In this document: piece after piece, positions 1-64,000 of the stretch | How positions within the stretch are numbered: the first letter of the stretch is position 1 | How the letters are laid out: each line of letters begins with the position of its first letter | Virus record (IMG/VR): IMGVR_UViG_3300025035_000013 | Location: 24,627 to 88,626 of that record | Source: a virus | Reading direction: 5' to 3' (one strand) | DNA length: 64,000 nucleotides | The notes under the pieces: generated by a model | Told to the model about the DNA's origin: nothing | What the model saw: the letters and a program-made list of their open reading frames with translations, nothing else | The model's database searches: none | Translations under genes and position numbers: made by a program

Positions 1-51
1 TATTGGTTTCTGTGTTTCTGCCAATTTAGTTTCTCTCGTTTTATATGCCAT
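1..51 (-). CDS. 5' end of a late gene running off the window (MAYKTRETKLAETQKP...)
   Basis: ATG at 51-49, open to the window edge, downstream of a minus-strand GATAAATA at 96-89. Confidence 0.5.
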   Translation of the reverse strand, partial: MAYKTRETKLAETQKPI

Positions 52-59
52 ATACTAGT

Positions 60-67
60 GATAAATA
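60..67 (+). promoter_or_regulatory. T4-type late promoter variant GATAAATA
   Basis: NATAAATA box about 40 nt upstream of gp4. Confidence 0.55.
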
Positions 68-88
68 TAATTGATTATGATTAATTAC

Positions 89-96
89 TATTTATC
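89..96 (-). promoter_or_regulatory. T4-type late promoter variant GATAAATA
   Basis: NATAAATA box upstream of the ATG at 51, face-to-face with the + strand box. Confidence 0.55.
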
Positions 97-108
97 ACTG
101 AGTGTTGA

Positions 109-549
109 ATGAGCAAATTTCCAAAACCATATAGATGGTCACCAAAACATCCTGAAAAATATGCAGGTGACCCAACACAAATATGGGTAAGGTCAGGATG
201 GGAACAGAAAGCAATGTTGTTCTTCGATAATAATCCTGATATATTAGAATGGTCTTCCGAAGAAATTGTTATACCATATCTGAGCCCAGTAGATAATAGA
301 ATACATAGATATTTCCCAGATTTTGTCGTTGTATCTAAATCAAGCACGGGTATTAATAATTATTTGGTAGAAGTTAAACCCAAGGCACAGACGCTTCCAC
401 CCAAAAAGAGGAAGAAATCTACTCCTAGGATGATTACTGAAATTATGACGTATGAAGTAAATCAAGCAAAATGGGCCGCGGCGCAACATTGGTGCAAAAT
501 TAAAAATATGACATTTCTTATACTAACAGAAGACCACATTAAACCATGA
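109..549 (+). CDS. gp4: head completion nuclease (T4 gp4, TnsA-like)
   Basis: P-EKY-GD...RSGWE...W-SE..IPY...RYFPDF...EVKP motifs of gp4. Confidence 0.9.
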   Translation: MSKFPKPYRWSPKHPEKYAGDPTQIWVRSGWEQKAMLFFDNNPDILEWSSEEIVIPYLSPVDNRIHRYFPDFVVVSKSSTGINNYLVEVKPKAQTLPPKKRKKSTPRMITEIMTYEVNQAKWAAAQHWCKIKNMTFLILTEDHIKP

Positions 550-1013
550 AAAGTTTCAAAGAATATATAAAAAAAGGCACTTATGCTGCATTGAAACCAG
601 TAAACTCAGATGCAAAAGCATTACACGATGTTTGCACAGAATTACATGTTCCTAATCTTGAACCAACTGATAAATTACATTGTACTTTATTATACAGTAG
701 AAAATTTCTCCCAAATTATATTCCCGAACCAGATAGAGAATATGAAGGAAAGATAAGTGGAGTAGAAATATGGCCGACAAAATCTGGTAAAAATTGCCTT
801 GTGATAAAATTTAAATCACCTGACATAATAAAAAGACACAATCAATTGATGGACGAACATAATGCTACTCACGATTTTTCAGAATTTAAACCTCATATTT
901 CTGCGTCGTACGATGTAGGCGACTTCGATATATCAAAGTTGAAAGACAAATTGCCTAAAGACATCACTTTTTCCAATGAATATGAAGAAGAATTGGATTT
1001 GACAGGAAAATGA
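546..1013 (+). CDS. acb1: 2H phosphoesterase, anti-CBASS nuclease Acb1 / T4 gp57B-like
   Basis: Two HxT/S motifs (LHCTLLYSR, KPHISASY) and ATHDF; next to gp2/gp4 as in T4. Confidence 0.8.
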   Translation: MKSFKEYIKKGTYAALKPVNSDAKALHDVCTELHVPNLEPTDKLHCTLLYSRKFLPNYIPEPDREYEGKISGVEIWPTKSGKNCLVIKFKSPDIIKRHNQLMDEHNATHDFSEFKPHISASYDVGDFDISKLKDKLPKDITFSNEYEEELDLTGK

Positions 1014-1582
1014 AGCAACCAATGCGCAACCTAAGAGATACCGTACATGCTAATGCCAAGAAAGAATCGAAACTATCTTGGCAGTGGTATGAAACTAATG
1101 TGAGAAATGCGGCAGCTGGAATGTCCGCTCAGAAGTTTCTGGGGGACAATCAAGCACATCAAAGTAAAAACGTAGTGCCGGGTGATATGGTAAGTTTCTT
1201 TTATTCTCCTAAGGGAAAAGATACCCTTCCTTATTATGATACATTCCCGATGAGTCTTCCTTTTAACACAGATTCTGATTCATTCACCGCACTCAATTTA
1301 CATTATCTACACCCAAGAGTAAGAGCAGCATTATTAGAAAAATTGATGGTATATAGCACAGATGATACTTTATCATCTAAAACTAAACTAGCATTCAGTT
1401 GGCAGGCATTAAAAACAGCATCTCAGTTCTCCGAGGTTTCTAATTGTGTCAAAAAATATTTATTCAAACAGGTAAAAAGTAACTTCATTATAATCCCACC
1501 AAACGAATGGAAATTTACGATATGGCTTCCTCTATGTCGTTTCAAGGGTGCCTCAAACGAAGAAGTCTGGAGTAAGAAATGA
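1010..1582 (+). CDS. gp2: DNA end protector protein (T4 gp2)
   Basis: Y-PK-K-TLPYYD-FP, LNLHYL-P--R and VKKYL motifs. Confidence 0.9.
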   Translation: MKQPMRNLRDTVHANAKKESKLSWQWYETNVRNAAAGMSAQKFLGDNQAHQSKNVVPGDMVSFFYSPKGKDTLPYYDTFPMSLPFNTDSDSFTALNLHYLHPRVRAALLEKLMVYSTDDTLSSKTKLAFSWQALKTASQFSEVSNCVKKYLFKQVKSNFIIIPPNEWKFTIWLPLCRFKGASNEEVWSKK

Positions 1583-2397
1583 GTATAAAAGACACCGTAG
1601 TTAACGGGCTGGAGGAATTAAAAAAACCTAGAAATGCTCTATTGTTGGGTGCATCTAAATATGCATATGACGTATTCGGTAAAAAAAATGTAGCTGAATC
1701 AACCCCACCAAATGATGATGCATTCTCATTATCATCGTTCACTGCAAAATTAAAAACTGATCAGTTCAGACTTTCTAAGGGGTATTATTACATTGGTTAT
1801 ATATTGGTTAATGGTGCTTCCTTAGAGGAGATAATGTCTATGGGGTTCCATTTAAACAAGGTGACATTGCCGGGCTGGAGAATCAAATCGCAACAAGCTA
1901 AAATATATGGACTGCAATATGAAATACCAATAGAATTAGAACAAGACCCTATGTGGATGACATTCAATGTGGATATAATGCACAGATTAGAAAAGTTCTT
2001 TATGCATAAAACAAAAGTATCGTTGTTTGATAAATCCTCTTATTCTCCTAAATATAAAGAAGAAGCGCAATTCAACATGCAATTAATAGTAACAGATGAA
2101 AATTTTACTCCAGTTCACAGTTACATTTTCGAAAATTGTTTTATAAAAACTGTATTGAATGTTAGTTATGGTGCATCGAATGTAGGACACCAAGAAATTA
2201 CCGTAGAACTAGTATACGAAACTGTTAAATATGAAGATATATTGACAGCAAGAAAATCAGGAAATATTGCACCTGATATTACATCTAAAAATAAACTTAA
2301 AATAGGGCCATTTAATGCAGACATAAGTGTTATAAATCAAGCAAAAGACACTATCAGTAATATACCAAAATGGTTTACAGGCGAAACAAAACTTTAA
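1579..2397 (+). CDS. baseplate/tail-tube junction protein (gp54/gp19-like fold)
   Basis: V-LPG, W-TF-VD and ITVEL-YE pattern typical of tail-tube fold proteins; position in the baseplate cluster. Confidence 0.5.
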   Translation: MSIKDTVVNGLEELKKPRNALLLGASKYAYDVFGKKNVAESTPPNDDAFSLSSFTAKLKTDQFRLSKGYYYIGYILVNGASLEEIMSMGFHLNKVTLPGWRIKSQQAKIYGLQYEIPIELEQDPMWMTFNVDIMHRLEKFFMHKTKVSLFDKSSYSPKYKEEAQFNMQLIVTDENFTPVHSYIFENCFIKTVLNVSYGASNVGHQEITVELVYETVKYEDILTARKSGNIAPDITSKNKLKIGPFNADISVINQAKDTISNIPKWFTGETKL

Positions 2398-2409
2398 AAG
2401 GAATATAAA

Positions 2410-3093
2410 ATGGCAATAATTGAAATGATGCTACCCGAATATATTTGCACTCTACCTATATCTAAAACGGTCGTTAAATATAGGCCCTTTACGGTGAAAG
2501 AAGAAAAAGTTCTTCTTTTAGCTAAAGAAGAGCAAAACACTGAAATGATGTTGACCTCAATGAACCAGATATTTAATAATTGTACGTTCGGCAAAATATC
2601 AATAGACAACATAAACAAAATAGATGCAGAATATTTGTTTCTTCAACTGAGATGCAAATCAATAGGAGAAGGCATCGATATTAAAGGTATATGCGAGGAG
2701 TGCGGAGTAAAAACTCCATTATTAATGGATTTAACTACTGCATTTGTTGCTGGTGAATTAAAGATTGAACCTATTGAGATAATGAAAGACATTTGGTTGA
2801 CAATGAAGGTGCCATCTTTAAAAGATTCTTTGCGGTTAAAAGAAGGAGATGATATTCTAGCGATTGCTATGTCACTTGATACTATAATTGAAGGGGAAAA
2901 TGTTAAACATGCCAGCGATTATACAGAACAGGAAAGGATAGAATTGATTGAATCTTTGATGAATAGTCAATTAGTAAAATTGACTCAATTCTATAAGAAC
3001 TTCCCTATATTAACTATAGATATAGAATACACATGCAAGTGCGAACATAAAAATAAAATTCACATTGAAGGCATAGATAATTTTTTCGCTTGA
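2410..3093 (+). CDS. gp26: baseplate hub assembly protein (T4 gp26-like)
   Basis: LP-Y---LP-S...YRPFTVKEEK-LL, D-EYLFLQLR-KSIGE, CxxC motifs. Confidence 0.85.
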   Translation: MAIIEMMLPEYICTLPISKTVVKYRPFTVKEEKVLLLAKEEQNTEMMLTSMNQIFNNCTFGKISIDNINKIDAEYLFLQLRCKSIGEGIDIKGICEECGVKTPLLMDLTTAFVAGELKIEPIEIMKDIWLTMKVPSLKDSLRLKEGDDILAIAMSLDTIIEGENVKHASDYTEQERIELIESLMNSQLVKLTQFYKNFPILTIDIEYTCKCEHKNKIHIEGIDNFFA

Positions 3094-3112
3094 GCCTCTC
3101 TGAAGAGGGGCT
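3081..3112 (+). promoter_or_regulatory. candidate -1 programmed ribosomal frameshift signal
   Basis: Slippery heptamer T TTT TTC (3081-3087), 5-nt spacer, 8-bp hairpin AGCCTCTC-TGAA-GAGGGGCT (3093-3112). Confidence 0.7.
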
Positions 3113-3248
3113 GGCAGAATATTTTAAACTTAATTTCTCTCTTATCAACAATAAACACTTCACGTTGGCAGAGTTGGAAGATATGTTGCCGTGGGAAAGA
3201 AGTATATATGTTGGATTATTGAAACAGAAACAAGAAAAAGAGGATTGA
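3090..3248 (+). CDS. gp51: baseplate hub assembly catalyst (gp51-like), not in the ORF track
   Basis: Manual translation LSLSEEGLAEYFKLNFSLINNKHFTLAELEDMLPWERSIYVGLLKQKQEKED* has the gp51-like LE-M-PWER-IY motif; lies in the -1 frame of gp26. Confidence 0.7.
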   Translation: MSLSEEGLAEYFKLNFSLINNKHFTLAELEDMLPWERSIYVGLLKQKQEKED

Positions 3249-3249
3249 A

Positions 3250-5049
3250 ATGTCTATTTTATCGGACAACGCGTTAGTTAAACAAAAGAAACGATTTGAT
3301 GCTGTGATTAAGGTCATGGCATATAATATAGTTGACGGACATCTTACTAATACTAATGCTCTACCTACGCCGGCTGAAGTAAATGGCATGATAAAAGACG
3401 AAGAGACTGAACTTCGTATATTATTCAAGACAAATAAAACAGAGTTTAACAATTATTTAAATTCATATTTCCACACGGTTAAAGGTAAACATATTGCTAC
3501 CTTAGCCCCTGATATGCAGGATTTATTAATTGAAGAGGGAGCAGTAACCTCTGGTGGTAAAATATCGGCTGGGGCCGCGCGTGCCGTAAAAAGTGGACTA
3601 GGTAAATTGCATGTGAGAGCATCTGCATCTCAACTCGGTATTGATATTAAACCATCTACCGCTAGAACTGGTATATTGGATACATTTAAATCGAGATATT
3701 ATGACCCAAATACTCCAAAGACTACCGCAGAGAATAAACAGCTAGTGCTTGATAAAAGGGGATTCGCAGAAGACGACAAATATCGTGCTCTAATTCTTTC
3801 TGAAGAAAAAAGAATATTAGATAAAAAGCATCTAGCCACAGAGGAAGAAATTCGGTTATTGAAGGCAATCAAAGAAACAAAAGTACAATGGGACAAGAAG
3901 GTAATGTCCAATGAAAGATTTAGAGCATCATTAAGTCCAGCAGGCAAAGGGTTGGATGATGTTCTGACTGTGGCAAAGTCAGGATTAAGTTCTATAATGA
4001 AATTCTTGCTTACACCAAAGCAACCCAAAAATGTCCAAGCTGTGGAAAATCCTCCTGTTGTTGCCCCTACTCCTACGCCTGTTGTTGCACCTACTCCTGT
4101 ACCTCCAAAAAATAATATCACAACAAAAGAGTCAGAATTGCCATTAATGGCAACCCCAAAGTACAGGCAACCTCAAAAGTCGAATATAAAGATAGAAGAA
4201 AAGAATCTTGCTGCTAATGATAGTGTATTTGAGGAAGAAAAAGATGAATCAGCTGATGAACTGATAGAAAGTACAAAAGAAGCGGCAAAAAAGAATTATG
4301 AAATCCTTGTACAGATAGATGAGGATATTAAGAATTTGAAGGGAACTGGCGAGGAATCCTCTTTAATAGATACAATATCTGCCGGAATATCAGGAGCATT
4401 AGCATCAAAACTTTTACCAGCATTAAAATCTATTGTTGGTTCAATTGCTAGAATAGCCGTGCCAGCGGCATTGATTGCAGGTGCTGGTGCGGCTGGATAT
4501 GCTGCTGGCACAAGTATATTAAAATCTATTGGTGAACTGGATGAAAATGGCAACATCGCTGGCGATAGTGTAATCGGTAAAGTGACTTCTTTTTTGTCTG
4601 GAGCAGATACCGATGCCGAAAATGCTGCTAAGCCTGTTCCCATGGATTTGGAACACATCTCAACTGCCCGATTAATTCAATTAAATAAATCGAGGGTGGC
4701 TCAAGGCAAGGACGAATTATATAGAGACGAAGCATCTCAAAAGAAATGGGATGCTGAACGAGCCGCGATGCGGGCAGCGAGAGCAGCAGCAGCCAAGAAA
4801 CTTGAAACTCAACCAAAAAATACTGCTGAGGAATTAGATAAACAATCTACTATTATTGAGAAAAATAAAAATACAGCCAAAGCACAAGAAGTAGCGGCGG
4901 CAGTTGGTTCTGCTATCACTCAAAGTAATCAACAGACCATCCAAAATATATCTACTGTCGCTAATGATAATAACAGACAAAAAGATAGCCCTCGAAATCA
5001 AGATAATAGTATTTCACTATTCTTGAAAACGAGAGCTAAATTTGCTTAA
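3250..5049 (+). CDS. baseplate hub / tape-measure-like protein (gp29-like)
   Basis: 599 aa, helical and Ala/Gly-rich hydrophobic stretch, Pro-Thr linker; follows gp26/gp51. Confidence 0.55.
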   Translation: MSILSDNALVKQKKRFDAVIKVMAYNIVDGHLTNTNALPTPAEVNGMIKDEETELRILFKTNKTEFNNYLNSYFHTVKGKHIATLAPDMQDLLIEEGAVTSGGKISAGAARAVKSGLGKLHVRASASQLGIDIKPSTARTGILDTFKSRYYDPNTPKTTAENKQLVLDKRGFAEDDKYRALILSEEKRILDKKHLATEEEIRLLKAIKETKVQWDKKVMSNERFRASLSPAGKGLDDVLTVAKSGLSSIMKFLLTPKQPKNVQAVENPPVVAPTPTPVVAPTPVPPKNNITTKESELPLMATPKYRQPQKSNIKIEEKNLAANDSVFEEEKDESADELIESTKEAAKKNYEILVQIDEDIKNLKGTGEESSLIDTISAGISGALASKLLPALKSIVGSIARIAVPAALIAGAGAAGYAAGTSILKSIGELDENGNIAGDSVIGKVTSFLSGADTDAENAAKPVPMDLEHISTARLIQLNKSRVAQGKDELYRDEASQKKWDAERAAMRAARAAAAKKLETQPKNTAEELDKQSTIIEKNKNTAKAQEVAAAVGSAITQSNQQTIQNISTVANDNNRQKDSPRNQDNSISLFLKTRAKFA

Positions 5050-5918
5050 TCCGCTTTTTCAGATAGACTTCGAATCAGATTCATCACATCATCTGTATCA
5101 TCATCTGTTGATACTTCAACTCGCTTAGTAGCTACTTTTGCTTCTTTTACTACTTTTTGTGTATCCTCGACTTCTTCATTTGCCCTATCATCTACTTCAG
5201 GCGCTTTTACCAAGACAAAAGCAAGACGTTTTCGCAATGCATCAGCAGATTTAAATTGATCCTTCTGGATAAATTTCTGTGGGTCATTTTCTGCCGTATA
5301 CTGCGCCATGAAATCGACATCAATATCACCGCCAGCTTCAAACGTTGACTTTCCATAATTAACCTGCCCATCTACCTTACGAATTCGAAGCTTGAAGTTT
5401 GGCCAATTGTTTTCATCGCCTTCTACACCAAATACATTATATTTCGCATCGTCCTCATCAACTGGTTGCAATGCATCTGCAATCATATCGAATACCTTTG
5501 TGCCGAATTTGTAAAGATATACTTTACCTTCGTGCTCTTGGTTCTTCTTATCTTCGATGACAAGAATACGAGCGATATATGATGTTTTGCGATTCATCCC
5601 GTACTTTCTAGCATCATCCTTCGACATCGAAGCATATAACTTACCATTTTCAATACATACTGGGCATTCCTCATCGATTGAAGTAAGGCAATTATCAATC
5701 AACCATTTACCGTTCGGTCCTTGAAAACCATGGGTATACAACTTAACAAATGGAACATCTTCTTCGTTAGCTGCAGGTAGGAATCGGATAACAGCTGAAC
5801 CATTACCGGCGGCGTCTCGAGTTGGATAATAGAAGAATTCATCTGTTCTATCAAAGGAAGAATTGGTTTTTGCTTTTTGGACTGCTGCTAGGAGTTTGTT
5901 CATTGCTGAATTTGACAT
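5046..5918 (-). CDS. gp32: single-stranded DNA-binding protein (T4 gp32)
   Basis: GNGSAVIRFLPA, HGFQ...W-I-NC, CPVC, RK-SY, acidic C-tail. Confidence 0.95.
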   Translation of the reverse strand: MSNSAMNKLLAAVQKAKTNSSFDRTDEFFYYPTRDAAGNGSAVIRFLPAANEEDVPFVKLYTHGFQGPNGKWLIDNCLTSIDEECPVCIENGKLYASMSKDDARKYGMNRKTSYIARILVIEDKKNQEHEGKVYLYKFGTKVFDMIADALQPVDEDDAKYNVFGVEGDENNWPNFKLRIRKVDGQVNYGKSTFEAGGDIDVDFMAQYTAENDPQKFIQKDQFKSADALRKRLAFVLVKAPEVDDRANEEVEDTQKVVKEAKVATKRVEVSTDDDTDDVMNLIRSLSEKAD

Positions 5919-6041
5919 TTTATTTCCTTTATTTAAACGGCTTCTCGACTTATCGTCATACGTGCCAACCTGTTAAAAAATCACAATATCATAATGTACT
6001 CGGAGGTAACAGCACCTCACGTCTTTAATTACAACTAAAAT

Positions 6042-6230
6042 TCATTTCAATAGATGTTTCACTTGAAAATAAAGTTCCTCATCTTCCTCACAATCAAATG
6101 ATTCTTCTTCCTGAATTTCATTCAAACGTTGTTTCTTTTGTTTCCTGGCTAACTTTTCTTCTACTTCGGCTTGAAAATGTTTCTTATGAAATTTCTTGTC
6201 CACTTCTCTATTTCCTAAATGATAACACAA
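6042..6230 (-). CDS. small hypothetical protein
   Basis: ORF between gp59 and gp32; likely GTG start internal to the ORF. Confidence 0.55.
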   Translation of the reverse strand: MCYHLGNREVDKKFHKKHFQAEVEEKLARKQKKQRLNEIQEEESFDCEEDEELYFQVKHLLK

Positions 6231-6777
6231 ATGGTGAATAATTGCAAATTTTTCTAACTTCTTCTCTTACTAATGGGTCTATCGAGTCACTTAACTTGCG
6301 CATATAAGGATAAGTGATATTACAGAGGCAAATGAACTCAATACTAATAGAATTTTCCCAAAATAACTGAAGAATCGGCGGAGGGTTTCCTGTTCTAGTT
6401 TCTTCAAAAAATGACTTGAACGATACCGTCTTACTGTCTCTAATTGTTTGGATGGTGGAAAAATCATTTGTTATGTTCTTAGTGAAAGTAGAATAAAATT
6501 TAATTTTCTCAAAGTATTTATCATTTGCTTCAGTATAATTATTATATAACCAGTCTGTGTTGTCTAAAAAATTGAAGACACAGAATTTAAGAGCATCTTT
6601 AGATGATTCGATGTGCCGAGCAAAATATGAAAATCTATGTTTGTCTCTTCTGTTATCAAATGAAATACTAGAAATCGTTTTAGACTTTCCCTTATATTTA
6701 TTTAAATCATAAGAAGAAGTAAAATGTAAATTTACTGCTGAGTATATTTTATAAAATTTGTATGGCTGAATAGGCAT
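6208..6777 (-). CDS. gp59: helicase loader (T4 gp59)
   Basis: Y-A--LHFT..YD--KY-GK...F--R-DK--F motif; gp33-gp59-gp32 synteny. Confidence 0.85.
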   Translation of the reverse strand: MPIQPYKFYKIYSAVNLHFTSSYDLNKYKGKSKTISSISFDNRRDKHRFSYFARHIESSKDALKFCVFNFLDNTDWLYNNYTEANDKYFEKIKFYSTFTKNITNDFSTIQTIRDSKTVSFKSFFEETRTGNPPPILQLFWENSISIEFICLCNITYPYMRKLSDSIDPLVREEVRKICNYSPFVLSFRK

Positions 6778-6778
6778 T

Positions 6779-7030
6779 TCATATTGGCAATTTAGATGTT
6801 TCTTTCAATAACCCAGCGGCAATAGATTCCTCCTCTAATTTGCATTTGAGTAGAGGAGATATGAGTTGCAATTTAACCAAATCCTCAGGGTCTATACCAT
6901 TATTATCACACACATACATGATAGATTCCATATATGGAATATGATTTGATATACTGATGTCATTGACCATCATATAAAACTTTTCTCCATTTAAGAATTG
7001 TGCCTCAAGTTCTTCTCGCGTTTTCATCAT
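6779..7030 (-). CDS. gp33: late transcription coactivator (T4 gp33)
   Basis: YME-I---CD---IDPE...LK-KLE-E motif; synteny. Confidence 0.8.
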   Translation of the reverse strand: MMKTREELEAQFLNGEKFYMMVNDISISNHIPYMESIMYVCDNNGIDPEDLVKLQLISPLLKCKLEEESIAAGLLKETSKLPI

Positions 7031-7407
7031 TCATCAATCCAATTATAGAGGTGTTTCATTTTAGCCTTGGCTGCTGTACTGGTAGGTTGCAAGGTATTGT
7101 TATCGATATTGTATATGATGTTATCGAAAATAGAATGTTTCCTATTCAAAGGACATGCATATCCAATATTCCTTACTTTATTAGCGGCTGCTACGGTTGC
7201 ACCAGTCTGCTTTGAGAAGTTATCTTTGTCTGAGCAAAACGAGGGGTAAAAAGTCAATGTCATAGTGTCATAATTGAGTTCACAGATGGCAGTCATGCCG
7301 CCGGATGAGGAATATTGATTGTGCTTGTCATCCCAGCGCCTATAATATCTGAGTACAGTAACTACAGCAGGCTTTTCTTTCTTTCCACAAACACAATTGC
7401 GTTGCAT
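7027..7407 (-). CDS. hypothetical protein
   Basis: Intact ORF overlapping the gp33 start. Confidence 0.6.
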   Translation of the reverse strand: MQRNCVCGKKEKPAVVTVLRYYRRWDDKHNQYSSSGGMTAICELNYDTMTLTFYPSFCSDKDNFSKQTGATVAAANKVRNIGYACPLNRKHSIFDNIIYNIDNNTLQPTSTAAKAKMKHLYNWIDE

Positions 7408-7423
7408 TTCAAATTCTCCTAAA

Positions 7424-7618
7424 TTAGTATTGTTTCATCACAAATCCGACAGGTTTCAGACTGTCTGCTCTTACAAATTGAGCTGTTTTAAAATCGGCCG
7501 TTACTTCAATGAATCTAACCCCGCCAATTTGTTTTTCAAATGCATCTCTCTCAAGATGATAGAAAATCATTCCTGGGTCATACATTGATTCAGATTTGAT
7601 GAATTTGTAATTTTCCAT
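7424..7618 (-). CDS. small hypothetical protein
   Basis: Intact ORF in operon orientation. Confidence 0.6.
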   Translation of the reverse strand: MENYKFIKSESMYDPGMIFYHLERDAFEKQIGGVRFIEVTADFKTAQFVRADSLKPVGFVMKQY

Positions 7619-7675
7619 AATTGCCCTTATAAATTATTTTCGTGTGATAGAATACTCTGATGAAGCGAGTGGCAT

Positions 7676-8773
7676 TCACATCTCCATTTTCTTCATGACA
7701 AAATCTCGTACCCTCTTTGCAACAGACGGCCCGAGTTCTTTGAATGTAAAACCAGAGGCTGCAATAATATTGACATCTTCTTTTATAATATCAGACATTA
7801 CCCAGCGAATCATGTCGCCTGTTTTCTTTATATCAACTTCCCCGCCATTCAACGTGTCAAATATAATTTGCGCAGCTTGTTCAAGGCGCCCATTATGGGC
7901 AAGTCTAGCAGCCAAATCCTTCAAATTATTAATTTTTTCTACATCAATTGTGGCGAGTATTTTTACTTTGCTATTGCTGTGTTTCTCTCCTTTTACTTTG
8001 AACCAAAAACCAGAATTATTATAATTTTCGTCGGTGCATCTCCAAACGATTCCCTCTCCTGTCGCGTTGACACCAAATGCCGCACCAACAGGGCATTCTT
8101 CTTCTACTGATAGAGTTAATTGATTGAGTTTATTTTGGACTGCATGAGGATTTTCAAAATCAATATCAAGTTGAAAGCAAGGAAAGTCATATATACAATA
8201 TATGCAAGATTCCTCAGGAATCTTTCCAGTTGGCCTCAATACATATTCACGGCATCCATCGATTGTATCAACAATTTGTTGACGTGTAAAATATGTCTTA
8301 TTGCCTTCCTCGTCAACAAATGCCACACCAAAGATAACAAACATTTTTGGCAGTTCAGAAATAGCAACACCTTTTTGGATGCCCTTCCCACACCATTCTC
8401 CCCAAACAACAATATCTTGTTTCAGAGAATCTGCGATTGCATCGCGAGCAATACATCTAGCTGTACACATTAAATCTCGAAACGCAAATTCGTTCGCAAT
8501 TGCAAACATGGCAAATCCAGCATTATCTCTTTCTGGTGTGATGATATTTTCGCGGGATTGATACCACATATCGCCATCATGCGACTGCGCAACAGAGGAA
8601 TTTGTCCCGTGTAATTTTACGGTGCCCTCAAAATGCAGTGTAGGAAGCTTAGCAGATGTATCGAAAATTGCATTCCCATTATCATCAAGCCCACTGAAGC
8701 GAACTTTATGCTGTACGTTTTTTACAACATTACGAAATTGCTCAATAGAAGGCCAGCGAATTAAATTTTGCAT
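7676..8773 (-). CDS. RNA ligase, Rnl2-like family
   Basis: Nucleotidyltransferase motifs KLHGTN, GEWCG, FVIFG, EGIVW, FKVK. Confidence 0.85.
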   Translation of the reverse strand: MQNLIRWPSIEQFRNVVKNVQHKVRFSGLDDNGNAIFDTSAKLPTLHFEGTVKLHGTNSSVAQSHDGDMWYQSRENIITPERDNAGFAMFAIANEFAFRDLMCTARCIARDAIADSLKQDIVVWGEWCGKGIQKGVAISELPKMFVIFGVAFVDEEGNKTYFTRQQIVDTIDGCREYVLRPTGKIPEESCIYCIYDFPCFQLDIDFENPHAVQNKLNQLTLSVEEECPVGAAFGVNATGEGIVWRCTDENYNNSGFWFKVKGEKHSNSKVKILATIDVEKINNLKDLAARLAHNGRLEQAAQIIFDTLNGGEVDIKKTGDMIRWVMSDIIKEDVNIIAASGFTFKELGPSVAKRVRDFVMKKMEM

Positions 8774-8861
8774 GATGTATATTTCCTTAAATCAGATTAC
8801 CGTGAATGTCGATATGTGCTTCTTTTGCTCGATTAATAAGATTGGTAATATCATGTAAACG

Positions 8862-9467
8862 TCAAACATCTATTACAGGATGCATCTTTGCATTGAATTC
8901 TGCTTCTGTATATCTTACACCATTCAGATACCAGAATTTATCTCCATTGATATATTCAACTGCAGGGCCGTCTTCACGATGGCATTTACCGTTCAGATAC
9001 CAGATTTTGTCCCCATTAGCACATTCAATCGCCGGGCCGTCTTCACGATGGCATTTACCGTTCAGATACCAACTTTTGTCCCCATTAGCACATTCAATCG
9101 CTGGGCCGTCTTCACGATGGCATTTACCGTTCAGATACCAACTTTTGTAACCATCAGCATATTCAATCGCTGGGCCGTCTTCACGATGGCATTTACCGTT
9201 CAGATACCAGATTTTGTCTCCATTAGCATATTCAATCGCCGGGCCGTCTTCACGGTGATATTGTCCATTCAAACCCCAGTATTTGTCCCCATTAGCATAT
9301 TCAATCGCCGGGCCGTCTTCACGATGCAATTCACCATTCAGGTACCAGTAATTGTCTCCATTAACTTTTTCAATGGCAGGGCCGTCTTCACGATGAAGTT
9401 CCCCATTCAAGTACCAGAGTTTGTCGCCATTAGCATTAACCTGAACCTCGACTTCGTTCGTAAACAT
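8862..9467 (-). CDS. HREDGPA 23-aa repeat protein, copy A (7 repeats)
   Basis: Tandem WYLNGxxHREDGPAxExANGDKx units followed by TEAEFNAKM. Confidence 0.85.
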   Translation of the reverse strand: MFTNEVEVQVNANGDKLWYLNGELHREDGPAIEKVNGDNYWYLNGELHREDGPAIEYANGDKYWGLNGQYHREDGPAIEYANGDKIWYLNGKCHREDGPAIEYADGYKSWYLNGKCHREDGPAIECANGDKSWYLNGKCHREDGPAIECANGDKIWYLNGKCHREDGPAVEYINGDKFWYLNGVRYTEAEFNAKMHPVIDV

Positions 9468-9530
9468 TTTCTTCTCCGTGTTGTTTAATTGATGTATACA
9501 TTATACCACGACTCAATTAAATGTCAAATG
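9468..9530 (-). promoter_or_regulatory. repeated early promoter-RBS cassette
   Basis: TTGACA (9527-9522), 16 nt, TG-n-TATAAT, then GGAG RBS; near-identical at 8 sites. Confidence 0.85.
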
Positions 9531-9548
9531 CCTTAATGAATCAAGCAT

Positions 9549-9639
9549 TTATCTAAACGACCGTCTAGGATGCTGCACCATTCTTGTTGTTTTTGAGTTG
9601 ATGGGTGCATATCGACTGTGTCAAGATAATGGGGCTAAG
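9549..9639. repeat. about 90-bp dispersed repeat, copy 1 (copy 2 at 10483-10572)
   Basis: Direct alignment; copies differ by substitutions and an internal micro-inversion. Confidence 0.85.
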
Positions 9640-9667
9640 CCGCCGCGGGAGAGTACGGTCAATAAGT

Positions 9668-9946
9668 TCATGGAGTAACCATCATAGCCATTCCGGTCAC
9701 TACCACACCCGCAAGAGCGCCGCCTAATAACGTACTGACCTCATCCCGTAAATCTGCCCGGCGGCTAGCAGGGTGGAGGATATCCCACACTTCTTTGAGT
9801 ATCCCGACGTTCGCCGCCGCCAACAGTCCAAGGAGTGCCGCCATCTGCATACTTGTGATGCCTCCCACAATCAGGCCGAGTGCCACCGTAATAGAAATGC
9901 AGTATCCAACAAAAAAGTGAGCCTTGTTATCCATCGATATTTTCAT
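9668..9946 (-). CDS. small GC-richer membrane protein (K-HF...G--KE-WD type)
   Basis: Three hydrophobic segments; DNKAHF and ILKEVWD motifs. Confidence 0.7.
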   Translation of the reverse strand: MKISMDNKAHFFVGYCISITVALGLIVGGITSMQMAALLGLLAAANVGILKEVWDILHPASRRADLRDEVSTLLGGALAGVVVTGMAMMVTP

Positions 9947-10010
9947 TTTATTTCTCCGTATTGTTTAATTGATGTATACATTATACCACGACTCAATTAA
10001 ATGTCAAATG
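9947..10010 (-). promoter_or_regulatory. repeated early promoter-RBS cassette
   Basis: TTGACA 10007-10002, TATAAT, GGAG; matches the 9468 copy. Confidence 0.85.
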
Positions 10011-10081
10011 CCGAAATAAATCAATCACTTAACAATCTTCACTTTAAACCCAAGCAGCGGTTCGATGTCAGCAACGGACAA

Positions 10082-10400
10082 TTACTTTTCAGTCTTCATC
10101 TTTGCATTGAATTCTGCTTCGGTGTATTCTACATCATCCAGATACCAATATTTGGTTCCGAGAACAGATTCAATAGCAGGACCGTCTTCACGATGGCGCC
10201 TACCGTTCAGATACCAGAATTTGCATCCATTGGCAAATTCAGCAGCAGGACCGCCGAGGCCGGGCCAGCAGGCCGTTCAGATACCATTCTTTATCGCCAT
10301 TTGCAGATTCAACCGCAGGGCCGTCTTCACGATGGAGGTTACCATTCAGATACCATTCTTTATCGTCATTATCGTAGAGCTTAACTTCGTTCGGAAGCAT
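10082..10400 (-). pseudogene. HREDGPA repeat gene, copy B, frameshifted
   Basis: MLPNEVKLYDND... first repeat intact; 19-nt GC-rich patch replaces 18 nt of repeat 2 and shifts frame; ends ...MKTEK*. Confidence 0.75.
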
Positions 10401-10464
10401 TTTATTTCCCCGTGTTGTTTAATTGAGGAATACATTATATCACGACACAATTAAATGTCAAACA
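10401..10464 (-). promoter_or_regulatory. repeated early promoter-RBS cassette
   Basis: TTGACA 10461-10456, TATAAT, GGGG RBS variant. Confidence 0.8.
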
Positions 10465-10482
10465 CCTTGATGAATCAATCAC

Positions 10483-10572
10483 TTATCTAAAAGACAGTCT
10501 AGGATGCTGTACCAGTCTCATTGTTTTGAGTTGATATGCACCCATCGACGGTATCAAGATAATGGGGCTAAG
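10483..10572. repeat. about 90-bp dispersed repeat, copy 2
   Basis: Aligns with 9549-9639. Confidence 0.85.
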
Positions 10573-10586
10573 ATGCCTTAGCCCCA
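10563..10586 (-). terminator. hairpin terminator after the ATPase gene
   Basis: TGGGGCTAAG-ATGC-CTTAGCCCCA perfect inverted repeat just after the stop; weak U-tract. Confidence 0.6.
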
Positions 10587-10592
10587 GTTAGG

Positions 10593-11477
10593 TCATCCAT
10601 TTACAGAAAAGTTATATAAACAAGGCCGTTCCCAGTCTTCCCCAAGTGCAACTTTCATCTTGAGAATATTCAAGGCACTTCTGATATTTAAATCTTTTGC
10701 CATTTTCACATGCTTCCTGATAAAATTCAACACATCTATCTTATCCTCGGACTCAAACCTTTCATCTTCATCGAAAATCTGAGCAATTCGTTCTATTTTC
10801 TCGTCCACATTGAGAGTCAAGTCGCATACTATAGAACGGCTCAGAATTGCCTGCGGGAACTTATGCAATTCTAGATTAGAAATGAAAATAATTTTGCCAG
10901 TGAATTCAAAACGACTAGGCACCTCATCATCTTTTGATTCTGCCCCCCAGGAGATAATCCGGCGGTCGGAAGAATCCAATGCAGCTTTTAAAATGCTTGC
11001 ACCAATCGGGTCACGAAAAGCTGTATCGAGGTCATCCAGAACGATTACCTTGCCGTTTTCATGAAAGAGAGTGGTGTACAAGTTGCGGGGAGTAGTATAA
11101 CCCTTCACAAACACGAAGTCACCATCCATAGTGCCGATTGTATCTTCAGTCAATCCCATATCTCGAAGTGCATTTAAAACGGTAAAAGACTTCCCGAGGC
11201 CGCCTGAACCTGTCACCACGAGGCTGGGGATAATACCTTTAGCTGCGAGTTTAGTGAATTGGGTCATGAAGTCGAACCGCTCAGCCACAGTAAATTCGGA
11301 TTTTTTAACTTCAAGCAAAACATCATCATCCACATCAGCTGCTGAAGTCTTGCCGAGTGTTCGAATTTTTGCTTCGAGTTTCTTCTTATCGTTAGATGTA
11401 GCAAGAGTTTTGCCATCTACGATATAAGAATATCGGCCAGTTTTTGAATAGAATTTAATCATGTTTGAGTATTTCAC
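10593..11477 (-). CDS. AAA+/P-loop ATPase
   Basis: Walker A GSGGLGKS, Walker B VIVLDD, sensor-like IIFISN and A-LSRS. Confidence 0.8.
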   Translation of the reverse strand: MKYSNMIKFYSKTGRYSYIVDGKTLATSNDKKKLEAKIRTLGKTSAADVDDDVLLEVKKSEFTVAERFDFMTQFTKLAAKGIIPSLVVTGSGGLGKSFTVLNALRDMGLTEDTIGTMDGDFVFVKGYTTPRNLYTTLFHENGKVIVLDDLDTAFRDPIGASILKAALDSSDRRIISWGAESKDDEVPSRFEFTGKIIFISNLELHKFPQAILSRSIVCDLTLNVDEKIERIAQIFDEDERFESEDKIDVLNFIRKHVKMAKDLNIRSALNILKMKVALGEDWERPCLYNFSVNG

Positions 11478-11531
11478 CGTGTTGTTTAATTGAGGAATAC
11501 ATTATATCACGACTCAATTAAATGTCAAATG
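11478..11531 (-). promoter_or_regulatory. repeated early promoter cassette
   Basis: TTGACA 11528-11523 and TATAAT; same sequence family. Confidence 0.8.
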
Positions 11532-11601
11532 CCGAAATAAATCAATTATTTAACAATCTTTACTTTAAACCGAATATCTTTTCGATGACTGCAACAGACA
11601 A

Positions 11602-12060
11602 TTACTTTGCAGTATTCATCTTTGCATTGAATTCTGCTTCGGTATGCTGTTTACCATCTAGATGCCATTCTTTGGTACCATCATTGTGCACGACGGCAGG
11701 ACCGTCTTCACGATGAAGTTGACCATTTTTATACCATTTTTTATCACCATCAGCATGTTCAACAGCAGGACCATTGTCTCTATGCAATTTGCCATTTTTA
11801 TACCATGCTTGAGTGCCATTAGCATATTTAACAGCAGGACCATTGTCTCGATGCAATTTGTCGTGAATATACCAGTATTTGTTTCCATTAGCATATTTAA
11901 CAGCAGGACCATTGTCTCGATGCAATTTGCCATTCAAATAATATTCTTCGGCGCCATTAGCATATTCAATTGCGGGCCCAGCTTTACGATGTAATTTGCC
12001 ATTCAAATAATATTCTTTGGCATCAGCATATTTTTTCACTTCGTAGTTTTTTGTTGTCAT
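11602..12060 (-). CDS. HREDGPA/HRDNGPA repeat protein, copy C (5 repeats, divergent)
   Basis: Repeat units plus TEAEFNAKMNTAK*. Confidence 0.85.
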   Translation of the reverse strand: MTTKNYEVKKYADAKEYYLNGKLHRKAGPAIEYANGAEEYYLNGKLHRDNGPAVKYANGNKYWYIHDKLHRDNGPAVKYANGTQAWYKNGKLHRDNGPAVEHADGDKKWYKNGQLHREDGPAVVHNDGTKEWHLDGKQHTEAEFNAKMNTAK

Positions 12061-12090
12061 TTTTTCCCCGCGTTATTTAATTGATGTTAT

Positions 12091-12098
12091 TATTTATA
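12091..12098 (-). promoter_or_regulatory. T4 late promoter TATAAATA
   Basis: Exact consensus about 30 nt upstream of the copy C start. Confidence 0.7.
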
Positions 12099-12138
12099 GT
12101 TATTTGATAATAGCTGAATTCAAATAATCATACATAAC

Positions 12139-12495
12139 TTAAAGTGTTATTTTCCAGTTACCTCGTTCGTCTTCTACTAAATTATAATTTCTCTTCCAGA
12201 CCGGCGATAAAGGAGTAAGATAGAGTTCTGGTTTAAACCCAAATTCTATCAACGTCTGGTTAATATGAGGGCGCAATTCTTTGAATCTTCCTTTTCCTCT
12301 CCATTTGCTTTTTGATAATTTCAGTGAATCTCCTGAAAATGCGCCTATCCCATTGAGTTTTACATGTCCTCCACAGACTGTAATATCGATTGGCATATCT
12401 CCAATCCATGCTGTTCCAGTCAATATTGCTTCACATTTAAACTCTATTTTATGGCCAGAAAGTTCAGCAATGCGTCTGAGGATAAGATTCTCCAT
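12139..12495 (-). CDS. hypothetical protein, possible GNAT-like fold
   Basis: WRGKGRFKEL resembles the acetyl-CoA binding R-G-x-G motif; weak. Confidence 0.5.
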   Translation of the reverse strand: MENLILRRIAELSGHKIEFKCEAILTGTAWIGDMPIDITVCGGHVKLNGIGAFSGDSLKLSKSKWRGKGRFKELRPHINQTLIEFGFKPELYLTPLSPVWKRNYNLVEDERGNWKITL

Positions 12496-12948
12496 TTAAG
12501 ATAGCAGAAGTTTGAATTGAGTAGCTGCTTGTTTGCCATCAAACTGTTCACCGTATTTATCTTTGAGTTTCTTCGTGATAACACCCAGTGATTTTTGCTC
12601 CAATTTAAGCCCACATACCCCAATAATAAATTTGACGGCGTCCAGCACTTGACCGGCCGAAATTTTAGTCGGAAGGAATGTTCTAACAATTTCAAGTTCA
12701 TTCAGCGTATGTAAAAACCTTGGGGCAGTAGATGACATGCCATTATCATTCATGTATCCAATTGTGTCAATCATACCCTTTTCAAACCGCTTTAATGTTT
12801 TTAATGTATCATCTGTGACTTCTCTGCGCTCATTTTTGCCAATTATTTCAGTCTCCCCGATAATTGTAGTCAATAAGGAAGATGTTGTAGAATCTTTCGC
12901 TTTTCTAGCAGTAAGTTGAGAATTCTTGCTGTCTTGTAATTTAGTCAT
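12496..12948 (-). CDS. GatB/YqeY domain protein
   Basis: A-KAKD----LL--I-GE...EL-I---FLP--- S pattern of YqeY. Confidence 0.75.
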   Translation of the reverse strand: MTKLQDSKNSQLTARKAKDSTTSSLLTTIIGETEIIGKNERREVTDDTLKTLKRFEKGMIDTIGYMNDNGMSSTAPRFLHTLNELEIVRTFLPTKISAGQVLDAVKFIIGVCGLKLEQKSLGVITKKLKDKYGEQFDGKQAATQFKLLLS

Positions 12949-12987
12949 TTATTGATTGGCATCATAGTAAAATTCTATTCAAAATAC

Positions 12988-13233
12988 TCATGCAGTGAAA
13001 GCATCAGCCATTTTTTTTGTTTTCAATTGTTTCTCGGTCAGAGTAACTTTAACACTGGTGCCATCAGGATTGATGACCTGTGAAATGTCCCATGCATAAA
13101 CCGAGCCAATCTCCGTACAGAATCCTTCTACATTAACCATTCGAATGTTGCCCTTCATGTTATCCATCATAGTACCATACCATCCATTCGCGAGTATAAC
13201 CCTCATACCCTTCTTAATATCGTTCGTAAACAT
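12988..13233 (-). CDS. small hypothetical protein (SH3-like beta pattern)
   Basis: Intact ORF with its own promoter cassette. Confidence 0.7.
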   Translation of the reverse strand: MFTNDIKKGMRVILANGWYGTMMDNMKGNIRMVNVEGFCTEIGSVYAWDISQVINPDGTSVKVTLTEKQLKTKKMADAFTA

Positions 13234-13296
13234 TTTCTTCTCCGTATTGTTTAATTGATGTATACATTATATCACGACTCAATTAAATGTCAAACA
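13234..13296 (-). promoter_or_regulatory. repeated early promoter-RBS cassette
   Basis: TTGACA 13293-13288, TATAAT, GGAG. Confidence 0.85.
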
Positions 13297-13306
13297 CCTA
13301 AATGAA

Positions 13307-13789
13307 TCAAATACTTAGCATATTCATATTGAGTTCAAACTCCGAGCCGAATTTACGAGCAACGACTTTTTTCAGACCTTCTACTGTGTTTGAGCGGCAA
13401 GCAACGACATTATCTTTATAAAACATATACTTCTGATATTTTTCTGAAAACACAACGATATTGTCTTTTCTCATATCTTTAAAGTCAGCTTTTGCCATCT
13501 TTTCGATATGAGTCAACACAGTATCATATTTGGTTTTACACCACGGATATTTTCCCACATGTTCATATACTTTATCTGCTGCCAGAGCAACAATATCATT
13601 CGTATCGATAGATTCATCGATGCTCAATTGAAGACAGTACTTATACAAATATTCGAGTTGATATGCAGCCGCAGAAGCGGGCACTTCAACATTAAATTCT
13701 TTTTTGAGCAACTCACCATACGGAGTAGCTGGGGTAAATGTATATAACTTGCGAATCAATTCAGATTGTGTCATTGCAATTTTCACCAT
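13307..13789 (-). CDS. hypothetical protein
   Basis: Intact ORF downstream of a cassette-type promoter at 13836-13831. Confidence 0.7.
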   Translation of the reverse strand: MVKIAMTQSELIRKLYTFTPATPYGELLKKEFNVEVPASAAAYQLEYLYKYCLQLSIDESIDTNDIVALAADKVYEHVGKYPWCKTKYDTVLTHIEKMAKADFKDMRKDNIVVFSEKYQKYMFYKDNVVACRSNTVEGLKKVVARKFGSEFELNMNMLSI

Positions 13790-13830
13790 GTTGTTTAACT
13801 GATATATATCATATCACTCATCAATTAAAA

Positions 13831-13920
13831 TGTCAAATACCTAGATAAATCAAATACTTATACTTATTATAGACATTAAAAACCCCACCGAAGTGGGGTT
13901 TTACTGTATCATACCTAAAA
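13831..13920. repeat. 90-bp direct repeat (promoter -35, terminator, last HNH codons), copy 1
   Basis: Identical to 14181-14270. Confidence 0.9.
13879..13902 (-). terminator. rho-independent terminator
   Basis: AAAACCCCAC-TTCG-GTGGGG-TTTTT on the minus strand; repeated at 14229-14252. Confidence 0.85.
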
Positions 13921-13924
13921 TTTG

Positions 13925-14125
13925 TTAACCCACCTTAGTATTTTTGAACAACATTGAACAAAGAAATAGGATACCAAGAGCATTCCAAAATCCAATTTCA
14001 TGTACACCGTCAATCGTACCAACAAATGCCGCATTCCACACCCACATCACAGGCAGAGCAAGAACCACAGAGATAATCGCAACCATTGCAATGATTTTCA
14101 AAAGACCTTCGATAATTTTTTTCAT
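13925..14125 (-). CDS. small two-TM membrane protein, copy 1
   Basis: Hydrophobic; near-identical to 14951-15154. Confidence 0.8.
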   Translation of the reverse strand: MKKIIEGLLKIIAMVAIISVVLALPVMWVWNAAFVGTIDGVHEIGFWNALGILFLCSMLFKNTKVG

Positions 14126-14189
14126 TTTATTTCTCCGTGTTATTTAATTGAGGAATACATTATACCACGACTAAATTAAATGTCAAATA
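14126..14189 (-). promoter_or_regulatory. repeated early promoter-RBS cassette
   Basis: TTGACA 14186-14181, TATAAT, GGAG. Confidence 0.85.
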
Positions 14190-14270
14190 CCTAGATAAAT
14201 CAAATACTTATACTTATTATAGACATTAAAAACCCCACCGAAGTGGGGTTTTACTGTATCATACCTAAAA
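14181..14270. repeat. 90-bp direct repeat, copy 2
   Basis: Identical to 13831-13920. Confidence 0.9.
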
Positions 14271-14832
14271 AATGAGGAGCCGCTAAAATTCTTGAATGTT
14301 TCGGCAAGAACCCTCGCAGATAATCCATTTGGTCAGCTAATACTCGTCTGTTTTGCATCAACAATCTTTCAGCATGATTTGGTGTGTACGGAATGTAAAT
14401 CAATTCCATGTCAATCTCGTGTAGTAAATAATCTGCTTTTTCATGATTACATGCTTTACATGCTGAAACTACATTTGTCCACACATTTTTACCTCCCTTT
14501 GAGGTCGGATGAATATGGTCGCACGATAATTTGTGTGAAGGATAATGTCTACCACAATATGCACAAATGTTTAAATCTCTGCTGAATAAATTAGTATTAG
14601 TAAGAGGTGGAATTCTTGTTTCGTATTTGATGGAATCTTTCAAGAATAATATCGGAGCTATATCCACCGCAGACCGTTCTCCAGTAATACGAGAAATGCC
14701 TCCTCTATATCTATTTGAATCCCCAAATTCATAACTCAAGGAGTCTTTAACTTTTAACAGAATAGAAGCTTCCATAGAAGCCCAATATTGTGGTTGACCT
14801 CCTTTGTCACAGACCAGATACTGATGTTTCAT
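14251..14832 (-). CDS. HNH endonuclease (McrA/HNH_5-like)
   Basis: CAYCG...DHIHP-SKGG-N-W-NVV-AC--CN--K. Confidence 0.9.
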   Translation of the reverse strand: MKHQYLVCDKGGQPQYWASMEASILLKVKDSLSYEFGDSNRYRGGISRITGERSAVDIAPILFLKDSIKYETRIPPLTNTNLFSRDLNICAYCGRHYPSHKLSCDHIHPTSKGGKNVWTNVVSACKACNHEKADYLLHEIDMELIYIPYTPNHAERLLMQNRRVLADQMDYLRGFLPKHSRILAAPHFLGMIQ

Positions 14833-14950
14833 TTTTTGCTCCTTTAATCATTTCGTAAATTCTTACAGGAATGACAATAGGCAATAAGCAAACTCTGATG
14901 AATTGGGCAAATCCCCAATAAAATTTCTGATTTGTCGACATTGTTATTCC

Positions 14951-15154
14951 TTATTTGTTAGACGTATTATTTTTGAACAACATTGAACAAAGAAATAGGA
15001 TACCAAGAGCATTCCAAAATCCAATTTCATGTACACCGTCAATCGTACCAACAAATGCCGCATTCCACACCCACATCACAGGCAGAGCAAGAACCACAGA
15101 GATAATCGCAACCATTGCAATGCCCCCCAAAAACATCCCGATATTTTTTTGCAT
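14951..15154 (-). CDS. small two-TM membrane protein, copy 2
   Basis: Core IAMVAII...SMLFKN identical to copy 1. Confidence 0.8.
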   Translation of the reverse strand: MQKNIGMFLGGIAMVAIISVVLALPVMWVWNAAFVGTIDGVHEIGFWNALGILFLCSMLFKNNTSNK

Positions 15155-15238
15155 TTCATTCCTTTCCTTTAATAATCAATGATGATTGCCATTTTAACAA
15201 CGGTAGAATAATTGTCAAATTTTTGCTAAAAAGAATAA

Positions 15239-15508
15239 TTAAACTCGAGTATTCCATTTTTCTATGCATTCGTCACGCGAGTCGCCATAAATTTCCGCGC
15301 CGCACCCGCCTGCCACTACAGGGCAGTTGTAAGTCCAGCACTTATTATCCTCACTTTTTCTATCCTCAAATGAAATGTAATGTTTAATGCCATCCTCTAT
15401 CCTCCAATAAAGCCCGTTAGGGTATAATGTTTCATTATCTAAAACATCTGAAGGTCTTCCGCAAAATGGACACGATTTTTGCTTTTTTGTAGACATGAAT
15501 TCTTCCAT
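15239..15508 (-). CDS. Lar-family restriction alleviation-like zinc protein
   Basis: CPFCG...C---GGCG...WN-R pattern. Confidence 0.65.
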   Translation of the reverse strand: MEEFMSTKKQKSCPFCGRPSDVLDNETLYPNGLYWRIEDGIKHYISFEDRKSEDNKCWTYNCPVVAGGCGAEIYGDSRDECIEKWNTRV

Positions 15509-15524
15509 TTAATGTAACAATTAA

Positions 15525-15878
15525 GTGTGCTTTTTCTGTTCCCAAGAAAAGCACCAAACTCGGCACTACACGACAATCAAGCCGCTAGTGCATATAAGCT
15601 ATCATTAGCTGCGTTTACTTTATTTACGCTATTTTAGTCAGTCGTCTGACTATCCCAAGAAAGTCTATTTCCTCAAAATCGAATCTATATCAGGCCCATT
15701 ACTAATGATATTAATTTGGTAGTTCAGTTTGATGCACCCATCATATTGGATAGTCCCTTCGTCAAGTTCTATCTATCCGTTTACTGTTTAACACCATTAG
15801 TGGTGGACCTGGGGAGGTACTGCCCCTCCCGTCTTCCAAGCCTTTAATACTCTCCTGCTTTACAATCTTTCGATTGTG
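15525..15878 (-). ncRNA. ssrA: circularly permuted (two-piece) tmRNA
   Basis: Acceptor piece ending CAGGTCC-A-CCA at 15801 precedes the coding piece starting GGGCCTG at 15697; G3:U70 pair; tag AANDSLYALAA* at 15612-15577. Confidence 0.9.
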
Positions 15879-15883
15879 AATTT

Positions 15884-15953
15884 TGGAATCCCCAATAGGC
15901 ATCGAACCTATCCTATTTCTTTAGGAAAGAAATGTCTGTCCATCAGTGAGGAT
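15884..15953 (-). tRNA. tRNA-Arg(CCT) with miniature D-arm
   Basis: Acceptor ATCCTCA/TGGGGAT, loop TTCCTAA, T-loop TTCGATG, CCA; D region only CTGATGGACAG. Confidence 0.65.
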
Positions 15954-16252
15954 GTCTGATTCTTGATTTAATCAACATTAATTTTTCCATATCAATTTTA
16001 CTTTTACAAACATCAGATAATTATGCACGTATTGAACTCTATCCCATAACAAGATTCGTTCGAGTCGGACATAGATTTAATTGTGTATTCAAAGTCAGAT
16101 GTTTCTAGAATTTTGAATCGGGTAGATTATTTAATTGCATCATCAATGTAAAATTCATCAATTCTTCGAATTTTTCTTTTGCTGCTAATGTTGATTCCAT
16201 CACAAAAAGAACATGCGTTTTCATATGTCTTTCCTTATCATAAGTACTGAAT

Positions 16253-16328
16253 TGGTGCCCGGTGTCAGACTCGAACTGACATGCTGTCACTTGTAGGGAG
16301 ACCGATTGAACCTTTCATCTACCCGGGC
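16253..16328 (-). tRNA. tRNA-Val(TAC)
   Basis: Cloverleaf, loop CCTACAA, TTCGAGT, CCA. Confidence 0.85.
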
Positions 16329-16333
16329 ATTAT

Positions 16334-16407
16334 TGGCAACCCTATACGGTAATGCTCCGCATTCGCCGGGTTTGGAGACCGGTACATCACTTTAATGCTT
16401 TAGGGTC
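16334..16407 (-). tRNA. tRNA-Trp(CCA)
   Basis: Cloverleaf, loop CTCCAAA, atypical T-loop AGCATTA, CCA. Confidence 0.8.
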
Positions 16408-16437
16408 ATAAATCAGATTATCATTTTACGAATCTGT

Positions 16438-16530
16438 TGGCGGAAGAGGGCGGAGTCGAACCCCCAAGGGTAAGGTCATTACCTCAACTGTTTTCAAGAC
16501 AGGTACCGTCGCCAGTCGGTTTGCTCTTCC
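16438..16530 (-). tRNA. tRNA-Ser(TGA)
   Basis: GGAAGAG acceptor, loop CTTGAAA, long variable arm, CCA. Confidence 0.9.
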
Positions 16531-16556
16531 ATAGTATTTGCCCACAACTATCATAA

Positions 16557-17008
16557 TTATGCATAACCGTAAACTTCTGTAAAGTTTACTTTTGCTAAAC
16601 GCTTCATCAAAGATGCCAAATTTTGGTGCAGAACACTATAATCGGGACTAACTGCTTCTCTGCGTTTGTAATCGACTAATTCGGCCGATGTTAAGGAATA
16701 AAGGTCACGAAGGCCCTCATCCAGAATGTTGTTTGCTGCATTTACATCTCTATCATGCTCAGCACTACAAGATGGACAAATCCATTCCCTAATGTCGAGC
16801 GGCAAAGACTCTACCTTATGACCACAGCAGTTGCAAGTTTTAGAAGATGGGAAAAAAGTATCAATTTTGGTAAATGTTTTACCGTACCAATTGGACTTAT
16901 ACTCAAGCTGACGCACCAATTCCGACCATGAAGCATCGTGAATTGATTTTGCCAAGTTATGATTTTTAACCATGTTCTTTACTTTTAAAATACTTTAAAT
17001 GATTTCAT
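16557..17008 (-). pseudogene. tnpB: internally deleted TnpB (IS200/IS605/IS607-type) relic
   Basis: RBS plus MKSFKV start (17008) joined out of frame to LKVKNM..; C-terminus has L-YK--W, PSSK-C--CG, W-C--C---HDRD-NAA-NI. Confidence 0.85.
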
Positions 17009-17031
17009 TTTACCTCCGTACACATTAGGAT

Positions 17032-17102
17032 TGGAGGCCGAGGGAATCGAACCCTACCAGCACAATCATCGCAAATGATTGCCGTAACCCATTACTGCCC
17101 CC
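17032..17102 (-). tRNA. tRNA-Ala(TGC), short D-arm, no encoded CCA
   Basis: G3:U70, loop TTTGCGA, TTCGATT; D region GTAATGGGTTAC. Confidence 0.65.
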
Positions 17103-17118
17103 ATAAACTATATTTAAT

Positions 17119-17191
17119 TGGTTGCGACCGCAGGAATTGCACCTACTCCCATTCGTGGTTATGAGCCAGAAGTCTACTGATAGAAGTCGCA
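17119..17191 (-). tRNA. tRNA-Met(CAT), initiator-like, degenerate
   Basis: Acceptor TGCGACT/GGTCGCA, loop CTCATAA, CCA; weak D and anticodon stems. Confidence 0.55.
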
Positions 17192-17221
17192 GTTGTTACT
17201 ATACAAGACGGTATTAGCCAC

Positions 17222-17782
17222 CTATGAATGTGTGGATACGGGACCTTGCAAATTCTTTTTTAATGTTCGTGTTTTATTTACGTGTGTTGCTGAACAAACA
17301 TGACCACAAAATTTGTTATTTCTTTTTGAGTATTCTAACTCTTTACCACAATGTAAACATTTATTTGGATTATTTTTATAATTTTCTTGTTTTATATAAT
17401 GCCGCATATTTCCTAATATTGAGCAGCCATTTTTATTTGCATTTTCCATTGCTGTCTTGTTCTTTTCTATTCGAAGCTCAACATTCGAATTTATATGGTC
17501 CCACCCGCCTAATCCACCAAGTTTCAAATTATAAGTGTTTTCTTCAGATAAGAATTCTTCATTTACTATTTCCTCCTCTTTTGTATACATATCTTCGGAT
17601 GTATCAAATATATAAAGAATCTCTTTTTCAAAATTCTCCAACCCATATTTTTCAATGGCATATCTAAGATACTTACCAGAACCCATATATGAGTCATTCA
17701 AATTTCTGGTCTTATGGCTTCCAATATAGAATTTGCCATCAATTTGATTTGTTATCTTGTAGATTGTATAATATGTTTTCAT
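17222..17782 (-). CDS. GIY-YIG (Seg-like) homing endonuclease; true start at 17782
   Basis: [18 protein letters not shown]...Y-GSG--L--AI-KYG--NF-KEIL; C-terminal CxxC zinc module. Confidence 0.9.
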
Positions 17783-17823
17783 ATTACTATATACAAGTTC
17801 GAGTCTTGACTGTGACTCAAGGG

Positions 17824-17894
17824 AGCGGGAAAGGGGAATCGAACCCCTGTCTTCAGCTTGGAAGGCTGTAATAATGCCATTATACGACTCCCGC
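17824..17894 (-). tRNA. tRNA-Gly(TCC)
   Basis: GCGGGAG acceptor, loop CTTCCAA, TTCGATT; 3' end reads CCC instead of CCA. Confidence 0.9.
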
Positions 17895-17931
17895 ATTGTG
17901 TAAAGATGACACAAAATCATCTTCACTTGTG

Positions 17932-18003
17932 TCAGTGTGGTAGGAATCGAACCTACTGCTCCCCAGTTCCAAGCCGGGATGTCTGCCAATGACTTACACA
18001 CTG
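17932..18003 (-). tRNA. tRNA-Pro(TGG), copy 1
   Basis: CAGTGTG/CACACTG acceptor, loop CTTGGAA; no encoded CCA. Confidence 0.85.
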
Positions 18004-18008
18004 TATTT

Positions 18009-18083
18009 TGGTCTCTCTGGTAGGTATCGCGCCTACTCCTCGTGGTCCCAAACCACGCATGCATCTATTAACACCTCAGAGAG
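18009..18083 (-). tRNA. tRNA-Pro(TGG), copy 2
   Basis: CTCTCTG/CAGAGAG, loop TTTGGGA, T-loop CGCGATA, CCA. Confidence 0.8.
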
Positions 18084-18108
18084 TTATTTTTTGCAAAGCT
18101 AAAACTTG

Positions 18109-18186
18109 TGGGGGAGCAACGAGACTTGCATTCGCAGGACTCCCTGATTCACAGCCAGAGGCTTTACTGATTAAGCTATACTCACC
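18109..18186 (-). tRNA. tRNA-His(GTG), degenerate
   Basis: G-1, loop CTGTGAA; acceptor mismatch and imperfect T-stem. Confidence 0.65.
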
Positions 18187-18237
18187 ATTATTATTGAATT
18201 TGGCAGAAGATGACTAATGCCCAATTGTAATAATCGG

Positions 18238-18310
18238 TCGTCATGGCTGGTATTGCGCCAGCTTGAAACTGCATTATGAAAGCAGTGCATCACTTTTCTG
18301 CCACACGACG
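18238..18310 (-). tRNA. tRNA-Met(CAT), elongator-like
   Basis: CGTCGTG/CATGACG, loop TTCATAA, T-loop CGCAATA; ends CCG. Confidence 0.75.
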
Positions 18311-18316
18311 ATTATT

Positions 18317-18387
18317 TGGTGCCCCGTAACGGTATCGAACCGCTCTGTTCCAGTTTCGAAGACTAGACACTGTCCATCAGACGAGGC
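18317..18387 (-). tRNA. tRNA-Arg(TCG) with miniature D-arm
   Basis: GCCTCGT/ACGGGGC, loop CTTCGAA, TTCGATA, CCA; D region CTGATGGACAG. Confidence 0.75.
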
Positions 18388-18389
18388 AC

Positions 18390-18473
18390 AGGAAGATACA
18401 GGAATCGAACCTGTCGGGCCCTTTCTGGCCGGGAATTTAGCAAACTCCGGTTGCACCTTGCACCACATCTTCC
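18390..18473 (-). tRNA. tRNA-Ser(GCT)
   Basis: GGAAGAT/ATCTTCC, loop TTGCTAA, long variable arm; abuts the next tRNA, no CCA. Confidence 0.85.
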
Positions 18474-18479
18474 ATTGTA

Positions 18480-18554
18480 TGGCGGAGATGAACGGTTACG
18501 ATCCGTCTTGTCCCGGTAGACAGCCGAGCATAATAGCCAGTATATGACATCTCC
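18480..18554 (-). tRNA. tRNA-Asp(GTC)
   Basis: GGAGATG/CATCTCC, G73, loop CTGTCTA, T-loop ATCGTAA, CCA. Confidence 0.85.
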
Positions 18555-18562
18555 AATTATTT

Positions 18563-18648
18563 TGGTACCCGAGGTCGGATTTGAACCGACACGCCCTTAC
18601 GGACACTGCGTTCTAAGCACAGCGCGGCTGCCATTACGCCACTCGGGT
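18563..18648 (-). tRNA. tRNA-Leu(TAG)
   Basis: Loop CTTAGAA, long variable arm, TTCAAAT, CCA. Confidence 0.9.
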
Positions 18649-18672
18649 ATTTATCACATGCGTTAAGTTGTT

Positions 18673-18767
18673 TGGTACTCCCCCACGGTTACGCTCCGTG
18701 CCGTTCCAGCCTATCTGACCAGTCTCCAGACTTTATAAAAATCCGCTGCACACTAATGCTGGGGAGC
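18673..18767 (-). tRNA. tRNA-Ile(TAT), non-canonical (short D region, very long variable region)
   Basis: GCTCCCC/GGGGAGT acceptor, loop TTTATAA, T-loop AGCGTAA, CCA; 95 nt. Confidence 0.65.
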
Positions 18768-18786
18768 ATATTTATTACATTTGTTC

Positions 18787-18860
18787 TGGTGCCCCCAGAA
18801 GGAATCAAACCTCCATGAGTTGATTACAGGTCAACCGTAATATCATTATACGATAAGGGC
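18787..18860 (-). tRNA. tRNA-Thr(TGT)
   Basis: GCCCTTA/TGGGGGC, loop CCTGTAA, CCA. Confidence 0.9.
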
Positions 18861-18949
18861 ATTATTTAAAGCTATGTCCTCTTGCAGGACTCTCGTTATC
18901 ACTAACATCCCAAATTTATGCTCTGACTTAGTGTAGTCATGCATTGCAT

Positions 18950-19025
18950 TGGTAGGAGCAGCGAGGTTCGAACTCGCACCCTGTCGATTAAAAGTCGAAT
19001 GCTCTTCCAGCTGAGCTATACTCCC
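18950..19025 (-). tRNA. tRNA-Lys(TTT)
   Basis: Canonical cloverleaf, loop CTTTTAA, CCA. Confidence 0.95.
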
Positions 19026-19086
19026 AATTCATTATTTGGTTCAGCTCGGGTATATCTTAAAACATATTGCGATTAGACAACTTCTA

Positions 19087-19113
19087 TGGTCTCGGAGACA
19101 GGACTCGAACCAG
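19087..19113 (-). pseudogene. tRNA 3'-end remnant (T-arm, acceptor strand, CCA)
   Basis: CTGGTTCGAGTCCTGTCTCCGAGACCA with no 5' half. Confidence 0.6.
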
Positions 19114-19129
19114 TAGATGTCGGCAAATT

Positions 19130-19208
19130 TGGTCCGCCAGGAGAGACTCGAACTCCCATTGGTCCAATTACACGGCTACCGCTTAGAAGGCGGTTGTGAT
19201 ACTGGCGG
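19130..19208 (-). tRNA. tRNA-Arg(TCT), D-armless with 20-nt variable region
   Basis: Perfect acceptor CCGCCAG/CTGGCGG and anticodon stem ACCGC/GCGGT, loop CTTCTAA, TTCGAGT, CCA; only TATCACA between acceptor and anticodon stems. Confidence 0.75.
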
Positions 19209-19339
19209 TAAATCATATATAATATTATTTTCCTTAATGTGCAGTTTTTGTAAATTTAGAACCCGTTGTTGTAATTGTTACATTTGTTGTATCGGCGGCA
19301 TTAGTCCATAGTGACATTTATAATATGTTTCAGCCAAAT

Positions 19340-19415
19340 TGGTGGGCCCGACCAGGGTCAAACTGGTAGTCTCTCGAATTATGAGTTCGGTGTTTTATCA
19401 TTAAACTACAGGCCC
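19340..19415 (-). tRNA. tRNA-Ile2/Met(CAT)
   Basis: GGGCCTG acceptor, loop CTCATAA, CCA; resembles lysidine-type Ile2. Confidence 0.85.
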
Positions 19416-19434
19416 TATATATGCAACTCAAAGT

Positions 19435-19517
19435 TGGTACCCCGAGTCGGACTCGAACCGACATGCCTAAGCGTCAGGACTTAAATCTGATGCGTCTACC
19501 AATTCCGCCATCAGGGC
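19435..19517 (-). tRNA. tRNA-Leu(TAA)
   Basis: GGCGGAATTGGTAGACGC D-arm, loop TTTAAGT, long variable arm, CCA. Confidence 0.9.
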
Positions 19518-19626
19518 ATTATTTAAAGCTATGTCCTTTTGCGAGGACTCTCGTTGTAGTTTGAGATGCATGTTTCCGACGGATACAGAGGCTTCCTACC
19601 ACAGCATAAAGCGATGCTGTGCATTT

Positions 19627-19680
19627 TGGTGGACCGTAACGGTCCGTAACGGAATCAAACCGTTCCCTTCGCGTTACAGG
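19627..19680 (-). pseudogene. tRNA 3'-half remnant with a 10-bp tandem duplication
   Basis: ...GGTTTGATTCCGTTACGGACCGTTACGGTCCACCA; 5' half absent. Confidence 0.6.
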
Positions 19681-19689
19681 AGTATTGTA

Positions 19690-20100
19690 AAATGTGCTTA
19701 ATTAAGATTTCTTGACCAATGATGTTTACATCTGCAACCTTTTCATTGAAAATCTTAATAAAGCACACTCAATAAAGTTCAATCAAATAATGTTGGCTTT
19801 GCTCACCACGTCGATTACCAACCTTTTAATTCTGGAACACCTGTATATGCCATCTGCGTTAACAGTTTCATAAAGGGAATCGAACCCATATACTTTGTAT
19901 CAATCTCTCCGTATCCAACAACGGTCTTAACATATTAATATATTAATATGCATAATTTTTTTGATTGAACATCTATTGAATGTCCAATATTCGGATTTTT
20001 CAGTTTCCCATTCATCCCCGAATCCGCCCGTAGAGGTTTTTAAACAGGTCCTCGCAGCCACGTTCCATTCCTGTTTGCTAACACGATATTATGTGTCATT
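19690..20100 (-). ncRNA. candidate structured leader / stable RNA(s) of the tRNA operon
   Basis: No long ORF; several strong hairpins and a GGGTTCGATTCCC T-loop-like element. Confidence 0.35.
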
Positions 20101-20105
20101 GAATT

Positions 20106-20146
20106 CCACCTAACAATCATATCAAGTTTCGATTTAATTGTCAAAT
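20106..20146 (-). promoter_or_regulatory. sigma70-type promoter, 41-bp repeat copy 1
   Basis: TTGACA-17-TATGAT; identical to 20187-20227. Confidence 0.8.
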
Positions 20147-20186
20147 GGTGAAAGATTTACACCTTTCAGTGTTGCCTGTTTCACAA

Positions 20187-20227
20187 CCACCTAACAATCA
20201 TATCAAGTTTCGATTTAATTGTCAAAT
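20187..20227 (-). promoter_or_regulatory. sigma70-type promoter, 41-bp repeat copy 2
   Basis: TTGACA-17-TATGAT; a third promoter (TTGACA 20344-20339, TATAAT) lies upstream. Confidence 0.8.
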
Positions 20228-20426
20228 TTATTTATCAATCAATGATTTGGCGAAATTTCATCCAATTCATTATGAAACAAATTGATTCACCAAAACATTT
20301 AAATCGACATAATCAATTATATAGATTTTTAATTAATTGTCAAATGTCTAATAAAAACAACAATTTACCCCTTTGACAACCTCGCGAGGATGTCAAAGTA
20401 AACAATAAAAGTACTCATGCTTACGT

Positions 20427-20693
20427 TTACCCCAGTATCAAAGTTGTTACAGTTTTGATATATTGATTCGCGATTTCATGCGGAGCATCCACCGCTGTTA
20501 CAATAGAATGTGCTTTTATTCTGATGTTATTAGCATCAGGTACACTAATGAGATAAGGCACTAATCCAATGTTTTGGCCAGAAACCATTAGTATCCTAGG
20601 TCTAGTAACGGTATAATCACCTTCTGATGATATTGATTCGAGTTCTGCCAGAATCTCTTCACCGCCTAATGTCTTAATTACAACAACATTCAT
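20427..20693 (-). CDS. conserved small T4-like hypothetical protein (Sm-like beta pattern)
   Basis: KT-GGEEILA...L-PY pattern common in T4-like phages. Confidence 0.7.
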   Translation of the reverse strand: MNVVVIKTLGGEEILAELESISSEGDYTVTRPRILMVSGQNIGLVPYLISVPDANNIRIKAHSIVTAVDAPHEIANQYIKTVTTLILG

Positions 20694-20730
20694 ACATTAC
20701 TCCAATTGAGTTCTAAAAATCCATCATAGA

Positions 20731-21264
20731 TTAATTAACGTGGGTTGTCAACTTTTCAACAAATTTGTCGTATCTCGCTCGATGATATTGGTATTTATTG
20801 AAATAGATTGCTCCAGATTTTTTTAATTTCCCGTGTTTAAAATTTCGTGGACCGATGTTATAACTTTTTACGGCGCACTCAATGCTACGATTGCAATACT
20901 TTACGTAATACTCTCTAAGTAGAGAAGTTCCTTGCTTCATGTTATGCTTCGGATTGAACGTGCCATTCTGCACCTGCATAAGTCCAATAGAGGGGGGTAT
21001 TTTCCTGTTAGGATTTATCTTGCTCTTCTCTGGATTGAATGCCTTCGGATTGAATGCTGACTCTACTCTGATTATTGCCAAAATATCTGCTTGTTTTGGA
21101 AAATCTTTATAAGCCATTTTCGCTGAATATTTTATCACATACTCTGGTGGTATTACGAGCTTATCTGCTAAGGAGGTGTTTGATAATATCAATAAACACA
21201 TTACGATCTTTAGAGGCCACGTCAGTCTGTGGCCGGTGGTGGCGAGCAGATGGATGAGGCTCAC
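20731..21264 (-). CDS. SLT-domain lytic transglycosylase
   Basis: II-VES-FNPKA, GLMQV, A--SYN-GP motifs; N-terminal hydrophobic anchor. Confidence 0.85.
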   Translation of the reverse strand: MSLIHLLATTGHRLTWPLKIVMCLLILSNTSLADKLVIPPEYVIKYSAKMAYKDFPKQADILAIIRVESAFNPKAFNPEKSKINPNRKIPPSIGLMQVQNGTFNPKHNMKQGTSLLREYYVKYCNRSIECAVKSYNIGPRNFKHGKLKKSGAIYFNKYQYHRARYDKFVEKLTTHVN

Positions 21265-21725
21265 TTGGAAATCTTCTCCATACCGCCCAAGTCCTCGCCG
21301 ATGCTGACATGGTCCTGCACCTCGAAATCGAATTTCTTCGGCTCGCCGATCTTATACATCTCGACGTTATCTGCTTCCGACTTCCCTTCGGGCACGTTGG
21401 GGTGCGGCCGGTTGGGGATATTGGCGAGGAAGGCCTCCATATCTCCCAGCACTTGTGGCAGCCTGGCTTCTAGTTGCTTCAACTCATCATTCACCGCTAT
21501 CACTTTGGCCTTGATAGCGGTCGTTTCTTCACCATTGGCCTTCGCCTGACCGATTAGCTTGGATGCGACATTGCGCTTGGCTTGCAGTTCCTGCGCGCGC
21601 GCCTGGATGCTTTTGCGTTCGGCTTCCAGCTGCTCGAATTTCGCGGTATCCAAAACAAATCCGCGTGTCGCCAAACGTGCGGCCACGCCCTCCAAATCAT
21701 TTCGTAAAGTTTGTATGTCTAACAT
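21261..21725 (-). CDS. serS: stand-alone N-terminal tRNA-binding arm of seryl-tRNA synthetase (host-derived, truncated)
   Basis: MLDI--LR, coiled-coil, IPN-PH--VPEGK-E-DN-E---GEP--FDF---DH--IG; ends before catalytic motifs; GC-richer; has a GGAG RBS. Confidence 0.9.
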   Translation of the reverse strand: MLDIQTLRNDLEGVAARLATRGFVLDTAKFEQLEAERKSIQARAQELQAKRNVASKLIGQAKANGEETTAIKAKVIAVNDELKQLEARLPQVLGDMEAFLANIPNRPHPNVPEGKSEADNVEMYKIGEPKKFDFEVQDHVSIGEDLGGMEKISK

Positions 21726-21764
21726 CTGCGCTCCATATTTGATTTAACTCAAAAGCCCACATCA

Positions 21765-22457
21765 TCAAGACCATAATCCTCTATAATATTTGCCGAATAA
21801 AATGAGGCCGTTTGTTATTCTGTTTTCTACCTTTTCGATACTATCCCAATCATAAACAATTTTAACATTTTTAGAATACAATTTATTTAATACTGATTGA
21901 TGTTTTGATTCCTCTTCGGTCATTGGATATGATGTTTTATAAGCATCCATCCAATTTCCATCGTTTAAAATCATTTCAAAGGCAAAAATCATTTCATCGA
22001 GTACCCAGTCCCATCGTACATGATGGTCGCACTCAATTTTGACACTATCTTCGTCATTGTAAAAGTCAAATGCTCGTTGAGCATTTTCATATTCTGAATC
22101 ATCACTATATCGATACTGTAGTGGAACATCTTCTAAATCAACTATGACCGAGCCGTGTTTAGTCTCTTTCAGCTTTTTAAGCATAGGTAAAATAATCAAT
22201 GCCAATGTATAATCCATACTCCAAGTGTCATAATCGTGGATTTTAACTTTGATTTTACGTTTCTGCTTAGTATCAATCCATTCACATAAAGTGTTTATCG
22301 GAGTATCTGCTAAAATTTCACCAAATCTATGAACATATTTATCGTATGCTTTTGTATATTCGTGCTTATCATTGTATTTAGGAATCCAAAACATCAGCAT
22401 TTCAGCTATCTGATAAGGCCCAACATAATACTTGTACTTTCCTATGTCCACTCGCAT
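21765..22457 (-). CDS. conserved T4-like hypothetical protein
   Basis: YVGPYQIAE-L-FW, IHDYDTWSMD-TLA-II-PMLK, W-WVLDEMIFAF. Confidence 0.8.
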   Translation of the reverse strand: MRVDIGKYKYYVGPYQIAEMLMFWIPKYNDKHEYTKAYDKYVHRFGEILADTPINTLCEWIDTKQKRKIKVKIHDYDTWSMDYTLALIILPMLKKLKETKHGSVIVDLEDVPLQYRYSDDSEYENAQRAFDFYNDEDSVKIECDHHVRWDWVLDEMIFAFEMILNDGNWMDAYKTSYPMTEEESKHQSVLNKLYSKNVKIVYDWDSIEKVENRITNGLILFGKYYRGLWS

Positions 22458-22482
22458 AATAATCTCCTTTAATCTGGCATTA

Positions 22483-22695
22483 TCAAAAACAACCTAATGC
22501 TCTAAATTCATCTGGCGTCATAGGAATAGAATTGTGGGCAAGTGTGATGTGTACTACTTTTTCTCCAATAAATCTTTGATGATAATCCAATTGAGCATCT
22601 GTTCTCGTCACAATCTCAACAGCGGCATTTTCATTTGGGGCATCAATTTCGTAAATATGTTCAAATGTCGCATGAGTAGTAATAATAAAATTCAT
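22483..22695 (-). CDS. small hypothetical protein
   Basis: Intact ORF in operon. Confidence 0.6.
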   Translation of the reverse strand: MNFIITTHATFEHIYEIDAPNENAAVEIVTRTDAQLDYHQRFIGEKVVHITLAHNSIPMTPDEFRALGCF

Positions 22696-22752
22696 GTCAA
22701 TCCCTTTATCAAAAGTAATACCTGTTATTTTGTTCTAATTCTAGACTCATTT

Positions 22753-23127
22753 TTAAGCTTCATCACGAATTTTTAGTGTTACATAATCACTATTTTCAAA
22801 ATTAGGTTCAACTGTGATATTGACATCAATTATATCGAAGCCTTCCGTTGCTTTATTATCTGACGTTAACACAAGTGTTACCCCGCCGCACGAAGACCAA
22901 GAAGACCATACCCCCGCGCTTTTATACTTATGCATAGCACTCTTTACCGTGCTTTTGATAAAATCAATTAACCACAAATCATAATTAGACTCCCCTCTGC
23001 GATAGAGATTATTTTCTTTAATGTAGTCTATTGCTTTCATGAAAGACTTTTTTTCATACTCAATATTATAGTTCATTTTATCTCCAAGTTCTATGAGTTT
23101 CCGAAACATGTTCTCTACCACCGTCAT
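22753..23127 (-). CDS. hypothetical protein
   Basis: Intact ORF; start probably internal. Confidence 0.6.
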   Translation of the reverse strand: MTVVENMFRKLIELGDKMNYNIEYEKKSFMKAIDYIKENNLYRRGESNYDLWLIDFIKSTVKSAMHKYKSAGVWSSWSSCGGVTLVLTSDNKATEGFDIIDVNITVEPNFENSDYVTLKIRDEA

Positions 23128-23455
23128 CCACCGAAATAAACCACGAAATGTCGTCAGGAATTTCTACAATTTTCAATGACGCATATTTCCCGTTCGCTGC
23201 TTTGCCAAATATTTTAACTGCTTTAATCAAATCCTTGTTTGTACGAATATCATATCCGGATTTCAGAACATAAATAGAATTCCCTGTCGCCTTTATACAA
23301 CCATAATCATTGTAATTACTTGTATACTTATTAAAATGATCAGCATCCATCACAGGCATGAGTATAATTGCATCAGATTTATTATCTATCAAATACTGCA
23401 TTACTTCTGATGAAACCCCAAACCCACCAAAATCTACATTGATTACGACTTCCAT
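23078..23455 (-). CDS. conserved phage hypothetical protein
   Basis: VVIN--FGGFG-S...R----L---V---G--A-G-Y--LKIVEIPDD--W-I---DG-EHV-E-HRTW. Confidence 0.75.
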   Translation of the reverse strand: MEVVINVDFGGFGVSSEVMQYLIDNKSDAIILMPVMDADHFNKYTSNYNDYGCIKATGNSIYVLKSGYDIRTNKDLIKAVKIFGKAANGKYASLKIVEIPDDISWFISVDDGGREHVSETHRTWR

Positions 23456-23469
23456 TATTTAATCTCCTG

Positions 23470-24384
23470 TCAAAATCTGATGTTAGGATTGCCAACCTGA
23501 AAAACTTTAAGCCCCATTGCTCTCCAGTTATCACACACGCTAGGCCTATCATCGATAACGAATTGACAATTGTAATTCGGAGCAATATCTCTCCAGAAAA
23601 TTTCCTCTTTCACAACTGTATCTTTTCTCATATCACCTGTTGCTCGCATGAGTAACGTATCAAAAAAAATGTCATTATAATCGAGCCACTTTTCTGTTTC
23701 TGGTCTACAGATGCCATCTCTCCCAGAAAGAATTATAACAGTATCTTCCACTGGCATGTTATTTACCAAAAACTTTACTTGTTCATCACAATCATCCAGC
23801 CCGACTTTATCCCATTCAAACGCCCCGCGCTTACCATTCATGTGAGCCAATGTTCCATCTACATCAACCAAGATAGCCCTTGGTTTTGTGACGTCTGCAA
23901 CATACTGCCGAGTACTTGGAAATTCTTTAGTAAATTGTTCATACTGCTTCCAAATAACCTGATGACCGACAGTATCGCGGCGGCGCTCGTCACGCTTAAT
24001 TGCTTCCATCACATCAATATGGAAGACTTTGAACTCAACAGTATATCCAAGTTCTTCAAGTTTTGTATGCAGCAGTGACCGATATTTAATATTCAAATTC
24101 GTATCACCAATAATGATGTTTGCTTTCATCTTTGCGCAGTCATCAATTATTTCATTCACCATTTCAGTGACTTTGTTTTCATTTTCTTTTGTGAATTTCC
24201 AGAGGGACCAGAAGTTATCGCTAGAATTATCATCATCAAATCCAAGCAGGCGCTTGCGCATAATATCACGTTCAATTCTAACGAAGTAATCATATTCCCG
24301 CTTTGCAATTTCGGTGGTTTTGCCCGACCCCGAAATACCAATTGCAATAATAGCCCTTTTCACGTATTTCTCCTCGTACCACAT
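23470..24384 (-). CDS. pseT: polynucleotide 5'-kinase / 3'-phosphatase (T4 PseT)
   Basis: P-loop GISGSGKT and HAD motifs DVDGT, SGR, DDR. Confidence 0.92.
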   Translation of the reverse strand: MWYEEKYVKRAIIAIGISGSGKTTEIAKREYDYFVRIERDIMRKRLLGFDDDNSSDNFWSLWKFTKENENKVTEMVNEIIDDCAKMKANIIIGDTNLNIKYRSLLHTKLEELGYTVEFKVFHIDVMEAIKRDERRRDTVGHQVIWKQYEQFTKEFPSTRQYVADVTKPRAILVDVDGTLAHMNGKRGAFEWDKVGLDDCDEQVKFLVNNMPVEDTVIILSGRDGICRPETEKWLDYNDIFFDTLLMRATGDMRKDTVVKEEIFWRDIAPNYNCQFVIDDRPSVCDNWRAMGLKVFQVGNPNIRF

Positions 24385-24447
24385 TTATCGATATAATCAT
24401 TAAAACACATGCTGATAAAATGTCAAATGTCTATACAAACCAATGAC

Positions 24448-24735
24448 TTATGCTGCATAGGGCTGAAGTTCAAAAATGAATGAACTGTCGGCATCGATCC
24501 GAATATTCGTGACTTTACGCCCATTCAACAAAGAACCGACTGAAATGAATGGACCTCCAGATGGGTCCACAAATCCCAAATCATTTGTGTCAATTTCAGC
24601 CTGCCCGTCTTTACCACCATATCTCCAGTGTTTCAAGTCACCTACTATTTTAAACTCATCATTGTTAATTTTTTGAAAAGAATACTCAACTCCCTCGCGA
24701 TTTTTCATTGGTCGACCTCCTTGTGATGACGGCAT
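24448..24735 (-). CDS. small hypothetical protein
   Basis: GGAGG RBS before MKNREG; GFVDPSGGPFI motif. Confidence 0.65.
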   Translation of the reverse strand: MPSSQGGRPMKNREGVEYSFQKINNDEFKIVGDLKHWRYGGKDGQAEIDTNDLGFVDPSGGPFISVGSLLNGRKVTNIRIDADSSFIFELQPYAA

Positions 24736-24750
24736 AGAACAACGGCAAGA

Positions 24751-25863
24751 CTAAGTCAATCTAGTCTTTAGCCATTCTGCTCTTTTGTTAACTGGAAACT
24801 TATTGAATTCATGTAACACGTCATTAACATTTGCGCTGCGGGCCTTAAACATTACGCAACTTAAAGGCAAGTCCTTAATCGCAATAGCAAAGTCCTTTTG
24901 TGATTCAATGGTCTTGAATTTACAATAATTATCTGTGAGTTCATTTTGTATAACTGCATACATTGATTGTGCTTCATTGAACTTATGTGTATCTTCAGGA
25001 AACGTAGCTAAGTATTCATCCACTTCGCGCGTGACGATAAGTTCACATACTGAATTCAAAGTCAAACCATTGCCACGGAGGCGATGGATTGCAAGATATG
25101 TAGGCGACTTTATTTTAACACGTGTTTTTGTTTTTGTGTTATATACAACAAACCCTTCCTTGAGTCCAGTCAATTCACCAAGCACTTTGAGACAATCATC
25201 TTGAGTATTAAATGAAAACACCTCAACAGGTCGGACATTCCAATTAAGCAAAGCGTTATGTACTTCCTGATTACCAATAAGATATTCATTGCCGGTTGCA
25301 TTTTCTACACTAGATAGAAATACCAGCATATTTTCTCCATACGGAGTTACTATGCGATTATCTTTCCCGATACACTCGAACAAGTATGTGTATTCCTTGT
25401 TCAGCAATTCCGTGCAGTCTTCTTGAAATTCTGCTTCTGTTCGGCCCATAGCTGATAGCATAAAATCTCGGAATGTCCCGAAGAATTCTTTCGGTCCTTC
25501 TGCAAAAGCAGTTCCGCGAGTACCGATTTCCCACTTCCCTGTTGGGAGGCAAAAGTACGTAAACATGAGTGAGCCGTCGGCTTTCTCAAATGTGATTGAA
25601 TTTTGAAAGTCGAATGTGTCGACCCCATTCTCACCCAAATTGTAAAAACGCGGCATGCCATTGCGAATAATAGAACCGTCATATCCAATTAGCAATCCTC
25701 GGCAAAGATTTACTATTGGATGATTCTTGATTGCTTCGATTTGATTATAGTTCAAAAGAACCATACCCAAATCTTCATAATGCTTCATGTCAATGCCGAG
25801 TTCAGTGAACTCTGCCCATCGTTTATTCAGCACAATATCAGATATTTTTTTCAAATTTGTCAT
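24751..25863 (-). CDS. rnlA: RNA ligase 1 (T4 RnlA-like)
   Basis: CRG, F-N, EKADGS adenylation motif, FE---NRIV--Y, EGFVV, KIKS--Y. Confidence 0.9.
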   Translation of the reverse strand: MTNLKKISDIVLNKRWAEFTELGIDMKHYEDLGMVLLNYNQIEAIKNHPIVNLCRGLLIGYDGSIIRNGMPRFYNLGENGVDTFDFQNSITFEKADGSLMFTYFCLPTGKWEIGTRGTAFAEGPKEFFGTFRDFMLSAMGRTEAEFQEDCTELLNKEYTYLFECIGKDNRIVTPYGENMLVFLSSVENATGNEYLIGNQEVHNALLNWNVRPVEVFSFNTQDDCLKVLGELTGLKEGFVVYNTKTKTRVKIKSPTYLAIHRLRGNGLTLNSVCELIVTREVDEYLATFPEDTHKFNEAQSMYAVIQNELTDNYCKFKTIESQKDFAIAIKDLPLSCVMFKARSANVNDVLHEFNKFPVNKRAEWLKTRLT

Positions 25864-25884
25864 TATTAAAATTCACCAAATTAT

Positions 25885-26022
25885 CTATGATTCTCGTATC
25901 TGTTCTCGGATGTTCTTCTTTTGGGCAAGACGTTCAGTTTTCCAAAACACCCGTTTAAAATCTTTTAGGTGTTTCCACCATTGAGGCGATTTTGTAAGGT
26001 TACCTTGTTTAACATTAGCCAT
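25885..26022 (-). CDS. 45-aa basic protein (MANVKQGNLTKSPQWWKHLK...), not in the ORF track
   Basis: Manual translation; GAGG RBS upstream. Confidence 0.55.
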   Translation of the reverse strand: MANVKQGNLTKSPQWWKHLKDFKRVFWKTERLAQKKNIREQIRES

Positions 26023-26023
26023 A

Positions 26024-26275
26024 TTAGTCCTCTACCGAAGTACGAAACGATTCAATCTCAATGTTCGAAGGATATCCTTCAACAAGCAAGGAAGCTCGAG
26101 CTTCCTTTACTGTCATACTCTTCGGGAAAAACACTTCGTCAAAATATTGTCCATCAATAAAAATTAAAAAACCATTCATGACTATTCTCCTTTCAAAGCC
26201 CTTGTAAACGAAACCATGCTTCAACAAAAAGGGAAAAAATCCCAGTAAAAAACAATGTGCATCCGATAGCATCAA
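26024..26275 (-). CDS. small hypothetical protein
   Basis: Probable start at internal MNGFL with GGAG RBS. Confidence 0.55.
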   Translation of the reverse strand: MMLSDAHCFLLGFFPFLLKHGFVYKGFERRIVMNGFLIFIDGQYFDEVFFPKSMTVKEARASLLVEGYPSNIEIESFRTSVED

Positions 26276-26485
26276 TCCAGTTTTTCATCATCTACTCCCT
26301 TATTCGATAATGTATTATCAATCATTTGCAATTAAATGTCAAATCTTATTTAAAATGAATGGGTTATGAGGTGTAATAGTCTACATTTTGAGATTATCCT
26401 TCATGATAAGATTATATCAATGTTTAAAAACATTGTTTTGTTGACCTTATCACGGAATGACACGCTTCGTGATATGGTTCTCCAG

Positions 26486-26722
26486 CTATTTGCGGTCGCC
26501 ATTGCCGGCGGTCATAGAGGAAAACAAAACATCCTCAAGTCTTGTTATTTGCTTGTTTAGGGATTTTATCGTTTTAGTTGCCATTTTCAGCCGCTGTTTC
26601 AACTCGATAACTTCTACTTGTATCGCCGCCTGTTCGAAGGCAGATAGTGCTTTATGCTCGCTCATTTCTAATCTCCTTGTCTGCCGCAGCGGGTGCAACA
26701 TCACGGTTTCGTCAATCATCAT
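26486..26722 (-). CDS. small coiled-coil hypothetical protein
   Basis: GGAG RBS before MSEHK; heptad pattern. Confidence 0.55.
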   Translation of the reverse strand: MMIDETVMLHPLRQTRRLEMSEHKALSAFEQAAIQVEVIELKQRLKMATKTIKSLNKQITRLEDVLFSSMTAGNGDRK

Positions 26723-27087
26723 TTAGTATCAGGTGCAATGCGCATTTTACCGCCGCGAAAATCATCGAATGATTTCTTATCTGCATCAGAGTATACGTCT
26801 GGGCAGATTACGTCGCTTTGCAGTGCCTCAAAGGCTTCATCAGCTGTTGCGAATATGCCGTCGGCGCGCCATGCGAAGTAATACACCCGGCCGAAAACAA
26901 AATCATTACCTCCACGGTCAACAAAAAATACACGTTCATCATTGCAGGAATTTAGTTTGCGTTCAATCACAATCCCGATATTCACTGCCGGCTTGAATTT
27001 GGTACCATTCAACCCCGATTCTCCCACTGTTGCAAAATTCGAACATGCTTGGAATACAATTTGGCCTTTTTCAAATTCAGTGTTCAT
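26719..27087 (-). CDS. hypothetical protein
   Basis: Intact ORF with GGAG RBS. Confidence 0.65.
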   Translation of the reverse strand: MNTEFEKGQIVFQACSNFATVGESGLNGTKFKPAVNIGIVIERKLNSCNDERVFFVDRGGNDFVFGRVYYFAWRADGIFATADEAFEALQSDVICPDVYSDADKKSFDDFRGGKMRIAPDTK

Positions 27088-27105
27088 TCCATTCTCCTTT
27101 GTTCA

Positions 27106-27660
27106 TTAAAATGATGGGATTACAACATTGAACATCTTGCAACCGAAAGATTCTTGCATGATTTTCTTTACTTTATTGTAACTTATATCAGTTGCAACAA
27201 TTGATTTATTGATGAATCCATTATAGCATTGTGAGTCTTTGTTCCAAAGAACATCATAGATACCGACAAATTCTTTATCTTGCTTAATAATCTTGGTTGG
27301 CTCGTTTATTGCACCAACTGTCAATTTCATGTCGTGGTATCTGTTCTGTTCGCATCCAAGTGCTTCCATGAATTTTTTCCACTCTCTACCATGTCCACCT
27401 TTACCATTTGCTTGAGGATAGTACTTCGCTGTGTACATGTGTGCAATTTCATGAGGAACAGTACGAGATAAAATGCGGTCGGTATGTTTTTCGAGATAAT
27501 CTATGCTTATCTCGAATCTATCGTACCCCCACGCCCTGCCAGCAACTCCTTTTGGCAATTTACATATAGAAAATGGAGTATGAATCTTTGCAAAACCAAG
27601 AGCTAATAGCTTTTCTTGAATCTCTTCAGTTTTTGTTTGAATTAAGTCTCTATAACTCAT
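27106..27660 (-). CDS. SprT-like zinc metalloprotease
   Basis: AG-A, TVPHEIAH, HG-EWK--M--LG, H motifs. Confidence 0.85.
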   Translation of the reverse strand: MSYRDLIQTKTEEIQEKLLALGFAKIHTPFSICKLPKGVAGRAWGYDRFEISIDYLEKHTDRILSRTVPHEIAHMYTAKYYPQANGKGGHGREWKKFMEALGCEQNRYHDMKLTVGAINEPTKIIKQDKEFVGIYDVLWNKDSQCYNGFINKSIVATDISYNKVKKIMQESFGCKMFNVVIPSF

Positions 27661-27758
27661 GATTTAATTATTTCTCACCATATCAACCATATTACTATGA
27701 TAATATTGATACATTTAATTGTCAAATGTAATGATAAATCAATCACTTACAACCATCG

Positions 27759-27944
27759 TTATTTGTTTTTGTAATCTGTCTGGTAGAATCCAGTACCCTT
27801 AAAAATGATACCAGAAGTTGATAGTATTCGTTTCAAACCGTCTTTATCGCAATTAGGACATCTGACTGGAATTTCAGACATTTTGTGAAGAACATCTTTT
27901 ATTTCAAAGCCACACTGTATACAAATGAAGTCGTTAATAGGCAT
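27759..27944 (-). CDS. FmdB-family zinc-ribbon protein
   Basis: MP---F-C--CG...CP-C...FKGTGFYQTDY. Confidence 0.85.
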   Translation of the reverse strand: MPINDFICIQCGFEIKDVLHKMSEIPVRCPNCDKDGLKRILSTSGIIFKGTGFYQTDYKNK

Positions 27945-27970
27945 AATTCAACACAATAGAGTTCTTCATT

Positions 27971-28168
27971 TTACTGATATTCAGCTACAATATCAAAAGG
28001 ATGTTCATGCTGTAAAGTATAATTACCTTCTGCTGTATACACAAAAATAGTACCGCTCATAAGTTCAGCAACAACAGGAAATGCTTCATTATTTCTATCT
28101 ACAGCAAGTATTCTTCTTACGATATTGTTATTTCTTGTTTTATAGGATTTATCTAATTCAAGTTTCAT
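27971..28168 (-). CDS. small hypothetical protein
   Basis: L-L-KSYKTR...YT-EG pattern; GGAG RBS. Confidence 0.65.
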   Translation of the reverse strand: MKLELDKSYKTRNNNIVRRILAVDRNNEAFPVVAELMSGTIFVYTAEGNYTLQHEHPFDIVAEYQ

Positions 28169-28196
28169 TTGGACTCCATTTCAAAGTAATTAATAA

Positions 28197-28430
28197 TTAC
28201 CTTCTTTAATAGATTAATCTTTACCTTCTTTAATAGATAGGATTAATTAATTCTTTACCTTCTTTAATTGATTAATCTTTACCTTCTTTAATTGATTAAT
28301 TCTTTACCTTCTTTAATTAATTAATTCTTTACCTTCTTTAATTGATTAATTCTTTACCTTCTTTAATTAATTAATTCTTTACCTTCTTTAATTGATTAAT
28401 TCTTTACCTTCTTTAATTGATTAATCTAAT
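28197..28430. repeat. AT-rich tandem array of nine ~25-bp units (TCTTTACCTTCTTTAATTRATTAAT)
   Basis: Core TTACCTTCTTTAAT at 28197, 28221, 28255, 28279, 28304, 28329, 28354, 28379, 28404. Confidence 0.95.
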
Positions 28431-28444
28431 CTAAAGATTAATTA

Positions 28445-28800
28445 ATTGTTTCCAGAGAGTAGAGGACATGGTTAGGCTAGCAGAACCTAACCACATTTTT
28501 CCGTCGAATGTCGGAGTGATGGTCTAAAAGATTCAACCATGTGTCAAATGGTAAAGTCTGCGAGTGTGAAGACTTTTTACGATGCTGGCATATCTCGCGC
28601 CTACAGCTAATACCACCCTCTTTTAACAAAGTGTCGCTGATTCCCGGTTGCAACCATAGCATTTCCGGAGCTTTTTATTTCACTTTTTGTCTATACCAGT
28701 GATGATGTTCTTTAGCAAAAAGCCAGGCATCATTTGGGGCATAATCTGCTTATGCCTGCGGTAGACTGTTCATACTAAGACATTTAGGAGAATTTTACAA
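28445..28800 (-). ncRNA. candidate structured non-coding RNA / origin transcript
   Basis: No credible ORF; series of hairpins such as GGCATAA/TTATGCC, AAAGTC/GACTTT and TGGTTAGG/CCTAACCA. Confidence 0.4.
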
Positions 28801-28802
28801 AT

Positions 28803-28897
28803 GATAAATAGTATTGTGATGTAGGACAATGGATGCAATATCCACTGGATTTGAATCTCCTAAAGTTCATCAAATCCTAACTACATCACTATTTATC
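28803..28897. promoter_or_regulatory. inverted-repeat element carrying convergent GATAAATA boxes
   Basis: GATAAATAG..TGATGTAG (28803) mirrored by CTACATCA-CTATTTATC (28881-28897). Confidence 0.5.
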
Positions 28898-28914
28898 ACA
28901 ATCGCGAGTCTCAA

Positions 28915-29115
28915 TCACATATTTTCTTCAATAGTCAAAGGGCCAACGACTTCAACATGTGTTGATGTCTTGGTTAATTTCTTTTCACTCATGGCTCTTG
29001 CAAAGTCTTCGCCATTAAACGTATATTTAGCCCTTTGGTCAAACACACAATCCGGTCGACCAATGTGTTGTATATCGCTGTGATAGCCAGTAGAACTCAT
29101 AATTTCTTTTTTCAT
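28915..29115 (-). CDS. small hypothetical protein
   Basis: Intact ORF coupled to the upstream stop. Confidence 0.6.
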   Translation of the reverse strand: MKKEIMSSTGYHSDIQHIGRPDCVFDQRAKYTFNGEDFARAMSEKKLTKTSTHVEVVGPLTIEENM

Positions 29116-29116
29116 T

Positions 29117-30070
29117 TTAAATTTCCTTTTTTTGGTTTTTCACCATCTTTGTTATAAAATCGTCTTTGCGCTCTTCTTTTAACTCTTCTCTTTTCACACA
29201 AACCATGCCATACTCATTTATCTTATTTGGTATAATAATATCAGGGATACGTTGTAATCTATTTTTCTTAAATACATTATAATCTACATGATGATGAGGC
29301 CTATCATATTTCGTGACCAATCTAGTAACATCTGGGTGCATATCAAAAAGCATTTGAGATTTTGGTGTAGTTCCTTCTTTTGCATAAAATTCTGCTGTAT
29401 TCCCACCTTTCACTGCCTGTGTTACGATTTTGCCCTGTAAGAATGCATTAAATTGTACAGTGCACAAGCCGTCTTTCAGCATCCTAAGTGAAATATCAGT
29501 ATCTTCGTTATAACGACCTCTCCATCTATAAGGGGTACCGCATTCAATCAGATTACAGGAATAAATGCGAGTATTCATAATAATCGGTGGATTTTTTTTG
29601 CCACAAGGAACAGCAAAAGAAAAATAATTAGGCCCACACATAGGCAGATTAGTATATCTATCATTAAAATCTTCCATTGCCCGGAATAATGCTCCACTCA
29701 GACACACTATCCTAGAGTTATTATTGAATCGATAAAATCCATTGATGTTATCATCCATGACCCAGTGACGTTTAAATCCATTCGATTTTGCATGTTCCCA
29801 TACAAAATTTCTAGCAGGACCTGGCCCCTTACTCTTAGTGTATCCTAAATCATCAAATGTGTCATATTCATCTTGAAATTTCTTGTCGAGTTCTAAAACT
29901 GTACCATATTTAGGATTTATTGCTGCCTCATATATATCTACTTCTTGTTTTTCTACGACAATATAATATGGCACATGCATTGCTTCTAGCGTTTTGGAAG
30001 TAAATCGACTATCAGCTCTTCCTTTTGACACAATGTAGAGTGGGTATTGTGGCATGTGTTCGTCAATCAT
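29117..30070 (-). CDS. GREB1-like / TET-associated glycosyltransferase (predicted DNA base glycosylation)
   Basis: YP-YIVSKGR, GPARNF-WEH, HWVMDDNI (DxD-like), RIYSC-LI, W-G-YNEDTD. Confidence 0.75.
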   Translation of the reverse strand: MIDEHMPQYPLYIVSKGRADSRFTSKTLEAMHVPYYIVVEKQEVDIYEAAINPKYGTVLELDKKFQDEYDTFDDLGYTKSKGPGPARNFVWEHAKSNGFKRHWVMDDNINGFYRFNNNSRIVCLSGALFRAMEDFNDRYTNLPMCGPNYFSFAVPCGKKNPPIIMNTRIYSCNLIECGTPYRWRGRYNEDTDISLRMLKDGLCTVQFNAFLQGKIVTQAVKGGNTAEFYAKEGTTPKSQMLFDMHPDVTRLVTKYDRPHHHVDYNVFKKNRLQRIPDIIIPNKINEYGMVCVKREELKEERKDDFITKMVKNQKKEI

Positions 30071-30369
30071 ACATCATCCTCATCTACATAAAATGCCCTA
30101 CGTTCTGGTAAAACTCCCTGTTTAGGATACCATACCGTTTTTGTTTTATGTGTCAATGGCTGACCAACCAATTCTGATAGTTTTTTTAGATGTTCTTCAT
30201 CCACTACTCTAAAAACAATAGTAGCAAAAGAATCGATATTATGCTGATTGAATTCTGGCATACCTACCCATTCTGTTTTTACTTGAGCTGCATCTATATT
30301 AGACTCAATAAAATCATCTAATGTTGCAGTATCAAATTTTGTATATCTGCCATGAATTTTAGTCATCAA
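30067..30369 (-). CDS. small partner protein of the glycosyltransferase
   Basis: W-GMPEF-Q...LVGQ-LT-KTK--WYP pattern; overlaps the GT start. Confidence 0.7.
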   Translation of the reverse strand: MMTKIHGRYTKFDTATLDDFIESNIDAAQVKTEWVGMPEFNQHNIDSFATIVFRVVDEEHLKKLSELVGQPLTHKTKTVWYPKQGVLPERRAFYVDEDDV

Positions 30370-30914
30370 TTTTCCTTAAAAACTTTTATAAGTGTTTCAG
30401 CCTGCGCAATTGCATCATTTAATGCATTATGATGACCAACCGCTCCCTTTCGTTCCAAGTCATTCCTCACATTCAATAATGTAAATACCGTTCTAGAATC
30501 CATTTCTTGAAAATATTTCCAACTTTTGTTTATGCCACACAATGTATAAGCACTTGATAAAATTCCTAGGTCGAACACACTCCCCTGCGCCCATACTAAT
30601 GTTTTTTTATCTTTACCAATGAATGTATTCAAATAATGCAGAACCTCGCTGATGGGTTTTGCATCATTTAAACATGACTTAAATACTGTCTCATCTTGTG
30701 TCATCCACCATTCGTATGTATCTTTTGCAAAATGCATACCAGCATTTAAACAGGATTCTATGTCAACATTGTGAAGGAATGATTCGCCGATACCGTCTTC
30801 AAATGTAAAAGAACACGCGCCGATTTGAATTATGATTGCATTTTGGCGAGAACTTAATGTCTCGATGTCAATCATAATATGTTTTCTACCTAAAATGCCA
30901 AGTTCCTCACTCAT
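30366..30914 (-). CDS. 3'-5' exonuclease (DEDDh, DUF5051/ExoVIII-like)
   Basis: MIDIETL, WAQG--FD--IL, D-RT, HNAL-DA. Confidence 0.85.
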   Translation of the reverse strand: MSEELGILGRKHIMIDIETLSSRQNAIIIQIGACSFTFEDGIGESFLHNVDIESCLNAGMHFAKDTYEWWMTQDETVFKSCLNDAKPISEVLHYLNTFIGKDKKTLVWAQGSVFDLGILSSAYTLCGINKSWKYFQEMDSRTVFTLLNVRNDLERKGAVGHHNALNDAIAQAETLIKVFKEN

Positions 30915-31429
30915 AATTGTCCCATTTCTTGATTTGTTATAACCATAATAAACGAATTTAGTTCTTCTGTCGACTTTTTTGAATTTTCATGAACAATACC
31001 ATAACCTCCGACTGATTCCCATTGCTGAATATTCAATTCAATATCGTCTATTAGCACATCAAATTTGTGTCGCTTGTGGTATTGTTTGTCTTGGGCGTAA
31101 GGACCAAAGTGTACTCTAATGTCAGGACTAATGTGAGTGTGAGCCCATTCTATCTTATCTTTTGCAGCAGATTCCATATTCATTCTTTGTGGCAATGCTG
31201 TAAGAATTTGCACTCTGTTTTTGTCGCCGATGATGTCTACACAATTGTTGTATAATTCTAACGCGTCTGCCATTGGTTTTAATTTGGCGAATAGATTCGA
31301 CGTGTTGCTTATAGCCCCCCAATTCGGCTTTTCAATTTCTGTTTTCCACTCTTCACCGAAATTTTCTATTGCCCATCCTCGAAAATCGGCCAAAACACCA
31401 TCCATATCTAGATAAATTATGCTTTTCAC
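30911..31429 (-). CDS. 5'(3')-deoxyribonucleotidase, HAD family
   Basis: IYLDMDGVLADF, ILTA, LIDD--NI-QW---GG. Confidence 0.85.
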   Translation of the reverse strand: MKSIIYLDMDGVLADFRGWAIENFGEEWKTEIEKPNWGAISNTSNLFAKLKPMADALELYNNCVDIIGDKNRVQILTALPQRMNMESAAKDKIEWAHTHISPDIRVHFGPYAQDKQYHKRHKFDVLIDDIELNIQQWESVGGYGIVHENSKKSTEELNSFIMVITNQEMGQL

Positions 31430-31436
31430 GGTTCAG

Positions 31437-32285
31437 TTACCTCACTTTCAATGTTTCGTGTACAACTAATCCTGATTGTTCTAACTTTTCTGATGTATAT
31501 CCACACGGATTTATAATTATTCTAGTTTTTTCAAAAAATGTATCTGACCCGTAATGTGTATGACCGGCGCACCACATTACAATATGCTCATTGCCAAGGA
31601 TTAACTCACTCAAATCGCTCATAAAATAATCATTGCCTTGAGTACCTTTAAATTTTGGGTCACTCAAAGTCAACAAAGGGAGGTGATGAGTAATAACAAT
31701 AATTTTCTTGTCTCGATTTTGTTCAATTACATGTTTGATGTACGCTCGGTGTTTAGAATGTGTTTGTACCCATTTTTCAGATGTAAATCTACTCCCAATA
31801 TCATATTGAATCTTTCCGTCATATCGCATGAACATAGGCATATTATACATGGATAACTCATTACAATTATTCATATCAGTCCAAAGAGTGCAACCGACAA
31901 ACAAATACTCACCGTCTTCCCATGTATCGCAGTCCAGTACTTTTACATTGTAACACCCTAAATCCTGCAACATAGCATTGCAGGTATCTCCACCACGCGT
32001 GATAGTCAGGGAGTTGTTTCCGGGCCAATAGTCGTGGTTGCCTAATACGATTAAGACGTTCTTGAAACGTGTTGAGACCTCTGTAATCCATGAATACCCC
32101 GCGAATTCAATAAATCTTGTGCCAATCCATAAATCCCCAGCAAGAATTAGAATTGTGTCTTTGTCATCAGGAAGCACAGGTGGCTTCCAGCATTTCACTT
32201 CACTGTTATTAGCATCAAATTGTATATCATCACTAAAGTACCAGTCCAACTACAAATGAATATCGCTATATACACGAATTTTCAT
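31437..32285 (-). CDS. calcineurin-like metallophosphoesterase with an in-frame TAG at codon 12
   Basis: MKIRVYSDIHL*LDW..., AGDL, GNHD, THH, GHTH; GAGG RBS before the ATG at 32285. Confidence 0.8.
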
Positions 32286-32395
32286 TTTTACACCTCACTT
32301 TCTGCTCTATAAGCTATCAAATTTAACATCATGCCCCATCTTATTATCATAACCAACATTATTTTAAATGTCAAACTGTCAAATGAATCAACAAC

Positions 32396-33784
32396 TTAGT
32401 CGAAATTTATGCTGGCAAAGTCATGTGTTTTCTTGGATTTGCCGAATAACTCATCATCTGTAATGCCTTGGTCGGAGACTGTTTGTTGTTGGGATTCTTC
32501 TACATCAGATAATTTAAATTTCCTTATATCAACACCAATGAGGAATTTGTTATAATAATTTATGTCATTGTATCTACTCTTCAACTGTTTAATCATCAGC
32601 TGATTCATTTTGTCCAATTCTTCGGTGCGTATAATACCTATGAAGAAATCTAAAGATGCCGGCAAACCAAACGATTCCGATGTATCTGTCATACTGAAAT
32701 CCGAATCATTGAATCCTGTTCTGGTAAGTTGAGTGGCCGTCCAGCCAACACAGTTATATTCCACCATCAATCCTCTTAGTTCTTCTGCGATTGCTTTGAT
32801 AGCAAAATAAGAATTGTAATTGCTGCTCTTATATTTCTGTGATGCACAAATATTGATATAATCAATACAAATAACATCTGGGAGAAAATTCTTTTTGAGT
32901 TTCAGTTCTTCCAATAATGCCCTAAAGTGCCCAACATGAGCACCACCAGTAGGGTATTCTTTAATTATTAGTTGTCCACGAGTCTTGGATTTAATGCCAG
33001 TAACTCCATCGATAAAATCATCTTTGTTCAATCTACCTAAATTATCAACATCGATGTCAAGTAGATTGCAGTCTATGCGTTCTGCTATCTTTTCTTGCGC
33101 CATCTCCAGCGTGACATACAACACATTGAAGCCTTGACTTAATGATGTTGCTGCCATATCACACAGGAAAAGTGATTTACCTACCCCTACCCCTGCTAGA
33201 ACAGCGTTTAGTGTCTTGCGAGGAATACCATTCTTAGTAACTTTATTAAAATACGACAGTCTGAATGGAATCTTATCTTCTTTTAAATGATAAAAATCAA
33301 AACGAGATTCCATATCATCAAAGAAGTCATGCCCTACACTATTATCAAATGATACCGCCAGTGCATCTTGCATCAAGGATGGCATAGCTTCCACTGACAA
33401 TTTTGAGTCTTTCCCATCCATTGCTTGAATTGTAGTCATGACAGCATTATAGAATGCTTTATCTTTACAAAACTTCTCTGTCCTGCCGATGAGCCAGTCT
33501 ACATTTTCTTCTTTGCCGTTCAATTCCTTCACAAACAATTCTGCTTGAATATATTCTTCTTGAGTAAAAGAAGAATATTCCTTTGATAATAATCCTAAAA
33601 TCTTTTGATTAGGTGCTTTATTATGTTTTTCAGCAAATACGGTAATGAATTTGAACAGTGTCTTTTCTATTTTTGTACTAAAATATTCCTCTTTTAAATG
33701 AGGAAATACTTTCCTAAAATAATCATCATTATTAATCAAATTTTCCAATACAATATTTTCAATTTTTAATTCCATCAGTACCAC
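32396..33784 (-). CDS. gp41: replicative helicase (T4 gp41)
   Basis: AGVGVGKS Walker A, TLEM, IKEYPT, IDY, TATQLTR, ESFGLP. Confidence 0.95.
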   Translation of the reverse strand: MVLMELKIENIVLENLINNDDYFRKVFPHLKEEYFSTKIEKTLFKFITVFAEKHNKAPNQKILGLLSKEYSSFTQEEYIQAELFVKELNGKEENVDWLIGRTEKFCKDKAFYNAVMTTIQAMDGKDSKLSVEAMPSLMQDALAVSFDNSVGHDFFDDMESRFDFYHLKEDKIPFRLSYFNKVTKNGIPRKTLNAVLAGVGVGKSLFLCDMAATSLSQGFNVLYVTLEMAQEKIAERIDCNLLDIDVDNLGRLNKDDFIDGVTGIKSKTRGQLIIKEYPTGGAHVGHFRALLEELKLKKNFLPDVICIDYINICASQKYKSSNYNSYFAIKAIAEELRGLMVEYNCVGWTATQLTRTGFNDSDFSMTDTSESFGLPASLDFFIGIIRTEELDKMNQLMIKQLKSRYNDINYYNKFLIGVDIRKFKLSDVEESQQQTVSDQGITDDELFGKSKKTHDFASINFD

Positions 33785-34052
33785 CAGTGTAAATTACTTC
33801 GTTAGCATTCAATTGTTCAATAAGAATATCTTTTAATATATCTCCTGTCAACTTTTCAAATTCTTCTGTTGAATTTTTATCAATTTCACCTTCGAACACA
33901 TCATATACAAATGATAATTTGGCGGCATCTTCTATTTCCTCAACTGCTACTCTGCCATAAGCAAACGTAATGCCACTGAATTTACCATCGGTGATTTGAA
34001 TAGGGCAAACACCAGTAGAGGTCGGTTCGCGCACTTTATATAGTTTTGTCAT
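33759..34052 (-). CDS. head vertex assembly chaperone-like protein (gp40 position)
   Basis: Between uvsX and gp41 as in T4; I--G-F-G----YG-V pattern. Confidence 0.5.
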   Translation of the reverse strand: MTKLYKVREPTSTGVCPIQITDGKFSGITFAYGRVAVEEIEDAAKLSFVYDVFEGEIDKNSTEEFEKLTGDILKDILIEQLNANEVIYTGGTDGIKN

Positions 34053-34563
34053 CTTTCACCTCCGCGTTCATTGGATTAACTGACAATTGAAATTTATTTT
34101 TCACGAATTTATAGAAATCTGGATTAGATAAAATCGGCGCCCAAAATGTTTTATTATGAGTATCTGCTTCTCTGACTTTCTTTTCATCCAATATCTCACC
34201 AGTATTTTTATCTACTCTTATATACCAACCATTAGAAGGTTTTTGAACAAACCCGCTTTCTAATGCAAGTTCAAGTAAACCAGAATACTTATCAATACCA
34301 CCATCGAACATAACCTGAAACTGAAGTTTGCTTTTTTCTTTCACGAATCTCGATTTTTCAATGTTGATTGTAAAATTATAACCTACCACCTCTGTTCCCG
34401 CCTTTTCTTGAGACCTGCCGATGATGAAAATCTGATTTGAGGAATAGTAGAGGCCCGTATTGTGTGTAACAATACCATTTTCAAGAATATAATGCTCAAC
34501 ATCTTCCACAGATATATCATATACTGGTTTAATCCCAACATTCTCTATCTTTATTAATTTCAT
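34036..34563 (-). CDS. uvsX: split-intein C fragment (35 aa) fused to the UvsX C-extein
   Basis: MKLIKIE...VYDISVE--EHYILENGIVTHN|TGLYYSSNQIFIIGR; own GGAG RBS. Confidence 0.9.
   Translation of the reverse strand: MKLIKIENVGIKPVYDISVEDVEHYILENGIVTHNTGLYYSSNQIFIIGRSQEKAGTEVVGYNFTINIEKSRFVKEKSKLQFQVMFDGGIDKYSGLLELALESGFVQKPSNGWYIRVDKNTGEILDEKKVREADTHNKTFWAPILSNPDFYKFVKNKFQLSVNPMNAEVKDDKTI
34459..34563 (-). mobile_element. split intein IntC
   Basis: Block F (VYDISV) and block G (THN) followed by Thr+1. Confidence 0.9.
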
Positions 34564-34676
34564 TTTCTTTTCTCCATGTCTATTTTGTTATTCTGCCTCG
34601 GTAATAGTATTTGCCGCTGCTACACTCCTTGATTATTTTCACCCTATTTTAACTGCCCCTCTGTAGAGGATGTCAA

Positions 34677-35582
34677 TCATCTAACCACAAAAATATGATT
34701 TTCTGTGAGATTTTTTGCTTCTACCCACCCCTCCGATGTTAAAAATGGATGATTTTCTGAAACTGTTACTGAATAACCATCATCAAATGTAAATCTAATA
34801 CATTCTGGGGTTCCGTGTAACAACGTATCTGGATTCCATGTATGTGTTACTTTTTTAGGCCCATTTAATGTATTCACCATATCTCCTACATTAATAGATT
34901 CAATAGTCTTCTTTTGACCGTCCGCCATTTCTAACTGTGTGCCTGCAAGCAAACACCCACCACTAACGACCGTCCGCGCGAACGGTCCCACTTCGGCATA
35001 TACGTGGTTGACTGCAATACATGGCAAATCTTTTACTGTCAGGTGTGGAGTAATAATACGAAACAAACTCTTAAGTGATTTAGCTCGAGTCATATCAGCT
35101 ACTGACTTTTCATTTTCTGCATCTTCAACTTCTTTCTTCGACGCAAGATTGCCAATAGAATCGATAAAAATGATTACCTTATCACCTTTTTTAATTTCTG
35201 CTAGGCGCTTTGTGATGTCAAATTTTAATTGTTCGATGTGTTCAAGTGGAATATGTAATACTCGTTCTGTGTCAATTCCATGCGATAACATATATTCAGG
35301 AGTAATGCCGAACTCAGAATCATAAAATAAACATACGGCCTCTTTATATTTCTTCATGTATGAACTTACACAAACAAGACCAAGATTAGATTTGAAGTGT
35401 TTTGAAGGTCCTGCAAGAATTGTAAGACCTGATACTATCCCACCATCAAGTATACCGCTAAATGCTACGTTGATAATAGGGATATTTGTTTGAACTAAAT
35501 CTTTTGGAGCAAAGAAACTTGATGCTGCTACTGTTTCTGCTTTAATTGAACCTACTGCTTTAAGTTTGTCTAATAGACTCAT
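34677..35582 (-). CDS. uvsX: UvsX/RecA recombinase N-extein fused to split-intein N fragment
   Basis: GPSKHFKS, FYDSEFG, IDSIGNL, NHVY; then GG|CLLAGT intein block A. Confidence 0.92.
   Translation of the reverse strand: MSLLDKLKAVGSIKAETVAASSFFAPKDLVQTNIPIINVAFSGILDGGIVSGLTILAGPSKHFKSNLGLVCVSSYMKKYKEAVCLFYDSEFGITPEYMLSHGIDTERVLHIPLEHIEQLKFDITKRLAEIKKGDKVIIFIDSIGNLASKKEVEDAENEKSVADMTRAKSLKSLFRIITPHLTVKDLPCIAVNHVYAEVGPFARTVVSGGCLLAGTQLEMADGQKKTIESINVGDMVNTLNGPKKVTHTWNPDTLLHGTPECIRFTFDDGYSVTVSENHPFLTSEGWVEAKNLTENHIFVVR
34680..34955 (-). mobile_element. split intein IntN (92 aa)
   Basis: Block A CLLAGTQL, block B TVSENHPFLT, GWVEA; ends at a TGA stop. Confidence 0.9.
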
Positions 35583-35646
35583 GTATTTCTCCTTTCATTT
35601 ACGACTTTTGATTTGTGCATGGAGTCGGATACCATGCAATTATTTA

Positions 35647-36639
35647 TCAGTCAAAAAATGATTCTAATGAACTTTCTTCTCTCAATTTCCAGCCAGCACA
35701 ATCTGTCAATGATTTCATTGCATTTTCTACTGTCTTCTCAAACTGCGTATCATAATCTAAGTATCCATGCAGTTTAAATTCAGGAGGCAAATCAATATTA
35801 GAAGGAAAGCCTATTACGTTTTGTCTAATTGGATTTGGCATCTTCAAATATAAGAATTTTATTTTGTCCCCATTTTGAATTTGTTGATATTGTTTGAATT
35901 TAACTGCATTCATATTGAACAGACAGGCTGCCCTTACATGCATAGGTACTGTCATGCCGGTTCTAATTGCATTATTTGCAAAATATTTGCCAATATCACT
36001 CACTCCCCGCGGGAATGCTACTTCACTAGGCGGCAATGTTTTGAATTCTTTCTCCAGTTCCAAAAATCTCTTTCGTAGAGTATATTCATCTGATTCAAAC
36101 ATCAACTGTAATAATTCTTTTAATTTATTTCTGCACCATTTAGGGGTAGACGACCTTACAATCTCAATTCCCATTACTTTAAGTTTAGGTGGATTGTATG
36201 CAACCCCTTCGGAGTTATATACATACATTGCGTAGTTCTTTTTTGCTCGATATAACATCTTTGACGCAATTGCTTCTCTCTTACTTCCCATTATTTTATC
36301 ATAAGCATTCATTTTATCAAAAATCACACTGACGCTATTATTGATAATTGGTTGACATATTTTATTAGCGAAATCATCCAAAAATTTAACAACATCACCT
36401 GTCGATTTGTTTGACGCAAATTTATCTACAATTCTCTGACAATTAATAATCACAGAGTCAGTGTCGCCTGCAATAATATAATCTACATCTTTTGTTTCTA
36501 ATATTTTATTGAAATTCATATTCAACAAATTTGCCAAATGGATGTCTGATAGTTGACCAGTAAGTGTAATCGCCTCAGCCATGCGATAATCATAATAATG
36601 GAACCCCTCATTGCCAATGCTGCCGAATGCAGAATTCGC
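35647..36639 (-). CDS. gp43: DNA polymerase gp43B, exon 2
   Basis: ANSAFGSIGN (motif B), AGDTDS (motif C), KKNYA, G-EIVRSSTP, C-terminal SLESFF clamp-binding motif. Confidence 0.92.
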   Translation of the reverse strand, partial: ANSAFGSIGNEGFHYYDYRMAEAITLTGQLSDIHLANLLNMNFNKILETKDVDYIIAGDTDSVIINCQRIVDKFASNKSTGDVVKFLDDFANKICQPIINNSVSVIFDKMNAYDKIMGSKREAIASKMLYRAKKNYAMYVYNSEGVAYNPPKLKVMGIEIVRSSTPKWCRNKLKELLQLMFESDEYTLRKRFLELEKEFKTLPPSEVAFPRGVSDIGKYFANNAIRTGMTVPMHVRAACLFNMNAVKFKQYQQIQNGDKIKFLYLKMPNPIRQNVIGFPSNIDLPPEFKLHGYLDYDTQFEKTVENAMKSLTDCAGWKLREESSLESFFD

Positions 36640-36879
36640 CTTTTGTGTTTAAATGAAGTCGTTAATTTCATCCCATATAGCTGCATATTACTATGCAGAA
36701 CAGACTATCTCTTCACCTTCACAGGTGCTATGCGCTTCGAGTCACTTGACCCTACGGCTTTCGCCTAGTCGTTACACCTTCCCATATTAGGGCTTGGCTC
36801 GGTATTGTCCCAATTTGGGATGTTCACCGAATTCACATAGTTTTCAATTACAAATTTCTTTGTATTGCGCCCACGATTA
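36640..36879 (-). mobile_element. group I self-splicing intron, 240 nt, no homing endonuclease
   Basis: U|TAA 5' junction, terminal G; P GAATTCGGTGAA, Q AATACCGAGCCAAG, R AACGACTA, S GAAGAGATAGTCTG; P3 CTATGTG/CGCATAG; removal restores KIA-ANSAFG. Confidence 0.9.
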
Positions 36880-36984
36880 AGCGATTTTCAATGCAAGTTG
36901 TTTATTTTTTAATGCTGCTATTTTTGCTCTACTACTATTTCTCAATTCTAAAAGCTCGTCTAAAGTCATTTCTGAATAATTCAT
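36880..36984 (-). CDS. gp43: DNA polymerase gp43B, exon 1 (35 codons)
   Basis: MNYSEMTLDELL...KQLALKIA; AGGA RBS. Confidence 0.85.
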
Positions 36985-37015
36985 ATGTTTCCTTTCTAAT
37001 GATTATTGCCAATCT

Positions 37016-38512
37016 CTACGGTCGCGCTGCGCGTTCACTTATTTCCCTTTCTATAATTTGATATTCCGATTCTAGTCGAAGCATTTCTTTTTTAGCTATT
37101 GCACGACCAGTCATACAATATTCCATCAATTCTGCTAGAAATCCTTTTTTGGATTTATCATACATTGTACCATTTGCAGCAATTGTATGATTGATTGATT
37201 TTGCATAATCAATGGCAGCAATAGCATCTGCATCATTATCCAAGAAATTTCTTGCTCTAATATCATATTCCGGTGCTCTAAATGTCTCCGGCGATATGTT
37301 CCATTGACGAATAACAGAAGGATATAGGGATGAGAAGTCGAAAGACATACACCATCCATACATGCCCTGTATACCGTCTTTCACCCATGCACCTTCTACA
37401 TCCCCCCTCAATCCATTTTTTCGAGGCGGAACTGCAATCTTTTTCTTATTCAAGTGATGATAGATGAATGCTTCCCATGGAGCAACAGTGCGATATACAT
37501 CTCCTAGATTGCAATGATACATATATGCCATAGCAAAAGCAAGTTCAATCAACTTCATCTTGTCTTCTAATTTCTTAACAAGAATTGAGTCTATCGCATT
37601 ATATCTCACGAAAGTGTCGAAGTGGTTTACGTAAGAATCTCTGAATGACACCCCTGGTAATTCAAGTTTTGTTTCGCCAAGTTCTTCTTGGGCAATAAAT
37701 CCTAATGCGTACGATTCTTTCGATGAATATGTGCCGAATTTCTTATAGAGTTCAAGATAATCCAAGTCTATGATACCATAAATCTCATACGTCTGAATTT
37801 CTTTTCCACGGATATTAACCATCTTTTCACGAATATAATTGAATGGCGATAGCCGTTTAACTTGTGTCTCATCAAATAGTAGTTTGATTCGATTAATCAT
37901 ATATGGTATATCGAATCCTGATGTATTCCACCCCGTCCAAACATCTGGTTTTGTTGCAATCTGAAATTCGATAAAAAACTTTAATAGTTCTTTCTCAGTA
38001 TCAAATTTTTTATATATAAAGGCATCAGACTCAACTTTATCAAACTCTTTTAATCCTAATACGACCGTTTTATCTGTTATATTATCGTGTATAGATATGA
38101 GAACAATCGGAATGCGCGCTGCCTGAATATCAGGAAAACCTTCTTCGGAATCCTCATCTACTGTTTCGATGTCTATCGTGTGAATTTTTACATGTGATAT
38201 ATCATATTCAATATCTCCTGGAAATTTTGAATTTATATATTGAAGGTTCCACTTAGTCATGCCATGAAGTTCAATCCCATGGACATCCTTATACATTTCT
38301 ACATAATCTTTTGCTTCTCGGATATTATTGAATTGAATTGGTTCGAGTGGGGTGTTTTTGTATAAATCATTCCAAGATTTTTCGTCTCTATTTTTTGTGG
38401 AAACGAATAATGTAGGGCCAAAATCAATCTTTTCGATTATTTGTCGGCCCTTATCATATCCTCTATATAATATAGAATTACCAAGAGTTTGGCAATAAGT
38501 GTAAAATTTCAT
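37016..38512 (-). CDS. gp43: DNA polymerase gp43A (exonuclease plus N-terminal polymerase half)
   Basis: IDIE, TGWN--GFD-PY, YN--D, motif A SFDFSSLYPS; ends in the fingers helix. Confidence 0.92.
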   Translation of the reverse strand: MKFYTYCQTLGNSILYRGYDKGRQIIEKIDFGPTLFVSTKNRDEKSWNDLYKNTPLEPIQFNNIREAKDYVEMYKDVHGIELHGMTKWNLQYINSKFPGDIEYDISHVKIHTIDIETVDEDSEEGFPDIQAARIPIVLISIHDNITDKTVVLGLKEFDKVESDAFIYKKFDTEKELLKFFIEFQIATKPDVWTGWNTSGFDIPYMINRIKLLFDETQVKRLSPFNYIREKMVNIRGKEIQTYEIYGIIDLDYLELYKKFGTYSSKESYALGFIAQEELGETKLELPGVSFRDSYVNHFDTFVRYNAIDSILVKKLEDKMKLIELAFAMAYMYHCNLGDVYRTVAPWEAFIYHHLNKKKIAVPPRKNGLRGDVEGAWVKDGIQGMYGWCMSFDFSSLYPSVIRQWNISPETFRAPEYDIRARNFLDNDADAIAAIDYAKSINHTIAANGTMYDKSKKGFLAELMEYCMTGRAIAKKEMLRLESEYQIIEREISERAARP

Positions 38513-38607
38513 AATTATCTCCCTGTTATTATTTTAAACCATGTCAAGCCAACAATCAAATTATTTTGATTTGTGAATCTTTGGAGGAAGAATAATAACT
38601 CAATTAC

Positions 38608-39171
38608 TCACAGCCCATTATCTTTGAAATGCTTATTGATTACTTCAAATGCAACAGGCGTATAATTATTCCTTTCTACAGATACGTTGAAGTACTTAGG
38701 GTCGTCGATTTCAGTCCAGACCGGTGAACCATGTTCTAAAGAAAATAATTGCTTCTTCACAGTTCCAGAATGTAAATGCCCATGCACGTTACTCCTCCAC
38801 CTGCTTAGACTTCCTGGGTGGATTGGAATGTGGCTCAAATGAATCCTGTCTAGCATGTGACAAGACCTAACATCTTTAAAGTACTGATTATAAGCTGACA
38901 TCTTCAAACTATCGTGATTTCCTTTAATGAGGACTTTTGCGCCATTCAATCTTGGCATGACATTATGAAAGTGAGTAGCACCAAAACACACATCTCCCAA
39001 GAAATAAACTGTATCATTTGGCCCAACAACTGAATTATGATTATTAACCATAGTCTCGTCCATCTCTTCACACGAGTCAAATGTCCTCAAATTTGAACCA
39101 TCCTCGTTTAAAAATGAGAGGATGTTACAATGGCCAAAGTGTTGGTCTGCAATTAGAAAAGTGTCACTCAT
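38608..39171 (-). CDS. calcineurin-like phosphoesterase
   Basis: D-HFGH, LGD, KGNHD, SH-P, HGH-H. Confidence 0.85.
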   Translation of the reverse strand: MSDTFLIADQHFGHCNILSFLNEDGSNLRTFDSCEEMDETMVNNHNSVVGPNDTVYFLGDVCFGATHFHNVMPRLNGAKVLIKGNHDSLKMSAYNQYFKDVRSCHMLDRIHLSHIPIHPGSLSRWRSNVHGHLHSGTVKKQLFSLEHGSPVWTEIDDPKYFNVSVERNNYTPVAFEVINKHFKDNGL

Positions 39172-39775
39172 TTATTGCTCCTTTTGTAATCTCTTTTATT
39201 ACTTTTGTTATGTCGCTTTGAAACTCATCTATTGTACCATTATTGAAAATTACAAAATCGATGTACTTTTCATCTAACGTGATATTGGACGCGTGATTGA
39301 CTGCTCCGTTTATTTTATTATCAGAATCGAATTTATTATCGTCGCGAATAATATGGACAATAAATCCCCCCAAATCTTTTACTCTTTTAGCCTCATTCTC
39401 AAAACGTAAATCAGTATTGACAACAGATTGTCCTTTATTCCATGCATGCTCTATTCCTTCTTGGGCCAAATCGACCCATACGGAATCTTTAATTAATACT
39501 CTGCCCCATTCAGTACCTAGAGTTTGCGCCATGTATCTGATACTTCGCTCAAATTTATAATGGGCGGAATTTTTGATATTTGGGTTCTCAATGTCTTCCA
39601 TCGGGATATTGAACATCGCCGAGAGTCCTCGTTTAATTGGGGCGGCAAATGATACTTTTGACCAATTACCACCATCTCGGATAAGATGATTTGCAAATGT
39701 GTCTTTACCAGACCCAGGTAAACCGTGGCAAGCAATGAGAATATGGGGCAATTTATCTTTATTATCAGCGCACAA
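39164..39775 (-). CDS. deoxynucleoside monophosphate kinase (gp1-like)
   Basis: G--GSGKDT, SFA-PIK, Q-LGTE-GR, D-RF-NE, H-S. Confidence 0.85.
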   Translation of the reverse strand: MCADNKDKLPHILIACHGLPGSGKDTFANHLIRDGGNWSKVSFAAPIKRGLSAMFNIPMEDIENPNIKNSAHYKFERSIRYMAQTLGTEWGRVLIKDSVWVDLAQEGIEHAWNKGQSVVNTDLRFENEAKRVKDLGGFIVHIIRDDNKFDSDNKINGAVNHASNITLDEKYIDFVIFNNGTIDEFQSDITKVIKEITKGAINE

Positions 39776-39804
39776 AATTTCTACCCCCAGCTAGAAATTT
39801 CATT

Positions 39805-40182
39805 TTATTCCTTTACAATCTTCACTTTAAAACCAAGTAGGTTTTCGATGTCAGCAACAGACAATTCCTTTACAGGATGCATCTTTGCATTGAATTCTGC
39901 TTCGGTACATATTACACCATTCAGATACCAGAAATTGTCTCCATTAGCAAATTCAATCGCCGGGCCGTCTTCATGCCGCAGTTTATCGTTCAGATACCAG
40001 TGTTTATCTCCATTAGCAAATTCAATCGCCGGGCCGTCTTCTCGATGGCGTTTACCGTTCAGGTACCAGTATTTGTTTCCGTCGACATATTCAGCAGCAG
40101 GGCCGTCTTCACGGTGCAATTTACCGTTCAGGTACCAATAAATGTCGCCATTATCATGAACCTTAACTTCGTATGTTTTCAT
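39805..40182 (-). CDS. HREDGPA repeat protein, copy D (3 repeats plus ELSVADIE tail)
   Basis: Repeat units visible in the translation. Confidence 0.85.
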   Translation of the reverse strand: MKTYEVKVHDNGDIYWYLNGKLHREDGPAAEYVDGNKYWYLNGKRHREDGPAIEFANGDKHWYLNDKLRHEDGPAIEFANGDNFWYLNGVICTEAEFNAKMHPVKELSVADIENLLGFKVKIVKE

Positions 40183-40183
40183 T

Positions 40184-40630
40184 TTATTCCTTTACAATCT
40201 TCACTTTATACCCAAGTAGCTTTTCGATGTCAGCAACAGACAATTCTTTTTCTGGATTGAGCATTGCATTAAATTCTGCTTCGGTGTATCTTATATCATC
40301 TAGATACCAGTATTTGTTTCCGTCGACATATTCAATCGCCGGGCCGTCTTCACGATGGCATTTACCGTTCAGATACCAGAATTTATCTCCATTGGCGTAT
40401 TCAGCAGCAGGGCCGTCTTCACGATGCAGTTTACCATTCAAAAACCAATGTTTGTTTCCATTAGCAAGTTCTACTGCAGGGCCGTCTTCACGATGCAGTT
40501 TACCATCTTTGAACCAGATTTTGTTTCCATTGGCAAGTTCAATTGCAGGGCCGTCTTCACGATGCAATTCACAATTCAGATACCAATAAATGCCGCCATC
40601 ATCATTAATCTTGATTTCGTATGGTTTCAT
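40184..40630 (-). CDS. HREDGPA repeat protein, copy E (4 repeats plus tail)
   Basis: Repeat units visible. Confidence 0.85.
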   Translation of the reverse strand: MKPYEIKINDDGGIYWYLNCELHREDGPAIELANGNKIWFKDGKLHREDGPAVELANGNKHWFLNGKLHREDGPAAEYANGDKFWYLNGKCHREDGPAIEYVDGNKYWYLDDIRYTEAEFNAMLNPEKELSVADIEKLLGYKVKIVKE

Positions 40631-40870
40631 CTATTCCTTTACAATTTTCACTTTAAAACCGAGTAGGTTTTCGATGTCAGCAACAGACAATTCCTTCACA
40701 GGATGCATCTTTACATTGAATTCTGCTTCGGTGCATTCTACCCCATTCAGACACCAATGTTTATCTCCAGTAGCATATTCAATCGCCGGGCCGGCTTCAC
40801 TGTGAAGTTTACCATTCAGATACCAGAATTTGGTGCCATTACCATGAACCTTGACTTCGTATGTTTTCAT
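40631..40870 (-). CDS. HREDGPA repeat protein, copy F (1 repeat plus tail)
   Basis: MKTYEV start at 40870. Confidence 0.8.
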   Translation of the reverse strand: MKTYEVKVHGNGTKFWYLNGKLHSEAGPAIEYATGDKHWCLNGVECTEAEFNVKMHPVKELSVADIENLLGFKVKIVKE

Positions 40871-40871
40871 T

Positions 40872-41387
40872 TTAGTCCTTAACAATTTTCACGTTATACC
40901 CAAGTAGGTTTTCGATGTCAGCAACAGACAATTCCTTCACAGGATGCATCTTTGCATTGAATTCTGCTTCGGTGTATTCTAAACCATTCAGATACCAGAA
41001 TTTATCTCCATTGGAAAGTTCTATGGCAGGGCCGGCTTCACGATGGCATTTACCATTCAGATACCAGAATTTGGAACCATCAGCATATTCAGCAGCAGGA
41101 CCGTCTTCACGATGGCGTGTATCGTTCAGATACCAGTATTTGTTTCCATTAGCAAGTTCAACAGCAGGGCCGTCCTCACGATGGCGTTTACCGTTCAGGC
41201 ACCAGAATTTGTTTCCATTGGCACTTTCAATCGCAGGACCGTCTTCACGGTGGCGCTTATCGTTCAGATACCAATATTTGTTTCCATTAGCAAGTTCAAC
41301 AGCCGGACCGTCCTCACGATGTTGTTTACCATTCATGTACCAGAATTTGTCACCATTGTCTTGCACTTTAACTTCGTATGTTTTCAT
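40872..41387 (-). CDS. HREDGPA repeat protein, copy G (5 repeats plus tail)
   Basis: Repeat units visible. Confidence 0.85.
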   Translation of the reverse strand: MKTYEVKVQDNGDKFWYMNGKQHREDGPAVELANGNKYWYLNDKRHREDGPAIESANGNKFWCLNGKRHREDGPAVELANGNKYWYLNDTRHREDGPAAEYADGSKFWYLNGKCHREAGPAIELSNGDKFWYLNGLEYTEAEFNAKMHPVKELSVADIENLLGYNVKIVKD

Positions 41388-41388
41388 T

Positions 41389-41766
41389 TTATTCCTTTAC
41401 AATCTTCACTTTATACCCAAGTAGGTTTTCGATGTCAGCAACAGACAATTCCTTCACAGGATGCATCTTTGCATTGAATTCTGCTTCGGTGTATTCTAAA
41501 CCATTCAGATACCAGAATTTATCTCCATTGGAAAGTTCTATGGCAGGGCCGGCTTCACGATGGCATTTACCATTCAGATACCAGAATTTGGAACCATCAG
41601 CATATTCAGCAGCAGGACCGTCTTCACGATGGCGTGTATCGTTCAGATACCAGTATTTGTTTCCATTAGCAAGTTCAACAGCAGGGCCGTCTTCACGATG
41701 GTGTTCACCATTCAGGTACCAGTGGGTGGTGCCATTACCATGAACCTTGACTTCGTATGTTTTCAT
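41389..41766 (-). CDS. HREDGPA repeat protein, copy H (3 repeats plus tail)
   Basis: 3' 281 bp identical to copy G. Confidence 0.85.
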   Translation of the reverse strand: MKTYEVKVHGNGTTHWYLNGEHHREDGPAVELANGNKYWYLNDTRHREDGPAAEYADGSKFWYLNGKCHREAGPAIELSNGDKFWYLNGLEYTEAEFNAKMHPVKELSVADIENLLGYKVKIVKE

Positions 41767-41780
41767 TTTGTTTTATCCAA

Positions 41781-43049
41781 TTATTTAATTTCTTCAAATT
41801 TAGACGTGATATCTTTATCAAATCTAATATCAACAAACCTAGGCAAAAACAGACTATATTGTTTAGTATTCTTATCAGTGATTAGTTGATTATAAAGAAT
41901 CTCCATAATTTCACCAATATATTTCTTATCAAAAAACATCCTCCGCTGGTCATCTGAAAATCCAGAACCTACATTGCCTTTGATGAGTCCGTCATCAGTA
42001 GAATATTCAAATGCGCCGAGCATCCCGGCATATTTACCCGTGCCTTCGATTATCTCAGTAATTCGCACTTCAATACTCTCTACCGCCTTCATTTTACCAA
42101 TCCCCTTTACTCGTTTTGGTTCCCATGTCTGTTTGATGTTCTTCATCATGGCGCCCTCGTGCCCGTGTGAAATACATTCCTCAAACATTTTTTGCGCTTC
42201 TTCAGGAGAATTTATGCTGCGGGTCTCAGCAAGTATAATCATATTGTGATTTAGCGCTTTCGACATTGCCTCGGTGAGAGTTTGCAATCTCACATCATAA
42301 GGAATTTTGCTAGTAACATCAACAATGTCCCATGCCACCATACGGATACTATCTGCCTCTTCTTTAGTAATTGTTCCCTTATTGGCTTTGCTGATTATAC
42401 CATTCCCGGTCTTTCTATCAATAATCTTGCCATCTCGCACGATGAGCAATTCACCATCAATCGTAACGCACTCAGCACCAAATGCACTTTGCATCTGGGA
42501 ATCAAATACTCCTAGTGTCTGAATTTCCTTGCCATTTCTGGACCAAGCTGATGCTTTTGTGCCATCCCAAATTAAATGACATCTTGCACCATCGAATTTA
42601 ATTTGCCCAATACAAGGGTATTTGATTCCAGAAATATCTTTGTGCGCTAACATCACATCGAATACAGGCACGATGCCAGGCCACACTCGCGCGGCTAGTG
42701 TATCACTTGTTCCACATCGAAGGTCCCGTTGAATTACTCGCTCCAATACAATTGCAGAGGCAGGAGACAGCCTGGAAAGTATATTTGAAAGATATTGAAT
42801 TGCTTGATTGCCAGTATATTTTCTAGTAGAGAAAACCGTCAATTCATCGATTGCTTTATCTAAACTGATTTTGGTGACATACTCGGTGTATTCAGGAATT
42901 TTTTTAATGCCGTATGTGAGTGTTTTATCATACGCTGCTTGAAATACTCGCTTCAGTACCTTATTATCTTTCTCTCGTTCTAAAATTTTAACTTTATCAT
43001 TCGTTGAAGGAGTAGATGTCAGTTCATTCAAAATATCAAGAATACTCAT
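41781..43049 (-). CDS. gp30: ATP-dependent DNA ligase (T4 gp30)
   Basis: KFDGAR, DGEL, WD, EG-M-K, K-K, VGSGFSD, LFLPRF. Confidence 0.93.
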   Translation of the reverse strand: MSILDILNELTSTPSTNDKVKILEREKDNKVLKRVFQAAYDKTLTYGIKKIPEYTEYVTKISLDKAIDELTVFSTRKYTGNQAIQYLSNILSRLSPASAIVLERVIQRDLRCGTSDTLAARVWPGIVPVFDVMLAHKDISGIKYPCIGQIKFDGARCHLIWDGTKASAWSRNGKEIQTLGVFDSQMQSAFGAECVTIDGELLIVRDGKIIDRKTGNGIISKANKGTITKEEADSIRMVAWDIVDVTSKIPYDVRLQTLTEAMSKALNHNMIILAETRSINSPEEAQKMFEECISHGHEGAMMKNIKQTWEPKRVKGIGKMKAVESIEVRITEIIEGTGKYAGMLGAFEYSTDDGLIKGNVGSGFSDDQRRMFFDKKYIGEIMEILYNQLITDKNTKQYSLFLPRFVDIRFDKDITSKFEEIK

Positions 43050-43089
43050 TTTAAGCCCTTTTCCATCATCTAGATGTATGATACATCAA

Positions 43090-43464
43090 TCACTTAACAA
43101 TCTTTACTTTACATCCAAGTAACTTTTCGATGTCAGCAACAGACAATTCCTTTACAGTATTCATCTTTGCATTGAACTCTGCTTCGGTGTATTCTACACC
43201 ATTCAACAACCAATAGTTGTCTCCATTAACATATTCCACAGCAGGGCCGTCTTCACGATGGCGCTTACCGTTCAGAAACCAGAATTTGTCTCCATTAGCA
43301 AATTCAATCGCCGGGCCGTCTTCGCGGTGATTTTTACCGTTCATACACCAGTATTTGTCTCCATTAGCAAATTCAATCGCCGGCCCGTCTTCGCGGTGAT
43401 GTTTACCGTTCAGGTACCAATAAATGTCGCCATTTTCATGAACCTTGACTTCGTATGTTTTCAT
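43090..43464 (-). CDS. HREDGPA repeat protein, copy I (3 repeats plus tail)
   Basis: MKTYEV start at 43464 behind a promoter cassette. Confidence 0.85.
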   Translation of the reverse strand: MKTYEVKVHENGDIYWYLNGKHHREDGPAIEFANGDKYWCMNGKNHREDGPAIEFANGDKFWFLNGKRHREDGPAVEYVNGDNYWLLNGVEYTEAEFNAKMNTVKELSVADIEKLLGCKVKIVK

Positions 43465-43520
43465 TTTCTTCACCATGTTGTTTAATTGATGTATATCACG
43501 ACTCAATTAAATGTCAAATG
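43465..43520 (-). promoter_or_regulatory. repeated early promoter cassette (variant -10 and RBS)
   Basis: TTGACA 43517-43512; same family with a small deletion. Confidence 0.7.
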
Positions 43521-43534
43521 ACCAAATGAATCAA

Positions 43535-43840
43535 TCACTTAACAACCTTCACTTTAAAACCGAGTAGTTTTTCGATGTCAGCAACAGATAATTCCTTCGC
43601 AGGATGCATCTTTGCATTGAATTCTGCTTCGGTGTATTCTACCCCATTCAGATACCAGTAGTTGTCTCCATTAGCATATTCCACAGCAGGACCGTCTTCA
43701 CGGTGAAGTTTACCAGCTTTGAACCAGACTTTGTCTCCATTAGCATATTCAATCGTTGAGCCGTCTTCGCGGTTCCGCTTGCCGTTCAGATACCAGAATT
43801 TGTTTCCATTAGCATGAACCTCGACTTCGTATGTTTTCAT
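43535..43840 (-). CDS. HREDGPA repeat protein, copy J (2 repeats plus tail)
   Basis: Repeat units visible. Confidence 0.85.
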   Translation of the reverse strand: MKTYEVEVHANGNKFWYLNGKRNREDGSTIEYANGDKVWFKAGKLHREDGPAVEYANGDNYWYLNGVEYTEAEFNAKMHPAKELSVADIEKLLGFKVKVVK

Positions 43841-43904
43841 TTTGTTTCTCCGTGTTGTTTAATTGATGTATACATTATACCACGACTCAATTAAATGTCA
43901 AATG
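43841..43904 (-). promoter_or_regulatory. repeated early promoter-RBS cassette
   Basis: TTGACA 43901-43896, TATAAT, GGAG; matches the 9947 copy. Confidence 0.85.
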
Positions 43905-43975
43905 CCGAAATAAATCAATTACTTAACAATCTTCACTTTAAACCCAAGTAACTTTTCGATGTCAGCAACAGACAA

Positions 43976-44149
43976 TTACTTTTCAGTCTTCATCTTTGCA
44001 TTGAATTCTGCTTCGGTGTATTCTACATCATCCAGATACCAATATTTGGTTCCGAGAACAGATTCAATCGCAGGACCGTCTTCACGGTGAAGTTGGCCGT
44101 TCAGAAACCAGTATGTGTCTCCGGCATTTTCAACTTCAAGTTCTTTCAT
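43976..44149 (-). CDS. HREDGPA repeat protein, copy K (1 repeat, tail cut off by TAA)
   Basis: MKELEV start at 44149; the in-frame tail continues after the stop to 43919. Confidence 0.75.
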   Translation of the reverse strand: MKELEVENAGDTYWFLNGQLHREDGPAIESVLGTKYWYLDDVEYTEAEFNAKMKTEK

Positions 44150-44166
44150 TTTCTTCTCCATGTTGT

Positions 44167-44730
44167 TCAAGTGTTCAATAATGAAATTTTATCGCATATT
44201 TTATAATTCAGTGCTTCCTCTGCCGATAGATACATGTCTTCCGATGGCAAGAGGTATTTTTTGATATTAGTTATCGATAACTTTGTATATTTTTTGTAGT
44301 GATTCAACATTCTAGAATACGTCAGTTCGTATTCTTTGTTGATTGCAATAAGTTCATTATGCTTTCCTTCTGCGCACCACGAATACTGGTGACTCATGAT
44401 AGAAGTATTTGGGGTTAGAATTCTGTGTCCTTTTTCTCCCGCTAAAAAAACCATTAATCCAGCGCTCTGTACACACCCAAGTCCTATCGTCCTAACGGGA
44501 ATTCTTGAACTTTCCATAATGTCAATAATCGCATATGCATCCAATAATGACCCGCCCGGGCTATTGATAATTAAATTAAGAAAATCCGGTTGGGGATTAT
44601 TTACGTAATTATTATGTAATATCCATTCGCACACTCTACTGGCAGAATCATTATCAATGTTCTCGAAGAGTAAATAAATATTGGCGATTTGTGGTTCATA
44701 ACGGTTGTCATCTTCTTTATCTTTTTTCAT
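44167..44730 (-). CDS. clpP: ClpP-like protease proteolytic subunit
   Basis: INSPGGS, G---SAG (Ser), MSHQ (His), D-YLSAEEA (Asp). Confidence 0.9.
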   Translation of the reverse strand: MKKDKEDDNRYEPQIANIYLLFENIDNDSASRVCEWILHNNYVNNPQPDFLNLIINSPGGSLLDAYAIIDIMESSRIPVRTIGLGCVQSAGLMVFLAGEKGHRILTPNTSIMSHQYSWCAEGKHNELIAINKEYELTYSRMLNHYKKYTKLSITNIKKYLLPSEDMYLSAEEALNYKICDKISLLNT

Positions 44731-45385
44731 TTTTTGTAGGAAATTCCTTTAGTTTATTTACCAAAACATTCAACCAATTTTTTCTACTTTCCTCAAATAC
44801 TAATACTTTATTTTCATTATCGACCGCCATTAAAATAACCATTTTATCGATTTTTAAACCATACATTTCCTGAATCATTATGCTATAAATGGAAGTCTGT
44901 AAAAAATAGCTACTTATGTCTTCTTTTGATTTTCTATTTTTTGATGTTTTAAAATCTATGAGAGCTATTACCCCATCATAATTAGCGACACAATCTACTG
45001 TTCCTGCAAGTTTCATTACATCTGAATAAAGTGGGTATTCCAGTGCGTGAATATCAGTAATATGTGAATCTGCTATAATAGCCAGTGGTTTGAACAATAT
45101 CCCATCCAGCATAGAAAGCTTTTCTACTTTTTCATTTTTTAGATAATGTTCTATGTTCTCATGTAGTCTAGTACCTCTTTTTGAGGCTCTTTCTAAAGTT
45201 TTTTTAGCTACATCTTCGCCTACATTCTTTTTCCACTCTTCTATCCAAGATTTATCCGATATTCTAGACAACCAAGTAGTAACAGATTCGTATTTGTTTC
45301 CTTCTGGTGTAACATATAATCTGCCGGTTGGAGAATCGATTCTCTCCAAATTAGCTTTAAGTAATGGAGAGTGAGCGAAAATCAT
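44717..45385 (-). CDS. PD-(D/E)XK exonuclease (Cas4-like T4-type exonuclease)
   Basis: Y-SVTT, RGT-LH--IE-YL, AGTVDC, IDFKTS, Y-LQ---Y. Confidence 0.85.
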   Translation of the reverse strand: MIFAHSPLLKANLERIDSPTGRLYVTPEGNKYESVTTWLSRISDKSWIEEWKKNVGEDVAKKTLERASKRGTRLHENIEHYLKNEKVEKLSMLDGILFKPLAIIADSHITDIHALEYPLYSDVMKLAGTVDCVANYDGVIALIDFKTSKNRKSKEDISSYFLQTSIYSIMIQEMYGLKIDKMVILMAVDNENKVLVFEESRKNWLNVLVNKLKEFPTKNEKR

Positions 45386-45672
45386 CCTTTGACATCCACT
45401 ATCGTCGAGGATGTATTGAGTTGAGAGCCAGGGGTGTCTCTATGAATTTGATTTAGTTTTTCTTGAAATTTAGACCCATTTAAACTATTCTTTGTAGCCT
45501 TAGATATTCCAATTGAGAGTGTTATACTTGGGGCAGTTAATCTTTGATAGATACAATTTACATCATTACACGATGGGCAAGCTTCGCTCTCTGGTTTTTT
45601 TCTATCTGATATTTTAGAAAATGAATCGAATTCGTGACCACATTTATTGCAGAAATAGGTATATGTTGGCAT
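45382..45672 (-). CDS. FmdB-family zinc-ribbon protein
   Basis: MPTY-Y-C--CG...CP-C. Confidence 0.8.
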   Translation of the reverse strand: MPTYTYFCNKCGHEFDSFSKISDRKKPESEACPSCNDVNCIYQRLTAPSITLSIGISKATKNSLNGSKFQEKLNQIHRDTPGSQLNTSSTIVDVKG

Positions 45673-45744
45673 TAAGTTAGTCTCTCTACATGTATTTTAT
45701 TTAGTGCACGCCGCCGGAACATCTCCTTTAGGTGGAGGAGGTTA

Positions 45745-46206
45745 TCAAGCTTTCACATAGTTAGGAAACACCTTTGAAACTAATTCAGCCGTTACAGATG
45801 GATACAATTCTGTCAGCGCTTTATCTTTTGCAGAGCAAAGAATCTCAGCATCCTTCAATGGGCAATTAATAAGAACCTCATAGAAAATCTGTTCCTTTTT
45901 GAACTTCTTTAAATCGCTGTCTACTGTACAGTGTTTCAATCTTGCAATTGTTGAGCCAAGTTGGCCCATAAAATCTGGATGAGTTAGCATATCCAGCTTT
46001 TTTGCATCTATTGGTGGCATACCTTCCGGCAAATCTAATTTAACGCTATTGTTGAAATTTAATGAGAGAATAAAATTCAAAGGGGGTCGGCTTCCATATT
46101 CTTTGATGAGTTTCAATTTCAGTGGTTCGTCTTTCTCTTTTTCAATTGTATCCAATTGTTCATAACAATGAATTGGTTTTACTATTCTGCCGTTGATTAC
46201 AGTCAT
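45745..46206 (-). CDS. conserved T4-like hypothetical protein
   Basis: F------LPEG-PP...K-EQ-F---L......DA-IL---KDK-L--LYP. Confidence 0.75.
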   Translation of the reverse strand: MTVINGRIVKPIHCYEQLDTIEKEKDEPLKLKLIKEYGSRPPLNFILSLNFNNSVKLDLPEGMPPIDAKKLDMLTHPDFMGQLGSTIARLKHCTVDSDLKKFKKEQIFYEVLINCPLKDAEILCSAKDKALTELYPSVTAELVSKVFPNYVKA

Positions 46207-46220
46207 TTGTTTCTCCTTTG

Positions 46221-47114
46221 TTAAAAATCAGATGCTGAATTCAGCAACAATTTCATTCTGTGTGCATTAAGATAATTGAATACCTTGGCTTTGTTGCCGA
46301 GGATTTTATAATTCATATATTCAGATATAATATTATTATATATCTGGTTTGGAATAAAATCAAAATCTATCAACTTTTCATTCCTGCGAAAATTGCGCTG
46401 TTCCTCTTCATTCAAGCATGCATCATATCCTTTGTCATAAAATTCTTTGAATCTCGCTGTTTTAAATGGTTTTGCTCTGGTAGCTACATTATCTGCTCTA
46501 TCTCTAGCCCAATTGTCTCCATTTACAATTGACGGTATATTATCCCCTGCATCGCCAATACATATATGTTCTATGAGGAATTGTTTTGGATTCTTACATA
46601 CCAAATGTTTTTTCATTACATTATTCCACTGCGACACATTTCTATATGCCTGCAATTGTTGAAAATCGTGGTCAGTAGAAGAAATTATAATAGCATCTGG
46701 CTCATCGATTAATCCAGTATTTACTAATTCGTTTTCGTCGAAATATTTGACGAGACATGCGATTATATCATCTGCTTCTGCGGTATCAATTTTAAGCACA
46801 ATATATTGAAAATTTTCTTTAAGTTCCTCAATGAGTTCATTTAATGTTTCAAATACTATTTCCCAATCTAACCCAGTAGCAGCCCTATTATGTTTTCTAT
46901 GACCTTTATACCACTGAAATTCTGTCTTTCTCCAATAGTTTCTACCATCACAACAAAGAATTACTTTACCATTGAAGCGTCTTTTTAATGCTAACAATTG
47001 ATTCAATGCAATATGTTTAATTAGATTCTTTTCATCACCTTCCTTAAATTCTTTAGCATTAGCAGCAACAGAAGATATAACCATTTGACTAAAGTCACAC
47101 AGGACAATGCTCAT
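46221..47114 (-). CDS. rnh: RNase H / 5'-3' exonuclease (T4 rnh)
   Basis: D-SQ, CCD---YWR----YKG-R, EADDII, S-D-DF-QL, GD-GDNIP. Confidence 0.92.
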   Translation of the reverse strand: MSIVLCDFSQMVISSVAANAKEFKEGDEKNLIKHIALNQLLALKRRFNGKVILCCDGRNYWRKTEFQWYKGHRKHNRAATGLDWEIVFETLNELIEELKENFQYIVLKIDTAEADDIIACLVKYFDENELVNTGLIDEPDAIIISSTDHDFQQLQAYRNVSQWNNVMKKHLVCKNPKQFLIEHICIGDAGDNIPSIVNGDNWARDRADNVATRAKPFKTARFKEFYDKGYDACLNEEEQRNFRRNEKLIDFDFIPNQIYNNIISEYMNYKILGNKAKVFNYLNAHRMKLLLNSASDF

Positions 47115-47380
47115 TTGAATCTTTCTTTGAATGCAGTCAAGACCGCATCAGCAAGTTTAGTACAAGCTGCAACATCTCCTTCATGCTTCACATCTCTAGT
47201 ATGCAGCGCTGCGATAAGTCCTTTCACCCATACTTCTGAATCGATTGACAAGCCCGCAGCAGTAGTTACATCAGTCTTATTTTCACTTTTCTTTGTTGTA
47301 TCTTTTTTATTTAATGAATTTAGCCGTCTAGCTTCTCTAGCTCTCATTAATGCTAATATTTGCTTTTCTGTAGCTGCCAT
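47111..47380 (-). CDS. small hypothetical protein
   Basis: Intact ORF with GGAG RBS. Confidence 0.65.
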   Translation of the reverse strand: MAATEKQILALMRAREARRLNSLNKKDTTKKSENKTDVTTAAGLSIDSEVWVKGLIAALHTRDVKHEGDVAACTKLADAVLTAFKERFK

Positions 47381-47463
47381 GTCAATTCTCCTTGTAGTTA
47401 TTTCTTGCCTTTGATTTTTATTGTTTTCCTTGGTGTGCCGTTTTCAGTAAAGAAACCGCGGCA

Positions 47464-48555
47464 TCATATACATTTGACAATTATTGTGTCTTCATTCAAC
47501 CTGCCTACTGCCTTAGATTCTGTTCCTCTGATGTCATTATAAAGTTTATTCAATGGTCGACTACTCAAAGATTGTATACCATTTAATGTTACTTCAGGCT
47601 TTCTAATAATCTTGCCACCAGATTTTTCTGTATTGACATTTAAAATCGTGGTGCCTTTAACCGTTAATTTCATCCCATTGAGCGAAACATATTTAAATAA
47701 ACGCCGATTTTTTGCATTATATAACCAAACTTCGGTGCTATTGACTATCTTACTTGGGTGCTCTGATTTTAGTTTAGATGTCGCATCAGATATTAACCAT
47801 TTTGCCTTTTTTACTAATTCGCCGGGAGGTTTAATTTTAGTAGTTTTTGGTTTTTTTGATGCTTTTACTATCGCGGTTGCAACATCACATGCAGTTGACA
47901 ACGACTGGATATATTCATAATATTTAATTAATTTGCGTTTTGTTAAAAATGAATATGCTTCTATCAACTGTGCATCTTTTCCATTTATTGCTTCTTTGAT
48001 TTCTTTTAATATTGGTTTGATATGGTCTGCTATATGTTTGCTAGTACCTGGTTTAATATTATTGCGGATGAGATAACTCTTAGCATCGAATGTTTTGCCA
48101 TCCAGATATGAATCAATAGCAATATCAAATTCTGTTATATGTTTACTAAATACCGCAGCTTCTTGCACTTGTTTCCGCCTATTTTTTTCTGAAATAATTT
48201 CCTCTAATTGTTCCTCTTTCCCGGCAGGCTTTGAAGAAAATTCAATATATTTTTTATCGAGATAAGATACGTCTTTTGCTTCCAGCGGCAATTCTCTCAC
48301 ATATATCATGTGAGCCACTGCCCCCGAGGTAGAGAAATAAGAATCTGGTATCTTCGATACTGACGAAATGTCTTTTTTTAGACTTTTCCAATAGTCAAGA
48401 GTCCATTGTTTTTTCTTTTTATTATCATCCACCTCTGACGTATAATAAAACAGATTTGAACGAAGCGAAATATCGTAATCCATTATATTAAATTCAGGAT
48501 ACTTTTCCTTAGATTTAAGAATTTCTCTACCTTTAGCTGAAGCAGTTCTAGCCAT
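47464..48555 (-). CDS. conserved T4-like hypothetical protein
   Basis: P-KIV---EVWLYN-K-R-L--Y...VKGTT...K--RKP...GR-NED C-terminal domain. Confidence 0.75.
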   Translation of the reverse strand: MARTASAKGREILKSKEKYPEFNIMDYDISLRSNLFYYTSEVDDNKKKKQWTLDYWKSLKKDISSVSKIPDSYFSTSGAVAHMIYVRELPLEAKDVSYLDKKYIEFSSKPAGKEEQLEEIISEKNRRKQVQEAAVFSKHITEFDIAIDSYLDGKTFDAKSYLIRNNIKPGTSKHIADHIKPILKEIKEAINGKDAQLIEAYSFLTKRKLIKYYEYIQSLSTACDVATAIVKASKKPKTTKIKPPGELVKKAKWLISDATSKLKSEHPSKIVNSTEVWLYNAKNRRLFKYVSLNGMKLTVKGTTILNVNTEKSGGKIIRKPEVTLNGIQSLSSRPLNKLYNDIRGTESKAVGRLNEDTIIVKCI

Positions 48556-48602
48556 CTTATAATTCCTTATTCTGTAAAATAATTATTAGAATTTCAACCT
48601 AA

Positions 48603-48869
48603 TCATTTTACAATTGCTTCGTACAGTTCTACAAAATCTTCTGATTCTGCCGTCATCTTATCAAAATTTTGCTTGTGATAAGTCATAATCAATTTGCGGA
48701 TATATTTCTTGTTTAATCCTTCGAACTTTTCTGAAAGAGTATCCACGATTGCTTTCACTTGCTCTTTTTCAGATTCAATACGTTGCAAAGAATCATCTGC
48801 TTCTTTCATTGCATCGAGGATAGTTTCTTGGTCCGCAGGCGATGTTGGGATGATAACGTCTTTTGTCAT
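48603..48869 (-). CDS. dsbA: dsDNA-binding protein (T4 DsbA-like)
   Basis: D-MKE--D---RIE-EK...K--RK----YHKQNF pattern. Confidence 0.7.
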   Translation of the reverse strand: MTKDVIIPTSPADQETILDAMKEADDSLQRIESEKEQVKAIVDTLSEKFEGLNKKYIRKLIMTYHKQNFDKMTAESEDFVELYEAIVK

Positions 48870-48949
48870 TTTATGTCCTTTTTAGTGATAGATAATCATT
48901 TCAATACATTAAACCACGGGTGTCAAAAATTATACAATTTATTCGCAAT

Positions 48950-49120
48950 TCAGGTGCATAAATCGTAATCGTGACTATACATCTCTGCCAAATTGAAAAA
49001 TATTTCAGCTGTTTTTTGATTGCCAGCCTTTTCCTGAATCATCGCGGCATTCAACCAGAATTTGTATGAAGCAGACATTACATCACATTTCTTTGTATAA
49101 CACTTTTCGTCTTTAATCAT
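48950..49120 (-). CDS. 56-aa hypothetical protein (MIKDEKCYTKK...), not in the ORF track
   Basis: Manual translation behind the TTGACA promoter at 49177-49172. Confidence 0.5.
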   Translation of the reverse strand: MIKDEKCYTKKCDVMSASYKFWLNAAMIQEKAGNQKTAEIFFNLAEMYSHDYDLCT

Positions 49121-49199
49121 CTCATTCACCTTTATGATAATTCATAATAATTATAACATATAGTAATTAAATGTCAAATAATGATAAACAATGTCTTAA

Positions 49200-49652
49200 T
49201 CAACATTTCTTCCATTCTATTACCTTATCAAAAATGAATGACCTCCATTCCTGATTATCAATATCAAATACAGGAAGTGAAGTATTCTTTGAATCATCTT
49301 TGCTTGTACCGGAAGTCGATGGTTGGTGTTCTGTTGGAATTAGTGCAAAATTCAAAGTACACTTCATCACACGAATATCACCATTGCGTTTAGTGAATTT
49401 TACTTCTACTACACCTTCCTGTAAATTGGTTTTAAGTAAAGCGGTATTGTTTTCCATAATTATCTCCTTTAAACTTTCAGTTGAATACGATTTAGTTTGT
49501 TTTACAGTTAATTCTTTTGTTTCTTCTGTATATACAGAATGCTTTTTATTGACTTTGTACTTAGGATGCAACAGCCAATTTTCGCCCAGATATTCGATTG
49601 CTTTCTTTCGTTTTTCTGCATATACATCTTCTATTATTCGGGTATCATCCAT
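49200..49652 (-). CDS. SH3/WYL-like small protein (T4-type conserved)
   Basis: V-V-FTK-NG--R-M-CTL...VFD-D--EWRSF. Confidence 0.7.
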   Translation of the reverse strand: MDDTRIIEDVYAEKRKKAIEYLGENWLLHPKYKVNKKHSVYTEETKELTVKQTKSYSTESLKEIIMENNTALLKTNLQEGVVEVKFTKRNGDIRVMKCTLNFALIPTEHQPSTSGTSKDDSKNTSLPVFDIDNQEWRSFIFDKVIEWKKC

Positions 49653-49685
49653 ACAATATTCCTTTCAGTGTACTGAAAGCAATCA

Positions 49686-49976
49686 TTACATTACTCCACC
49701 ACCAAAATATCGGAGACATGTACAAACATCAGATTGTTCATTAAATAATGCAAAATTATCAATATCGTCATCATTCATAGGAAACTCTTTAGCCATCTTA
49801 TCATCTTCCAAAAAGAATCCCAAATAATCCACTTGATACTTCCAGTCTTGCTGGCAACGAATCCGAAATTCAGTTTCTCTGTTAATTTTTTTGTAAAATT
49901 GCAATTGCTCGGAGAGTATATTGAACTGTTCAAGCCCCTTTTTTGAGTTCAATCTAATTGGGAACATATCAATCAC
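49686..49976 (-). CDS. hypothetical protein
   Basis: Intact ORF. Confidence 0.6.
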   Translation of the reverse strand: MIDMFPIRLNSKKGLEQFNILSEQLQFYKKINRETEFRIRCQQDWKYQVDYLGFFLEDDKMAKEFPMNDDDIDNFALFNEQSDVCTCLRYFGGGVM

Positions 49977-50370
49977 CGCTTTCTAGGATGTATACTAAAA
50001 ATTGCGGTAAAGTGCCGGCAAAGAACACTTTATTAAGATAATCGCTAACTTCAATTCTAATATCACCAGTCAGTTTATCTACAATTACGGTATAATTGTA
50101 TTCTTCTATTTGAGATGTCGTTGACGGTTCAATATAGAATTGCCCAATTTCAGTTTTAAAGTGGGCAATCATCTGCGCGGATAAACATCCTATGCCATTT
50201 GCTGCCATAGCCTTAGTTTCAGAATTGAATCCATTTACTAATATAATACCGCTTAAAAAATCATATAATTCTTTGCCGTGCCCACTAAGATAGCCATCGT
50301 ATTGTCGATACATACATACGTAAACGATGCCGGACTGATCTTGAATTTTTGTGATAGAACGTGTTCCCAT
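49969..50370 (-). CDS. conserved phage hypothetical protein
   Basis: MGTRS...Y---DGY--GHG--L...NG-GCL-AQ---HFK. Confidence 0.75.
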   Translation of the reverse strand: MGTRSITKIQDQSGIVYVCMYRQYDGYLSGHGKELYDFLSGIILVNGFNSETKAMAANGIGCLSAQMIAHFKTEIGQFYIEPSTTSQIEEYNYTVIVDKLTGDIRIEVSDYLNKVFFAGTLPQFLVYILESGD

Positions 50371-50380
50371 TAGTTTCTCC

Positions 50381-50599
50381 TCATGCTCTGATTATACCAA
50401 TTATATTGGCAATTAAAAAATAAAATGTAATAAAATGCACAGATTTAGATGCATCCGAGATATGCAACAAATAAATAGTAGCTATGCTAGAAAGCAAAAA
50501 CAATACAAACCCTACCTCGTTTATTCCAATGTTGAGAGAAATAACAGTAGAACCAGAAACTGCTCCCAACACGGCAACATAGTCAGCTATTACTTTCAT
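50381..50599 (-). CDS. small membrane protein
   Basis: Three hydrophobic segments. Confidence 0.65.
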   Translation of the reverse strand: MKVIADYVAVLGAVSGSTVISLNIGINEVGFVLFLLSSIATIYLLHISDASKSVHFITFYFLIANIIGIIRA

Positions 50600-50895
50600 T
50601 TACCACTTTCTACGACTGAATCGATAATTCGAGTTAAATCTTCGGCATAAACATCAGTAACAGTGTTCATCATTCTACCAACTCGATTTGAAAATACCAA
50701 ATCGTATAAATCTGACCCCTCATTGTAATTTACTTCAACTTTGCCGATTAATTTTTTGCCTTTGACATTGAACTTCAGGCCATTCAAAGTACTTGTTGGT
50801 TTGTTAAAACCCCAACACATCATGAGCACGATTCCCTTATTATACCCATCTGTACCAGATTTGATTTGATTGAGAATTGTCTGTGCTTTATTCAT
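50596..50895 (-). CDS. hypothetical protein
   Basis: Intact ORF behind the TTGACA promoter at 50957-50952. Confidence 0.7.
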   Translation of the reverse strand: MNKAQTILNQIKSGTDGYNKGIVLMMCWGFNKPTSTLNGLKFNVKGKKLIGKVEVNYNEGSDLYDLVFSNRVGRMMNTVTDVYAEDLTRIIDSVVESGK

Positions 50896-51075
50896 GACAT
50901 TTACCTCTTCAAGTTAATCAACATAATCTATTATATAGAATTTTAATTAATTGTCAAATATCATTAAATATCAATGACTTAGTGAACCCATTCTTCAATT
51001 ATTGTGCATCCCTTCTAAATAATCGTCATTGCCATAGATAAATAACAATCAAATGGTACAGGAAATAAATAAATT

Positions 51076-51513
51076 ATGTGGTTTTTTAATAAAAAAGAAC
51101 TGAAAACAGAAGATATACCGGCAAATTCAATAGGATTTATCTACAAGATAACAAATGAGATTGACGGTATGTGGTATATCGGAAGAAAATTACTCACCCG
51201 CGCGGCGACTAAAACCATAAATGGCAAAAAGAAAAAGATACGAAAAGAATCTGATTGGGCGGAGTATTGGAGTTCATCGCCAAAATTAATCGAGACAGTC
51301 GAAAAAGAAGGCAAATTAAATTTCAAACGAGAAATACTATTATTTGTTAGTACAAAAGCAGCATTGACTTACTCGGAAGAGTATTTTCTACATGTTACAG
51401 GTGCTCTATTTGACCCAAAATGTTACAATGGTAACATTAGGTCTAGGATACAAAGGTCGTGGTTTGCAAAAACACCAAACCTACAATCGGAATTGGAGAA
51501 AATTACGCCTTGA
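51076..51513 (+). CDS. GIY-YIG-like protein, lone + strand gene
   Basis: GFIY-ITN---G--YIG-K...W--YWSSS; GATAAATA box at 51037-51044. Confidence 0.8.
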   Translation: MWFFNKKELKTEDIPANSIGFIYKITNEIDGMWYIGRKLLTRAATKTINGKKKKIRKESDWAEYWSSSPKLIETVEKEGKLNFKREILLFVSTKAALTYSEEYFLHVTGALFDPKCYNGNIRSRIQRSWFAKTPNLQSELEKITP

Positions 51514-51712
51514 ACTTGAACTCTGCAGTTGAATTCAAACCTCGATACTCACGGGTCAGCTCTTGACATTCACCCCTCCCCAAAGCAAGGGGGGTTTCGC
51601 GGAGGCCTCATAAACTTCTCTGTGTTTTTCGGCCGGCGTCATGTAAAACCACGCTGCTGGTGGCATAGACCACAAATTGATTGGCCCGAATTTTAAATCA
51701 GGCCAATCTAAT

Positions 51713-54022
51713 TTAGTGCAATTCACACTGCCCACCCGCGCAGGCAACCTGTTCTTTTAGTGTAGTATTATCATCATGTTCAATAACATTACTTAAGTCA
51801 ATATTGTGTTGAAGAATTTTTATCATTTCATTATATTTTTCTTCAGTAATATCTTCAAATGGCGCCTGGATATAAGTCCCACCATCGTACGGAAGAACAG
51901 AAATTCCAGTGTAGAAATCTCGATTTTTCCACATCCATCTACCACATTTGCCCCATTCCTTTGCTTTCAATGAGATTGTGCAAGATACATTGTGATAATT
52001 TTTTCCATCAACATGTCCCTCATGCACCCATTCGATATTGAATCGTTTGACTCGTTCTAGCAAGTTCATAAATGATTCGCTTCGGACAATTGAACCAGTT
52101 GGAGCTTTTTGAGGGAACGACATCACAGCTTCAATGTGTGGTTTATGATAGCAGTCTTCTACTAAATCAGGAAAATTATCTTTCATGTATGAATACAATG
52201 GTTCATTCTTACCTACCCGCATCCTGCGGACGTAGAACTCATTATGCCATGCATGTATGCCGGATGAAGACCCCAGCACGCAGCTCGTAGTGCCACTCGG
52301 TTTTATAGTAGTATTGCGAGCGGCATGATTGACACCAATCAAATCAGCTACTCGAATATTTTCTTCTTTAACTGCCGCCGCGGCTGCGCGCAGGTCTAGG
52401 TTTAATACTGCGCCGGATGCAATACCAGTCATACCAACACCAATCAATGCTTCACGTTTGGTTGTTTCTTCCCATTCAGCCCTAAGATAATGAAAATCAG
52501 TATAACCTGCTTGCAATGTTCCTAGAAATGCCGCCGCTTTTGCACGCGAATTTAAATCTGCCTGGTCTATAATATCAGATGCATTAATTTCTGTAACATT
52601 ACAGAATTGATAGGGGTTCAGCGCAATTTCACAGTTATGAACTAAAATGTCATTCGCATAAAAGCAATGAGTCCCTTCTACTTCAAAATCATATACATCT
52701 TCTACATAGTTGAGTTTTTCTACTACTATCATATTATTCTTGCATCTTACACGCTCTATCGAATCGGGGGGCATGTATTCTTTTAAAATATCAGTTGACA
52801 ACAATTCGTCTGCTCTAACATATCCCCTATTCTCTGTAAATATTCGATGGTCTGGAGTACAGATTATATGATTGTTAGAAATTGTATCAGTAACTTTAAC
52901 CAATTCTGCATTCTTTCTAGTCAATCTCCCATCAATTACATGTTGCATAATGGCAGTATCGCCATTCCATGAAAGTATATCAACTTTATTACCATCTTTA
53001 ATTAATTCTACAACATCAGACGACTTCATTGTTTGCACTGGGCAACCATTAAATGATACTTGAACTTTGGTATCACCTGAAACACAGCAAGGATTTGTTC
53101 CCCAGTCTATATCATTAGTCCAGAAAATACCTGGCTCCCCCGCTCCAGATTCTTCTACACGTTCCCATATATCAAAAAATTCTTCTTCTGTCAAATTTTT
53201 TCTATCTAGCACAACTGAATTATTAGCACGACCTCGGGATGGATTCAATTCCCACCAAGCCCCGGATTTACTAGATAACATGTCCATATCGTCATGTGAA
53301 AACAATGAAATCATAGCAGCCCTACGAATACCACCAGATAAAACTGCATCAGCAATATGGCATTGTATATCATGTGCTTCAATTGGTTGCAACTTTCTGC
53401 CAGTCGCATTAGTCAATATCGATCGTATTTGTTCTATACAAATACGCAAGGGAGCAGGGCCGGGTGCTTTACCTCCAGATGTAACTAGACGCGCTCCTTT
53501 ATGACGAATATCTCTATAATCAAACACAGGGTCTGACTTATTATAAAAATAAGCTTCAACCAAAATCTTAATTGCATCCGCCCAGCCTTCAATGGAATCA
53601 CCGATTAAGAATCTTCGAGTCTTATCTTTTGGCCCAATCACGATTGGTAATTTGGCGATTTGGTGCTTCTGAATACCGAAACCTACCCCTGTGCCGCCCA
53701 GTAATAGAAACATTGTTTCCGAGAATGCATCGGTATGTTCTATTGGCAAATATGCACAATTATACATACGATTATTAGACAATTCGATTGAATTGCCACC
53801 GAATTGAAGAGACCGCATAGAAGGCAATACTTTTTTCGGTAGAACAAAGTCAGAATAAACTTGTTTAATTTCTTTTTTAAGAATAGGATATTTACTAATG
53901 TGCATTGACATGTTGCGCTCGCACAGCTCTTGCCACGTTTCTCGTCTAGCTAGCTCAGGGATATATCTTGCATATTTGTTAAAAATTGTAATTTCAGAGA
54001 GAATTGTTTGAGAGACATCCAT
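51713..54022 (-). CDS. nrdJ: class II (B12-dependent) ribonucleotide reductase NrdJ with intein
   Basis: KYA...RETW, PS-R-L, NC, GG-RRAA, TNPC|CEI, C-L-E, TIKPSGT, ACAGG-CE. Confidence 0.93.
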   Translation of the reverse strand: MDVSQTILSEITIFNKYARYIPELARRETWQELCERNMSMHISKYPILKKEIKQVYSDFVLPKKVLPSMRSLQFGGNSIELSNNRMYNCAYLPIEHTDAFSETMFLLLGGTGVGFGIQKHQIAKLPIVIGPKDKTRRFLIGDSIEGWADAIKILVEAYFYNKSDPVFDYRDIRHKGARLVTSGGKAPGPAPLRICIEQIRSILTNATGRKLQPIEAHDIQCHIADAVLSGGIRRAAMISLFSHDDMDMLSSKSGAWWELNPSRGRANNSVVLDRKNLTEEEFFDIWERVEESGAGEPGIFWTNDIDWGTNPCCVSGDTKVQVSFNGCPVQTMKSSDVVELIKDGNKVDILSWNGDTAIMQHVIDGRLTRKNAELVKVTDTISNNHIICTPDHRIFTENRGYVRADELLSTDILKEYMPPDSIERVRCKNNMIVVEKLNYVEDVYDFEVEGTHCFYANDILVHNCEIALNPYQFCNVTEINASDIIDQADLNSRAKAAAFLGTLQAGYTDFHYLRAEWEETTKREALIGVGMTGIASGAVLNLDLRAAAAAVKEENIRVADLIGVNHAARNTTIKPSGTTSCVLGSSSGIHAWHNEFYVRRMRVGKNEPLYSYMKDNFPDLVEDCYHKPHIEAVMSFPQKAPTGSIVRSESFMNLLERVKRFNIEWVHEGHVDGKNYHNVSCTISLKAKEWGKCGRWMWKNRDFYTGISVLPYDGGTYIQAPFEDITEEKYNEMIKILQHNIDLSNVIEHDDNTTLKEQVACAGGQCELH
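52634..53086 (-). mobile_element. contiguous 151-aa mini-intein in NrdJ
   Basis: C1 CVSGDT, CTPDH block B, VYDFEV block F, ILVHN|C block G; no endonuclease domain. Confidence 0.93.
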
Positions 54023-54093
54023 TGTAGATTCCTTTTAATTATTATGGTTGGGAGATTATTTATCGGCATCCGCGCAGGATGCCGGCGTAAATA

Positions 54094-54447
54094 TCACTGT
54101 TTATCCGCGCGCTGCTGCGCCGCGGCATCTGTATATCTCATATCAGCATATCGAGCCCCCAATTTTGCTATGTTATGGGAGAGTACTTCTTCCCGCCGGA
54201 TATTTAATCCTTGTCGTAACCCTTCCATGTAAAATTCAATGTCCCCAAGTTCCTCAATCACGTTTTCCCTGTCCAATTCTTTATTGTAAATTACATGCTT
54301 TTTGATTGCGTCGAGTAGTTCTCCTGATTCTCCAGAAATGCCAACTGCCATATGCAACACATGTGCTTTTTCTGGCGTCAAAGATGCGATAATATCATCT
54401 CCTGGTTTAACTAATGCTAGAACCATTTCATCATATTTAATTTCCAT
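54094..54447 (-). CDS. MazG-like NTP pyrophosphohydrolase
   Basis: G--GE-GE--D-IKK...EELGD--FY. Confidence 0.85.
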   Translation of the reverse strand: MEIKYDEMVLALVKPGDDIIASLTPEKAHVLHMAVGISGESGELLDAIKKHVIYNKELDRENVIEELGDIEFYMEGLRQGLNIRREEVLSHNIAKLGARYADMRYTDAAAQQRADKQ

Positions 54448-54503
54448 TTTATTTCCTTTTTAATCAAGACGATAATTTAACATATCAATCGGCATCGGTA
54501 TGC

Positions 54504-54770
54504 TCATTCTAATTCAACTGGGTCATAAAGTAATTCGAAAATATCTTTATCACACACACTCAATTCACCGTCGAGTGCTTTTATCAAATAATCCCCGGGT
54601 CTGCCTTGTATATAGTTATAATCATTTGTATCGACTCTAAATGATTCATCAATTTGTCTAGCTGAAACAATACTCGGTCGCTTTCTATAATCATGCATAT
54701 CAGCCACATCTTCATGGCTGCCGAAGTATAATATAGATGCGCCGGTTGGGTTGAGCAATTTCCTCGCCAT
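54504..54770 (-). CDS. PGDYLI-motif small protein
   Basis: G-PGDYLI---DGE---C--DIF---Y. Confidence 0.75.
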   Translation of the reverse strand: MARKLLNPTGASILYFGSHEDVADMHDYRKRPSIVSARQIDESFRVDTNDYNYIQGRPGDYLIKALDGELSVCDKDIFELLYDPVELE

Positions 54771-55105
54771 TATCTATCCTTATAAGAAATTTTTAAAAAT
54801 TCAATGTATTCATCGATTGAATTTACCACGTGTTCTTTATTATTGAAATCGAATACAGTCGTTTGTTCTTTGCCATCCCACTCATATAAAAACCAAAAAA
54901 CTTCTTCTGCATCAGCGCCAAAATGCGCTTTGATTAATTCATCTACCATAGTGAAGACATTATTGACATGAGAATTATCGAAGAATGCAGCGCTTATTTC
55001 ATTCGGTATACTATCTAAAAATTCATTAGAGTTCATTAGATACTTCTTCAATCGTACAAGTAATTTTAAATTATTCAAAATCATATTTTTATCTCCTATT
55101 TTCAT
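54770..55105 (-). CDS. hypothetical protein
   Basis: Intact ORF in operon. Confidence 0.6.
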   Translation of the reverse strand: MKIGDKNMILNNLKLLVRLKKYLMNSNEFLDSIPNEISAAFFDNSHVNNVFTMVDELIKAHFGADAEEVFWFLYEWDGKEQTTVFDFNNKEHVVNSIDEYIEFLKISYKDR

Positions 55106-55784
55106 GTTTAACTTCTAAATTATGCGCTGGTCTATCGTGTGATGTGTCGCCTACATCGCAAAATAATGTAGGCCACCGCTTCCTCATAACGCCTAGCAAT
55201 GGGCACATGATTTGCCTAATCTGCGGATGCGCCTCTTTCGATGTCCGAAGTGAAAAAATCTTTCGCCACTCCCGCACGTTCGCTGTTACTACAATTTCAG
55301 TCTTCAAAGAGTTAGGTAAAACGGAACGAGCTTCTTGTGCTTTAGCACCTTGAACTAATAAGCTGAGGTACATAGCCTCTGCTGATAAACATGCATTTTT
55401 CCATACGTCGTATTTCGACTCTGAATATTCATCTCCCCCTGCCCAGAAGAACGGTTCAATTACAGTTATTTCGCCGCCGAATTTCCCTTTACTATAATTA
55501 CAATACCTAGTAGATTCCTGGGTAAAAGAGCAGATACGATGTCTAACGAGCTCATGTGTAACACCGCGGTCAGTGATAAATTTTACTGTAATAGCGGTGT
55601 GTTCTAGCGTCGACTCATGTTTTAGTGATTTTATGTGTTCAATGATTTTTGCTGCACTGCCTTCTTCAATTCTATCCTCTGATTTGTATGCGCACCTTAT
55701 CGCATTTTCTATTAAAAGTTCCATATTTGGGGTAGAGGATAGTATTTCAAAACTGGGGGGTATGATGCGCATTATAATTTCCAT
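55089..55784 (-). CDS. thyX: flavin-dependent thymidylate synthase ThyX
   Basis: H-S-LEH, R-V-HELVRHR---SF-QES-RY, AR-VLP, N-REW. Confidence 0.93.
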   Translation of the reverse strand: MEIIMRIIPPSFEILSSTPNMELLIENAIRCAYKSEDRIEEGSAAKIIEHIKSLKHESTLEHTAITVKFITDRGVTHELVRHRICSFTQESTRYCNYSKGKFGGEITVIEPFFWAGGDEYSESKYDVWKNACLSAEAMYLSLLVQGAKAQEARSVLPNSLKTEIVVTANVREWRKIFSLRTSKEAHPQIRQIMCPLLGVMRKRWPTLFCDVGDTSHDRPAHNLEVKHENRR

Positions 55785-56776
55785 GATTTAAAGTTTAATT
55801 GTGCAGCTAGACCTTCATAAGTGTTAGAATTAATTATATCAATTAAGTCTTCACTTGTCCATCCTTGCTTAACTAATTCATTAAGGTCTTTGCCGGGTAA
55901 ATCTGGTGGCATCATACAAACTTTAAGTCCTAACGCAATCATATCTGATACATTTTTCATGATGTGTTTATTACGAATATCACAATCTGGAATATAGATT
56001 GCATCTTTATTAAAATAAGAATGTAATTTGCCATTTGATACAGCGATAGCATTTGGAATCATAAGAGAATCTATTTCACCTTCAAGGACATACACTTGTG
56101 TAGTAGCATCTAGTCTGTCCATCCCAAAGAATTTTTCCTTCACTGTGTCATCGAGTATCAGTCTATAATATTTGTGGGTTTCTTTGTCATCGAGTGCTCT
56201 AGCTGTATAACCAAAAATCATACCATCTTTAGTTTTAAATGGTAAAACAATTCGAGGATGGTCGTCTTTTGTAGACCAATCTTTGAATTTATCAGTGTGC
56301 CCCCTAGTCCATTTGATAAAACTCTCGACATAATAAATGTCGAATGTATCAATTGGTAGTTTTCTACCAACACAAAATTTATAAGCTACAGAGTCTTTTG
56401 ATAATTCTCTGACTAGTTTTAAATCTGAAAATATATTAGGAATGTATCGATGAGTTATTGGGGGTTCTTTTTCGATGAATGCAATCTCTTTATGCATCTT
56501 TTCTTTAAAGACTTCTAATGAATACTCTTGAAATAAATTCGGGTCGAACCATTTCAAGAAAGAACCAAAAGATACTGACATTGAACAATTATGACAATAA
56601 TAATTCAAAGCACCCATTTTTTGGGTAAAATATCCTCTTGCTAGTGATGCCTTCTTTTTTGAATCTCCACAGTAAGGGCATCTGCAATTCCAGACGTGAT
56701 TACCCTTCTCCTTGAACCTGAGGAGACGAGGACTTATTATCTTCAGGTATTTTTCCGCTATGTACAGTTTGCTCAT
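55772..56776 (-). CDS. gp61: DNA primase (T4 gp61)
   Basis: C-CPYCGDS...YYCHNC zinc finger, RI-LP, EG-IDS TOPRIM, D-D, KD-NE. Confidence 0.93.
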   Translation of the reverse strand: MSKLYIAEKYLKIISPRLLRFKEKGNHVWNCRCPYCGDSKKKASLARGYFTQKMGALNYYCHNCSMSVSFGSFLKWFDPNLFQEYSLEVFKEKMHKEIAFIEKEPPITHRYIPNIFSDLKLVRELSKDSVAYKFCVGRKLPIDTFDIYYVESFIKWTRGHTDKFKDWSTKDDHPRIVLPFKTKDGMIFGYTARALDDKETHKYYRLILDDTVKEKFFGMDRLDATTQVYVLEGEIDSLMIPNAIAVSNGKLHSYFNKDAIYIPDCDIRNKHIMKNVSDMIALGLKVCMMPPDLPGKDLNELVKQGWTSEDLIDIINSNTYEGLAAQLNFKSWKL

Positions 56777-56960
56777 TATTTAATACTTCCACATAATCAC
56801 GATTGATATTGAACTTATCGGTACTAATTAGGACGTGAGTTATTAAAATATCGTTCCAGTAAAACGCCGTAACAGGACAAATAAAATTCTGTCTACCTTC
56901 TACATTAACTTCTCCAATTACGTTAATGTCTTTACCATTATTCAATTGTAATTTATTCAT
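56700..56960 (-). CDS. hypothetical protein
   Basis: Intact ORF, 3' end overlaps primase. Confidence 0.5.
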   Translation of the reverse strand: MNKLQLNNGKDINVIGEVNVEGRQNFICPVTAFYWNDILITHVLISTDKFNINRDYVEVLNNEQTVHSGKIPEDNKSSSPQVQGEG

Positions 56961-57193
56961 GGGGCACTGTCAACAATCCTTGCTGCGTCAACCATATCAT
57001 CACACCATTTTCTTGCTGATTGAGTATTAAGAAAACATTTGATTCTAAAGTAGCTATACTTATCACTTTTAGCAATAATGTATACAGCCCCATCATAATT
57101 ATTTGAAGATATATGAAAAACAATTTCATTCCTTTTCGCATCTATAACAAAAATTTTAAAATTATTTTCTTGTTTTCTTTTTTGGTTTGACAT
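56957..57193 (-). CDS. hypothetical protein
   Basis: Intact ORF. Confidence 0.55.
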   Translation of the reverse strand: MSNQKRKQENNFKIFVIDAKRNEIVFHISSNNYDGAVYIIAKSDKYSYFRIKCFLNTQSARKWCDDMVDAARIVDSAP

Positions 57194-57480
57194 TTTCTAC
57201 AATTATATTAACTTCGCTTTTCGGCAAAATGTCTGATGTCACATTAGAAAAATATTCCATTTTCGATAATGCTGTATATAATGCTATATAAGGATTCTCT
57301 CCTTCTACATATTCTGCTTGAATAGAAAAAGTCGTGATGGGTTCAACTGCTGTGGAATTTTTAAACACGGCAACCCATGCATTCCAGTGTTCGATTTTAG
57401 AGCCCCAAATTCGTGTTATTTTGGCACATACATTGTTATATGTGCCAGTAGCATCTGTGTATGTGCCAATGAGTGCCATG
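57162..57480 (-). CDS. hypothetical protein (probable start MALIGTY)
   Basis: Internal ATG at about 57482 behind an AAGGA RBS. Confidence 0.55.
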
Positions 57481-57684
57481 TTATTCTTCCTTCGCTTCAA
57501 GGTGAGGTTGAATAGATTCTGCATTCTCCTGCTCAACTGGGGCCGTCGCCGCACCTTGGGCACGAGATTTTTCTGCGATGAAATTAATTAAATCCATTGA
57601 ATATTTTGCAGGTACTTCAGCAAGATAATTGAGAATTTTATTTACTTCATCTACGGTAAAGCTAATTGTGTTGTTTTCAGACAT
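57481..57684 (-). CDS. small hypothetical protein
   Basis: GGGAG RBS; intact ORF. Confidence 0.65.
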   Translation of the reverse strand: MSENNTISFTVDEVNKILNYLAEVPAKYSMDLINFIAEKSRAQGAATAPVEQENAESIQPHLEAKEE

Positions 57685-58088
57685 TATACTCCCTTTCGTT
57701 TGTTACCAATTGTATATTTGGCAATTAATTGCCACTCATTTTTATCTTTGAACGATAAAATCTTTACAGCAGACATCGATGCAATATTTGATGCTTTCGC
57801 TTCATCAATCACCTCTATCAGCCCCCACTCTTTAATTAATTTAATAATCAAATTTCGTCTTTGAATATCTTCTTCATTTATATCAGAATATTTGCCATCT
57901 ATCGCAAACATTTCTTTAAAATGGACTATATAATAATCCCCATGTTTGTGTAAGATATGAGCACTTTGATATAAAACTTTATTCTTGTTTGATGCAACAC
58001 CAAGTCTAGTTAAAGTCTCTTTCACCAAGAGAAATGATTCCGGATCTTTGAGTTTAATCTTTACTCCATAAGGAAATTCTTCGTTCAT
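57684..58088 (-). CDS. regA: translational repressor RegA
   Basis: FL-VKETLTR-G-AS...LYQS-HILHK-G-YYIVHFKE-F--DG. Confidence 0.95.
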   Translation of the reverse strand: MNEEFPYGVKIKLKDPESFLLVKETLTRLGVASNKNKVLYQSAHILHKHGDYYIVHFKEMFAIDGKYSDINEEDIQRRNLIIKLIKEWGLIEVIDEAKASNIASMSAVKILSFKDKNEWQLIAKYTIGNKRKGV

Positions 58089-58456
58089 TTTTTACCACCT
58101 TCAACCATTTTTTCTTTTAATTGTTTCAATGTAGCTTCGCTCATACACTTTACGTACGATTCTGCTACTCTTCGGTTGACTTGATACAAATTCATCATCA
58201 TTTCAACATAATTATTTATTGCCTCTGCTTTATGATATTTGCCGTATCGTTTGGCTTTAGGCAAAGCATAATAATAAAAATCGTGTTGAATGTCTCTGTC
58301 TAGATGTGATGCTCTATTCATTGCTTCAGCATAAAATAAAGTGTCAATCGTATTAGAAAAAACACGATTTACCATCCATGCTGAATATTCTGTATCAGTA
58401 AATTCTAGTGGTATTTTCTCATTAATGTGTTTAACTATATCCCACAATGTAGCCAT
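58085..58456 (-). CDS. gp62: clamp loader small subunit (gp62)
   Basis: Y---MVNR--S---DT---A--MN...-DF----L-K--RY-K. Confidence 0.9.
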   Translation of the reverse strand: MATLWDIVKHINEKIPLEFTDTEYSAWMVNRVFSNTIDTLFYAEAMNRASHLDRDIQHDFYYYALPKAKRYGKYHKAEAINNYVEMMMNLYQVNRRVAESYVKCMSEATLKQLKEKMVEGGKK

Positions 58457-58474
58457 TTTGAACCTTAACGTAAA

Positions 58475-59416
58475 TTATTTCCACACGATTGAGGGCGACA
58501 TCATAATAGTAATTAAAAATGCCATTCGATTTATCTCTACATCAGCAACAAAAGATTCTTTATATGAATACTCTGCTAACTGTAAAATGAGTTCTGGAAT
58601 TGATTTTTGTTCCATCTTCGCCACGGCAGTATCATAAAACATACGAAATAGATATTGAGAATCTAAATCAATGTGGTCAGCCACCCATTTGCGAACATCA
58701 TTAAATTTCTTGTGCTTTAATGCTACAATCAATGTAGAGAATGCTTCATCTGATAAATTAAGCAAGATGCCCGAATCGATTTTGCCACCAGCCGCGTATC
58801 CTTGCAATTCATTCAACACAGAACGAAAATCTGGAAACTTTTTCATCACCAAACCTGCTACCGCTTCTTTGTCATACTCAATAGATTCTGCTTTCAGTAT
58901 AGAAAATACTCGCTTTAGAAACTTCGATGCAATCTTTGGTTTCTCCGCAGCAGATATTTTAAAATCAACCACCTTACATCTAGAATGAATCGGGTCAATG
59001 ATTTTTGATGCGAAGTTAGCAGTAAATATGATGCTATGATTCTTGCCAAATTCCTCGATAAATCCCCTAAGTGCCTGTTGAGCCTGTTGAGTTAGACCGT
59101 CTGCCTCATCCAATACTGTTATTTTTCTTGCATCATTAAATGACACGGTGGATGCGAATTGTGTTAAACGCGTACGAATCATATCAACATTCCCGTCCTT
59201 GGACGCATTAATGAATAATAAATCCGCTCCCATTTCATTAGCGATGGCTTTTGCTAATGTTGTCTTACCACAACCAGCACTCCCCACGAATAACATTGAT
59301 GGGAGATTCCCAGATGAAATTAGACCACGAATCTGCTCTTTAGTCGCATCCGGTAGAACGCACTCATCGATTGTTTTAGGTCTATATTTCTCAGCCAACA
59401 CGTCTTCCATACTCAC
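58475..59416 (-). CDS. gp44: clamp loader large subunit (gp44)
   Basis: EKYRP, G--G-GKTT, DEAD, LRG-IE, SRC. Confidence 0.95.
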   Translation of the reverse strand: MSMEDVLAEKYRPKTIDECVLPDATKEQIRGLISSGNLPSMLFVGSAGCGKTTLAKAIANEMGADLLFINASKDGNVDMIRTRLTQFASTVSFNDARKITVLDEADGLTQQAQQALRGFIEEFGKNHSIIFTANFASKIIDPIHSRCKVVDFKISAAEKPKIASKFLKRVFSILKAESIEYDKEAVAGLVMKKFPDFRSVLNELQGYAAGGKIDSGILLNLSDEAFSTLIVALKHKKFNDVRKWVADHIDLDSQYLFRMFYDTAVAKMEQKSIPELILQLAEYSYKESFVADVEINRMAFLITIMMSPSIVWK

Positions 59417-59486
59417 CTCATAATAAATTTAATGAACAGTTTTCAGTCTTGTTCAGGACTACATTACTTAAAACAATGTCTTAAAC

Positions 59487-59669
59487 TTACCCTGCATATG
59501 CACGAATGCCTGTAATCTTCTTACCATTCTTTGCGAATTCTGCTATTACAGATTTGGCTTTTGCATGACGGCTGCGATAAACACCTCCTTCTTCTCCATG
59601 AACATTTACTGCCCAGAAATACCGATTACCATCTGTGCCATGAGAATGAACTTTTTGCTTTTGTGCCAT
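59487..59669 (-). CDS. small basic hypothetical protein
   Basis: AGGAG RBS; intact ORF. Confidence 0.6.
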   Translation of the reverse strand: MAQKQKVHSHGTDGNRYFWAVNVHGEEGGVYRSRHAKAKSVIAEFAKNGKKITGIRAYAG

Positions 59670-59749
59670 ATACTACTCCTTATAATTAAACAATGTTAAA
59701 AAATGGGCAATCAATTCACCCGATATTTGCCCAAGACATCGGTATTCTT

Positions 59750-60427
59750 TCAAGAAAATGTGCTATCAGATTCTACTGCGATGATATAGTTGAGATTAAT
59801 GCTATCATGAGTAAATCGAGAAATCATTTTATCAGAAATCTCTACTTTATAAGACCCATCAATCAACTTTATCTTTGAAATCTTAAATAGAATATTAAAT
59901 TTTTCTTTTGTTTTTTCTTCAGTATCTAACTCAAAATCATTGCCTTTAGTGATTGCTTTGTCGAATACCCTGAGCTTAATTGTCTTCCCATCGCCATATA
60001 CACTAAGGTCTTCTACGTTCAGGATAGAAGCCATGCGCTGGAGTTTTGTCAAAGTAGACCCACTCAATAAAAATTCAACCGCAGGTGAACTGAGTGCTTT
60101 AGTGATTTTATCTCGATTTGTAGGTGGAGTAACCAAGAGTGAAGAATCTGCATAGATATAATTCACTTTCTGTTTACCGGATTTAAATGTTACAGACTTT
60201 GTATCTAATAGAAGGTCAGGTTGCTCAAATGCAGATAATACTCCAAGGAATTCTCCTAGGTTGTATATAGACATTTGTTTATCGAATTCATCTTCGGACA
60301 CATACGATGCAATAATATCTTTTGCTACCGATACTGTCTCAATTTTATTACCAACATTAATTACAAGATTTGAATTAATTCCATTAAAATTCTTCAATAC
60401 TTCAACTGTTTCTTTAGACAACAACAT
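59750..60427 (-). CDS. gp45: sliding clamp (gp45)
   Basis: LS-ET---LKNF--IN-, IY-L-EFL, Y--AD, Y-IA-E; start MLLSKET behind an AGGAG RBS. Confidence 0.92.
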   Translation of the reverse strand: MLLSKETVEVLKNFNGINSNLVINVGNKIETVSVAKDIIASYVSEDEFDKQMSIYNLGEFLGVLSAFEQPDLLLDTKSVTFKSGKQKVNYIYADSSLLVTPPTNRDKITKALSSPAVEFLLSGSTLTKLQRMASILNVEDLSVYGDGKTIKLRVFDKAITKGNDFELDTEEKTKEKFNILFKISKIKLIDGSYKVEISDKMISRFTHDSINLNYIIAVESDSTFS

Positions 60428-60704
60428 TAGCTTCTCCTTCAATAATTTGATTATTTTCATCACCGATTGACTTATTATCTACCATCTGATACAGTTTGTC
60501 AAATTCTGGCGTTTTTATGCCCGCTCGTTTGAACAATTGAGCATGAATTGGTAGTAAAAACTTTTTATTCGACACAGTCGACACAATTGCATTCCGTAGT
60601 GCTCTACCTGTTCTGCTACCATCTTCCTGCTTCTTTGCAATCTTTCTCCAAAGACATGTCCTATTCTTCATCGGAGTCTTTTTCCTAATTTTAGTAGTAG
60701 CCAT
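60414..60704 (-). CDS. hypothetical basic protein
   Basis: Intact ORF upstream of gp45. Confidence 0.6.
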   Translation of the reverse strand: MATTKIRKKTPMKNRTCLWRKIAKKQEDGSRTGRALRNAIVSTVSNKKFLLPIHAQLFKRAGIKTPEFDKLYQMVDNKSIGDENNQIIEGEANVVV

Positions 60705-60732
60705 TTAAATTTCTTTCTTTGTAAGTTGCAAA

Positions 60733-61620
60733 TTATTCTTCATCGCAGTATACATCATCTGCCTCATAGTCGTCCTCATAGTCGCTCTCATAATATCCTT
60801 TTTCAGATTTAGAACACCCAGTAGAATCAACAACAGCATCATTTGTGTAGTCGGCTACAGAAAGTTTTGCTCTCCAGTCCGGGTCTTCTACTTCGCCTAC
60901 AACAGTGTATTGCCACGTCCTGCCCTTCGCATTATTGTAATCGGAAGGAATAGAAACTACATCAGCTGGATTGATTTTTACAAGAATGCATCTACTGTTA
61001 TTTACCTTGCCATAATAAGATAAATAATCTTTTGAGCAAAAGTGAAGACCAGCAGAACAAGTGCGATTTCGGTTATCATCTACCATATTTCTCGGCATTT
61101 TCAGTGTTTGGCCGATGCTGTTATCCATTGTACCGCTAAAAATATCTTTATAATCCTCCCTGACGATTTTATAAGCAATAAAACATCCATCATCCGTGAT
61201 AGGCAGTTCACATGCTTCGATAAAAAGATATAGTTCATCTACCGCGGTCTTACTCGGATTGTCATATAAATTAGAAATAAAATTGACAAGTGCAAGAGAA
61301 TCTAATCCTTGTTCATTCATCTTTAGAATCCGCTGGGCAATCGCAGGATGCAATGGCACAGTTGTATTATCTCGCCCAAAATGAACAACCCCGGTGCCAT
61401 CCTCAATTTTAACTGAGATATCGCCGTATTTGTCGGTTTGAAAGAAGTTTGTTACGACTGATTTAATGTCCATTTCAAAAATGGACTCATAATCTTCCTC
61501 TTGCAATAATTCCAATGCGAGCTGATACCTATTGTCATCGCTATAAAATTTGACCTGTTCACCGTTTTCGATGTTCAAAACAAGAATGGAATCATCTGTT
61601 ACTACATTTACATATTGCAT
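60733..61620 (-). CDS. rIIB: rIIB-like protein
   Basis: NF--NL--NPS----ELY-F...IT-DG-F-AYK-V...C--GLH, V-SIP-DY---K-R. Confidence 0.9.
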   Translation of the reverse strand: MQYVNVVTDDSILVLNIENGEQVKFYSDDNRYQLALELLQEEDYESIFEMDIKSVVTNFFQTDKYGDISVKIEDGTGVVHFGRDNTTVPLHPAIAQRILKMNEQGLDSLALVNFISNLYDNPSKTAVDELYLFIEACELPITDDGCFIAYKIVREDYKDIFSGTMDNSIGQTLKMPRNMVDDNRNRTCSAGLHFCSKDYLSYYGKVNNSRCILVKINPADVVSIPSDYNNAKGRTWQYTVVGEVEDPDWRAKLSVADYTNDAVVDSTGCSKSEKGYYESDYEDDYEADDVYCDEE

Positions 61621-61635
61621 TTGTTTCTCCTTTAA

Positions 61636-63720
61636 TCACATTCCACAAAGTTTAATATAATCAACCACCTTACGAGAAGATATATCATTTAAATTACCTC
61701 CATAACTAACAAATTCCAACATAGGATATGCTAAGAACATACGATCTTTATACTCACGCACTGTGTTAACGTCATCATCTATTGTTTTATTTAAAATTTT
61801 TGCACATTTATATAATGTATCATATTGTGCAAGGGCAGTCAAATTTAGTTTATTTTTCTTTATGGCATGAATTTCTGACATAATTTGACTTGCCACACTA
61901 TTAATAGGAATATCAATAAACAAATTTGGGGTTTTAATCATTCTATCAATTAAACTCCCATAATATAACTGATCAATCATCTTACATTTTTTAGCTCGAA
62001 TGATTTCATCTTTCATTGCACATAAGGAATTATATTTGTTTTTTATCCATTCTGTGCAAGATATTGCCCATTTTGGTGGAATAGTATCTTTCTTGATAAA
62101 TACGAAATTAGCATCATATCTAAATTCTTTAAATACTTTCGCATCAACTTCATTTACAATTGAACTGATTGTGTTGGCGTTCGACATTGTAATATATACT
62201 GCATCAACTTTAGAACACTCTCCTTCTAATACTTTATTGAAGTGATTTCCTGCAGCTTGAAACAACTCTGAAATTACTTTATCCTTTTTTGTTCTTTCGA
62301 TTTTAGGTCGCTCCAGCGTACTCGCGAGTATTTTTTTAAACCCTACTGGAACACAATCATACCATTCTTTATCTAATATTACAGCAAACATACGCGAATG
62401 CTTTGAAAGTTCTAATTTAACTCGGTTTAAAACTGCAGTAGTATCACGAAGAACAAATATCAATTTATCTACATCATCACATACAAACGATATACATTGA
62501 TATTGACATTGATATTGGGCTTTACTGTAACTAATAGGGGGGGCTATTGAGATTGAATTAAATCCCTTTGCATATCTGCCCGCTTTCAGAGTTACTGCTT
62601 TTTCGGCGTCGTGATATTGGACTTTCGAATCTGCAATAGGAACATTAAATTTAAATAATTTTAAATTAAAAAAATCGACATTTGTCAAAAATTCATCTTT
62701 CATTTTTTGCGCAAAAGAATACGCTGCACTCGGTGTTAAATTGTATTTTTTCTTGAATGCACATGCAGCGAGCTGATATTCAACCACATTAGTACACACC
62801 GATACATTATTTTTCCATAACGATTGCAAAGCACCATTAATTGCCTCAAATCGTGATTTAATCTTTGAAATGGTTTTAGTATCATATTGCAAATCCTCCC
62901 TAGAAAGACTCACACTTAATTCGGAAGTATCAAAAGGGAGATAACACTGGTACTCGAATGTTTCATCAAGTCCAATTTTTTTTGTGTCCAATTTATAGAG
63001 TCTACGATTCATGATAACATCAATTTCTCGTCTGTGATAATACCGCATATCACTGCTATTATTGTCGAACATGATTAAATCGAGTCCATCTATTTTACTA
63101 AATTCTTTCTTATTAATTGGATTAGATGCATGTTTTAACTCTGGCATAACATCATACACTTCAAATACATTAATAGCCGCGGTGTGCCAAGGAGCCACGG
63201 TTTTTGTGGGTACCACAACTTCTAGTCCACTATCCGTAGTGGGCATTTTATAAAGAGTGTTAATACTTGGAATTCCTCTTTCGTTTACATGAATCAAGTA
63301 TGATGTTTCATACCCATTATTAAATGAATTGATTGTCCAAGTATCTGTGACCGCCGCAGGAGATTTAGAACCGATGCCAAAGCCACCGATGAAATCGTTT
63401 GACTCGTTCTTTGACGAAGCACCATATTTAGTCAGGAATTCATGCACTTGCGCCTCTGTCAACCCGGGACCAAAATCTCGAACTCGAAATTCTTTTTGGA
63501 ATTCAGTAGGCAAATGTACTCGAATTGGGGTAGAGTCTTTGTCTAACATTTTATGAGCATCAAGAGCATTAGAACAAAGTTCTGTAATTACAGAACGTTC
63601 TTTGTCTTTATATAGGAAGTTGGATAGAAAACTGAAAATTTTTGCAGAATCTTCTGAAACAGAAAATTCCACAGAATTGCGCAAACTGGTTTTTACGTGT
63701 GATGTATTATCGATAATCAT
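61636..63720 (-). CDS. rIIA: rIIA-like protein (GHKL ATPase N-terminus)
   Basis: LY----R--I-EL--NA-DAH, RDFG-GL, S-K----FIGGFGIGSK. Confidence 0.9.
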   Translation of the reverse strand: MIIDNTSHVKTSLRNSVEFSVSEDSAKIFSFLSNFLYKDKERSVITELCSNALDAHKMLDKDSTPIRVHLPTEFQKEFRVRDFGPGLTEAQVHEFLTKYGASSKNESNDFIGGFGIGSKSPAAVTDTWTINSFNNGYETSYLIHVNERGIPSINTLYKMPTTDSGLEVVVPTKTVAPWHTAAINVFEVYDVMPELKHASNPINKKEFSKIDGLDLIMFDNNSSDMRYYHRREIDVIMNRRLYKLDTKKIGLDETFEYQCYLPFDTSELSVSLSREDLQYDTKTISKIKSRFEAINGALQSLWKNNVSVCTNVVEYQLAACAFKKKYNLTPSAAYSFAQKMKDEFLTNVDFFNLKLFKFNVPIADSKVQYHDAEKAVTLKAGRYAKGFNSISIAPPISYSKAQYQCQYQCISFVCDDVDKLIFVLRDTTAVLNRVKLELSKHSRMFAVILDKEWYDCVPVGFKKILASTLERPKIERTKKDKVISELFQAAGNHFNKVLEGECSKVDAVYITMSNANTISSIVNEVDAKVFKEFRYDANFVFIKKDTIPPKWAISCTEWIKNKYNSLCAMKDEIIRAKKCKMIDQLYYGSLIDRMIKTPNLFIDIPINSVASQIMSEIHAIKKNKLNLTALAQYDTLYKCAKILNKTIDDDVNTVREYKDRMFLAYPMLEFVSYGGNLNDISSRKVVDYIKLCGM

Positions 63721-63743
63721 GACATTTAGCTCACTGTGAAATG

Positions 63744-63965
63744 TTACTTGATATGCTGTATAGAAATTTGGTCAAAGTACAAGCCGATTACCTTGATGCA
63801 ACAGAATCCAGCAGTCGAAGCTGATATAATCTCTGCTGGAATTCTGAGTATTTCTGACATCAAAAGAAACTCGTACCCCTTGATTCCAAATAATTCTTCG
63901 AAGATAGATTTTGAATGTTCGATGCCGCGAAGTCGAACAAACTCTCCGACTCTATTATCGACCAT
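63744..63965 (-). CDS. hypothetical protein
   Basis: Short ORF upstream of rIIA. Confidence 0.45.
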   Translation of the reverse strand: MVDNRVGEFVRLRGIEHSKSIFEELFGIKGYEFLLMSEILRIPAEIISASTAGFCCIKVIGLYFDQISIQHIK

Positions 63966-64000
63966 TGAAAATCGCGCGCATTTCTTTATTGAATACCGCC

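What the first reader, a model, noticed from the sequence alone, without database searches (positions are those of the whole stretch)
8862..44170. Eleven-member, modular HREDGPA-repeat gene family acting like a recombining binder library
Seen: 11 paralogs (A-K) in three clusters at ~8.9-12.1, 39.8-41.8 and 43.1-44.2 kb. Each is an N-cap (mostly MKTYEVKV), 1-7 copies of a 69-bp/23-aa unit (about 37 units in total) and a C-cap (TEAEFNAKM, often plus ELSVADIExLLGxKVKIVK). W-x-x-N-G and H-R-E-D-G-P-A are nearly invariant, while the positions after NG and after E vary widely. Several copies sit behind identical promoter cassettes. Known: such units resemble beta-hairpin (MORN/YwqK-like) repeats, seen as uncharacterised proteins in large viruses. 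Inference: an early-expressed repertoire diversified by unit shuffling, perhaps binding host defence proteins or signalling nucleotides.
Basis: partly seen in the sequence, partly recalled or inferred. Interest (0 to 1): 0.8.

Follow-up and report, generated by a model that had tools for sequence, protein, structure and literature searches.

The report
Recombining MORN-like repeat gene family in phage
An uncultured T4-like groundwater phage spends about 7% of its known DNA on 17 small, early-promoter-driven genes built from a 23-residue MORN-like beta-hairpin repeat; these genes are the only places where otherwise identical assemblies of the phage differ, so they look like a fast-recombining set of binding proteins whose targets are unknown.

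Summary
All 11 minus-strand paralogs lie where stated: 10 are intact and B is frameshifted. Six more lie just past the window end, giving 17 genes, about 58 units and 6.7% of the 98.7-kb contig. The unit has a fixed framework (W3, N6, H10, R11, G14, P15, A16, E18, G22) and variable positions 2, 8, 9, 17, 19 and 23. AlphaFold gives a confident model (pLDDT 91), and its best solved matches are all MORN proteins.

The family is not unique. There are about 27,000 sequence clusters, viral in the Atlas clusters checked. Arrays of up to 19 genes occur in other viral contigs, relatives occur in giant viruses, and bacterial copies sit on mobilizable elements. This scan noted such arrays on other DNA before. 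No paper mentions the motif.

New here: across 11 other assemblies of this phage (about 125 kb aligned), every difference lies inside family genes. These include clean one-unit (C) and three-unit (L6) indels and a replaced tract in H.

Early expression rests on consensus sigma-70 cassettes and weak metatranscriptome evidence. The binding targets are untested. Verdict: a real, recurrent and uncharacterised phage multigene family, and a new variant of a known kind.

The parts
8862..9467 (-). Paralog A: 201 aa, 7 units, odd N-cap MFTNEVEV, no C-terminal tail
   Evidence: The exact protein is indexed in 56 blocks of the assembly collection. Its first 14 coding bases are shared with the unrelated gene at 12988-13233.
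9468..9560 (-). Promoter/RBS cassette driving A (TTGACA, 16-nt spacer, TGnTATAAT, GGAG, ATG)
10082..10400 (-). Paralog B, a pseudogene. A GC-rich 13-nt stretch at 10253-10265 replaces the 12 nt that encode H-R-E-D and shifts the frame. It also carries TAA at the K-E-L codon.
   Evidence: L168 is 100% identical across B, and the antisense 127-aa ORF is called over B in L168 and L169.
10401..10493 (-). Promoter/RBS cassette driving B
11602..12060 (-). Paralog C: 152 aa, 5 units, divergent HRDNGPA motif, basic (pI 9.1). TAA stop at the tail junction; the tail DNA is decaying.
   Evidence: An allele missing exactly one unit (129 aa) occurs in L169.
39805..40182 (-). Paralog D: 125 aa, 3 units plus tail. 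This is the modelled member.
40184..40630 (-). Paralog E: 148 aa, 4 units plus tail
40631..40870 (-). Paralog F: 79 aa, 1 unit plus tail
40872..41387 (-). Paralog G: 171 aa, 5 units plus tail. It equals H with two extra units.
   Evidence: 281-bp exact tract shared with H at a two-unit offset
41389..41766 (-). Paralog H: 125 aa, 3 units plus tail. It follows the DNA ligase gene directly and has no cassette.
   Evidence: All 19 differences between L001 and this genome lie in H, and the variant tract has no donor in the contig.
43090..43464 (-). Paralog I: 124 aa, 3 units plus tail
43465..43534 (-). Degenerate promoter cassette driving I
43535..43840 (-). Paralog J: 101 aa, 2 units plus tail
43841..43933 (-). 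Promoter/RBS cassette driving J: 12/12 match to the sigma-70 consensus, with TG before the -10 hexamer
43976..44149 (-). Paralog K: 57 aa from the ATG, 1 unit. TAA at the tail junction with intact tail DNA downstream. A 93-bp exact tract is shared with B, 33 kb away.

Best explanation
This is a lineage-specific expansion, to 17 genes, of a widespread viral family of small cytoplasmic MORN-like repeat proteins. Each protein is a single-layer sheet of 23-residue beta-hairpins. It is closed by an N-cap strand (MKTYEVKV) and a helical C-cap (TEAEFNAKM), and often carries an extra helix-strand tail.

Shown:
- The fold class, the fixed framework and the variable positions.
- Transcription signals of early, host-RNA-polymerase type.
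- Tight, possibly coupled operons in which the last tail codons supply an AAGGA Shine-Dalgarno-like sequence for the next gene.
- Gene and unit numbers that change by homologous recombination between 69-bp units, between conserved caps and between promoter cassettes.

This recombination makes the family the only polymorphic part of an otherwise identical phage across 11 other assemblies.

Inferred: the proteins act early in infection as stoichiometric binders of host or rival-element proteins. The variable residues would form the contact surface. Beta-sheet geometry puts positions 2, 4, 9, 17 and 19 on one face, but I could not check this on coordinates.

The most specific version is neutralisation of defence or toxin effectors, as the MORN-variant immunity protein YwqK does for its toxin. 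It is a guess that I put at roughly 0.3.
For: Anatomy.

Framework versus variable positions, with overall pN/pS 0.36.

Fold: AlphaFold2 pLDDT 91.2. The top PDB hits are all MORN proteins, namely MORN1, the MORN4/Myo3a complex, junctophilin with a CaV1.1 peptide, and RSP1 (probability 0.99-1.0, E from 2e-3). Swiss-Prot models agree, with YwqK at rank 28.

Early cassettes. PeSL cassettes are the known precedent in T4-like phages (PMC4122927).

Recombination:
- Exact tracts of 281, 128, 93 and 127 bp against about 74% mean unit identity.
- The nearest neighbour of 24 of 57 units lies in another cluster.

Population variation:
- Differences fall only in family genes.
- C loses exactly one unit, and L6 exists as 262-aa and 193-aa alleles.

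Selection for function:
- 16 of 17 genes are intact.
- The same cap architecture is kept at 64-81% identity in many other viral proteins.

Mobile-element association: early region of Celeribacter phage P12053L; 8 tandem genes between mobC and a weak (below Pfam cutoff) relaxase-like gene in Janthinobacterium; integrase or replicase neighbours in Undibacterium and Ralstonia.

Weak RNA evidence.
Against: - No partner is known, and no experiment exists for any member. A literature search for the motif returned nothing.
- Fold-search E-values against solved MORN structures are modest (2e-3), with TM 0.37-0.44.
- Per-site pN/pS above 1 at positions 5, 17 and 19 comes from a crude pairwise count on recombining repeats. 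It is not a valid test of positive selection.
- The 'one variable face' is reasoned from strand alternation, not measured on coordinates.
- The other assemblies may come largely from one aquifer site, and some may re-assemble the same reads. Short-read assemblers break at these arrays, so part of the variation could be an assembly effect.
- The RNA contigs could reflect contaminating DNA or the higher k-mer multiplicity of a 17-copy family.
Confidence: 0.55

Rival explanations
1. The proteins are MORN-type membrane or scaffold proteins, not inhibitors. They would tether phage or host complexes to the inner membrane or to one another during infection, for example in replication or assembly factories or in superinfection exclusion. 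Copy number would tune dosage, not specificity.
For: The fold matches MORN proteins, which are classically scaffolds, and the matches include PIP5K MORN regions. The arrays lie among replication and recombination genes: ligase, rIIA/rIIB, gp46/47, polymerase and UvsX.
Against: The proteins have no hydrophobic segments or signal peptides. All but C are acidic (pI 4.4-6.4), which argues against binding anionic bacterial membranes. A pure dosage role does not explain position-specific variability. The homodimer prediction gave no verdict.
Confidence: 0.12
2. The family is a by-product of recombination-prone repeats and cassettes. Under this reading the genes are dispensable passengers that amplify and decay neutrally in hyperplastic regions, with no important function.
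For: B is a pseudogene. Four copies carry a premature TAA, and C's tail is decaying. Unit indels are tolerated. PeSL-type cassettes are known to shuffle dispensable genes (PMC4122927).
Against: 16 of 17 frames are open. Overall pN/pS is 0.36, with the framework under strong constraint. The caps are conserved across many distinct viruses. There are about 27,000 sequence clusters, and arrays recur in unrelated viral contigs and on mobilizable elements. The family takes 6.7% of a size-limited genome.
Confidence: 0.1
3. The proteins are sponges for immune signalling nucleotides or DNA mimics. The repeated acidic H-R-E-D ladder would bind small molecules or imitate DNA to block restriction or signalling defence systems.
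For: Most members are acidic and elongated. They sit at early-expression positions.
Against: Charge density is far below what I recall for classical DNA mimics: about -6 per 125 aa for D. A single-layer sheet has no obvious pocket. H, R, E and D are invariant, so they look structural and not specificity-determining. No known sponge or mimic family matched by sequence or fold.
Confidence: 0.07
4. The arrays, or their variation, are assembly artefacts of short-read metagenomics.
For: Logan contigs from three DNA runs fragment exactly at the array borders. Contigs L001 and L002 end in arrays. A 24,524-nt contig joins the ligase gene to L2 like a graph cycle.
Against: Protein A is recovered exactly in 56 collection blocks, and L4 in 42. 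SPAdes, MEGAHIT and JGI assemblies reproduce K-J-I, G-F-E-D, L2-L6 and A-B-C with identical gene lengths. Units are only about 74% identical, so a k=141 graph should not collapse them. The one-unit deletion in C is clean and in frame. The H variant tract has no donor paralog in the contig.
Confidence: 0.04

Closest known systems
Eukaryotic MORN-repeat proteins (MORN1, MORN4, junctophilins, RSP1, SETD7 N-domain)
   Same: Both have a beta-hairpin unit of about 23 residues that stacks into an elongated single-layer antiparallel sheet. These proteins are the best structural matches to the model. Solved complexes show such sheets binding a partner helix or peptide (6jle MORN4/Myo3a and 7rxq junctophilin-2/CaV1.1, listed).
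   Different: The sequence signature differs: WYLNGxxHREDGPAxExxNG here, as against the MORN consensus as I recall it, YxGxWxxGKxHGxG. Pfam MORN_2 is below threshold and Pfam MORN is not hit. These are 6-30 kDa stand-alone viral proteins with their own caps and tail.
YwqK immunity protein of Bacillus subtilis (MORN_2 repeats; COG2849)
   Same: Both are small stand-alone proteins of MORN-variant repeats. YwqK is named an immunity protein in Swiss-Prot, and by the usual model of immunity proteins it neutralises its toxin YwqJ by binding. Some metagenome relatives of this family are auto-annotated as 'antitoxin component YwqK'.
   Different: The structural match is weak (rank 28, E 0.2). The MORN_2 score is below the cutoff. 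No toxin gene is adjacent here. The link to immunity is an analogy only.
Pfam DUF6745 (PF20530)
   Same: This is the only curated family reaching its cutoff: A 38.1 bits, C 31.7 bits and D 27.0 bits against a cutoff of 27. Many relatives carry this precomputed label.
   Different: The matches cover only about positions 62-108 of a 206-position model, that is, one or two repeats and not the domain. The family itself has no known function.
PeSL (promoter-early stem-loop) cassettes of T4-like phages (Arbiol 2010, PMC2839356; Comeau 2014, PMC4122927)
   Same: Both are repeated early-promoter cassettes that flank accessory genes in hyperplastic regions of T4-like genomes and serve as recombination points. 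Here there are 11 copies of an ~85-nt cassette, and the recombination joint extends into the first codons of A.
   Different: I did not test whether these cassettes hold the terminator stem-loop that defines PeSLs. Here recombination also runs through the coding repeats themselves.
Repeat-protein multigene families of giant viruses (MORN, ankyrin and others; PMC5753266)
   Same: Both are expansions of repeat-domain paralogs in large viral genomes. Proteins from Harvfovirus, Powai lake megavirus and mimivirus R871, among others, match the model at 31-49% identity, and the Harvfovirus and Powai lake hits fit at rmsd under 2 A.
   Different: The host domain and genome scale differ. Here the units are minimal genes behind bacterial sigma-70 promoters in a T4-like phage.

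Membership tests
MORN-repeat fold class | Repeats of about 23 residues, each a beta-hairpin, forming a single-layer elongated sheet | tested here: met
   The AlphaFold2 model has pLDDT 91.2 and strand pairs recurring every 23 residues. All top PDB and Swiss-Prot structural hits are MORN proteins with probability 0.97-1.0, though E is only 2e-3 to 2e-2 and TM 0.36-0.44.
Pfam MORN_2 (PF07661) / MORN | Sequence score at or above the Pfam gathering threshold (29.6 bits for MORN_2) | tested here: not met
   The best score is C at 23.4 bits. D scores 17.0 and E 11.3. PF02493 MORN is not hit at all.
Pfam DUF6745 (PF20530) | Match to the full 206-position domain above 27 bits | tested here: inconclusive
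   A (38.1), C (31.7) and D (27.0) reach the score, but only over profile positions 62-108. The other paralogs fall below it.
YwqK-type immunity / antitoxin | Cognate toxin gene adjacent (YwqJ-like LXG or deaminase), with the toxin neutralised by binding | tested here: not met
   The neighbours are ligase, ClpP-like protease, dNMP kinase, RNA ligase, an AAA ATPase and other family members. No toxin gene is adjacent. Binding could not be tested.
PeSL cassettes of T4-like phages | Conserved early promoter repeated at the borders of accessory genes | tested here: met
   There are 11 copies with TTGACA, a 16-nt spacer and TGnTATAAT, 83% mean column identity over about 120 nt, in front of both family and non-family genes.
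PeSL cassettes of T4-like phages | Terminator-like stem-loop joined to the promoter | not tested
   I only looked by eye at the sequence upstream of the -35 hexamer. No folding was run.
Diversity-generating retroelement targets | A reverse transcriptase and template repeat in the genome | tested here: not met
   No RVT_1 match in the 98.7-kb contig. The contig is only about 57% complete.

The most novel reading that the evidence does not exclude
The arrays are a counter-defence (or counter-competitor) repertoire that diversifies by recombination. Under this reading, unit gain and loss, tract replacement and cassette-mediated shuffling keep generating new binding surfaces on one face of a MORN-like sheet. 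Phages, giant viruses and mobilizable elements would then share one general-purpose 'binder library' that is deployed at cell entry. It would be the mobile elements' mirror image of hypervariable host immune receptors, and it would need no reverse transcriptase.
Probability: 0.2. Interest if true: 0.85.

Novelty: new variant of a known kind. Interest (0 to 1): 0.62.

Why it matters
Phage genomes are size-limited, yet this one gives about 7% of its known sequence to one small-protein family. The same family recurs as arrays in many uncultured viral contigs (mostly phages), and members occur in giant viruses and on mobilizable elements. No paper in the searchable library mentions its motif.

Here the family is the only part of the genome that differs between assemblies, and it changes by whole repeat units. 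That is the pattern expected of genes in an arms race.

If the targets are host defence or toxin proteins, this would be a large, unexplored class of inhibitors and a natural, evolvable binder scaffold. If not, it is still a clear case of how T4-like hyperplastic regions generate novelty. Cultured relatives (Agrobacterium phage Atu_ph07, Celeribacter phage P12053L) make the question testable.

Tried and rejected
- Megablast of both array regions against 50,697 phage records found nothing.
- tblastn found only Celeribacter phage P12053L and Agrobacterium phage Atu_ph07.
- PHROGs gave only weak hits to unnamed families, and NCBIfam gave nothing meaningful.
- A profile search of PDB sequences found no relative with a solved structure.
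- Literature searches for the motif, for DUF6745 and for MORN with phage found no description of the family. The YwqK-phage papers concern other things.
- The homodimer prediction for D gave no verdict (score 0.02). It is not evidence either way.
- Domain fusions in five very long relatives (LRV/HEAT repeats, EF-hand, phage tail collar, or nothing) gave no functional hint.
- No reverse transcriptase is present, so a DGR mechanism is not supported.
- I tested whether the H variant in L001 is a chimera of known paralogs. It has no donor in the contig; the best match is 89%.
- I considered readthrough of the shared TAA stop but could not test it.
Full report
**What is there.** The window is the minus strand of bases 9373-73372 of a 98,719-bp IMG/VR virus record that CheckV estimates to be 57% complete. 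ORF listing and my own extraction confirm 11 minus-strand paralogs in three clusters:
- A 8862-9467, B 10082-10400 and C 11602-12060
- D to H at 39805-41766, five genes packed 0-1 nt apart (TAAAATG junctions)
- I 43090-43464, J 43535-43840 and K 43976-44149

Tandem Repeats Finder reports period-69 arrays in all larger members.

Searching the whole record with D found a fourth cluster of six more genes (148, 126, 82, 102, 79 and 262 aa; the last has 9 units). It lies at G000:C1:6569-9165, just past window base 64000. The family therefore has 17 genes and about 58 units. It covers 6,651 nt, or 6.7% of the contig.

**Unit anatomy.** In 57 aligned units (register KFWYLNGKLHREDGPAIEYANGD), conservation is as follows:
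- G14 and G22 are invariant.
- W3, H10, R11, P15 and A16 are at least 96% conserved.
- N6, E12 and E18 are 88-93% conserved.
- Positions 2, 8, 9, 19 and 23 exceed 2 bits of entropy, and position 17 alternates I/V/A.

Pairwise pN/pS is 0.36 overall and near zero on the framework. It exceeds 1 at positions 5, 17 and 19, but this is a crude count on recombining repeats and not a test of positive selection. By the alternation of side chains in antiparallel hairpins, positions 2, 4, 9, 17 and 19 should share one face of the sheet. That is my inference; I could not check it on coordinates.

**Fold.** I aligned D with 19 proteins of the same architecture: 17 from metagenomes at 64-81% identity and two of its own paralogs. 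With this alignment, AlphaFold2 gave pLDDT 91.2. The model has hairpins recurring every 23 residues, an N-cap strand, and two C-terminal helices (TEAEFNAKM and VADIENLL) followed by an extended KVKIVK.

The best solved matches are all MORN proteins: MORN1 of three parasites, MORN4/Myo3a, junctophilin-2 and radial-spoke RSP1. Probabilities are 0.99-1.0, E-values start at 2e-3 and TM is 0.37-0.44, which is modest, as expected for twisted elongated sheets. Swiss-Prot models agree and place B. subtilis immunity protein YwqK at rank 28.

By sequence the family is in no curated family. Pfam MORN_2 is below threshold. DUF6745 is reached only over one or two repeats of a 206-position model. PHROGs, NCBIfam and PDB sequences give nothing.

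**How widespread it is.**
- A word-indexed search returned 7,939 hits among 8,000 scored candidates.
- An exhaustive HMMER scan of 1.8 billion cluster representatives found 26,955 clusters at E of 1e-3 or better and 13,958 at 1e-10 or better. Some are proteins of more than 1,000 aa.
- The nearest ESM Atlas clusters are 100% viral.
- BFVD gives close structural matches in uncultured Caudovirales, at least six paralogs of Agrobacterium jumbo phage Atu_ph07, Celeribacter phage P12053L and giant viruses such as Harvfovirus, Powai lake megavirus and mimivirus R871.
- In IMG/VR, at least 542 stretches encode relatives. Of the 78 fetched loci, 50 hold two or more family ORFs. One has 19 in 12 kb, and two probably related contigs have 16 in 20 kb.
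- This scan had already noted HREDGPA arrays on other genomes.
- In cultured bacteria the genes sit on mobilizable elements. In Janthinobacterium sp. RB2P8, 8 tandem copies lie between a MobC/NikA gene and a weak, sub-threshold relaxase-like gene. In Undibacterium a copy lies next to an integrase and MobC. In Ralstonia a copy lies next to an integrase and a replicase.
- No paper in the searchable library contains the motif or DUF6745.

**Regulation.** An ~85-nt cassette occurs 11 times on the gene strand. It holds TTGACA, a 16-nt spacer, TGnTATAAT, then CAATTAAACAACACGGAGAA and ATG. Six copies drive family genes and five drive unrelated genes.

Inside operons the last tail codons (GTAAAGGAATAA, followed by AATG) supply an AAGGA Shine-Dalgarno-like sequence for the next gene. 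These cassettes resemble the PeSL promoter cassettes that mediate modular shuffling in T4-like phages (PMC4122927). I did not test for the stem-loop part.

Homology between cassettes reaches into coding sequence. A and the unrelated gene at 12988-13233 share their first 14 coding bases, which explains A's odd MFTN N-cap.

The phage is a divergent T4-like virus. It has rIIA/B, gp44/45, gp46/47, UvsW/X/Y, gp32 and gp59, and its ligase is at most 40% identical to those of Stenotrophomonas T4-like phages.

**Recombination within the genome**.
- H and G share a 281-bp exact tract offset by two units, so G equals H plus two units.
- L1 and L4 share 128 bp.
- K and B share 93 bp although they are 33 kb apart.
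- L6 holds a 127-bp exact repeat at a three-unit offset.
- Mean unit identity is only 74%.
- For 24 of 57 units the nearest relative lies in another cluster.

**Variation between assemblies.** The phage is present in at least 22 aquifer, groundwater and hot-spring DNA runs. I aligned eleven other contigs, about 125 kb in total, to this genome. Not one difference lies outside a family gene.
- In L001 all 19 differences over 10,463 bp lie in H, and 18 of them fall within a 170-bp stretch. That stretch is about 10% divergent and has no donor paralog in the contig.
- In L002 all 5 differences over 11,661 bp lie in G, F and D.
- In L169, C lacks exactly one unit (152 vs 129 aa, a clean 69-bp in-frame deletion), and all other aligned sequence in that 11-kb locus is identical.
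- L6 occurs as 262 aa in three contigs and 193 aa (three units fewer) in two. Both forms appear within one MEGAHIT study.
- A 24,524-nt contig, assembled in at least four samples, joins the ligase directly to L2 near the shared start codon. This is the joint expected of a tandem duplication or circle of the 24.6-kb segment between L2 and H, or of a graph cycle.

**Caveats on that result.** Many of these data sets probably come from one site, and some assemblies may reuse the same reads. Logan contigs break exactly at the array borders. Long reads are needed. Against a pure artefact: protein A is recovered exactly in 56 collection blocks, three assemblers reproduce the arrays, and units are too diverged to collapse at k=141.

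**Expression.** One aquifer metatranscriptome yielded small contigs on G, H, I and K and none on the neighbouring ligase, kinase or phosphatase genes. This is weak evidence. DNA carry-over and the higher k-mer multiplicity of a 17-copy family are confounders.

**Decay and oddities.**
- B is broken. A GC-rich 13-nt stretch (10253-10265) replaces the 12 nt encoding H-R-E-D and shifts the frame. L168 is identical across B, and an antisense ORF is called over B in L168 and L169.
- Four genes (L3, K, C, B) carry TAA in place of the GAA of K-E-LSVADIE. In three of them the tail DNA beyond the stop is still intact and in frame.

**Interpretation.** The evidence supports a real, selected, early-type family of MORN-like sheets that changes by homologous recombination at three levels: unit, cap and cassette. 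It is the variable compartment of an otherwise identical genome.

Binding is the most economical function. Solved MORN complexes bind partner helices on the sheet. The framework is fixed while a few positions vary. The family travels with elements that must establish themselves in a new cell. The targets are unknown. Neutralisation of defence or toxin proteins, as YwqK does for its toxin, is an analogy that I rate at about 0.3.

Other tests gave nothing decisive:
- The homodimer prediction gave no verdict.
- No reverse transcriptase is present.
- Domain fusions in long relatives were uninformative.

**Verdict.** This is a new variant of a known kind (MORN-like repeats and viral multigene families). 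It is of moderate to high interest because the family is large and unstudied and shows recombination-driven variation between assemblies.

Noticed in passing
window 43973-43978, 11599-11604, 10079-10084; also L3 at G000:C1:7762-7764: Four paralogs (K, C, B, L3) have TAA where the others have the GAA of K-E-LSVADIE. In K, B and L3 the 57 nt after the stop still encode an intact in-frame tail. In C the tail is decaying. Possible explanations are spread of a tail-less form by gene conversion, retention of the downstream RBS or cassette context, or readthrough. None is resolved.
   Followed up: partly
window 10253-10265: In B a GC-rich 13-mer (GCCCGGCCTCGGC) replaces exactly the 12 nt that encode H-R-E-D, in a genome of about 36% GC. 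L168 is 100% identical across B. Gene callers then pick the antisense 127-aa ORF, as in L168 and L169.
   Followed up: partly
L161/L165 (ena k141 contigs of 24,524 nt); corresponds to window 41766 joined to G000:C1:7017: A contig assembled in at least four samples joins the DNA ligase gene directly to paralog L2. It closes a 24.6-kb segment (L2 through rIIA/B, gp44/45, ClpP and ligase) on itself. This could be a tandem-duplication joint, an excised circle or an assembly cycle.
   Followed up: partly
window 12988-13233 and 9454-9467: An unrelated 81-aa gene starts with the same 14 coding bases (ATGTTTACGAACGA, MFTN) as paralog A, behind the same cassette. Cassette-mediated exchange therefore reaches into coding sequence.
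   Followed up: yes
L088 (Janthinobacterium sp. RB2P8, NZ_JBNYXO010000009.1:30468-40920), locus 3956-9152: Eight tandem, overlapping family genes sit between a MobC/NikA-like gene and a relaxase-like gene of a mobilizable element. Further copies lie on the same contig (L098, L123).
   Followed up: partly
window 8806-9488, 39725-41743 (+ strand): Long open frames run antisense to the arrays (for example 202 aa at 8880-9488). They exist because the repeat unit has no stop codon in those frames. They are by-products, not genes, but they can mislead gene callers.
   Followed up: yes
window 28242-28425: A 25-bp tandem repeat with 7.4 copies and 95% matches.
   Followed up: no
L053 (IMGVR_UViG_3300023174_000047, last 12 kb of a 204-kb contig); L060/L065: Other uncultured large phages carry even denser arrays of the same family: 19 ORFs with 63 motifs in 12 kb, and 16 ORFs in 20 kb.
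   Followed up: partly

Follow-up and report, generated by a model that had tools for sequence, protein, structure and literature searches.

Near-identical promoter cassettes in an uncultured T4-like phage resemble PeSLs and probably served as sites of gene module rearrangement

An expression cassette of approximately 88 nucleotides is repeated in the genome of an uncultured T4-like phage from groundwater and aquifers. We regard these repeats as PeSL-like early expression cassettes and propose that crossovers in or at them have moved, duplicated and inserted gene modules, a reading to which we assign a probability of roughly 65%. The window, a stretch of 64 kb from a 98.7-kb contig, encodes rIIA, a gp41-type helicase, a primase, a split DNA polymerase, DNA and RNA ligases, gp32 and gp59, and rIIB is also present. 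The T4-type replication and recombination gene set is thus there and the phage is a T4-like myovirus; the closest cultured gp41 is only 53% identical.

Nine cassette copies are located in the window, all on the minus strand, and three more follow just beyond it on the same contig. A contig-wide nhmmer profile search (83-88 nucleotides) returned 11 strong copies with 59-86 bits and one degenerate copy with 44 bits. Pairwise identity among the copies is 84% on average and up to 98%, and every copy is co-oriented with the genes. The 28-nucleotide core, consisting of -35 box, 16-nucleotide spacer and -10 box, is found eight times in the window with at most three mismatches, always on the minus strand (-35 starts at 9527, 10007, 10461, 11528, 13293, 14186, 43517 and 43901), whereas 100 dinucleotide shuffles contained no occurrence and none is expected by chance. 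The repeated promoter element that a preliminary description had placed at eight positions is therefore real, and its coordinates (9468, 9947 etc.) are correct since they are plus-strand positions just upstream of the downstream ATG. Its size had been underestimated at ~60 bp: according to the flanked alignment and the profile, it extends over ~88 nucleotides, from a 13-nucleotide upstream motif through the ATG. The view that the region is built of cassette-ORF units applies to some of it, but only some of the units are single, and instead of a continuous run there are two clusters, 9466-14210 with seven copies and 43463-43927 with two. A third cluster with three copies lies past base 64000, and no strong copy was detected by the profile search in 14211-43462.

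The cassette consists, in this order, of the upstream motif, TTGACA, a 16-nucleotide spacer, TGnTATAAT, a leader of ~30 nucleotides, GGAG and the ATG. The promoter part scored 12 out of 12 in seven window copies, while one copy is degenerate and one has lost its -10 box; the combination of TTGACA and TGnTATAAT is predicted to be a host sigma-70 extended -10 promoter. The upstream motif has a fixed position 12 nucleotides ahead of the -35 box and contains stop codons in all three frames. The observation that it holds the stop codon of the preceding gene was confirmed, as upstream ORFs do terminate in the motif, and in at least two of the frames. Much of the shared flank further upstream belongs to the 3´ ends of paralogous genes from one family and not to the cassette. 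An inverted repeat of 9-10 bp brackets the -10 box, and a search for compensatory changes in it found none. Strong GC stem-loops (dG -15.7 to -19.7) were found only before the copies with -35 starts at 14186, 13836 and 10461, together with a decayed one before 9527; the other eight of the 12 copies have no stem-loop upstream. With a presence at only three to four of 12 copies, the stem-loop is not an obligatory part of the cassette. Rfam searches with the terminators gave only sub-threshold RsmY-like matches.

In the first cluster, all features of which lie on the minus strand, the copy at 9466..9552 (83.4 bits with nhmmer, no core mismatch) precedes a 201-aa HREDGPA-repeat gene (8862-9467) and the copy at 9947..10033 a 92-aa membrane protein gene (9668-9946). 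The upstream flank of the latter is a truncated repeat-gene 3´ end, and 9937-10223 is 93% identical to 43831-44117. The copy at 10401..10486 follows an AAA gene and a T segment and precedes a frameshifted repeat gene (10001-10400); a terminator-like GGGG..CCCC stem-loop (10563..10586) is located ~100 nucleotides upstream of it, with a decayed copy at 9631-9641. The copy at 11470..11554 precedes the gene for a 289-aa AAA-type ATPase (10593-11462, phrog_1250), and the one at 13232..13319 an 81-aa gene (12988-13233). Between two cassettes, a four-gene module (11602..13233) encodes proteins of 81 aa, 150 aa (YqeY-like) and 118 aa and a 152-aa repeat protein. The degenerate copy (13781..13860, 44 bits, with TATGAT as -10 box) precedes a 155-aa gene (13307-13774), and the copy at 14126..14210 precedes a 66-aa membrane protein gene (13925-14125), itself a duplicate of 14951-15154. 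Upstream of this last cassette is a CCCC..GGGG stem-loop followed by a T run (14229..14252, dG -15.7), which has an identical duplicate at 13879-13902 upstream of the degenerate copy; 13781-13920 and 14130-14270 are 89% identical. A unit of 67-aa gene, terminator and cassette has thus been duplicated in tandem, and the repeat map shows that an HNH endonuclease gene (14251..14832, Pfam HNH_5, 7.9e-15) separates the first 67-aa gene copy from the terminator plus cassette belonging to it.

The second cluster is likewise on the minus strand. Its copy at 43841..43927 (86 bits, no core mismatch) precedes a 101-aa repeat gene (43535-43840), and the copy at 43463..43543 a 124-aa repeat gene (43090-43464). 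The latter was not listed as promoter-like in the promoter scan and is probably weak or dead, since a deletion of seven nucleotides ruins its -10 box. A 57-aa truncated repeat gene (43976..44149) has the same premature stop as the gene at 10001-10400, and a remnant of a cassette 3´ end with leader and Shine-Dalgarno sequence (44147..44178) is fused to the stop of a ClpP-like gene.

Several looser relatives of the element had been proposed in addition. Only the one at 13831 is a true cassette, the degenerate copy described above; the other sites are not. The site at 15213 is a generic sigma-70-like site. Those at 24422, 27720, 32370, 49172 and 50952 have only the upstream motif and/or TTGACAtTTAA in common with the cassettes (6-17 bits), and 26337 only TTGACAtTTAA with no match to the upstream motif (5.9 bits). 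Apart from 13831 and 15213, the looser sites appear from their sequence to be general early-type promoters. An example on the minus strand is 27711..27750, where the same upstream motif is found 12 nucleotides before TTGACA and the rest is different, and further ones lie near 20199-20250, 24383-24450, 32364-32399 and 50945-50982.

Evidence for rearrangement comes from diverged relatives (L081, L082 and L084, 66-78% protein identity), which have diverged versions of the promoter at matching places, recognisable as homologues with 5-19 bits. In all three the AAA-ATPase gene is located before the block of 81-aa and 118-aa genes, in the window it is located after it; the ancestral order rests on these three fragments because the relatives are short contigs. 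L081 184-693 corresponds to window 13775-13266, 649-1808 to 11545-10387 and 1730-2004 to 13293-13024, so that homology switches inside cassettes and all three breakpoints of the AAA-module displacement lie in cassettes. The cassette at 11470..11554 aligns with the L081 promoter P1 and the one at 10401..10486 is orthologous to P2, while both P1 and P2 align with the 28-nucleotide core of 13232..13319, the breakpoint between the 155-aa gene and the block of 81-aa to 118-aa genes. In another relative (L010) the ClpP-like gene is directly followed by the ligase with one ordinary promoter and no insert of cassettes and repeat genes, whereas in the window a 1.1-kb insert of this kind separates the two genes; the cassette remnant at 44147..44178 forms its left edge. 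Relatives differ in gene content at the cassette places but have the RNA ligase-gp59-gp32 and RNaseH-to-ligase blocks in common, and the genes behind cassettes are mostly accessory or of unknown function. Comparison of aligned sequences thus shows past rearrangement at the cassettes; only a single clear transposition is documented, besides a small number of insertions or duplications. As viable rearrangements must break in intergenic DNA, which here is almost entirely cassette, the coincidence of breakpoints with cassettes is partly expected. Relatives found through RNA-ligase homologues (L068-L070) were too distant, and neither the cassette nor the repeat genes occur around their RNA ligase. 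No relatives emerged when viral contigs were scanned with RNA ligase and with rIIA, megablast of 9000-15000 against cultured phage records retrieved nothing related, and blastn of one cassette against 50,697 phage records gave no match.

Gene order across relatives is accordingly not fixed at 66-78% protein identity, but it is the same in near-identical strains: approximately 20 contigs from many aquifer samples have an unchanged order and no cassette-bounded differences. When IMG/VR and metagenome contigs were scanned for exact patterns, the cluster outside the window was recovered only from near-identical strains (L009, L033, L044, L056 and L061), with length differences that are multiples of a 69-nucleotide repeat unit inside repeat genes. 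All structural variants in near-identical strains lie inside ORFs of the HREDGPA family (changes by 69-nucleotide units, a 517-nucleotide deletion and the joins in L071 and L072). In these two contigs, repeat genes of the ligase locus are joined to distant loci; we rejected them as proof of in vivo recombination because the switch occurs in paralog-shared stretches of only ~30 nucleotides and because essential genes would be missing from L072. Both contigs may be chimeras made by the assembler or may come from defective genomes.

Such joins through paralogs, and the fact that Logan contigs and several IMG contigs end at cassettes, could suggest that the repeats or their arrangement arose from chimeric or collapsed metagenome assembly. 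Contigs from three DNA runs and one RNA run mapped on 8500-15300 do end at cassettes, so that no mini-circle or cassette-to-cassette junction is visible in them. The joints listed for these runs fall within repeat genes or have short sides, and the loose ends at 10031 and 11473 come from further copies of the cassette that align there. Independent assemblies, however, which stem from different archives and samples, show the same or almost the same array A (L065 100%, L066 99.99%, L067 99.6%), and most ligase-bearing contigs carry array B as in the window. The cassette arrangement is not an assembly artefact, and we consider such an origin of the repeats extremely improbable. A further explanation, that the copies are alike only through promoter or regulator constraint, by selection or convergence and with no recent copying or recombination, would fit the 12-nucleotide distance between upstream motif and -35 box in non-cassette promoters, the inverted repeat around the -10 box and the general architecture kept across relatives. 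It is nevertheless very unlikely. Much more diverged promoters suffice at the corresponding positions in the relatives, and the variants form a mosaic, the four-gamete test being failed by 67 of the 105 informative site pairs of the aligned cassettes. Non-functional flanks, moreover, were duplicated together with the cassette: one and the same truncated repeat-gene tail, down to its premature stop, precedes three cassettes that are followed by unrelated genes. Similarly, the same T segment, cassette and first four to five codons are found after two unrelated genes.

The connection to the HREDGPA (MORN-like) repeat genes, a paralog family with at least 17 members, deserves more weight. A member of the family borders nine of the 12 copies on at least one side, and much of the shared flank is due to the fact that most copies adjoin such paralogs. 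The cassettes, at 77-95% identity, exceed the neighbouring paralogous coding sequence (66-89%) only moderately, hence part of the similarity reflects a duplication history common with the gene family. The cassette could therefore be the native promoter and leader of this family, passively copied, with the repeat genes as recombination substrates and no role for the cassette in shuffling, which would agree with the location of every variant of the near-identical strains in family ORFs, including the joins at ~30-nucleotide stretches. We think this rather unlikely, because L081 has P1 between a 157-aa gene and the AAA gene, neither of which belongs to the family, because the three AAA-module breakpoints are in cassettes, and because six non-family genes are preceded by cassettes whereas tandem family arrays are mostly cassette-free. 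Five tandem repeat genes on the minus strand (39805..41766), for instance, have no cassettes between them, with stop and start codons 1-2 nucleotides apart. The repeat protein has more than 7,000 homologues, which occur in unrelated phages and were uninformative on the cassette.

Assuming that the copies are PeSL-like cassettes, each would start strong transcription by the host polymerase and translation of the accessory gene behind it, and the three-frame stop would close any reading frame arriving from the left. The cassette would have originated from the promoter architecture present in diverged form at matching sites in related phages; in the window lineage, duplication and gene conversion would then have multiplied the copies and kept them alike, for the most part jointly with the HREDGPA-repeat family. 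Long co-oriented patches of homology and T4-type recombination could lead to crossovers within or at the edge of cassettes, by which modules of a cassette and its gene(s) would be moved, duplicated and inserted, as proposed for PeSLs. That the promoters are active, that mini-circles form and that exchange continues is inferred, as is the recombination pathway; foreign genes may have been captured in this way. A more far-reaching proposal is that the cassette is a maintained plug-and-play adaptor composed of three-frame stop, upstream motif, -10 palindrome, perfect promoter and ribosome site, the identity of which is kept by active gene conversion, perhaps stimulated by neighbouring HNH or PD-(D/E)XK nucleases. 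It would constitute an integrase-free, integron-like platform capturing, expressing and reordering accessory genes including the HREDGPA library, and upstream motif and palindrome could be binding sites for a phage or host factor; we judge this version unlikely.

PeSLs were described in RB49 and phi1 (Arbiol, Comeau & Krisch 2010, PMC2839356). They comprise a near-perfect sigma-70 promoter preceded by an AT-rich stretch and followed by SD and ATG; ~90-100 bp are conserved, and many co-oriented copies are located in variable regions ahead of ORFans (PMC2839356, PMC4122927). Differences between relatives end in PeSLs, with crossovers between the -10 box and the first codons, and mini-circles were demonstrated for both phages (PMC2839356). 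The window cassette shares with them the promoter/SD/ATG architecture with a near-consensus sigma-70-like promoter, the long conservation, co-orientation, the location in variable regions, rearrangements ending in the elements and crossovers between the -10 box and the first codons. It differs in its unrelated sequence (no match in the 50,697 phage records), in the much higher similarity among copies, in the upstream motif with three-frame stops, in the tight link to one large paralog family and in the stem-loop just upstream (GGGG..CCCC), which is not a fixed part of the element. An analogous system with a different sequence, as initially suggested, is thus partly supported, by the architecture, the displaced AAA module and the L010 comparison, but not by the stem-loop, present at only three to four of 12 copies, or by the strains, which have no cassette-bounded differences. 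A PeSL-like system in which the stem-loop is not obligatory is a variant of the PeSL cassettes known from T4-type phages.

Every T4-like lineage has a PeSL or PmSL sequence of its own, as shown with PST/T4 and nt-1/KVP40 (Comeau, Arbiol & Krisch 2014, PMC4122927); "half" or degraded elements occur there and element clusters mark zones of insertion, deletion and displacement. Lineage-specific sequence, half or degraded copies and clusters at rearrangement zones are likewise found here; however, promoters in those elements are off consensus, whereas both hexamers are perfect in the window cassette, stem-loops are regular parts of them and no linkage to a gene family was described (PMC4122927).

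The cassette can also be compared to individual promoters and to other modular systems. T4 early promoters are read by the host sigma-70 polymerase, are conserved beyond both hexamers and are located ahead of non-essential early genes. The cassette probably resembles them in these three respects, but T4 early promoters are mutually similar and not near-identical over 88 nucleotides including spacer, leader and ribosome site. Integron gene cassettes are a functional analogy, with small accessory genes between repeated junction elements and modules that are gained, lost and reordered; in contrast, neither an integrase nor an attC-like folded site is present here, every unit carries a promoter of its own, and exchange would proceed by general homologous recombination.

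PeSL-mediated shuffling has so far been documented in few cultured phage pairs, and the present case would add a T4-like clade that is uncultured and abundant in the environment. It offers a clean example, with near-identical cassettes in one lineage as opposed to diverged promoters at the same sites in relatives, and with a module displacement that has all breakpoints in cassettes. It suggests that the stem-loop is dispensable and connects promoter cassettes with a repeat-protein family that has expanded. Junction reads and transcription starts can be sought in a large number of public metagenomes and metatranscriptomes from aquifers. Judged by its composition, the cassette may also find use as a small, strong promoter/RBS part that already includes a three-frame stop.

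Judging by its gene set, the phage is a T4-like myovirus. The window corresponds, in reverse orientation, to bases 9373-73372 of a 98.7-kb IMG/VR virus record with an estimated completeness of about 57%. Its minus strand carries nearly all genes from about 5046 upward, encoding rIIA, a gp41-type helicase, primase and a split family-B DNA polymerase. An ATP-dependent DNA ligase and two RNA ligases are also encoded, together with gp59, gp32 and rIIB, which were recognised by Pfam marks, and 13 tRNA genes. The best identity of the helicase to any cultured phage is 53%, and the same DNA was found in many aquifer, groundwater and hot-spring metagenomes.

The repeated promoter-RBS cassette is a unit of about 88 nt, a length defined by flanked alignment and profile search. 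Its parts are, in order, a 13-nt upstream motif (TAAGTGATTGATT or a variant close to it), a gap of 12 nt, TTGACA, a spacer of 16 nt with TGn at its end, TATAAT, a leader some 30 nt long, GGAG and ATG. In the profile search 11 copies reach 59–86 bits and a degenerate one (13781-13860) 44 bits, with everything else at 17 bits or below; the copies are on average 84% identical in pairwise comparison (maximum 98%). With up to three mismatches allowed, the 28-nt promoter core is present eight times in the window, every time on the minus strand, and had 0 matches in shuffled sequence. Three further cassette copies lie past the right end of the window in the same contig. The copies listed in the preliminary description were all recovered, and the strong ones sit in two clusters, array A (9466-14210) and array B at the ligase locus (43463-43927); the 29 kb between them contain replication genes and tRNAs and no strong copy. 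The looser relatives proposed there did not hold up as cassettes, except for the site near 13831. The one near 15213 is a generic site, and the others, which have in common only the upstream motif at the 12-nt distance and/or TTGACAtTTAA, are predicted to be other members of a general early-promoter class.

The upstream motif holds the stop codons TAA, TGA and TGA, one per frame. Genes of the HREDGPA-repeat family that end in KVKIVK terminate at the second of these, and the third ends a 155-aa gene and one gene outside the window, so that the earlier observation that the motif contains the stop of the preceding gene is borne out for these genes. A 7-nt deletion between short TATA repeats has removed the -10 of one cassette (43463-43543), which fails promoter scoring; its predicted promoter is probably dead, though it stands ahead of an intact repeat gene and the ligase. 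At 43050-43095, the 13-nt upstream motif follows a 124-aa repeat gene with no promoter between it and the DNA ligase, unlike the situation in the relative L010, whose ligase has its own promoter.

The proposal that the cassettes delimit exchangeable modules gains support from more distant relatives, in which the gene order is not that of the window. The informative contigs were reached via homologues of the 289-aa ATPase. In L081, with 70–78% protein identity to the window phage, a repeat-gene end is followed by a 157-aa gene, promoter P1, the ATPase, a "T segment", promoter P2, an 81-aa-like gene, a 118-aa gene, promoter P3, two repeat genes and an RNA ligase; the ATPase also stands ahead of the 81-aa-like and/or 118-aa genes in L082 and L084. 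In the window, the 155-aa gene is followed by a cassette, the 81-aa, 150-aa and 118-aa genes, a repeat gene, a second cassette, the ATPase, the T segment, a third cassette and another repeat gene. Nucleotide homology between L081 and the window switches within cassettes (L081 184-693 aligns with window 13775-13266, 649-1808 with 11545-10387 and 1730-2004 with 13293-13024). A four-way alignment shows that cassette 10461 corresponds to P2 as far as the first codons, which read MLPNE in the window versus MLTND in L081, and the window then enters a repeat gene. The gene orders and the homology switches show that the ATPase-plus-T module has been relocated relative to the block of the 81-aa to 118-aa genes, and each of the three junctions falls in a cassette. 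Such a displacement is the expected outcome of unequal exchange between co-oriented cassettes, or of excision followed by re-insertion. Three short contigs are the basis for the ancestral gene order, and selection for viable genomes would to some extent leave breakpoints in intergenic promoters anyway.

L081, L082 and L084 have promoters that can be recognised as cassette homologues, with the upstream motif, TTGACATTTAAT, TATAATG and TACAT in common. Since their divergence from one another is far greater (5–19 bits), the near-identity of the cassettes in the window lineage is a derived state, which arose via amplification and/or gene conversion. The ligase locus of L010 also differs from that of the window: in L010, with a ligase 75% identical to that of the window, PD-(D/E)XK nuclease and ClpP-like genes lead directly to the ligase with one ordinary promoter, and the window has at the same place about 1.1 kb in which two cassettes alternate with three repeat genes, the first of them truncated. 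In this second cluster the stop codon of the ClpP-like gene is fused to the last 20–30 nt of a cassette.

Traces of recombination are also present within the contig. The segments 9937-10223 and 43831-44117 share 93% identity across 287 nt, and in each a truncated repeat-gene tail with the identical premature stop leads into a cassette; the third copy, which is more diverged (85%), precedes cassette 11528. The genes after the three copies are unrelated, encoding a 92-aa membrane protein, a repeat protein and the AAA ATPase. The T segment with a cassette and the first 4–5 codons is found after both the AAA gene and the 92-aa gene, and the unrelated 81-aa gene and 201-aa repeat gene share the cassette as well as the initial 14 nt of the ORF. 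A 67-aa membrane-protein gene with its terminator and cassette is tandemly duplicated (13781-14134 and 14130-14270 plus 14965-15163), and the copy that comes first on the minus strand is split by a free-standing HNH endonuclease gene (14251-14832) located between the 67-aa gene and its terminator-plus-cassette. L082 and L084 have homologous HNH genes at this side of the array as well. In the four-combination test on the cassette alignment, 67 of 105 informative-site pairs show all four combinations, and a tree-like history of the copies is therefore excluded.

The data show no less that, in this phage, the repeat genes are themselves strong substrates for recombination. All-against-all comparison of minus-strand ORFs revealed 11 family members in the window (8862-9467, 10001-10400, 11602-12060, 39805-41766 and 43090-44149) and at least 17 in the contig, including those at contig positions 6569-9165 outside the window. 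The proteins are built of 23-residue HREDGPA (MORN-like) repeats, typically starting with MKTYE and ending with KVKIVK, and some members are frameshifted or truncated. A member adjoins nine of the 12 cassettes, and much of the sequence common upstream of cassettes is the 3´ end of a family gene. Cassettes are 77–95% identical versus 66–89% for the adjacent paralogous coding sequence, thus only moderately more. In the tandem arrays at 39805-41766 the genes are separated by 1–2 nt, without an intervening cassette.

Near-identical strains differ at the repeat genes. Three contigs match array A at 100% (L065), 99.99% (L066) and 99.6% (L067) with unchanged gene order, and the differences here and in the third cluster are 69-nt repeat units gained or lost, in whole steps of 1, 3, 5 or 6. 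Most contigs agree with the window in the ligase region. In L073 a stretch of 517 nt is missing between two repeat genes in tandem, and in L071 and L072 the repeat gene after the DNA ligase is joined to distant repeat genes (the loci involved in the three variants are window 41263-41772 and 9140 and contig position 7011). The switch points of L071 and L072 lie inside ORFs, in stretches of about 30 nt common to paralogs. These three contigs may represent genuine genomes, recombinant or defective, or else chimeras made by the assembler.

The promoter-early stem-loops (PeSLs) of the T4-type phages RB49 and phi1 are elements of about 100 bp in which a stem-loop and an AT-rich stretch are joined to a near-perfect early promoter of the sigma-70 type, with SD and ATG, located mainly in hyperplastic regions ahead of ORFans (PMC2839356). 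Most gene differences between RB49 and phi1 are associated with PeSLs, crossovers were located to the stretch from the -10 to the ATG, and small circles can form (PMC2839356). Later work applied the PeSL concept to T4/PST and KVP40/nt-1, where each lineage has sequences of its own and "half" elements occur (PMC4122927). The cassette resembles PeSLs in all testable features except one, the stem-loop, which is not a regular part of it: GC-rich GGGG..CCCC stem-loops lie upstream of only three cassettes (14186, 13836 and 10461), a decayed one precedes cassette 9527 and the other eight copies have none. Its sequence has no relative among 50,697 phage records and matched no Rfam family. Because of the irregular stem-loop and the unrelated sequence, the cassette is classed as a PeSL-like variant and not as a strict PeSL member. 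For the cassette, promoter activity and its timing, terminator function, the recombination pathway and the formation of circles are inferred.

A 9–10-bp inverted repeat (TTTAATTGA / TCAATTAAA) flanks the -10 of each cassette in 9466-14210. No compensatory changes in it were found among the cassette copies, and it is therefore treated only as a possible protein site, a candidate operator-like element.

Several cargo genes of array A are covered by contigs of an aquifer metatranscriptome library, which do not reveal transcript ends and for which DNA carry-over is possible (9642-9871, 10485-11502, 11900-12270, 12826-13193 and 14581-14882). A 138-aa ORF (16557-16973) has the Pfam mark Cas12f1-like_TNB, a TnpB-type zinc-ribbon fragment; the gene table of L065, an identical contig, places it next to the tRNA cluster. 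Self-comparison of the window also revealed an AT-rich tandem repeat array at 28184-28425.

What the first reader, a model, noticed from the sequence alone, without database searches (positions are those of the whole stretch)
15525..15878. Phage-encoded circularly permuted (two-piece) tmRNA
Seen on the minus strand in the order: acceptor piece (GAAA hairpin, CAGGAGAGT, T-arm, CAGGTCC-A-CCA ending 15801), a 103-nt intervening segment, then the coding piece (GGGCCTG from 15697, tag AANDSLYALAA*, terminal hairpin). The pieces pair via a G3:U70 acceptor stem, TTTTGAG/CTTGGAA and ACTTTCTTG/CAGGAGAGT. The intervening segment closes with a 14-bp helix (ACTAATGGTGTTAA/TTAATATCATTAGT). Known: two-piece tmRNAs occur in alphaproteobacteria, some cyanobacteria and a betaproteobacterial lineage, and the phage tmRNAs I know of are one-piece. 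Inference: a functional ribosome-rescue RNA acquired from such a host, with a non-TPsiC T-loop (GGCAGTA).
Basis: partly seen in the sequence, partly recalled or inferred. Interest (0 to 1): 0.85.

Follow-up and report, generated by a model that had tools for sequence, protein, structure and literature searches.

The report
Two-piece tmRNA gene in a phage
A T4-like phage from groundwater carries a real, apparently intact gene for a circularly permuted ("two-piece") ribosome-rescue RNA; such genes are already described in phages, so this is a divergent new example and not a first.

Summary
Rfam's permuted-tmRNA model (RF04321) hits window 15577-15866 (-) at 82.2 bits against a cut-off of 47, E 3e-14. 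In 61 distinct relatives from IMG/VR, the T stem, helix P2a and the helix that closes the intervening segment all show compensatory changes. Aquifer metatranscriptomes hold the locus.

Two-piece phage tmRNAs are published: Buchholz 2022 (PMC9004378) lists 53 unique ones. I also found unannotated alpha-type copies in four isolated phages of Alphaproteobacteria. The "non-TPsiC" T-loop GGCAGUA is the alphaproteobacterial consensus (GGCgGUA), not an oddity.

At least 269 IMG/VR contigs share this exact acceptor stem, mostly with long intervening segments closed by a helix. ARAGORN misses this gene and 24 of the 32 relatives tested that have this T-loop class.

A recent capture from the host is not shown. 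The gene falls below the cut-offs of both lineage-specific models (alpha 41.4 against 50; beta 36.4 against 84), and the host is unknown. Verdict: new member of a known kind, of modest interest.

The parts
15801..15878 (-). Acceptor piece (78 nt). It holds the 5' GAAA hairpin (15877-15862), the P2b 5' strand (15857-15849), the P2a 5' strand (15840-15834), the T arm (15830-15812; 6-bp stem GGGAGG/CCUCCC, loop GGCAGUA), the acceptor 3' strand CAGGUCC (15811-15805), discriminator A (15804) and encoded CCA (15803-15801).
   Evidence: Sequence. Rfam RF04321 alignment. The T stem has compensatory changes at 5 of 6 pairs and is 98% paired in 61 relatives.
15698..15800 (-). Intervening segment (103 nt), expected to be excised from the precursor. 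It is closed by a helix (15800-15788 with 15713-15701; 14 bp if the A of CCA is counted), followed by the 3-nt spacer AAU before G1.
   Evidence: Sequence and MFE fold. The homologous closing helix has compensatory changes at 9 of 9 pairs and is 94% paired. Its median length is 11 contiguous bp in 194 distinct relatives, against 5 for mismatched partners.
15524..15697 (-). Coding piece (about 174 nt). It holds the acceptor 5' strand GGGCCUG (15697-15691), the D-loop analogue AUAUAGAUUCGA (15690-15679), the P2a 3' strand (15678-15672), the P2b 3' strand (15664-15656), a hairpin (15652-15635), the tag frame and the terminal hairpin.
   Evidence: Rfam RF04321 and RF01849 alignments. P2a has compensatory changes at 7 of 7 pairs and is 92% paired.
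15577..15612 (-). Tag reading frame: resume codon GCA, peptide AANDSLYALAA, stop codon UGA.
   Evidence: Sequence. It fits the family pattern AND[S/E]x[F/Y]ALAA and aligns to the tag region of both Rfam models.
15525..15555 (-). 3'-terminal hairpin of the coding piece, with the conserved loop CUUGGGAACAGAA.
   Evidence: It matches the 3' end of the RF01849 consensus. The same loop sits on covarying stems in six IMG/VR relatives and in Caulobacter phage CcrPW.
15884..15953 (-). tRNA-Arg(CCU), 5 nt upstream of the tmRNA gene. It is the last tRNA of a cluster of at least 13 tRNA genes (15884-19517).
   Evidence: ARAGORN. RNA-library contigs span the tRNA-Arg and the acceptor piece without a break.
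20116..20343 (-). Three near-consensus sigma-70-type promoters at the head of the tRNA/tmRNA gene block. They are the likely source of the precursor transcript (inferred).
   Evidence: Consensus scan, 11-12 of 12 matches each. These are pattern matches only.

Best explanation
This is a genuine, intact, circularly permuted ssrA gene carried by a T4-like phage from groundwater.

Inferred mechanism:
1. The gene is transcribed with the upstream tRNA cluster from host-type promoters.
2. The precursor folds so that the closing helix of the intervening segment stacks on the acceptor stem.
3. RNase P cuts before G15697, and 3' trimming exposes the encoded CCA at 15801. The 103-nt intervening segment is lost.
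4. That leaves a 78-nt acceptor piece and a coding piece of about 174 nt, held together by the acceptor stem, P2a and P2b.
5. Host AlaRS charges the complex through G3:U70 and A73. Host SmpB and EF-Tu deliver it to stalled ribosomes.
6. Translation resumes at GCA and adds AANDSLYALAA, a ClpXP-type degradation tag.

The likely benefit to the phage is that ribosomes keep being recycled while host transcription is shut off and mRNAs are being cleaved.

Shown: the sequence and structure features, family membership, covariation, and presence in RNA libraries. Inferred: processing, charging, tagging and the benefit to the phage.
For: - Family match: RF04321 at 82.2 bits against 47, E 3e-14 to 1e-17.
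- Requirements met in the sequence: G3:U70, A73, CCA, T arm, Ala resume codon, tag ending ALAA plus stop.
- Covariation in 61 distinct relatives: 84.9% of cells paired against 33-48% when partners are slid, and 0 of 500 shuffles reach the observed values. P2a, the T stem and the closing helix each show compensatory changes.
- The tag fits the family consensus.
- The terminal hairpin is conserved with covarying stems.
- The precursor folds with z = -6.4. The tmRNA-like fold lies within 1.6 kcal/mol of the MFE.
- RNA: aquifer metatranscriptome contigs cover the acceptor piece plus tRNA-Arg. In two runs their low-coordinate ends lie 3 and 6 nt past the CCA. Other contigs cover the tag and the terminal hairpin.
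- The RNA runs hold 28-48% of the sampled words of this 601-nt stretch, against about 7% for a 10-kb coding stretch of the same phage.
- Precedent: two-piece tmRNAs in phages (PMC9004378).
Against: - No direct evidence for cleavage into two RNAs. One RNA-library contig (15622-15772) crosses the predicted RNase P site, so it is unprocessed precursor or DNA carry-over. All RNA evidence is low-depth contigs (2-3x) with no DNA-contamination control laid on them.
- No SmpB gene in the record, which is only 57% complete, so function depends on an unknown host's SmpB.
- ARAGORN rejects the gene.
- The score of 82 bits is below almost all bacterial alphaproteobacterial tmRNAs, which mostly score 120-170.
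- The T stem has 6 bp instead of 5.
- The pairing of D-loop type with T-loop type is unique among 194 relatives, so SmpB or tertiary fit could be impaired.
- P2b is not testable by covariation in my alignment.
Confidence: 0.8

Rival explanations
1. The RNA is made, but it acts as a modulator or decoy and not as a rescue factor. It might titrate host SmpB or AlaRS, as the TLD-only RNA of mycobacteriophage DS6A is proposed to do. It might also redirect tagging so that host proteins are degraded for recycling.
For: There is no phage SmpB in the record. The TLD geometry is unusual: a 6-bp T stem and an odd D-loop/T-loop pairing. The DS6A precedent is cited in PMC4131195. The recycling idea is raised in PMC9004378.
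Against: A complete, family-typical tag frame with resume codon, stop and ALAA end is kept. A pure decoy would not need it. P2a and the terminal hairpin are conserved.
Confidence: 0.1
2. It is a decaying, non-functional copy of a tmRNA gene picked up by horizontal transfer.
For: It is below the curated cut-offs of both lineage models: alpha 41.4 against 50, beta 36.4 against 84. No close relative exists among 269 family members beyond short conserved blocks. ARAGORN fails on it.
Against: Every functional determinant is intact. Helices are maintained by compensatory change across the family. The locus is over-represented in RNA libraries relative to a coding stretch.
Confidence: 0.07
3. It is an attP-type remnant: a fragment of host ssrA carried by a phage that integrates into the tmRNA gene.
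For: tmRNA genes are common integration sites, and phages then carry the displaced 3' fragment (PMC4383910 abstract; PMC9004378).
Against: Both pieces, the tag frame and the terminal hairpin are complete. The phage is T4-like. None of the ten ORFs scanned matched an integrase family; the one integration-related hit is a partial transposase-like ORF.
Confidence: 0.01

Closest known systems
Two-piece (permuted) tmRNAs of sequenced phages: Methylophilales phage Melnitz, pelagimyophages, Caulobacter phages CcrSC and CcrBL9 and others (Buchholz et al. 2022, PMC9004378)
   Same: A phage-borne, circularly permuted ssrA in a large, mostly aquatic myo- or sipho-type phage. The gene is complete, with a tag frame.
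   Different: There is no blastn similarity to any INPHARED record. No glutamine riboswitch is attached: no Rfam hit reached the gathering score. This gene sits at the end of a tRNA cluster, comes from groundwater, and is missed by ARAGORN, the program used for that survey.
Alphaproteobacterial two-piece tmRNA (Rfam RF01849), including the unannotated copies I found in Erythrobacter phages XM05 and vB_EliS-L02, Mesorhizobium phage Cp1R7A-A1 and Caulobacter phage CcrPW
   Same: T-loop GGCAGUA against the consensus GGCgGUA. A 5' hairpin in the acceptor piece. A terminal hairpin with the loop UGGNAACAGAA. An AAND... tag start, as I recall for the Caulobacter tag. The phage copies also have long intervening segments of 81-94 nt.
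   Different: It scores 41.4 bits, below the cut-off of 50. The acceptor stem is GGGCCUG, not GGGGGCG or similar. The T stem has 6 bp. The tag is short and ends ...YALAA, which I recall as typical of beta- and gammaproteobacteria.
Betaproteobacterial two-piece tmRNA (Rfam RF01850), for example in Cupriavidus
   Same: Identical acceptor stem GGGCCUG/CAGGUCC and the ACCA end. The 10-11-residue tag is of the ANDxxFALAA type. Some IMG/VR relatives with the same acceptor stem pass the beta model (L074 at 142 bits, L037 at 89.8).
   Different: It scores 36.4 bits against a cut-off of 84. The beta consensus has a canonical GGUUCGAUUCC T-loop and a 32-nt intervening segment in Cupriavidus.
One-piece phage tmRNAs (mycobacteriophage Bxz1 group, Bacillus phage G) and tmRNA/SmpB in huge phages (PMC4131195; PMC7162821)
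   Same: A phage-encoded component of trans-translation, assumed to sustain or sense host translation.
   Different: Those genes are in the standard, unpermuted order, and some of those phages also encode SmpB.

Membership tests
Permuted (two-piece) tmRNA, Rfam RF04321 | Score at or above the curated gathering threshold of the covariance model | tested here: met
   82.2 bits against 47; E 3.3e-14 over the window and 1.2e-17 over the record.
Permuted (two-piece) tmRNA, Rfam RF04321 | Permuted gene order: the acceptor piece ending in CCA lies upstream, then an intervening segment, then the coding piece starting with the 5' acceptor strand | tested here: met
   CCA ends at 15801, the 103-nt segment follows, and G1 is at 15697.
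Permuted (two-piece) tmRNA, Rfam RF04321 | tRNA-Ala identity: a 7-bp acceptor stem with G3:U70, discriminator A and a CCA end | tested here: met
   GGGCCUG pairs with CAGGUCC, the third pair is G:U, and A-CCA follows.
Permuted (two-piece) tmRNA, Rfam RF04321 | T arm and P2 helices joining the two pieces, supported by comparative data | tested here: met
   The T stem is 98% paired and P2a is 92% paired, both with compensatory changes; none of 500 shuffles reach the observed values. P2b is supported only by its 9-bp complementarity in this sequence (94 of 3000 by chance).
Permuted (two-piece) tmRNA, Rfam RF04321 | Tag reading frame with an Ala resume codon, a hydrophobic ...AA end and a stop codon | tested here: met
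   GCA...AANDSLYALAA-UGA at 15612-15577, which fits the family pattern.
Permuted (two-piece) tmRNA, Rfam RF04321 | The precursor is cleaved into two stable RNAs | tested here: inconclusive
   Contigs from two RNA runs end 3 and 6 nt past the CCA, but another contig crosses G1. These are low-depth contigs that cannot define RNA ends.
Permuted (two-piece) tmRNA, Rfam RF04321 | Alanylation, SmpB binding and tagging activity | not testable with these tools
   There is no SmpB (PF01668) in the 98.7-kb record, which is 57% complete. The host is unknown.
Alphaproteobacterial tmRNA, Rfam RF01849 | Score at or above the gathering threshold (50 bits) | tested here: not met
   41.4 bits, E 2.3e-10 in a 701-nt search. 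The gene is alpha-like in its T-loop and terminal hairpin but is not filed as a member.
Betaproteobacterial tmRNA, Rfam RF01850 | Score at or above the gathering threshold (84 bits) | tested here: not met
   36.4 bits.
Cyanobacterial tmRNA, Rfam RF01851 | Any match at the locus | tested here: not met
   The only hits are about 14 bits, fall on tRNA-like stretches elsewhere, and none lies at the tmRNA locus.

The most novel reading that the evidence does not exclude
The gene may belong to a large lineage of permuted tmRNAs that is maintained by phages and has been under-counted. The supporting observations:
- At least 269 IMG/VR contigs share one acceptor stem.
- These genes combine a beta-type acceptor stem and tag with, in about a third of members, an alpha-type T-loop.
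- Most have long intervening segments (60 nt or more in at least 234 of the 269) with a conserved closing helix and a UGAU or UAAU spacer.

If so, phages would be evolving and shuttling two-piece ssrA genes between proteobacterial classes and not merely borrowing them from the current host. They could even be the source of the betaproteobacterial two-piece lineage.
Probability: 0.2. Interest if true: 0.55.

Novelty: new member of a known kind. Interest (0 to 1): 0.3.

Why it matters
- It adds a groundwater T4-like phage to the phages that carry their own ribosome-rescue RNA.
- It shows a practical blind spot. ARAGORN, used for the published phage surveys, found 58 of 60 relatives with canonical-type T-loops but only 8 of 32 with the alpha-type loop, and it missed this gene. 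Phage tmRNA counts are therefore probably too low. Four isolated phages of Alphaproteobacteria carry such genes unannotated.
- The covarying closing helix of the long intervening segment gives a concrete, testable processing signal for permuted tmRNA precursors.

Tried and rejected
- blastn or megablast of the tmRNA region, of a 20-kb stretch, and of two relatives' tmRNAs against INPHARED phages found nothing. The own record may be masked there. Only a 38-nt T-arm/acceptor probe at E up to 10 gave leads. Phaeobacter phage MD18, one of those leads, has no tmRNA by Rfam.
- ARAGORN found no tmRNA.
- The genome-contig scan for the acceptor pattern with a 20-50-nt gap returned 120 rows. Only 4 of them, all Cupriavidus, are real tmRNAs; the rest are chance matches in GC-rich genomes.
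- No relatives can be drawn for a virus record.
- The paper on the third two-piece lineage (PMC516066) is not held.
- P2b could not be tested by covariation, because MAFFT did not align those columns homologously (44% paired).
- The idea that sitting next to tRNA genes is typical of the family was rejected: only 31 of 224 relatives have a tRNA gene within 2.5 kb.
- A cyanobacterial origin was rejected. It was suggested by the cyanomyophage-like DNA polymerase (about 41% identity), but the cyano model does not hit the locus.
- A first cofold script with constraints crashed and gave no output. It was redone on the precursor.

Full report
**1. Observation**

- A GAAA hairpin (15877-15862).
- CAGGAGAGU (15857-15849).
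- CUUGGAA (15840-15834).
- A T arm (15830-15812).
- CAGGUCC-A-CCA, ending at 15801.
- A 103-nt intervening segment (15800-15698).
- GGGCCUG starting at 15697.
- UUUUGAG (15678-15672) and ACUUUCUUG (15664-15656).
- A frame encoding AANDSLYALAA plus stop (15612-15577).
- A terminal hairpin (about 15555-15525).

The acceptor stem has G:U at its third pair. The intervening segment is closed by a helix of 14 pairs, two of them G:U.

Rfam's permuted-tmRNA model RF04321 matches 15577-15866 at 82.2 bits against a gathering score of 47. E is 3.3e-14 for the window and 1.2e-17 for the whole 98.7-kb record. The 355-nt precursor folds at -112.5 kcal/mol, z = -6.4, and none of 100 shuffles folds as well. 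The MFE structure contains the GAAA hairpin, the T arm, the acceptor stem, the 14-bp helix and the terminal hairpin. It does not contain P2a or P2b. Enforcing those two helices costs only 1.6 kcal/mol. ARAGORN finds 13 tRNAs in the window but not the tmRNA.

**2. Comparative support**

An exact-pattern scan of IMG/VR used the acceptor strands in permuted order. That is at least 269 contigs.

I aligned 61 distinct relatives and counted pairs against the structure taken from this gene.

| Helix | Cells paired | Pairs with compensatory change |
|---|---|---|
| T stem | 98.1% | 5 of 6 |
| P2a | 91.8% | 7 of 7 |
| Closing helix of intervening segment | 93.6% | 9 of 9 |

Overall, 84.9% of cells are paired, against 33-48% when the partners are slid, and none of 500 shuffles reach the observed values. 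The acceptor stem could not vary, because the search pattern fixed it. The P2b columns were not homologous in the MAFFT alignment (44% paired). P2b therefore rests on its 9-bp complementarity in this sequence, which arises by chance in 94 of 3000 shuffles, and on the 4 of its pairs that are in the Rfam model.

Taken sequence by sequence, the closing helix has a median of 11 contiguous pairs in 194 distinct relatives, against 5 for mismatched partners. The spacer before G1 is UGAU in 151 relatives and UAAU in 36. This gene has 13 pairs (14 with the A of CCA) and UAAU.

Tag peptides in the family are dominated by AND[S/E]x[F/Y]ALAA, and AANDSLYALAA fits that pattern. The terminal hairpin loop CUUGGNAACAGAA recurs on covarying stems in six relatives and in Caulobacter phage CcrPW.

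**3. Genome and habitat**

The window belongs to an IMG/VR virus record that CheckV puts at 57% complete. PHROG scans identify a T4-type DNA polymerase, a DnaB-like helicase, DNA ligase, RNA ligase, ribonucleotide reductase and RIIA. The polymerase gene is interrupted by a group I intron at 36681-36889. The closest isolated phages by polymerase are marine cyanomyophages, at only about 41% identity. GC content is about 36%.

The DNA occurs in many aquifer metagenomes and in a hot-spring sample. The tmRNA gene lies 5 nt downstream of tRNA-Arg(CCU), at the end of a tRNA cluster. Three near-consensus sigma-70 promoters lie at the head of that block. A small Lar-like ORF follows the gene. No SmpB gene is in the record.

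**4. RNA evidence**

Three aquifer metatranscriptome runs hold 48%, 30% and 28% of the sampled words of the 601-nt stretch around the gene. For a 10-kb coding stretch of the same phage, the shares are 7% (X22), 7% (X24) and not listed for the third run, X23. The contigs laid on the locus are:
- 15795-16009 and 15798-15990: tRNA-Arg plus the acceptor piece. Their low-coordinate ends lie 6 and 3 nt beyond the CCA.
- 15622-15772: crosses the predicted RNase P site.
- 15483-15657: the tag, the terminal hairpin and the start of the next ORF.

This is consistent with co-transcription with the tRNA and with a 3' end near the CCA. It also shows precursor or DNA carry-over. These are contigs at 2-3x depth and cannot define RNA ends. 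Processing therefore remains inferred.

**5. Lineage**

The alpha model RF01849 matches 15524-15905 at 41.4 bits against a cut-off of 50, E 2e-10. The beta model RF01850 gives 36.4 bits against 84. The cyano model does not hit the locus.

The alpha consensus T-loop is GGCgGUA, and its 3' end (…GGCAACAGAA…CACU) matches the terminal hairpin here. All 13 bacterial alphaproteobacterial tmRNAs I could parse have GGCRGWA T-loops, with GGCAGUA in three of them. Their intervening segments are 12-73 nt.

The acceptor stem GGGCCUG/CAGGUCC was not seen in those alpha genes. It is identical to that of Cupriavidus two-piece tmRNAs; L207 scores 281 bits on the beta model. My recollection, not tested here, is that the short ...YALAA tag is the beta/gamma style.

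Within the IMG/VR family, some members pass the alpha model (L003, L007, L120) and others the beta model (L074, L037), although all five have GGCRGWR T-loops. The family, and this gene in particular, is therefore mosaic or intermediate. I do not file the gene under either lineage-specific family.

RF04321 passes its cut-off in 146 of 151 sampled Alphaproteobacteria, mostly at 120-170 bits, and in 8 of 151 Burkholderiales. The alpha tally includes one unpublished genome, G194; no other claim rests on it. At 82 bits this gene is a divergent member. It has no close relative among the 269 contigs beyond short conserved blocks.

**6. What is already known**

Buchholz et al. 2022 (PMC9004378) describe a two-piece ssrA in the OM43 myophage Melnitz and in pelagimyophages. 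They count 133 unique tmRNA structures from 402 of 18,146 phage genomes, 53 of them two-piece and 50 of those aquatic. Their table lists Caulobacter phages among the permuted cases. The 2025 tmRNA database holds 79 phage sequences. Huge phages carry tmRNA and SmpB (PMC7162821).

I additionally found permuted tmRNAs that pass both RF04321 and RF01849, in unannotated intergenic DNA of four isolated phages:
- Erythrobacter phage XM05.
- Erythrobacter phage vB_EliS-L02.
- Mesorhizobium phage Cp1R7A-A1.
- Caulobacter phage CcrPW.

Their intervening segments are 81-94 nt long.

**7. Detection bias**

On distinct family members, ARAGORN of 60 with TTCRA or TGCGA T-loops. It calls only 8 of 32 with GGCRGWR loops, and none of the three with a 6-bp T stem, this gene among them. 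Both the Buchholz and the huge-phage surveys used ARAGORN.

**8. Verdict**

It is a new, divergent member of a known kind: phage-borne two-piece tmRNA. The claims of novelty and of an aberrant T-loop do not hold. Acquisition from the current host is untested.

Three things are mildly new:
- the size of the phage clade that shares one acceptor stem;
- its long, helix-closed intervening segments;
- the ARAGORN blind spot.

Noticed in passing
IMG/VR relatives L002-L121 and L315 onward; window 15679-15690 and 15818-15824: The D-loop analogue and the T-loop co-vary as classes in 194 distinct relatives. TTCRA loops go with GG-UUUCGA (63 of 69). TGCGA loops go with AG-AUUCGA (41 of 47). GGCRGTR loops go with AGG-AUCGA (49 of 61). 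The window's gene is the only one that combines GGCAGUA with AG-AUUCGA. This looks like a tertiary D/T-loop or SmpB-contact co-variation.
   Followed up: partly
L242 (PV416404.1), L243 (MH588545.1), L244 (MT188704.1), L245 (OL955261.1): Four isolated phages of Alphaproteobacteria carry permuted tmRNA genes above the Rfam cut-offs, in stretches with no annotated feature. Three of them also have tRNA genes within a few hundred bases.
   Followed up: yes
window 36681-36889 (-): A group I intron (93.9 bits) splits the T4-type DNA polymerase gene between the ORFs at 37016-38512 and 35647-36582.
   Followed up: no
window 16557-16973 (-): A 138-aa ORF matches only the C-terminal part of transposase PHROGs (phrog_506, E 1e-41). 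It sits inside the tRNA cluster and may be a remnant of a mobile element.
   Followed up: no
window 15239-15508 (-): The ORF immediately downstream of the tmRNA weakly resembles Lar-like restriction-alleviation proteins (phrog_599, E 2e-6). One RNA-library contig runs from the tmRNA coding piece into it.
   Followed up: no
window 18111-18185 (-) and 16442-16530 (-): Rfam finds a weak extra tRNA (32.9 bits) that ARAGORN does not call. The tRNA-Ser(UGA) scores at the gathering threshold of the tRNA-Sec model (47.4 against 47).
   Followed up: no
G001 (Cupriavidus consociatus), loci L252-L255: This genome has one strong permuted tmRNA (134.5 bits) plus further matches at 87.2 bits, 78.6 bits (only model positions 1-133) and 35.1 bits. 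These may be extra copies, or fragments left by island or prophage integration.
   Followed up: no
L007 8395-8551: A viral contig with a family tmRNA also carries a Polynucleobacter-1 RNA motif (64.2 bits). This hints at freshwater Burkholderiales hosts for part of the family.
   Followed up: no
IMG/VR family, 224 loci: Only 31 of 224 relatives have a tRNA gene within 2.5 kb of the tmRNA. The position of the window's gene at the end of a tRNA cluster is therefore the exception.
   Followed up: yes
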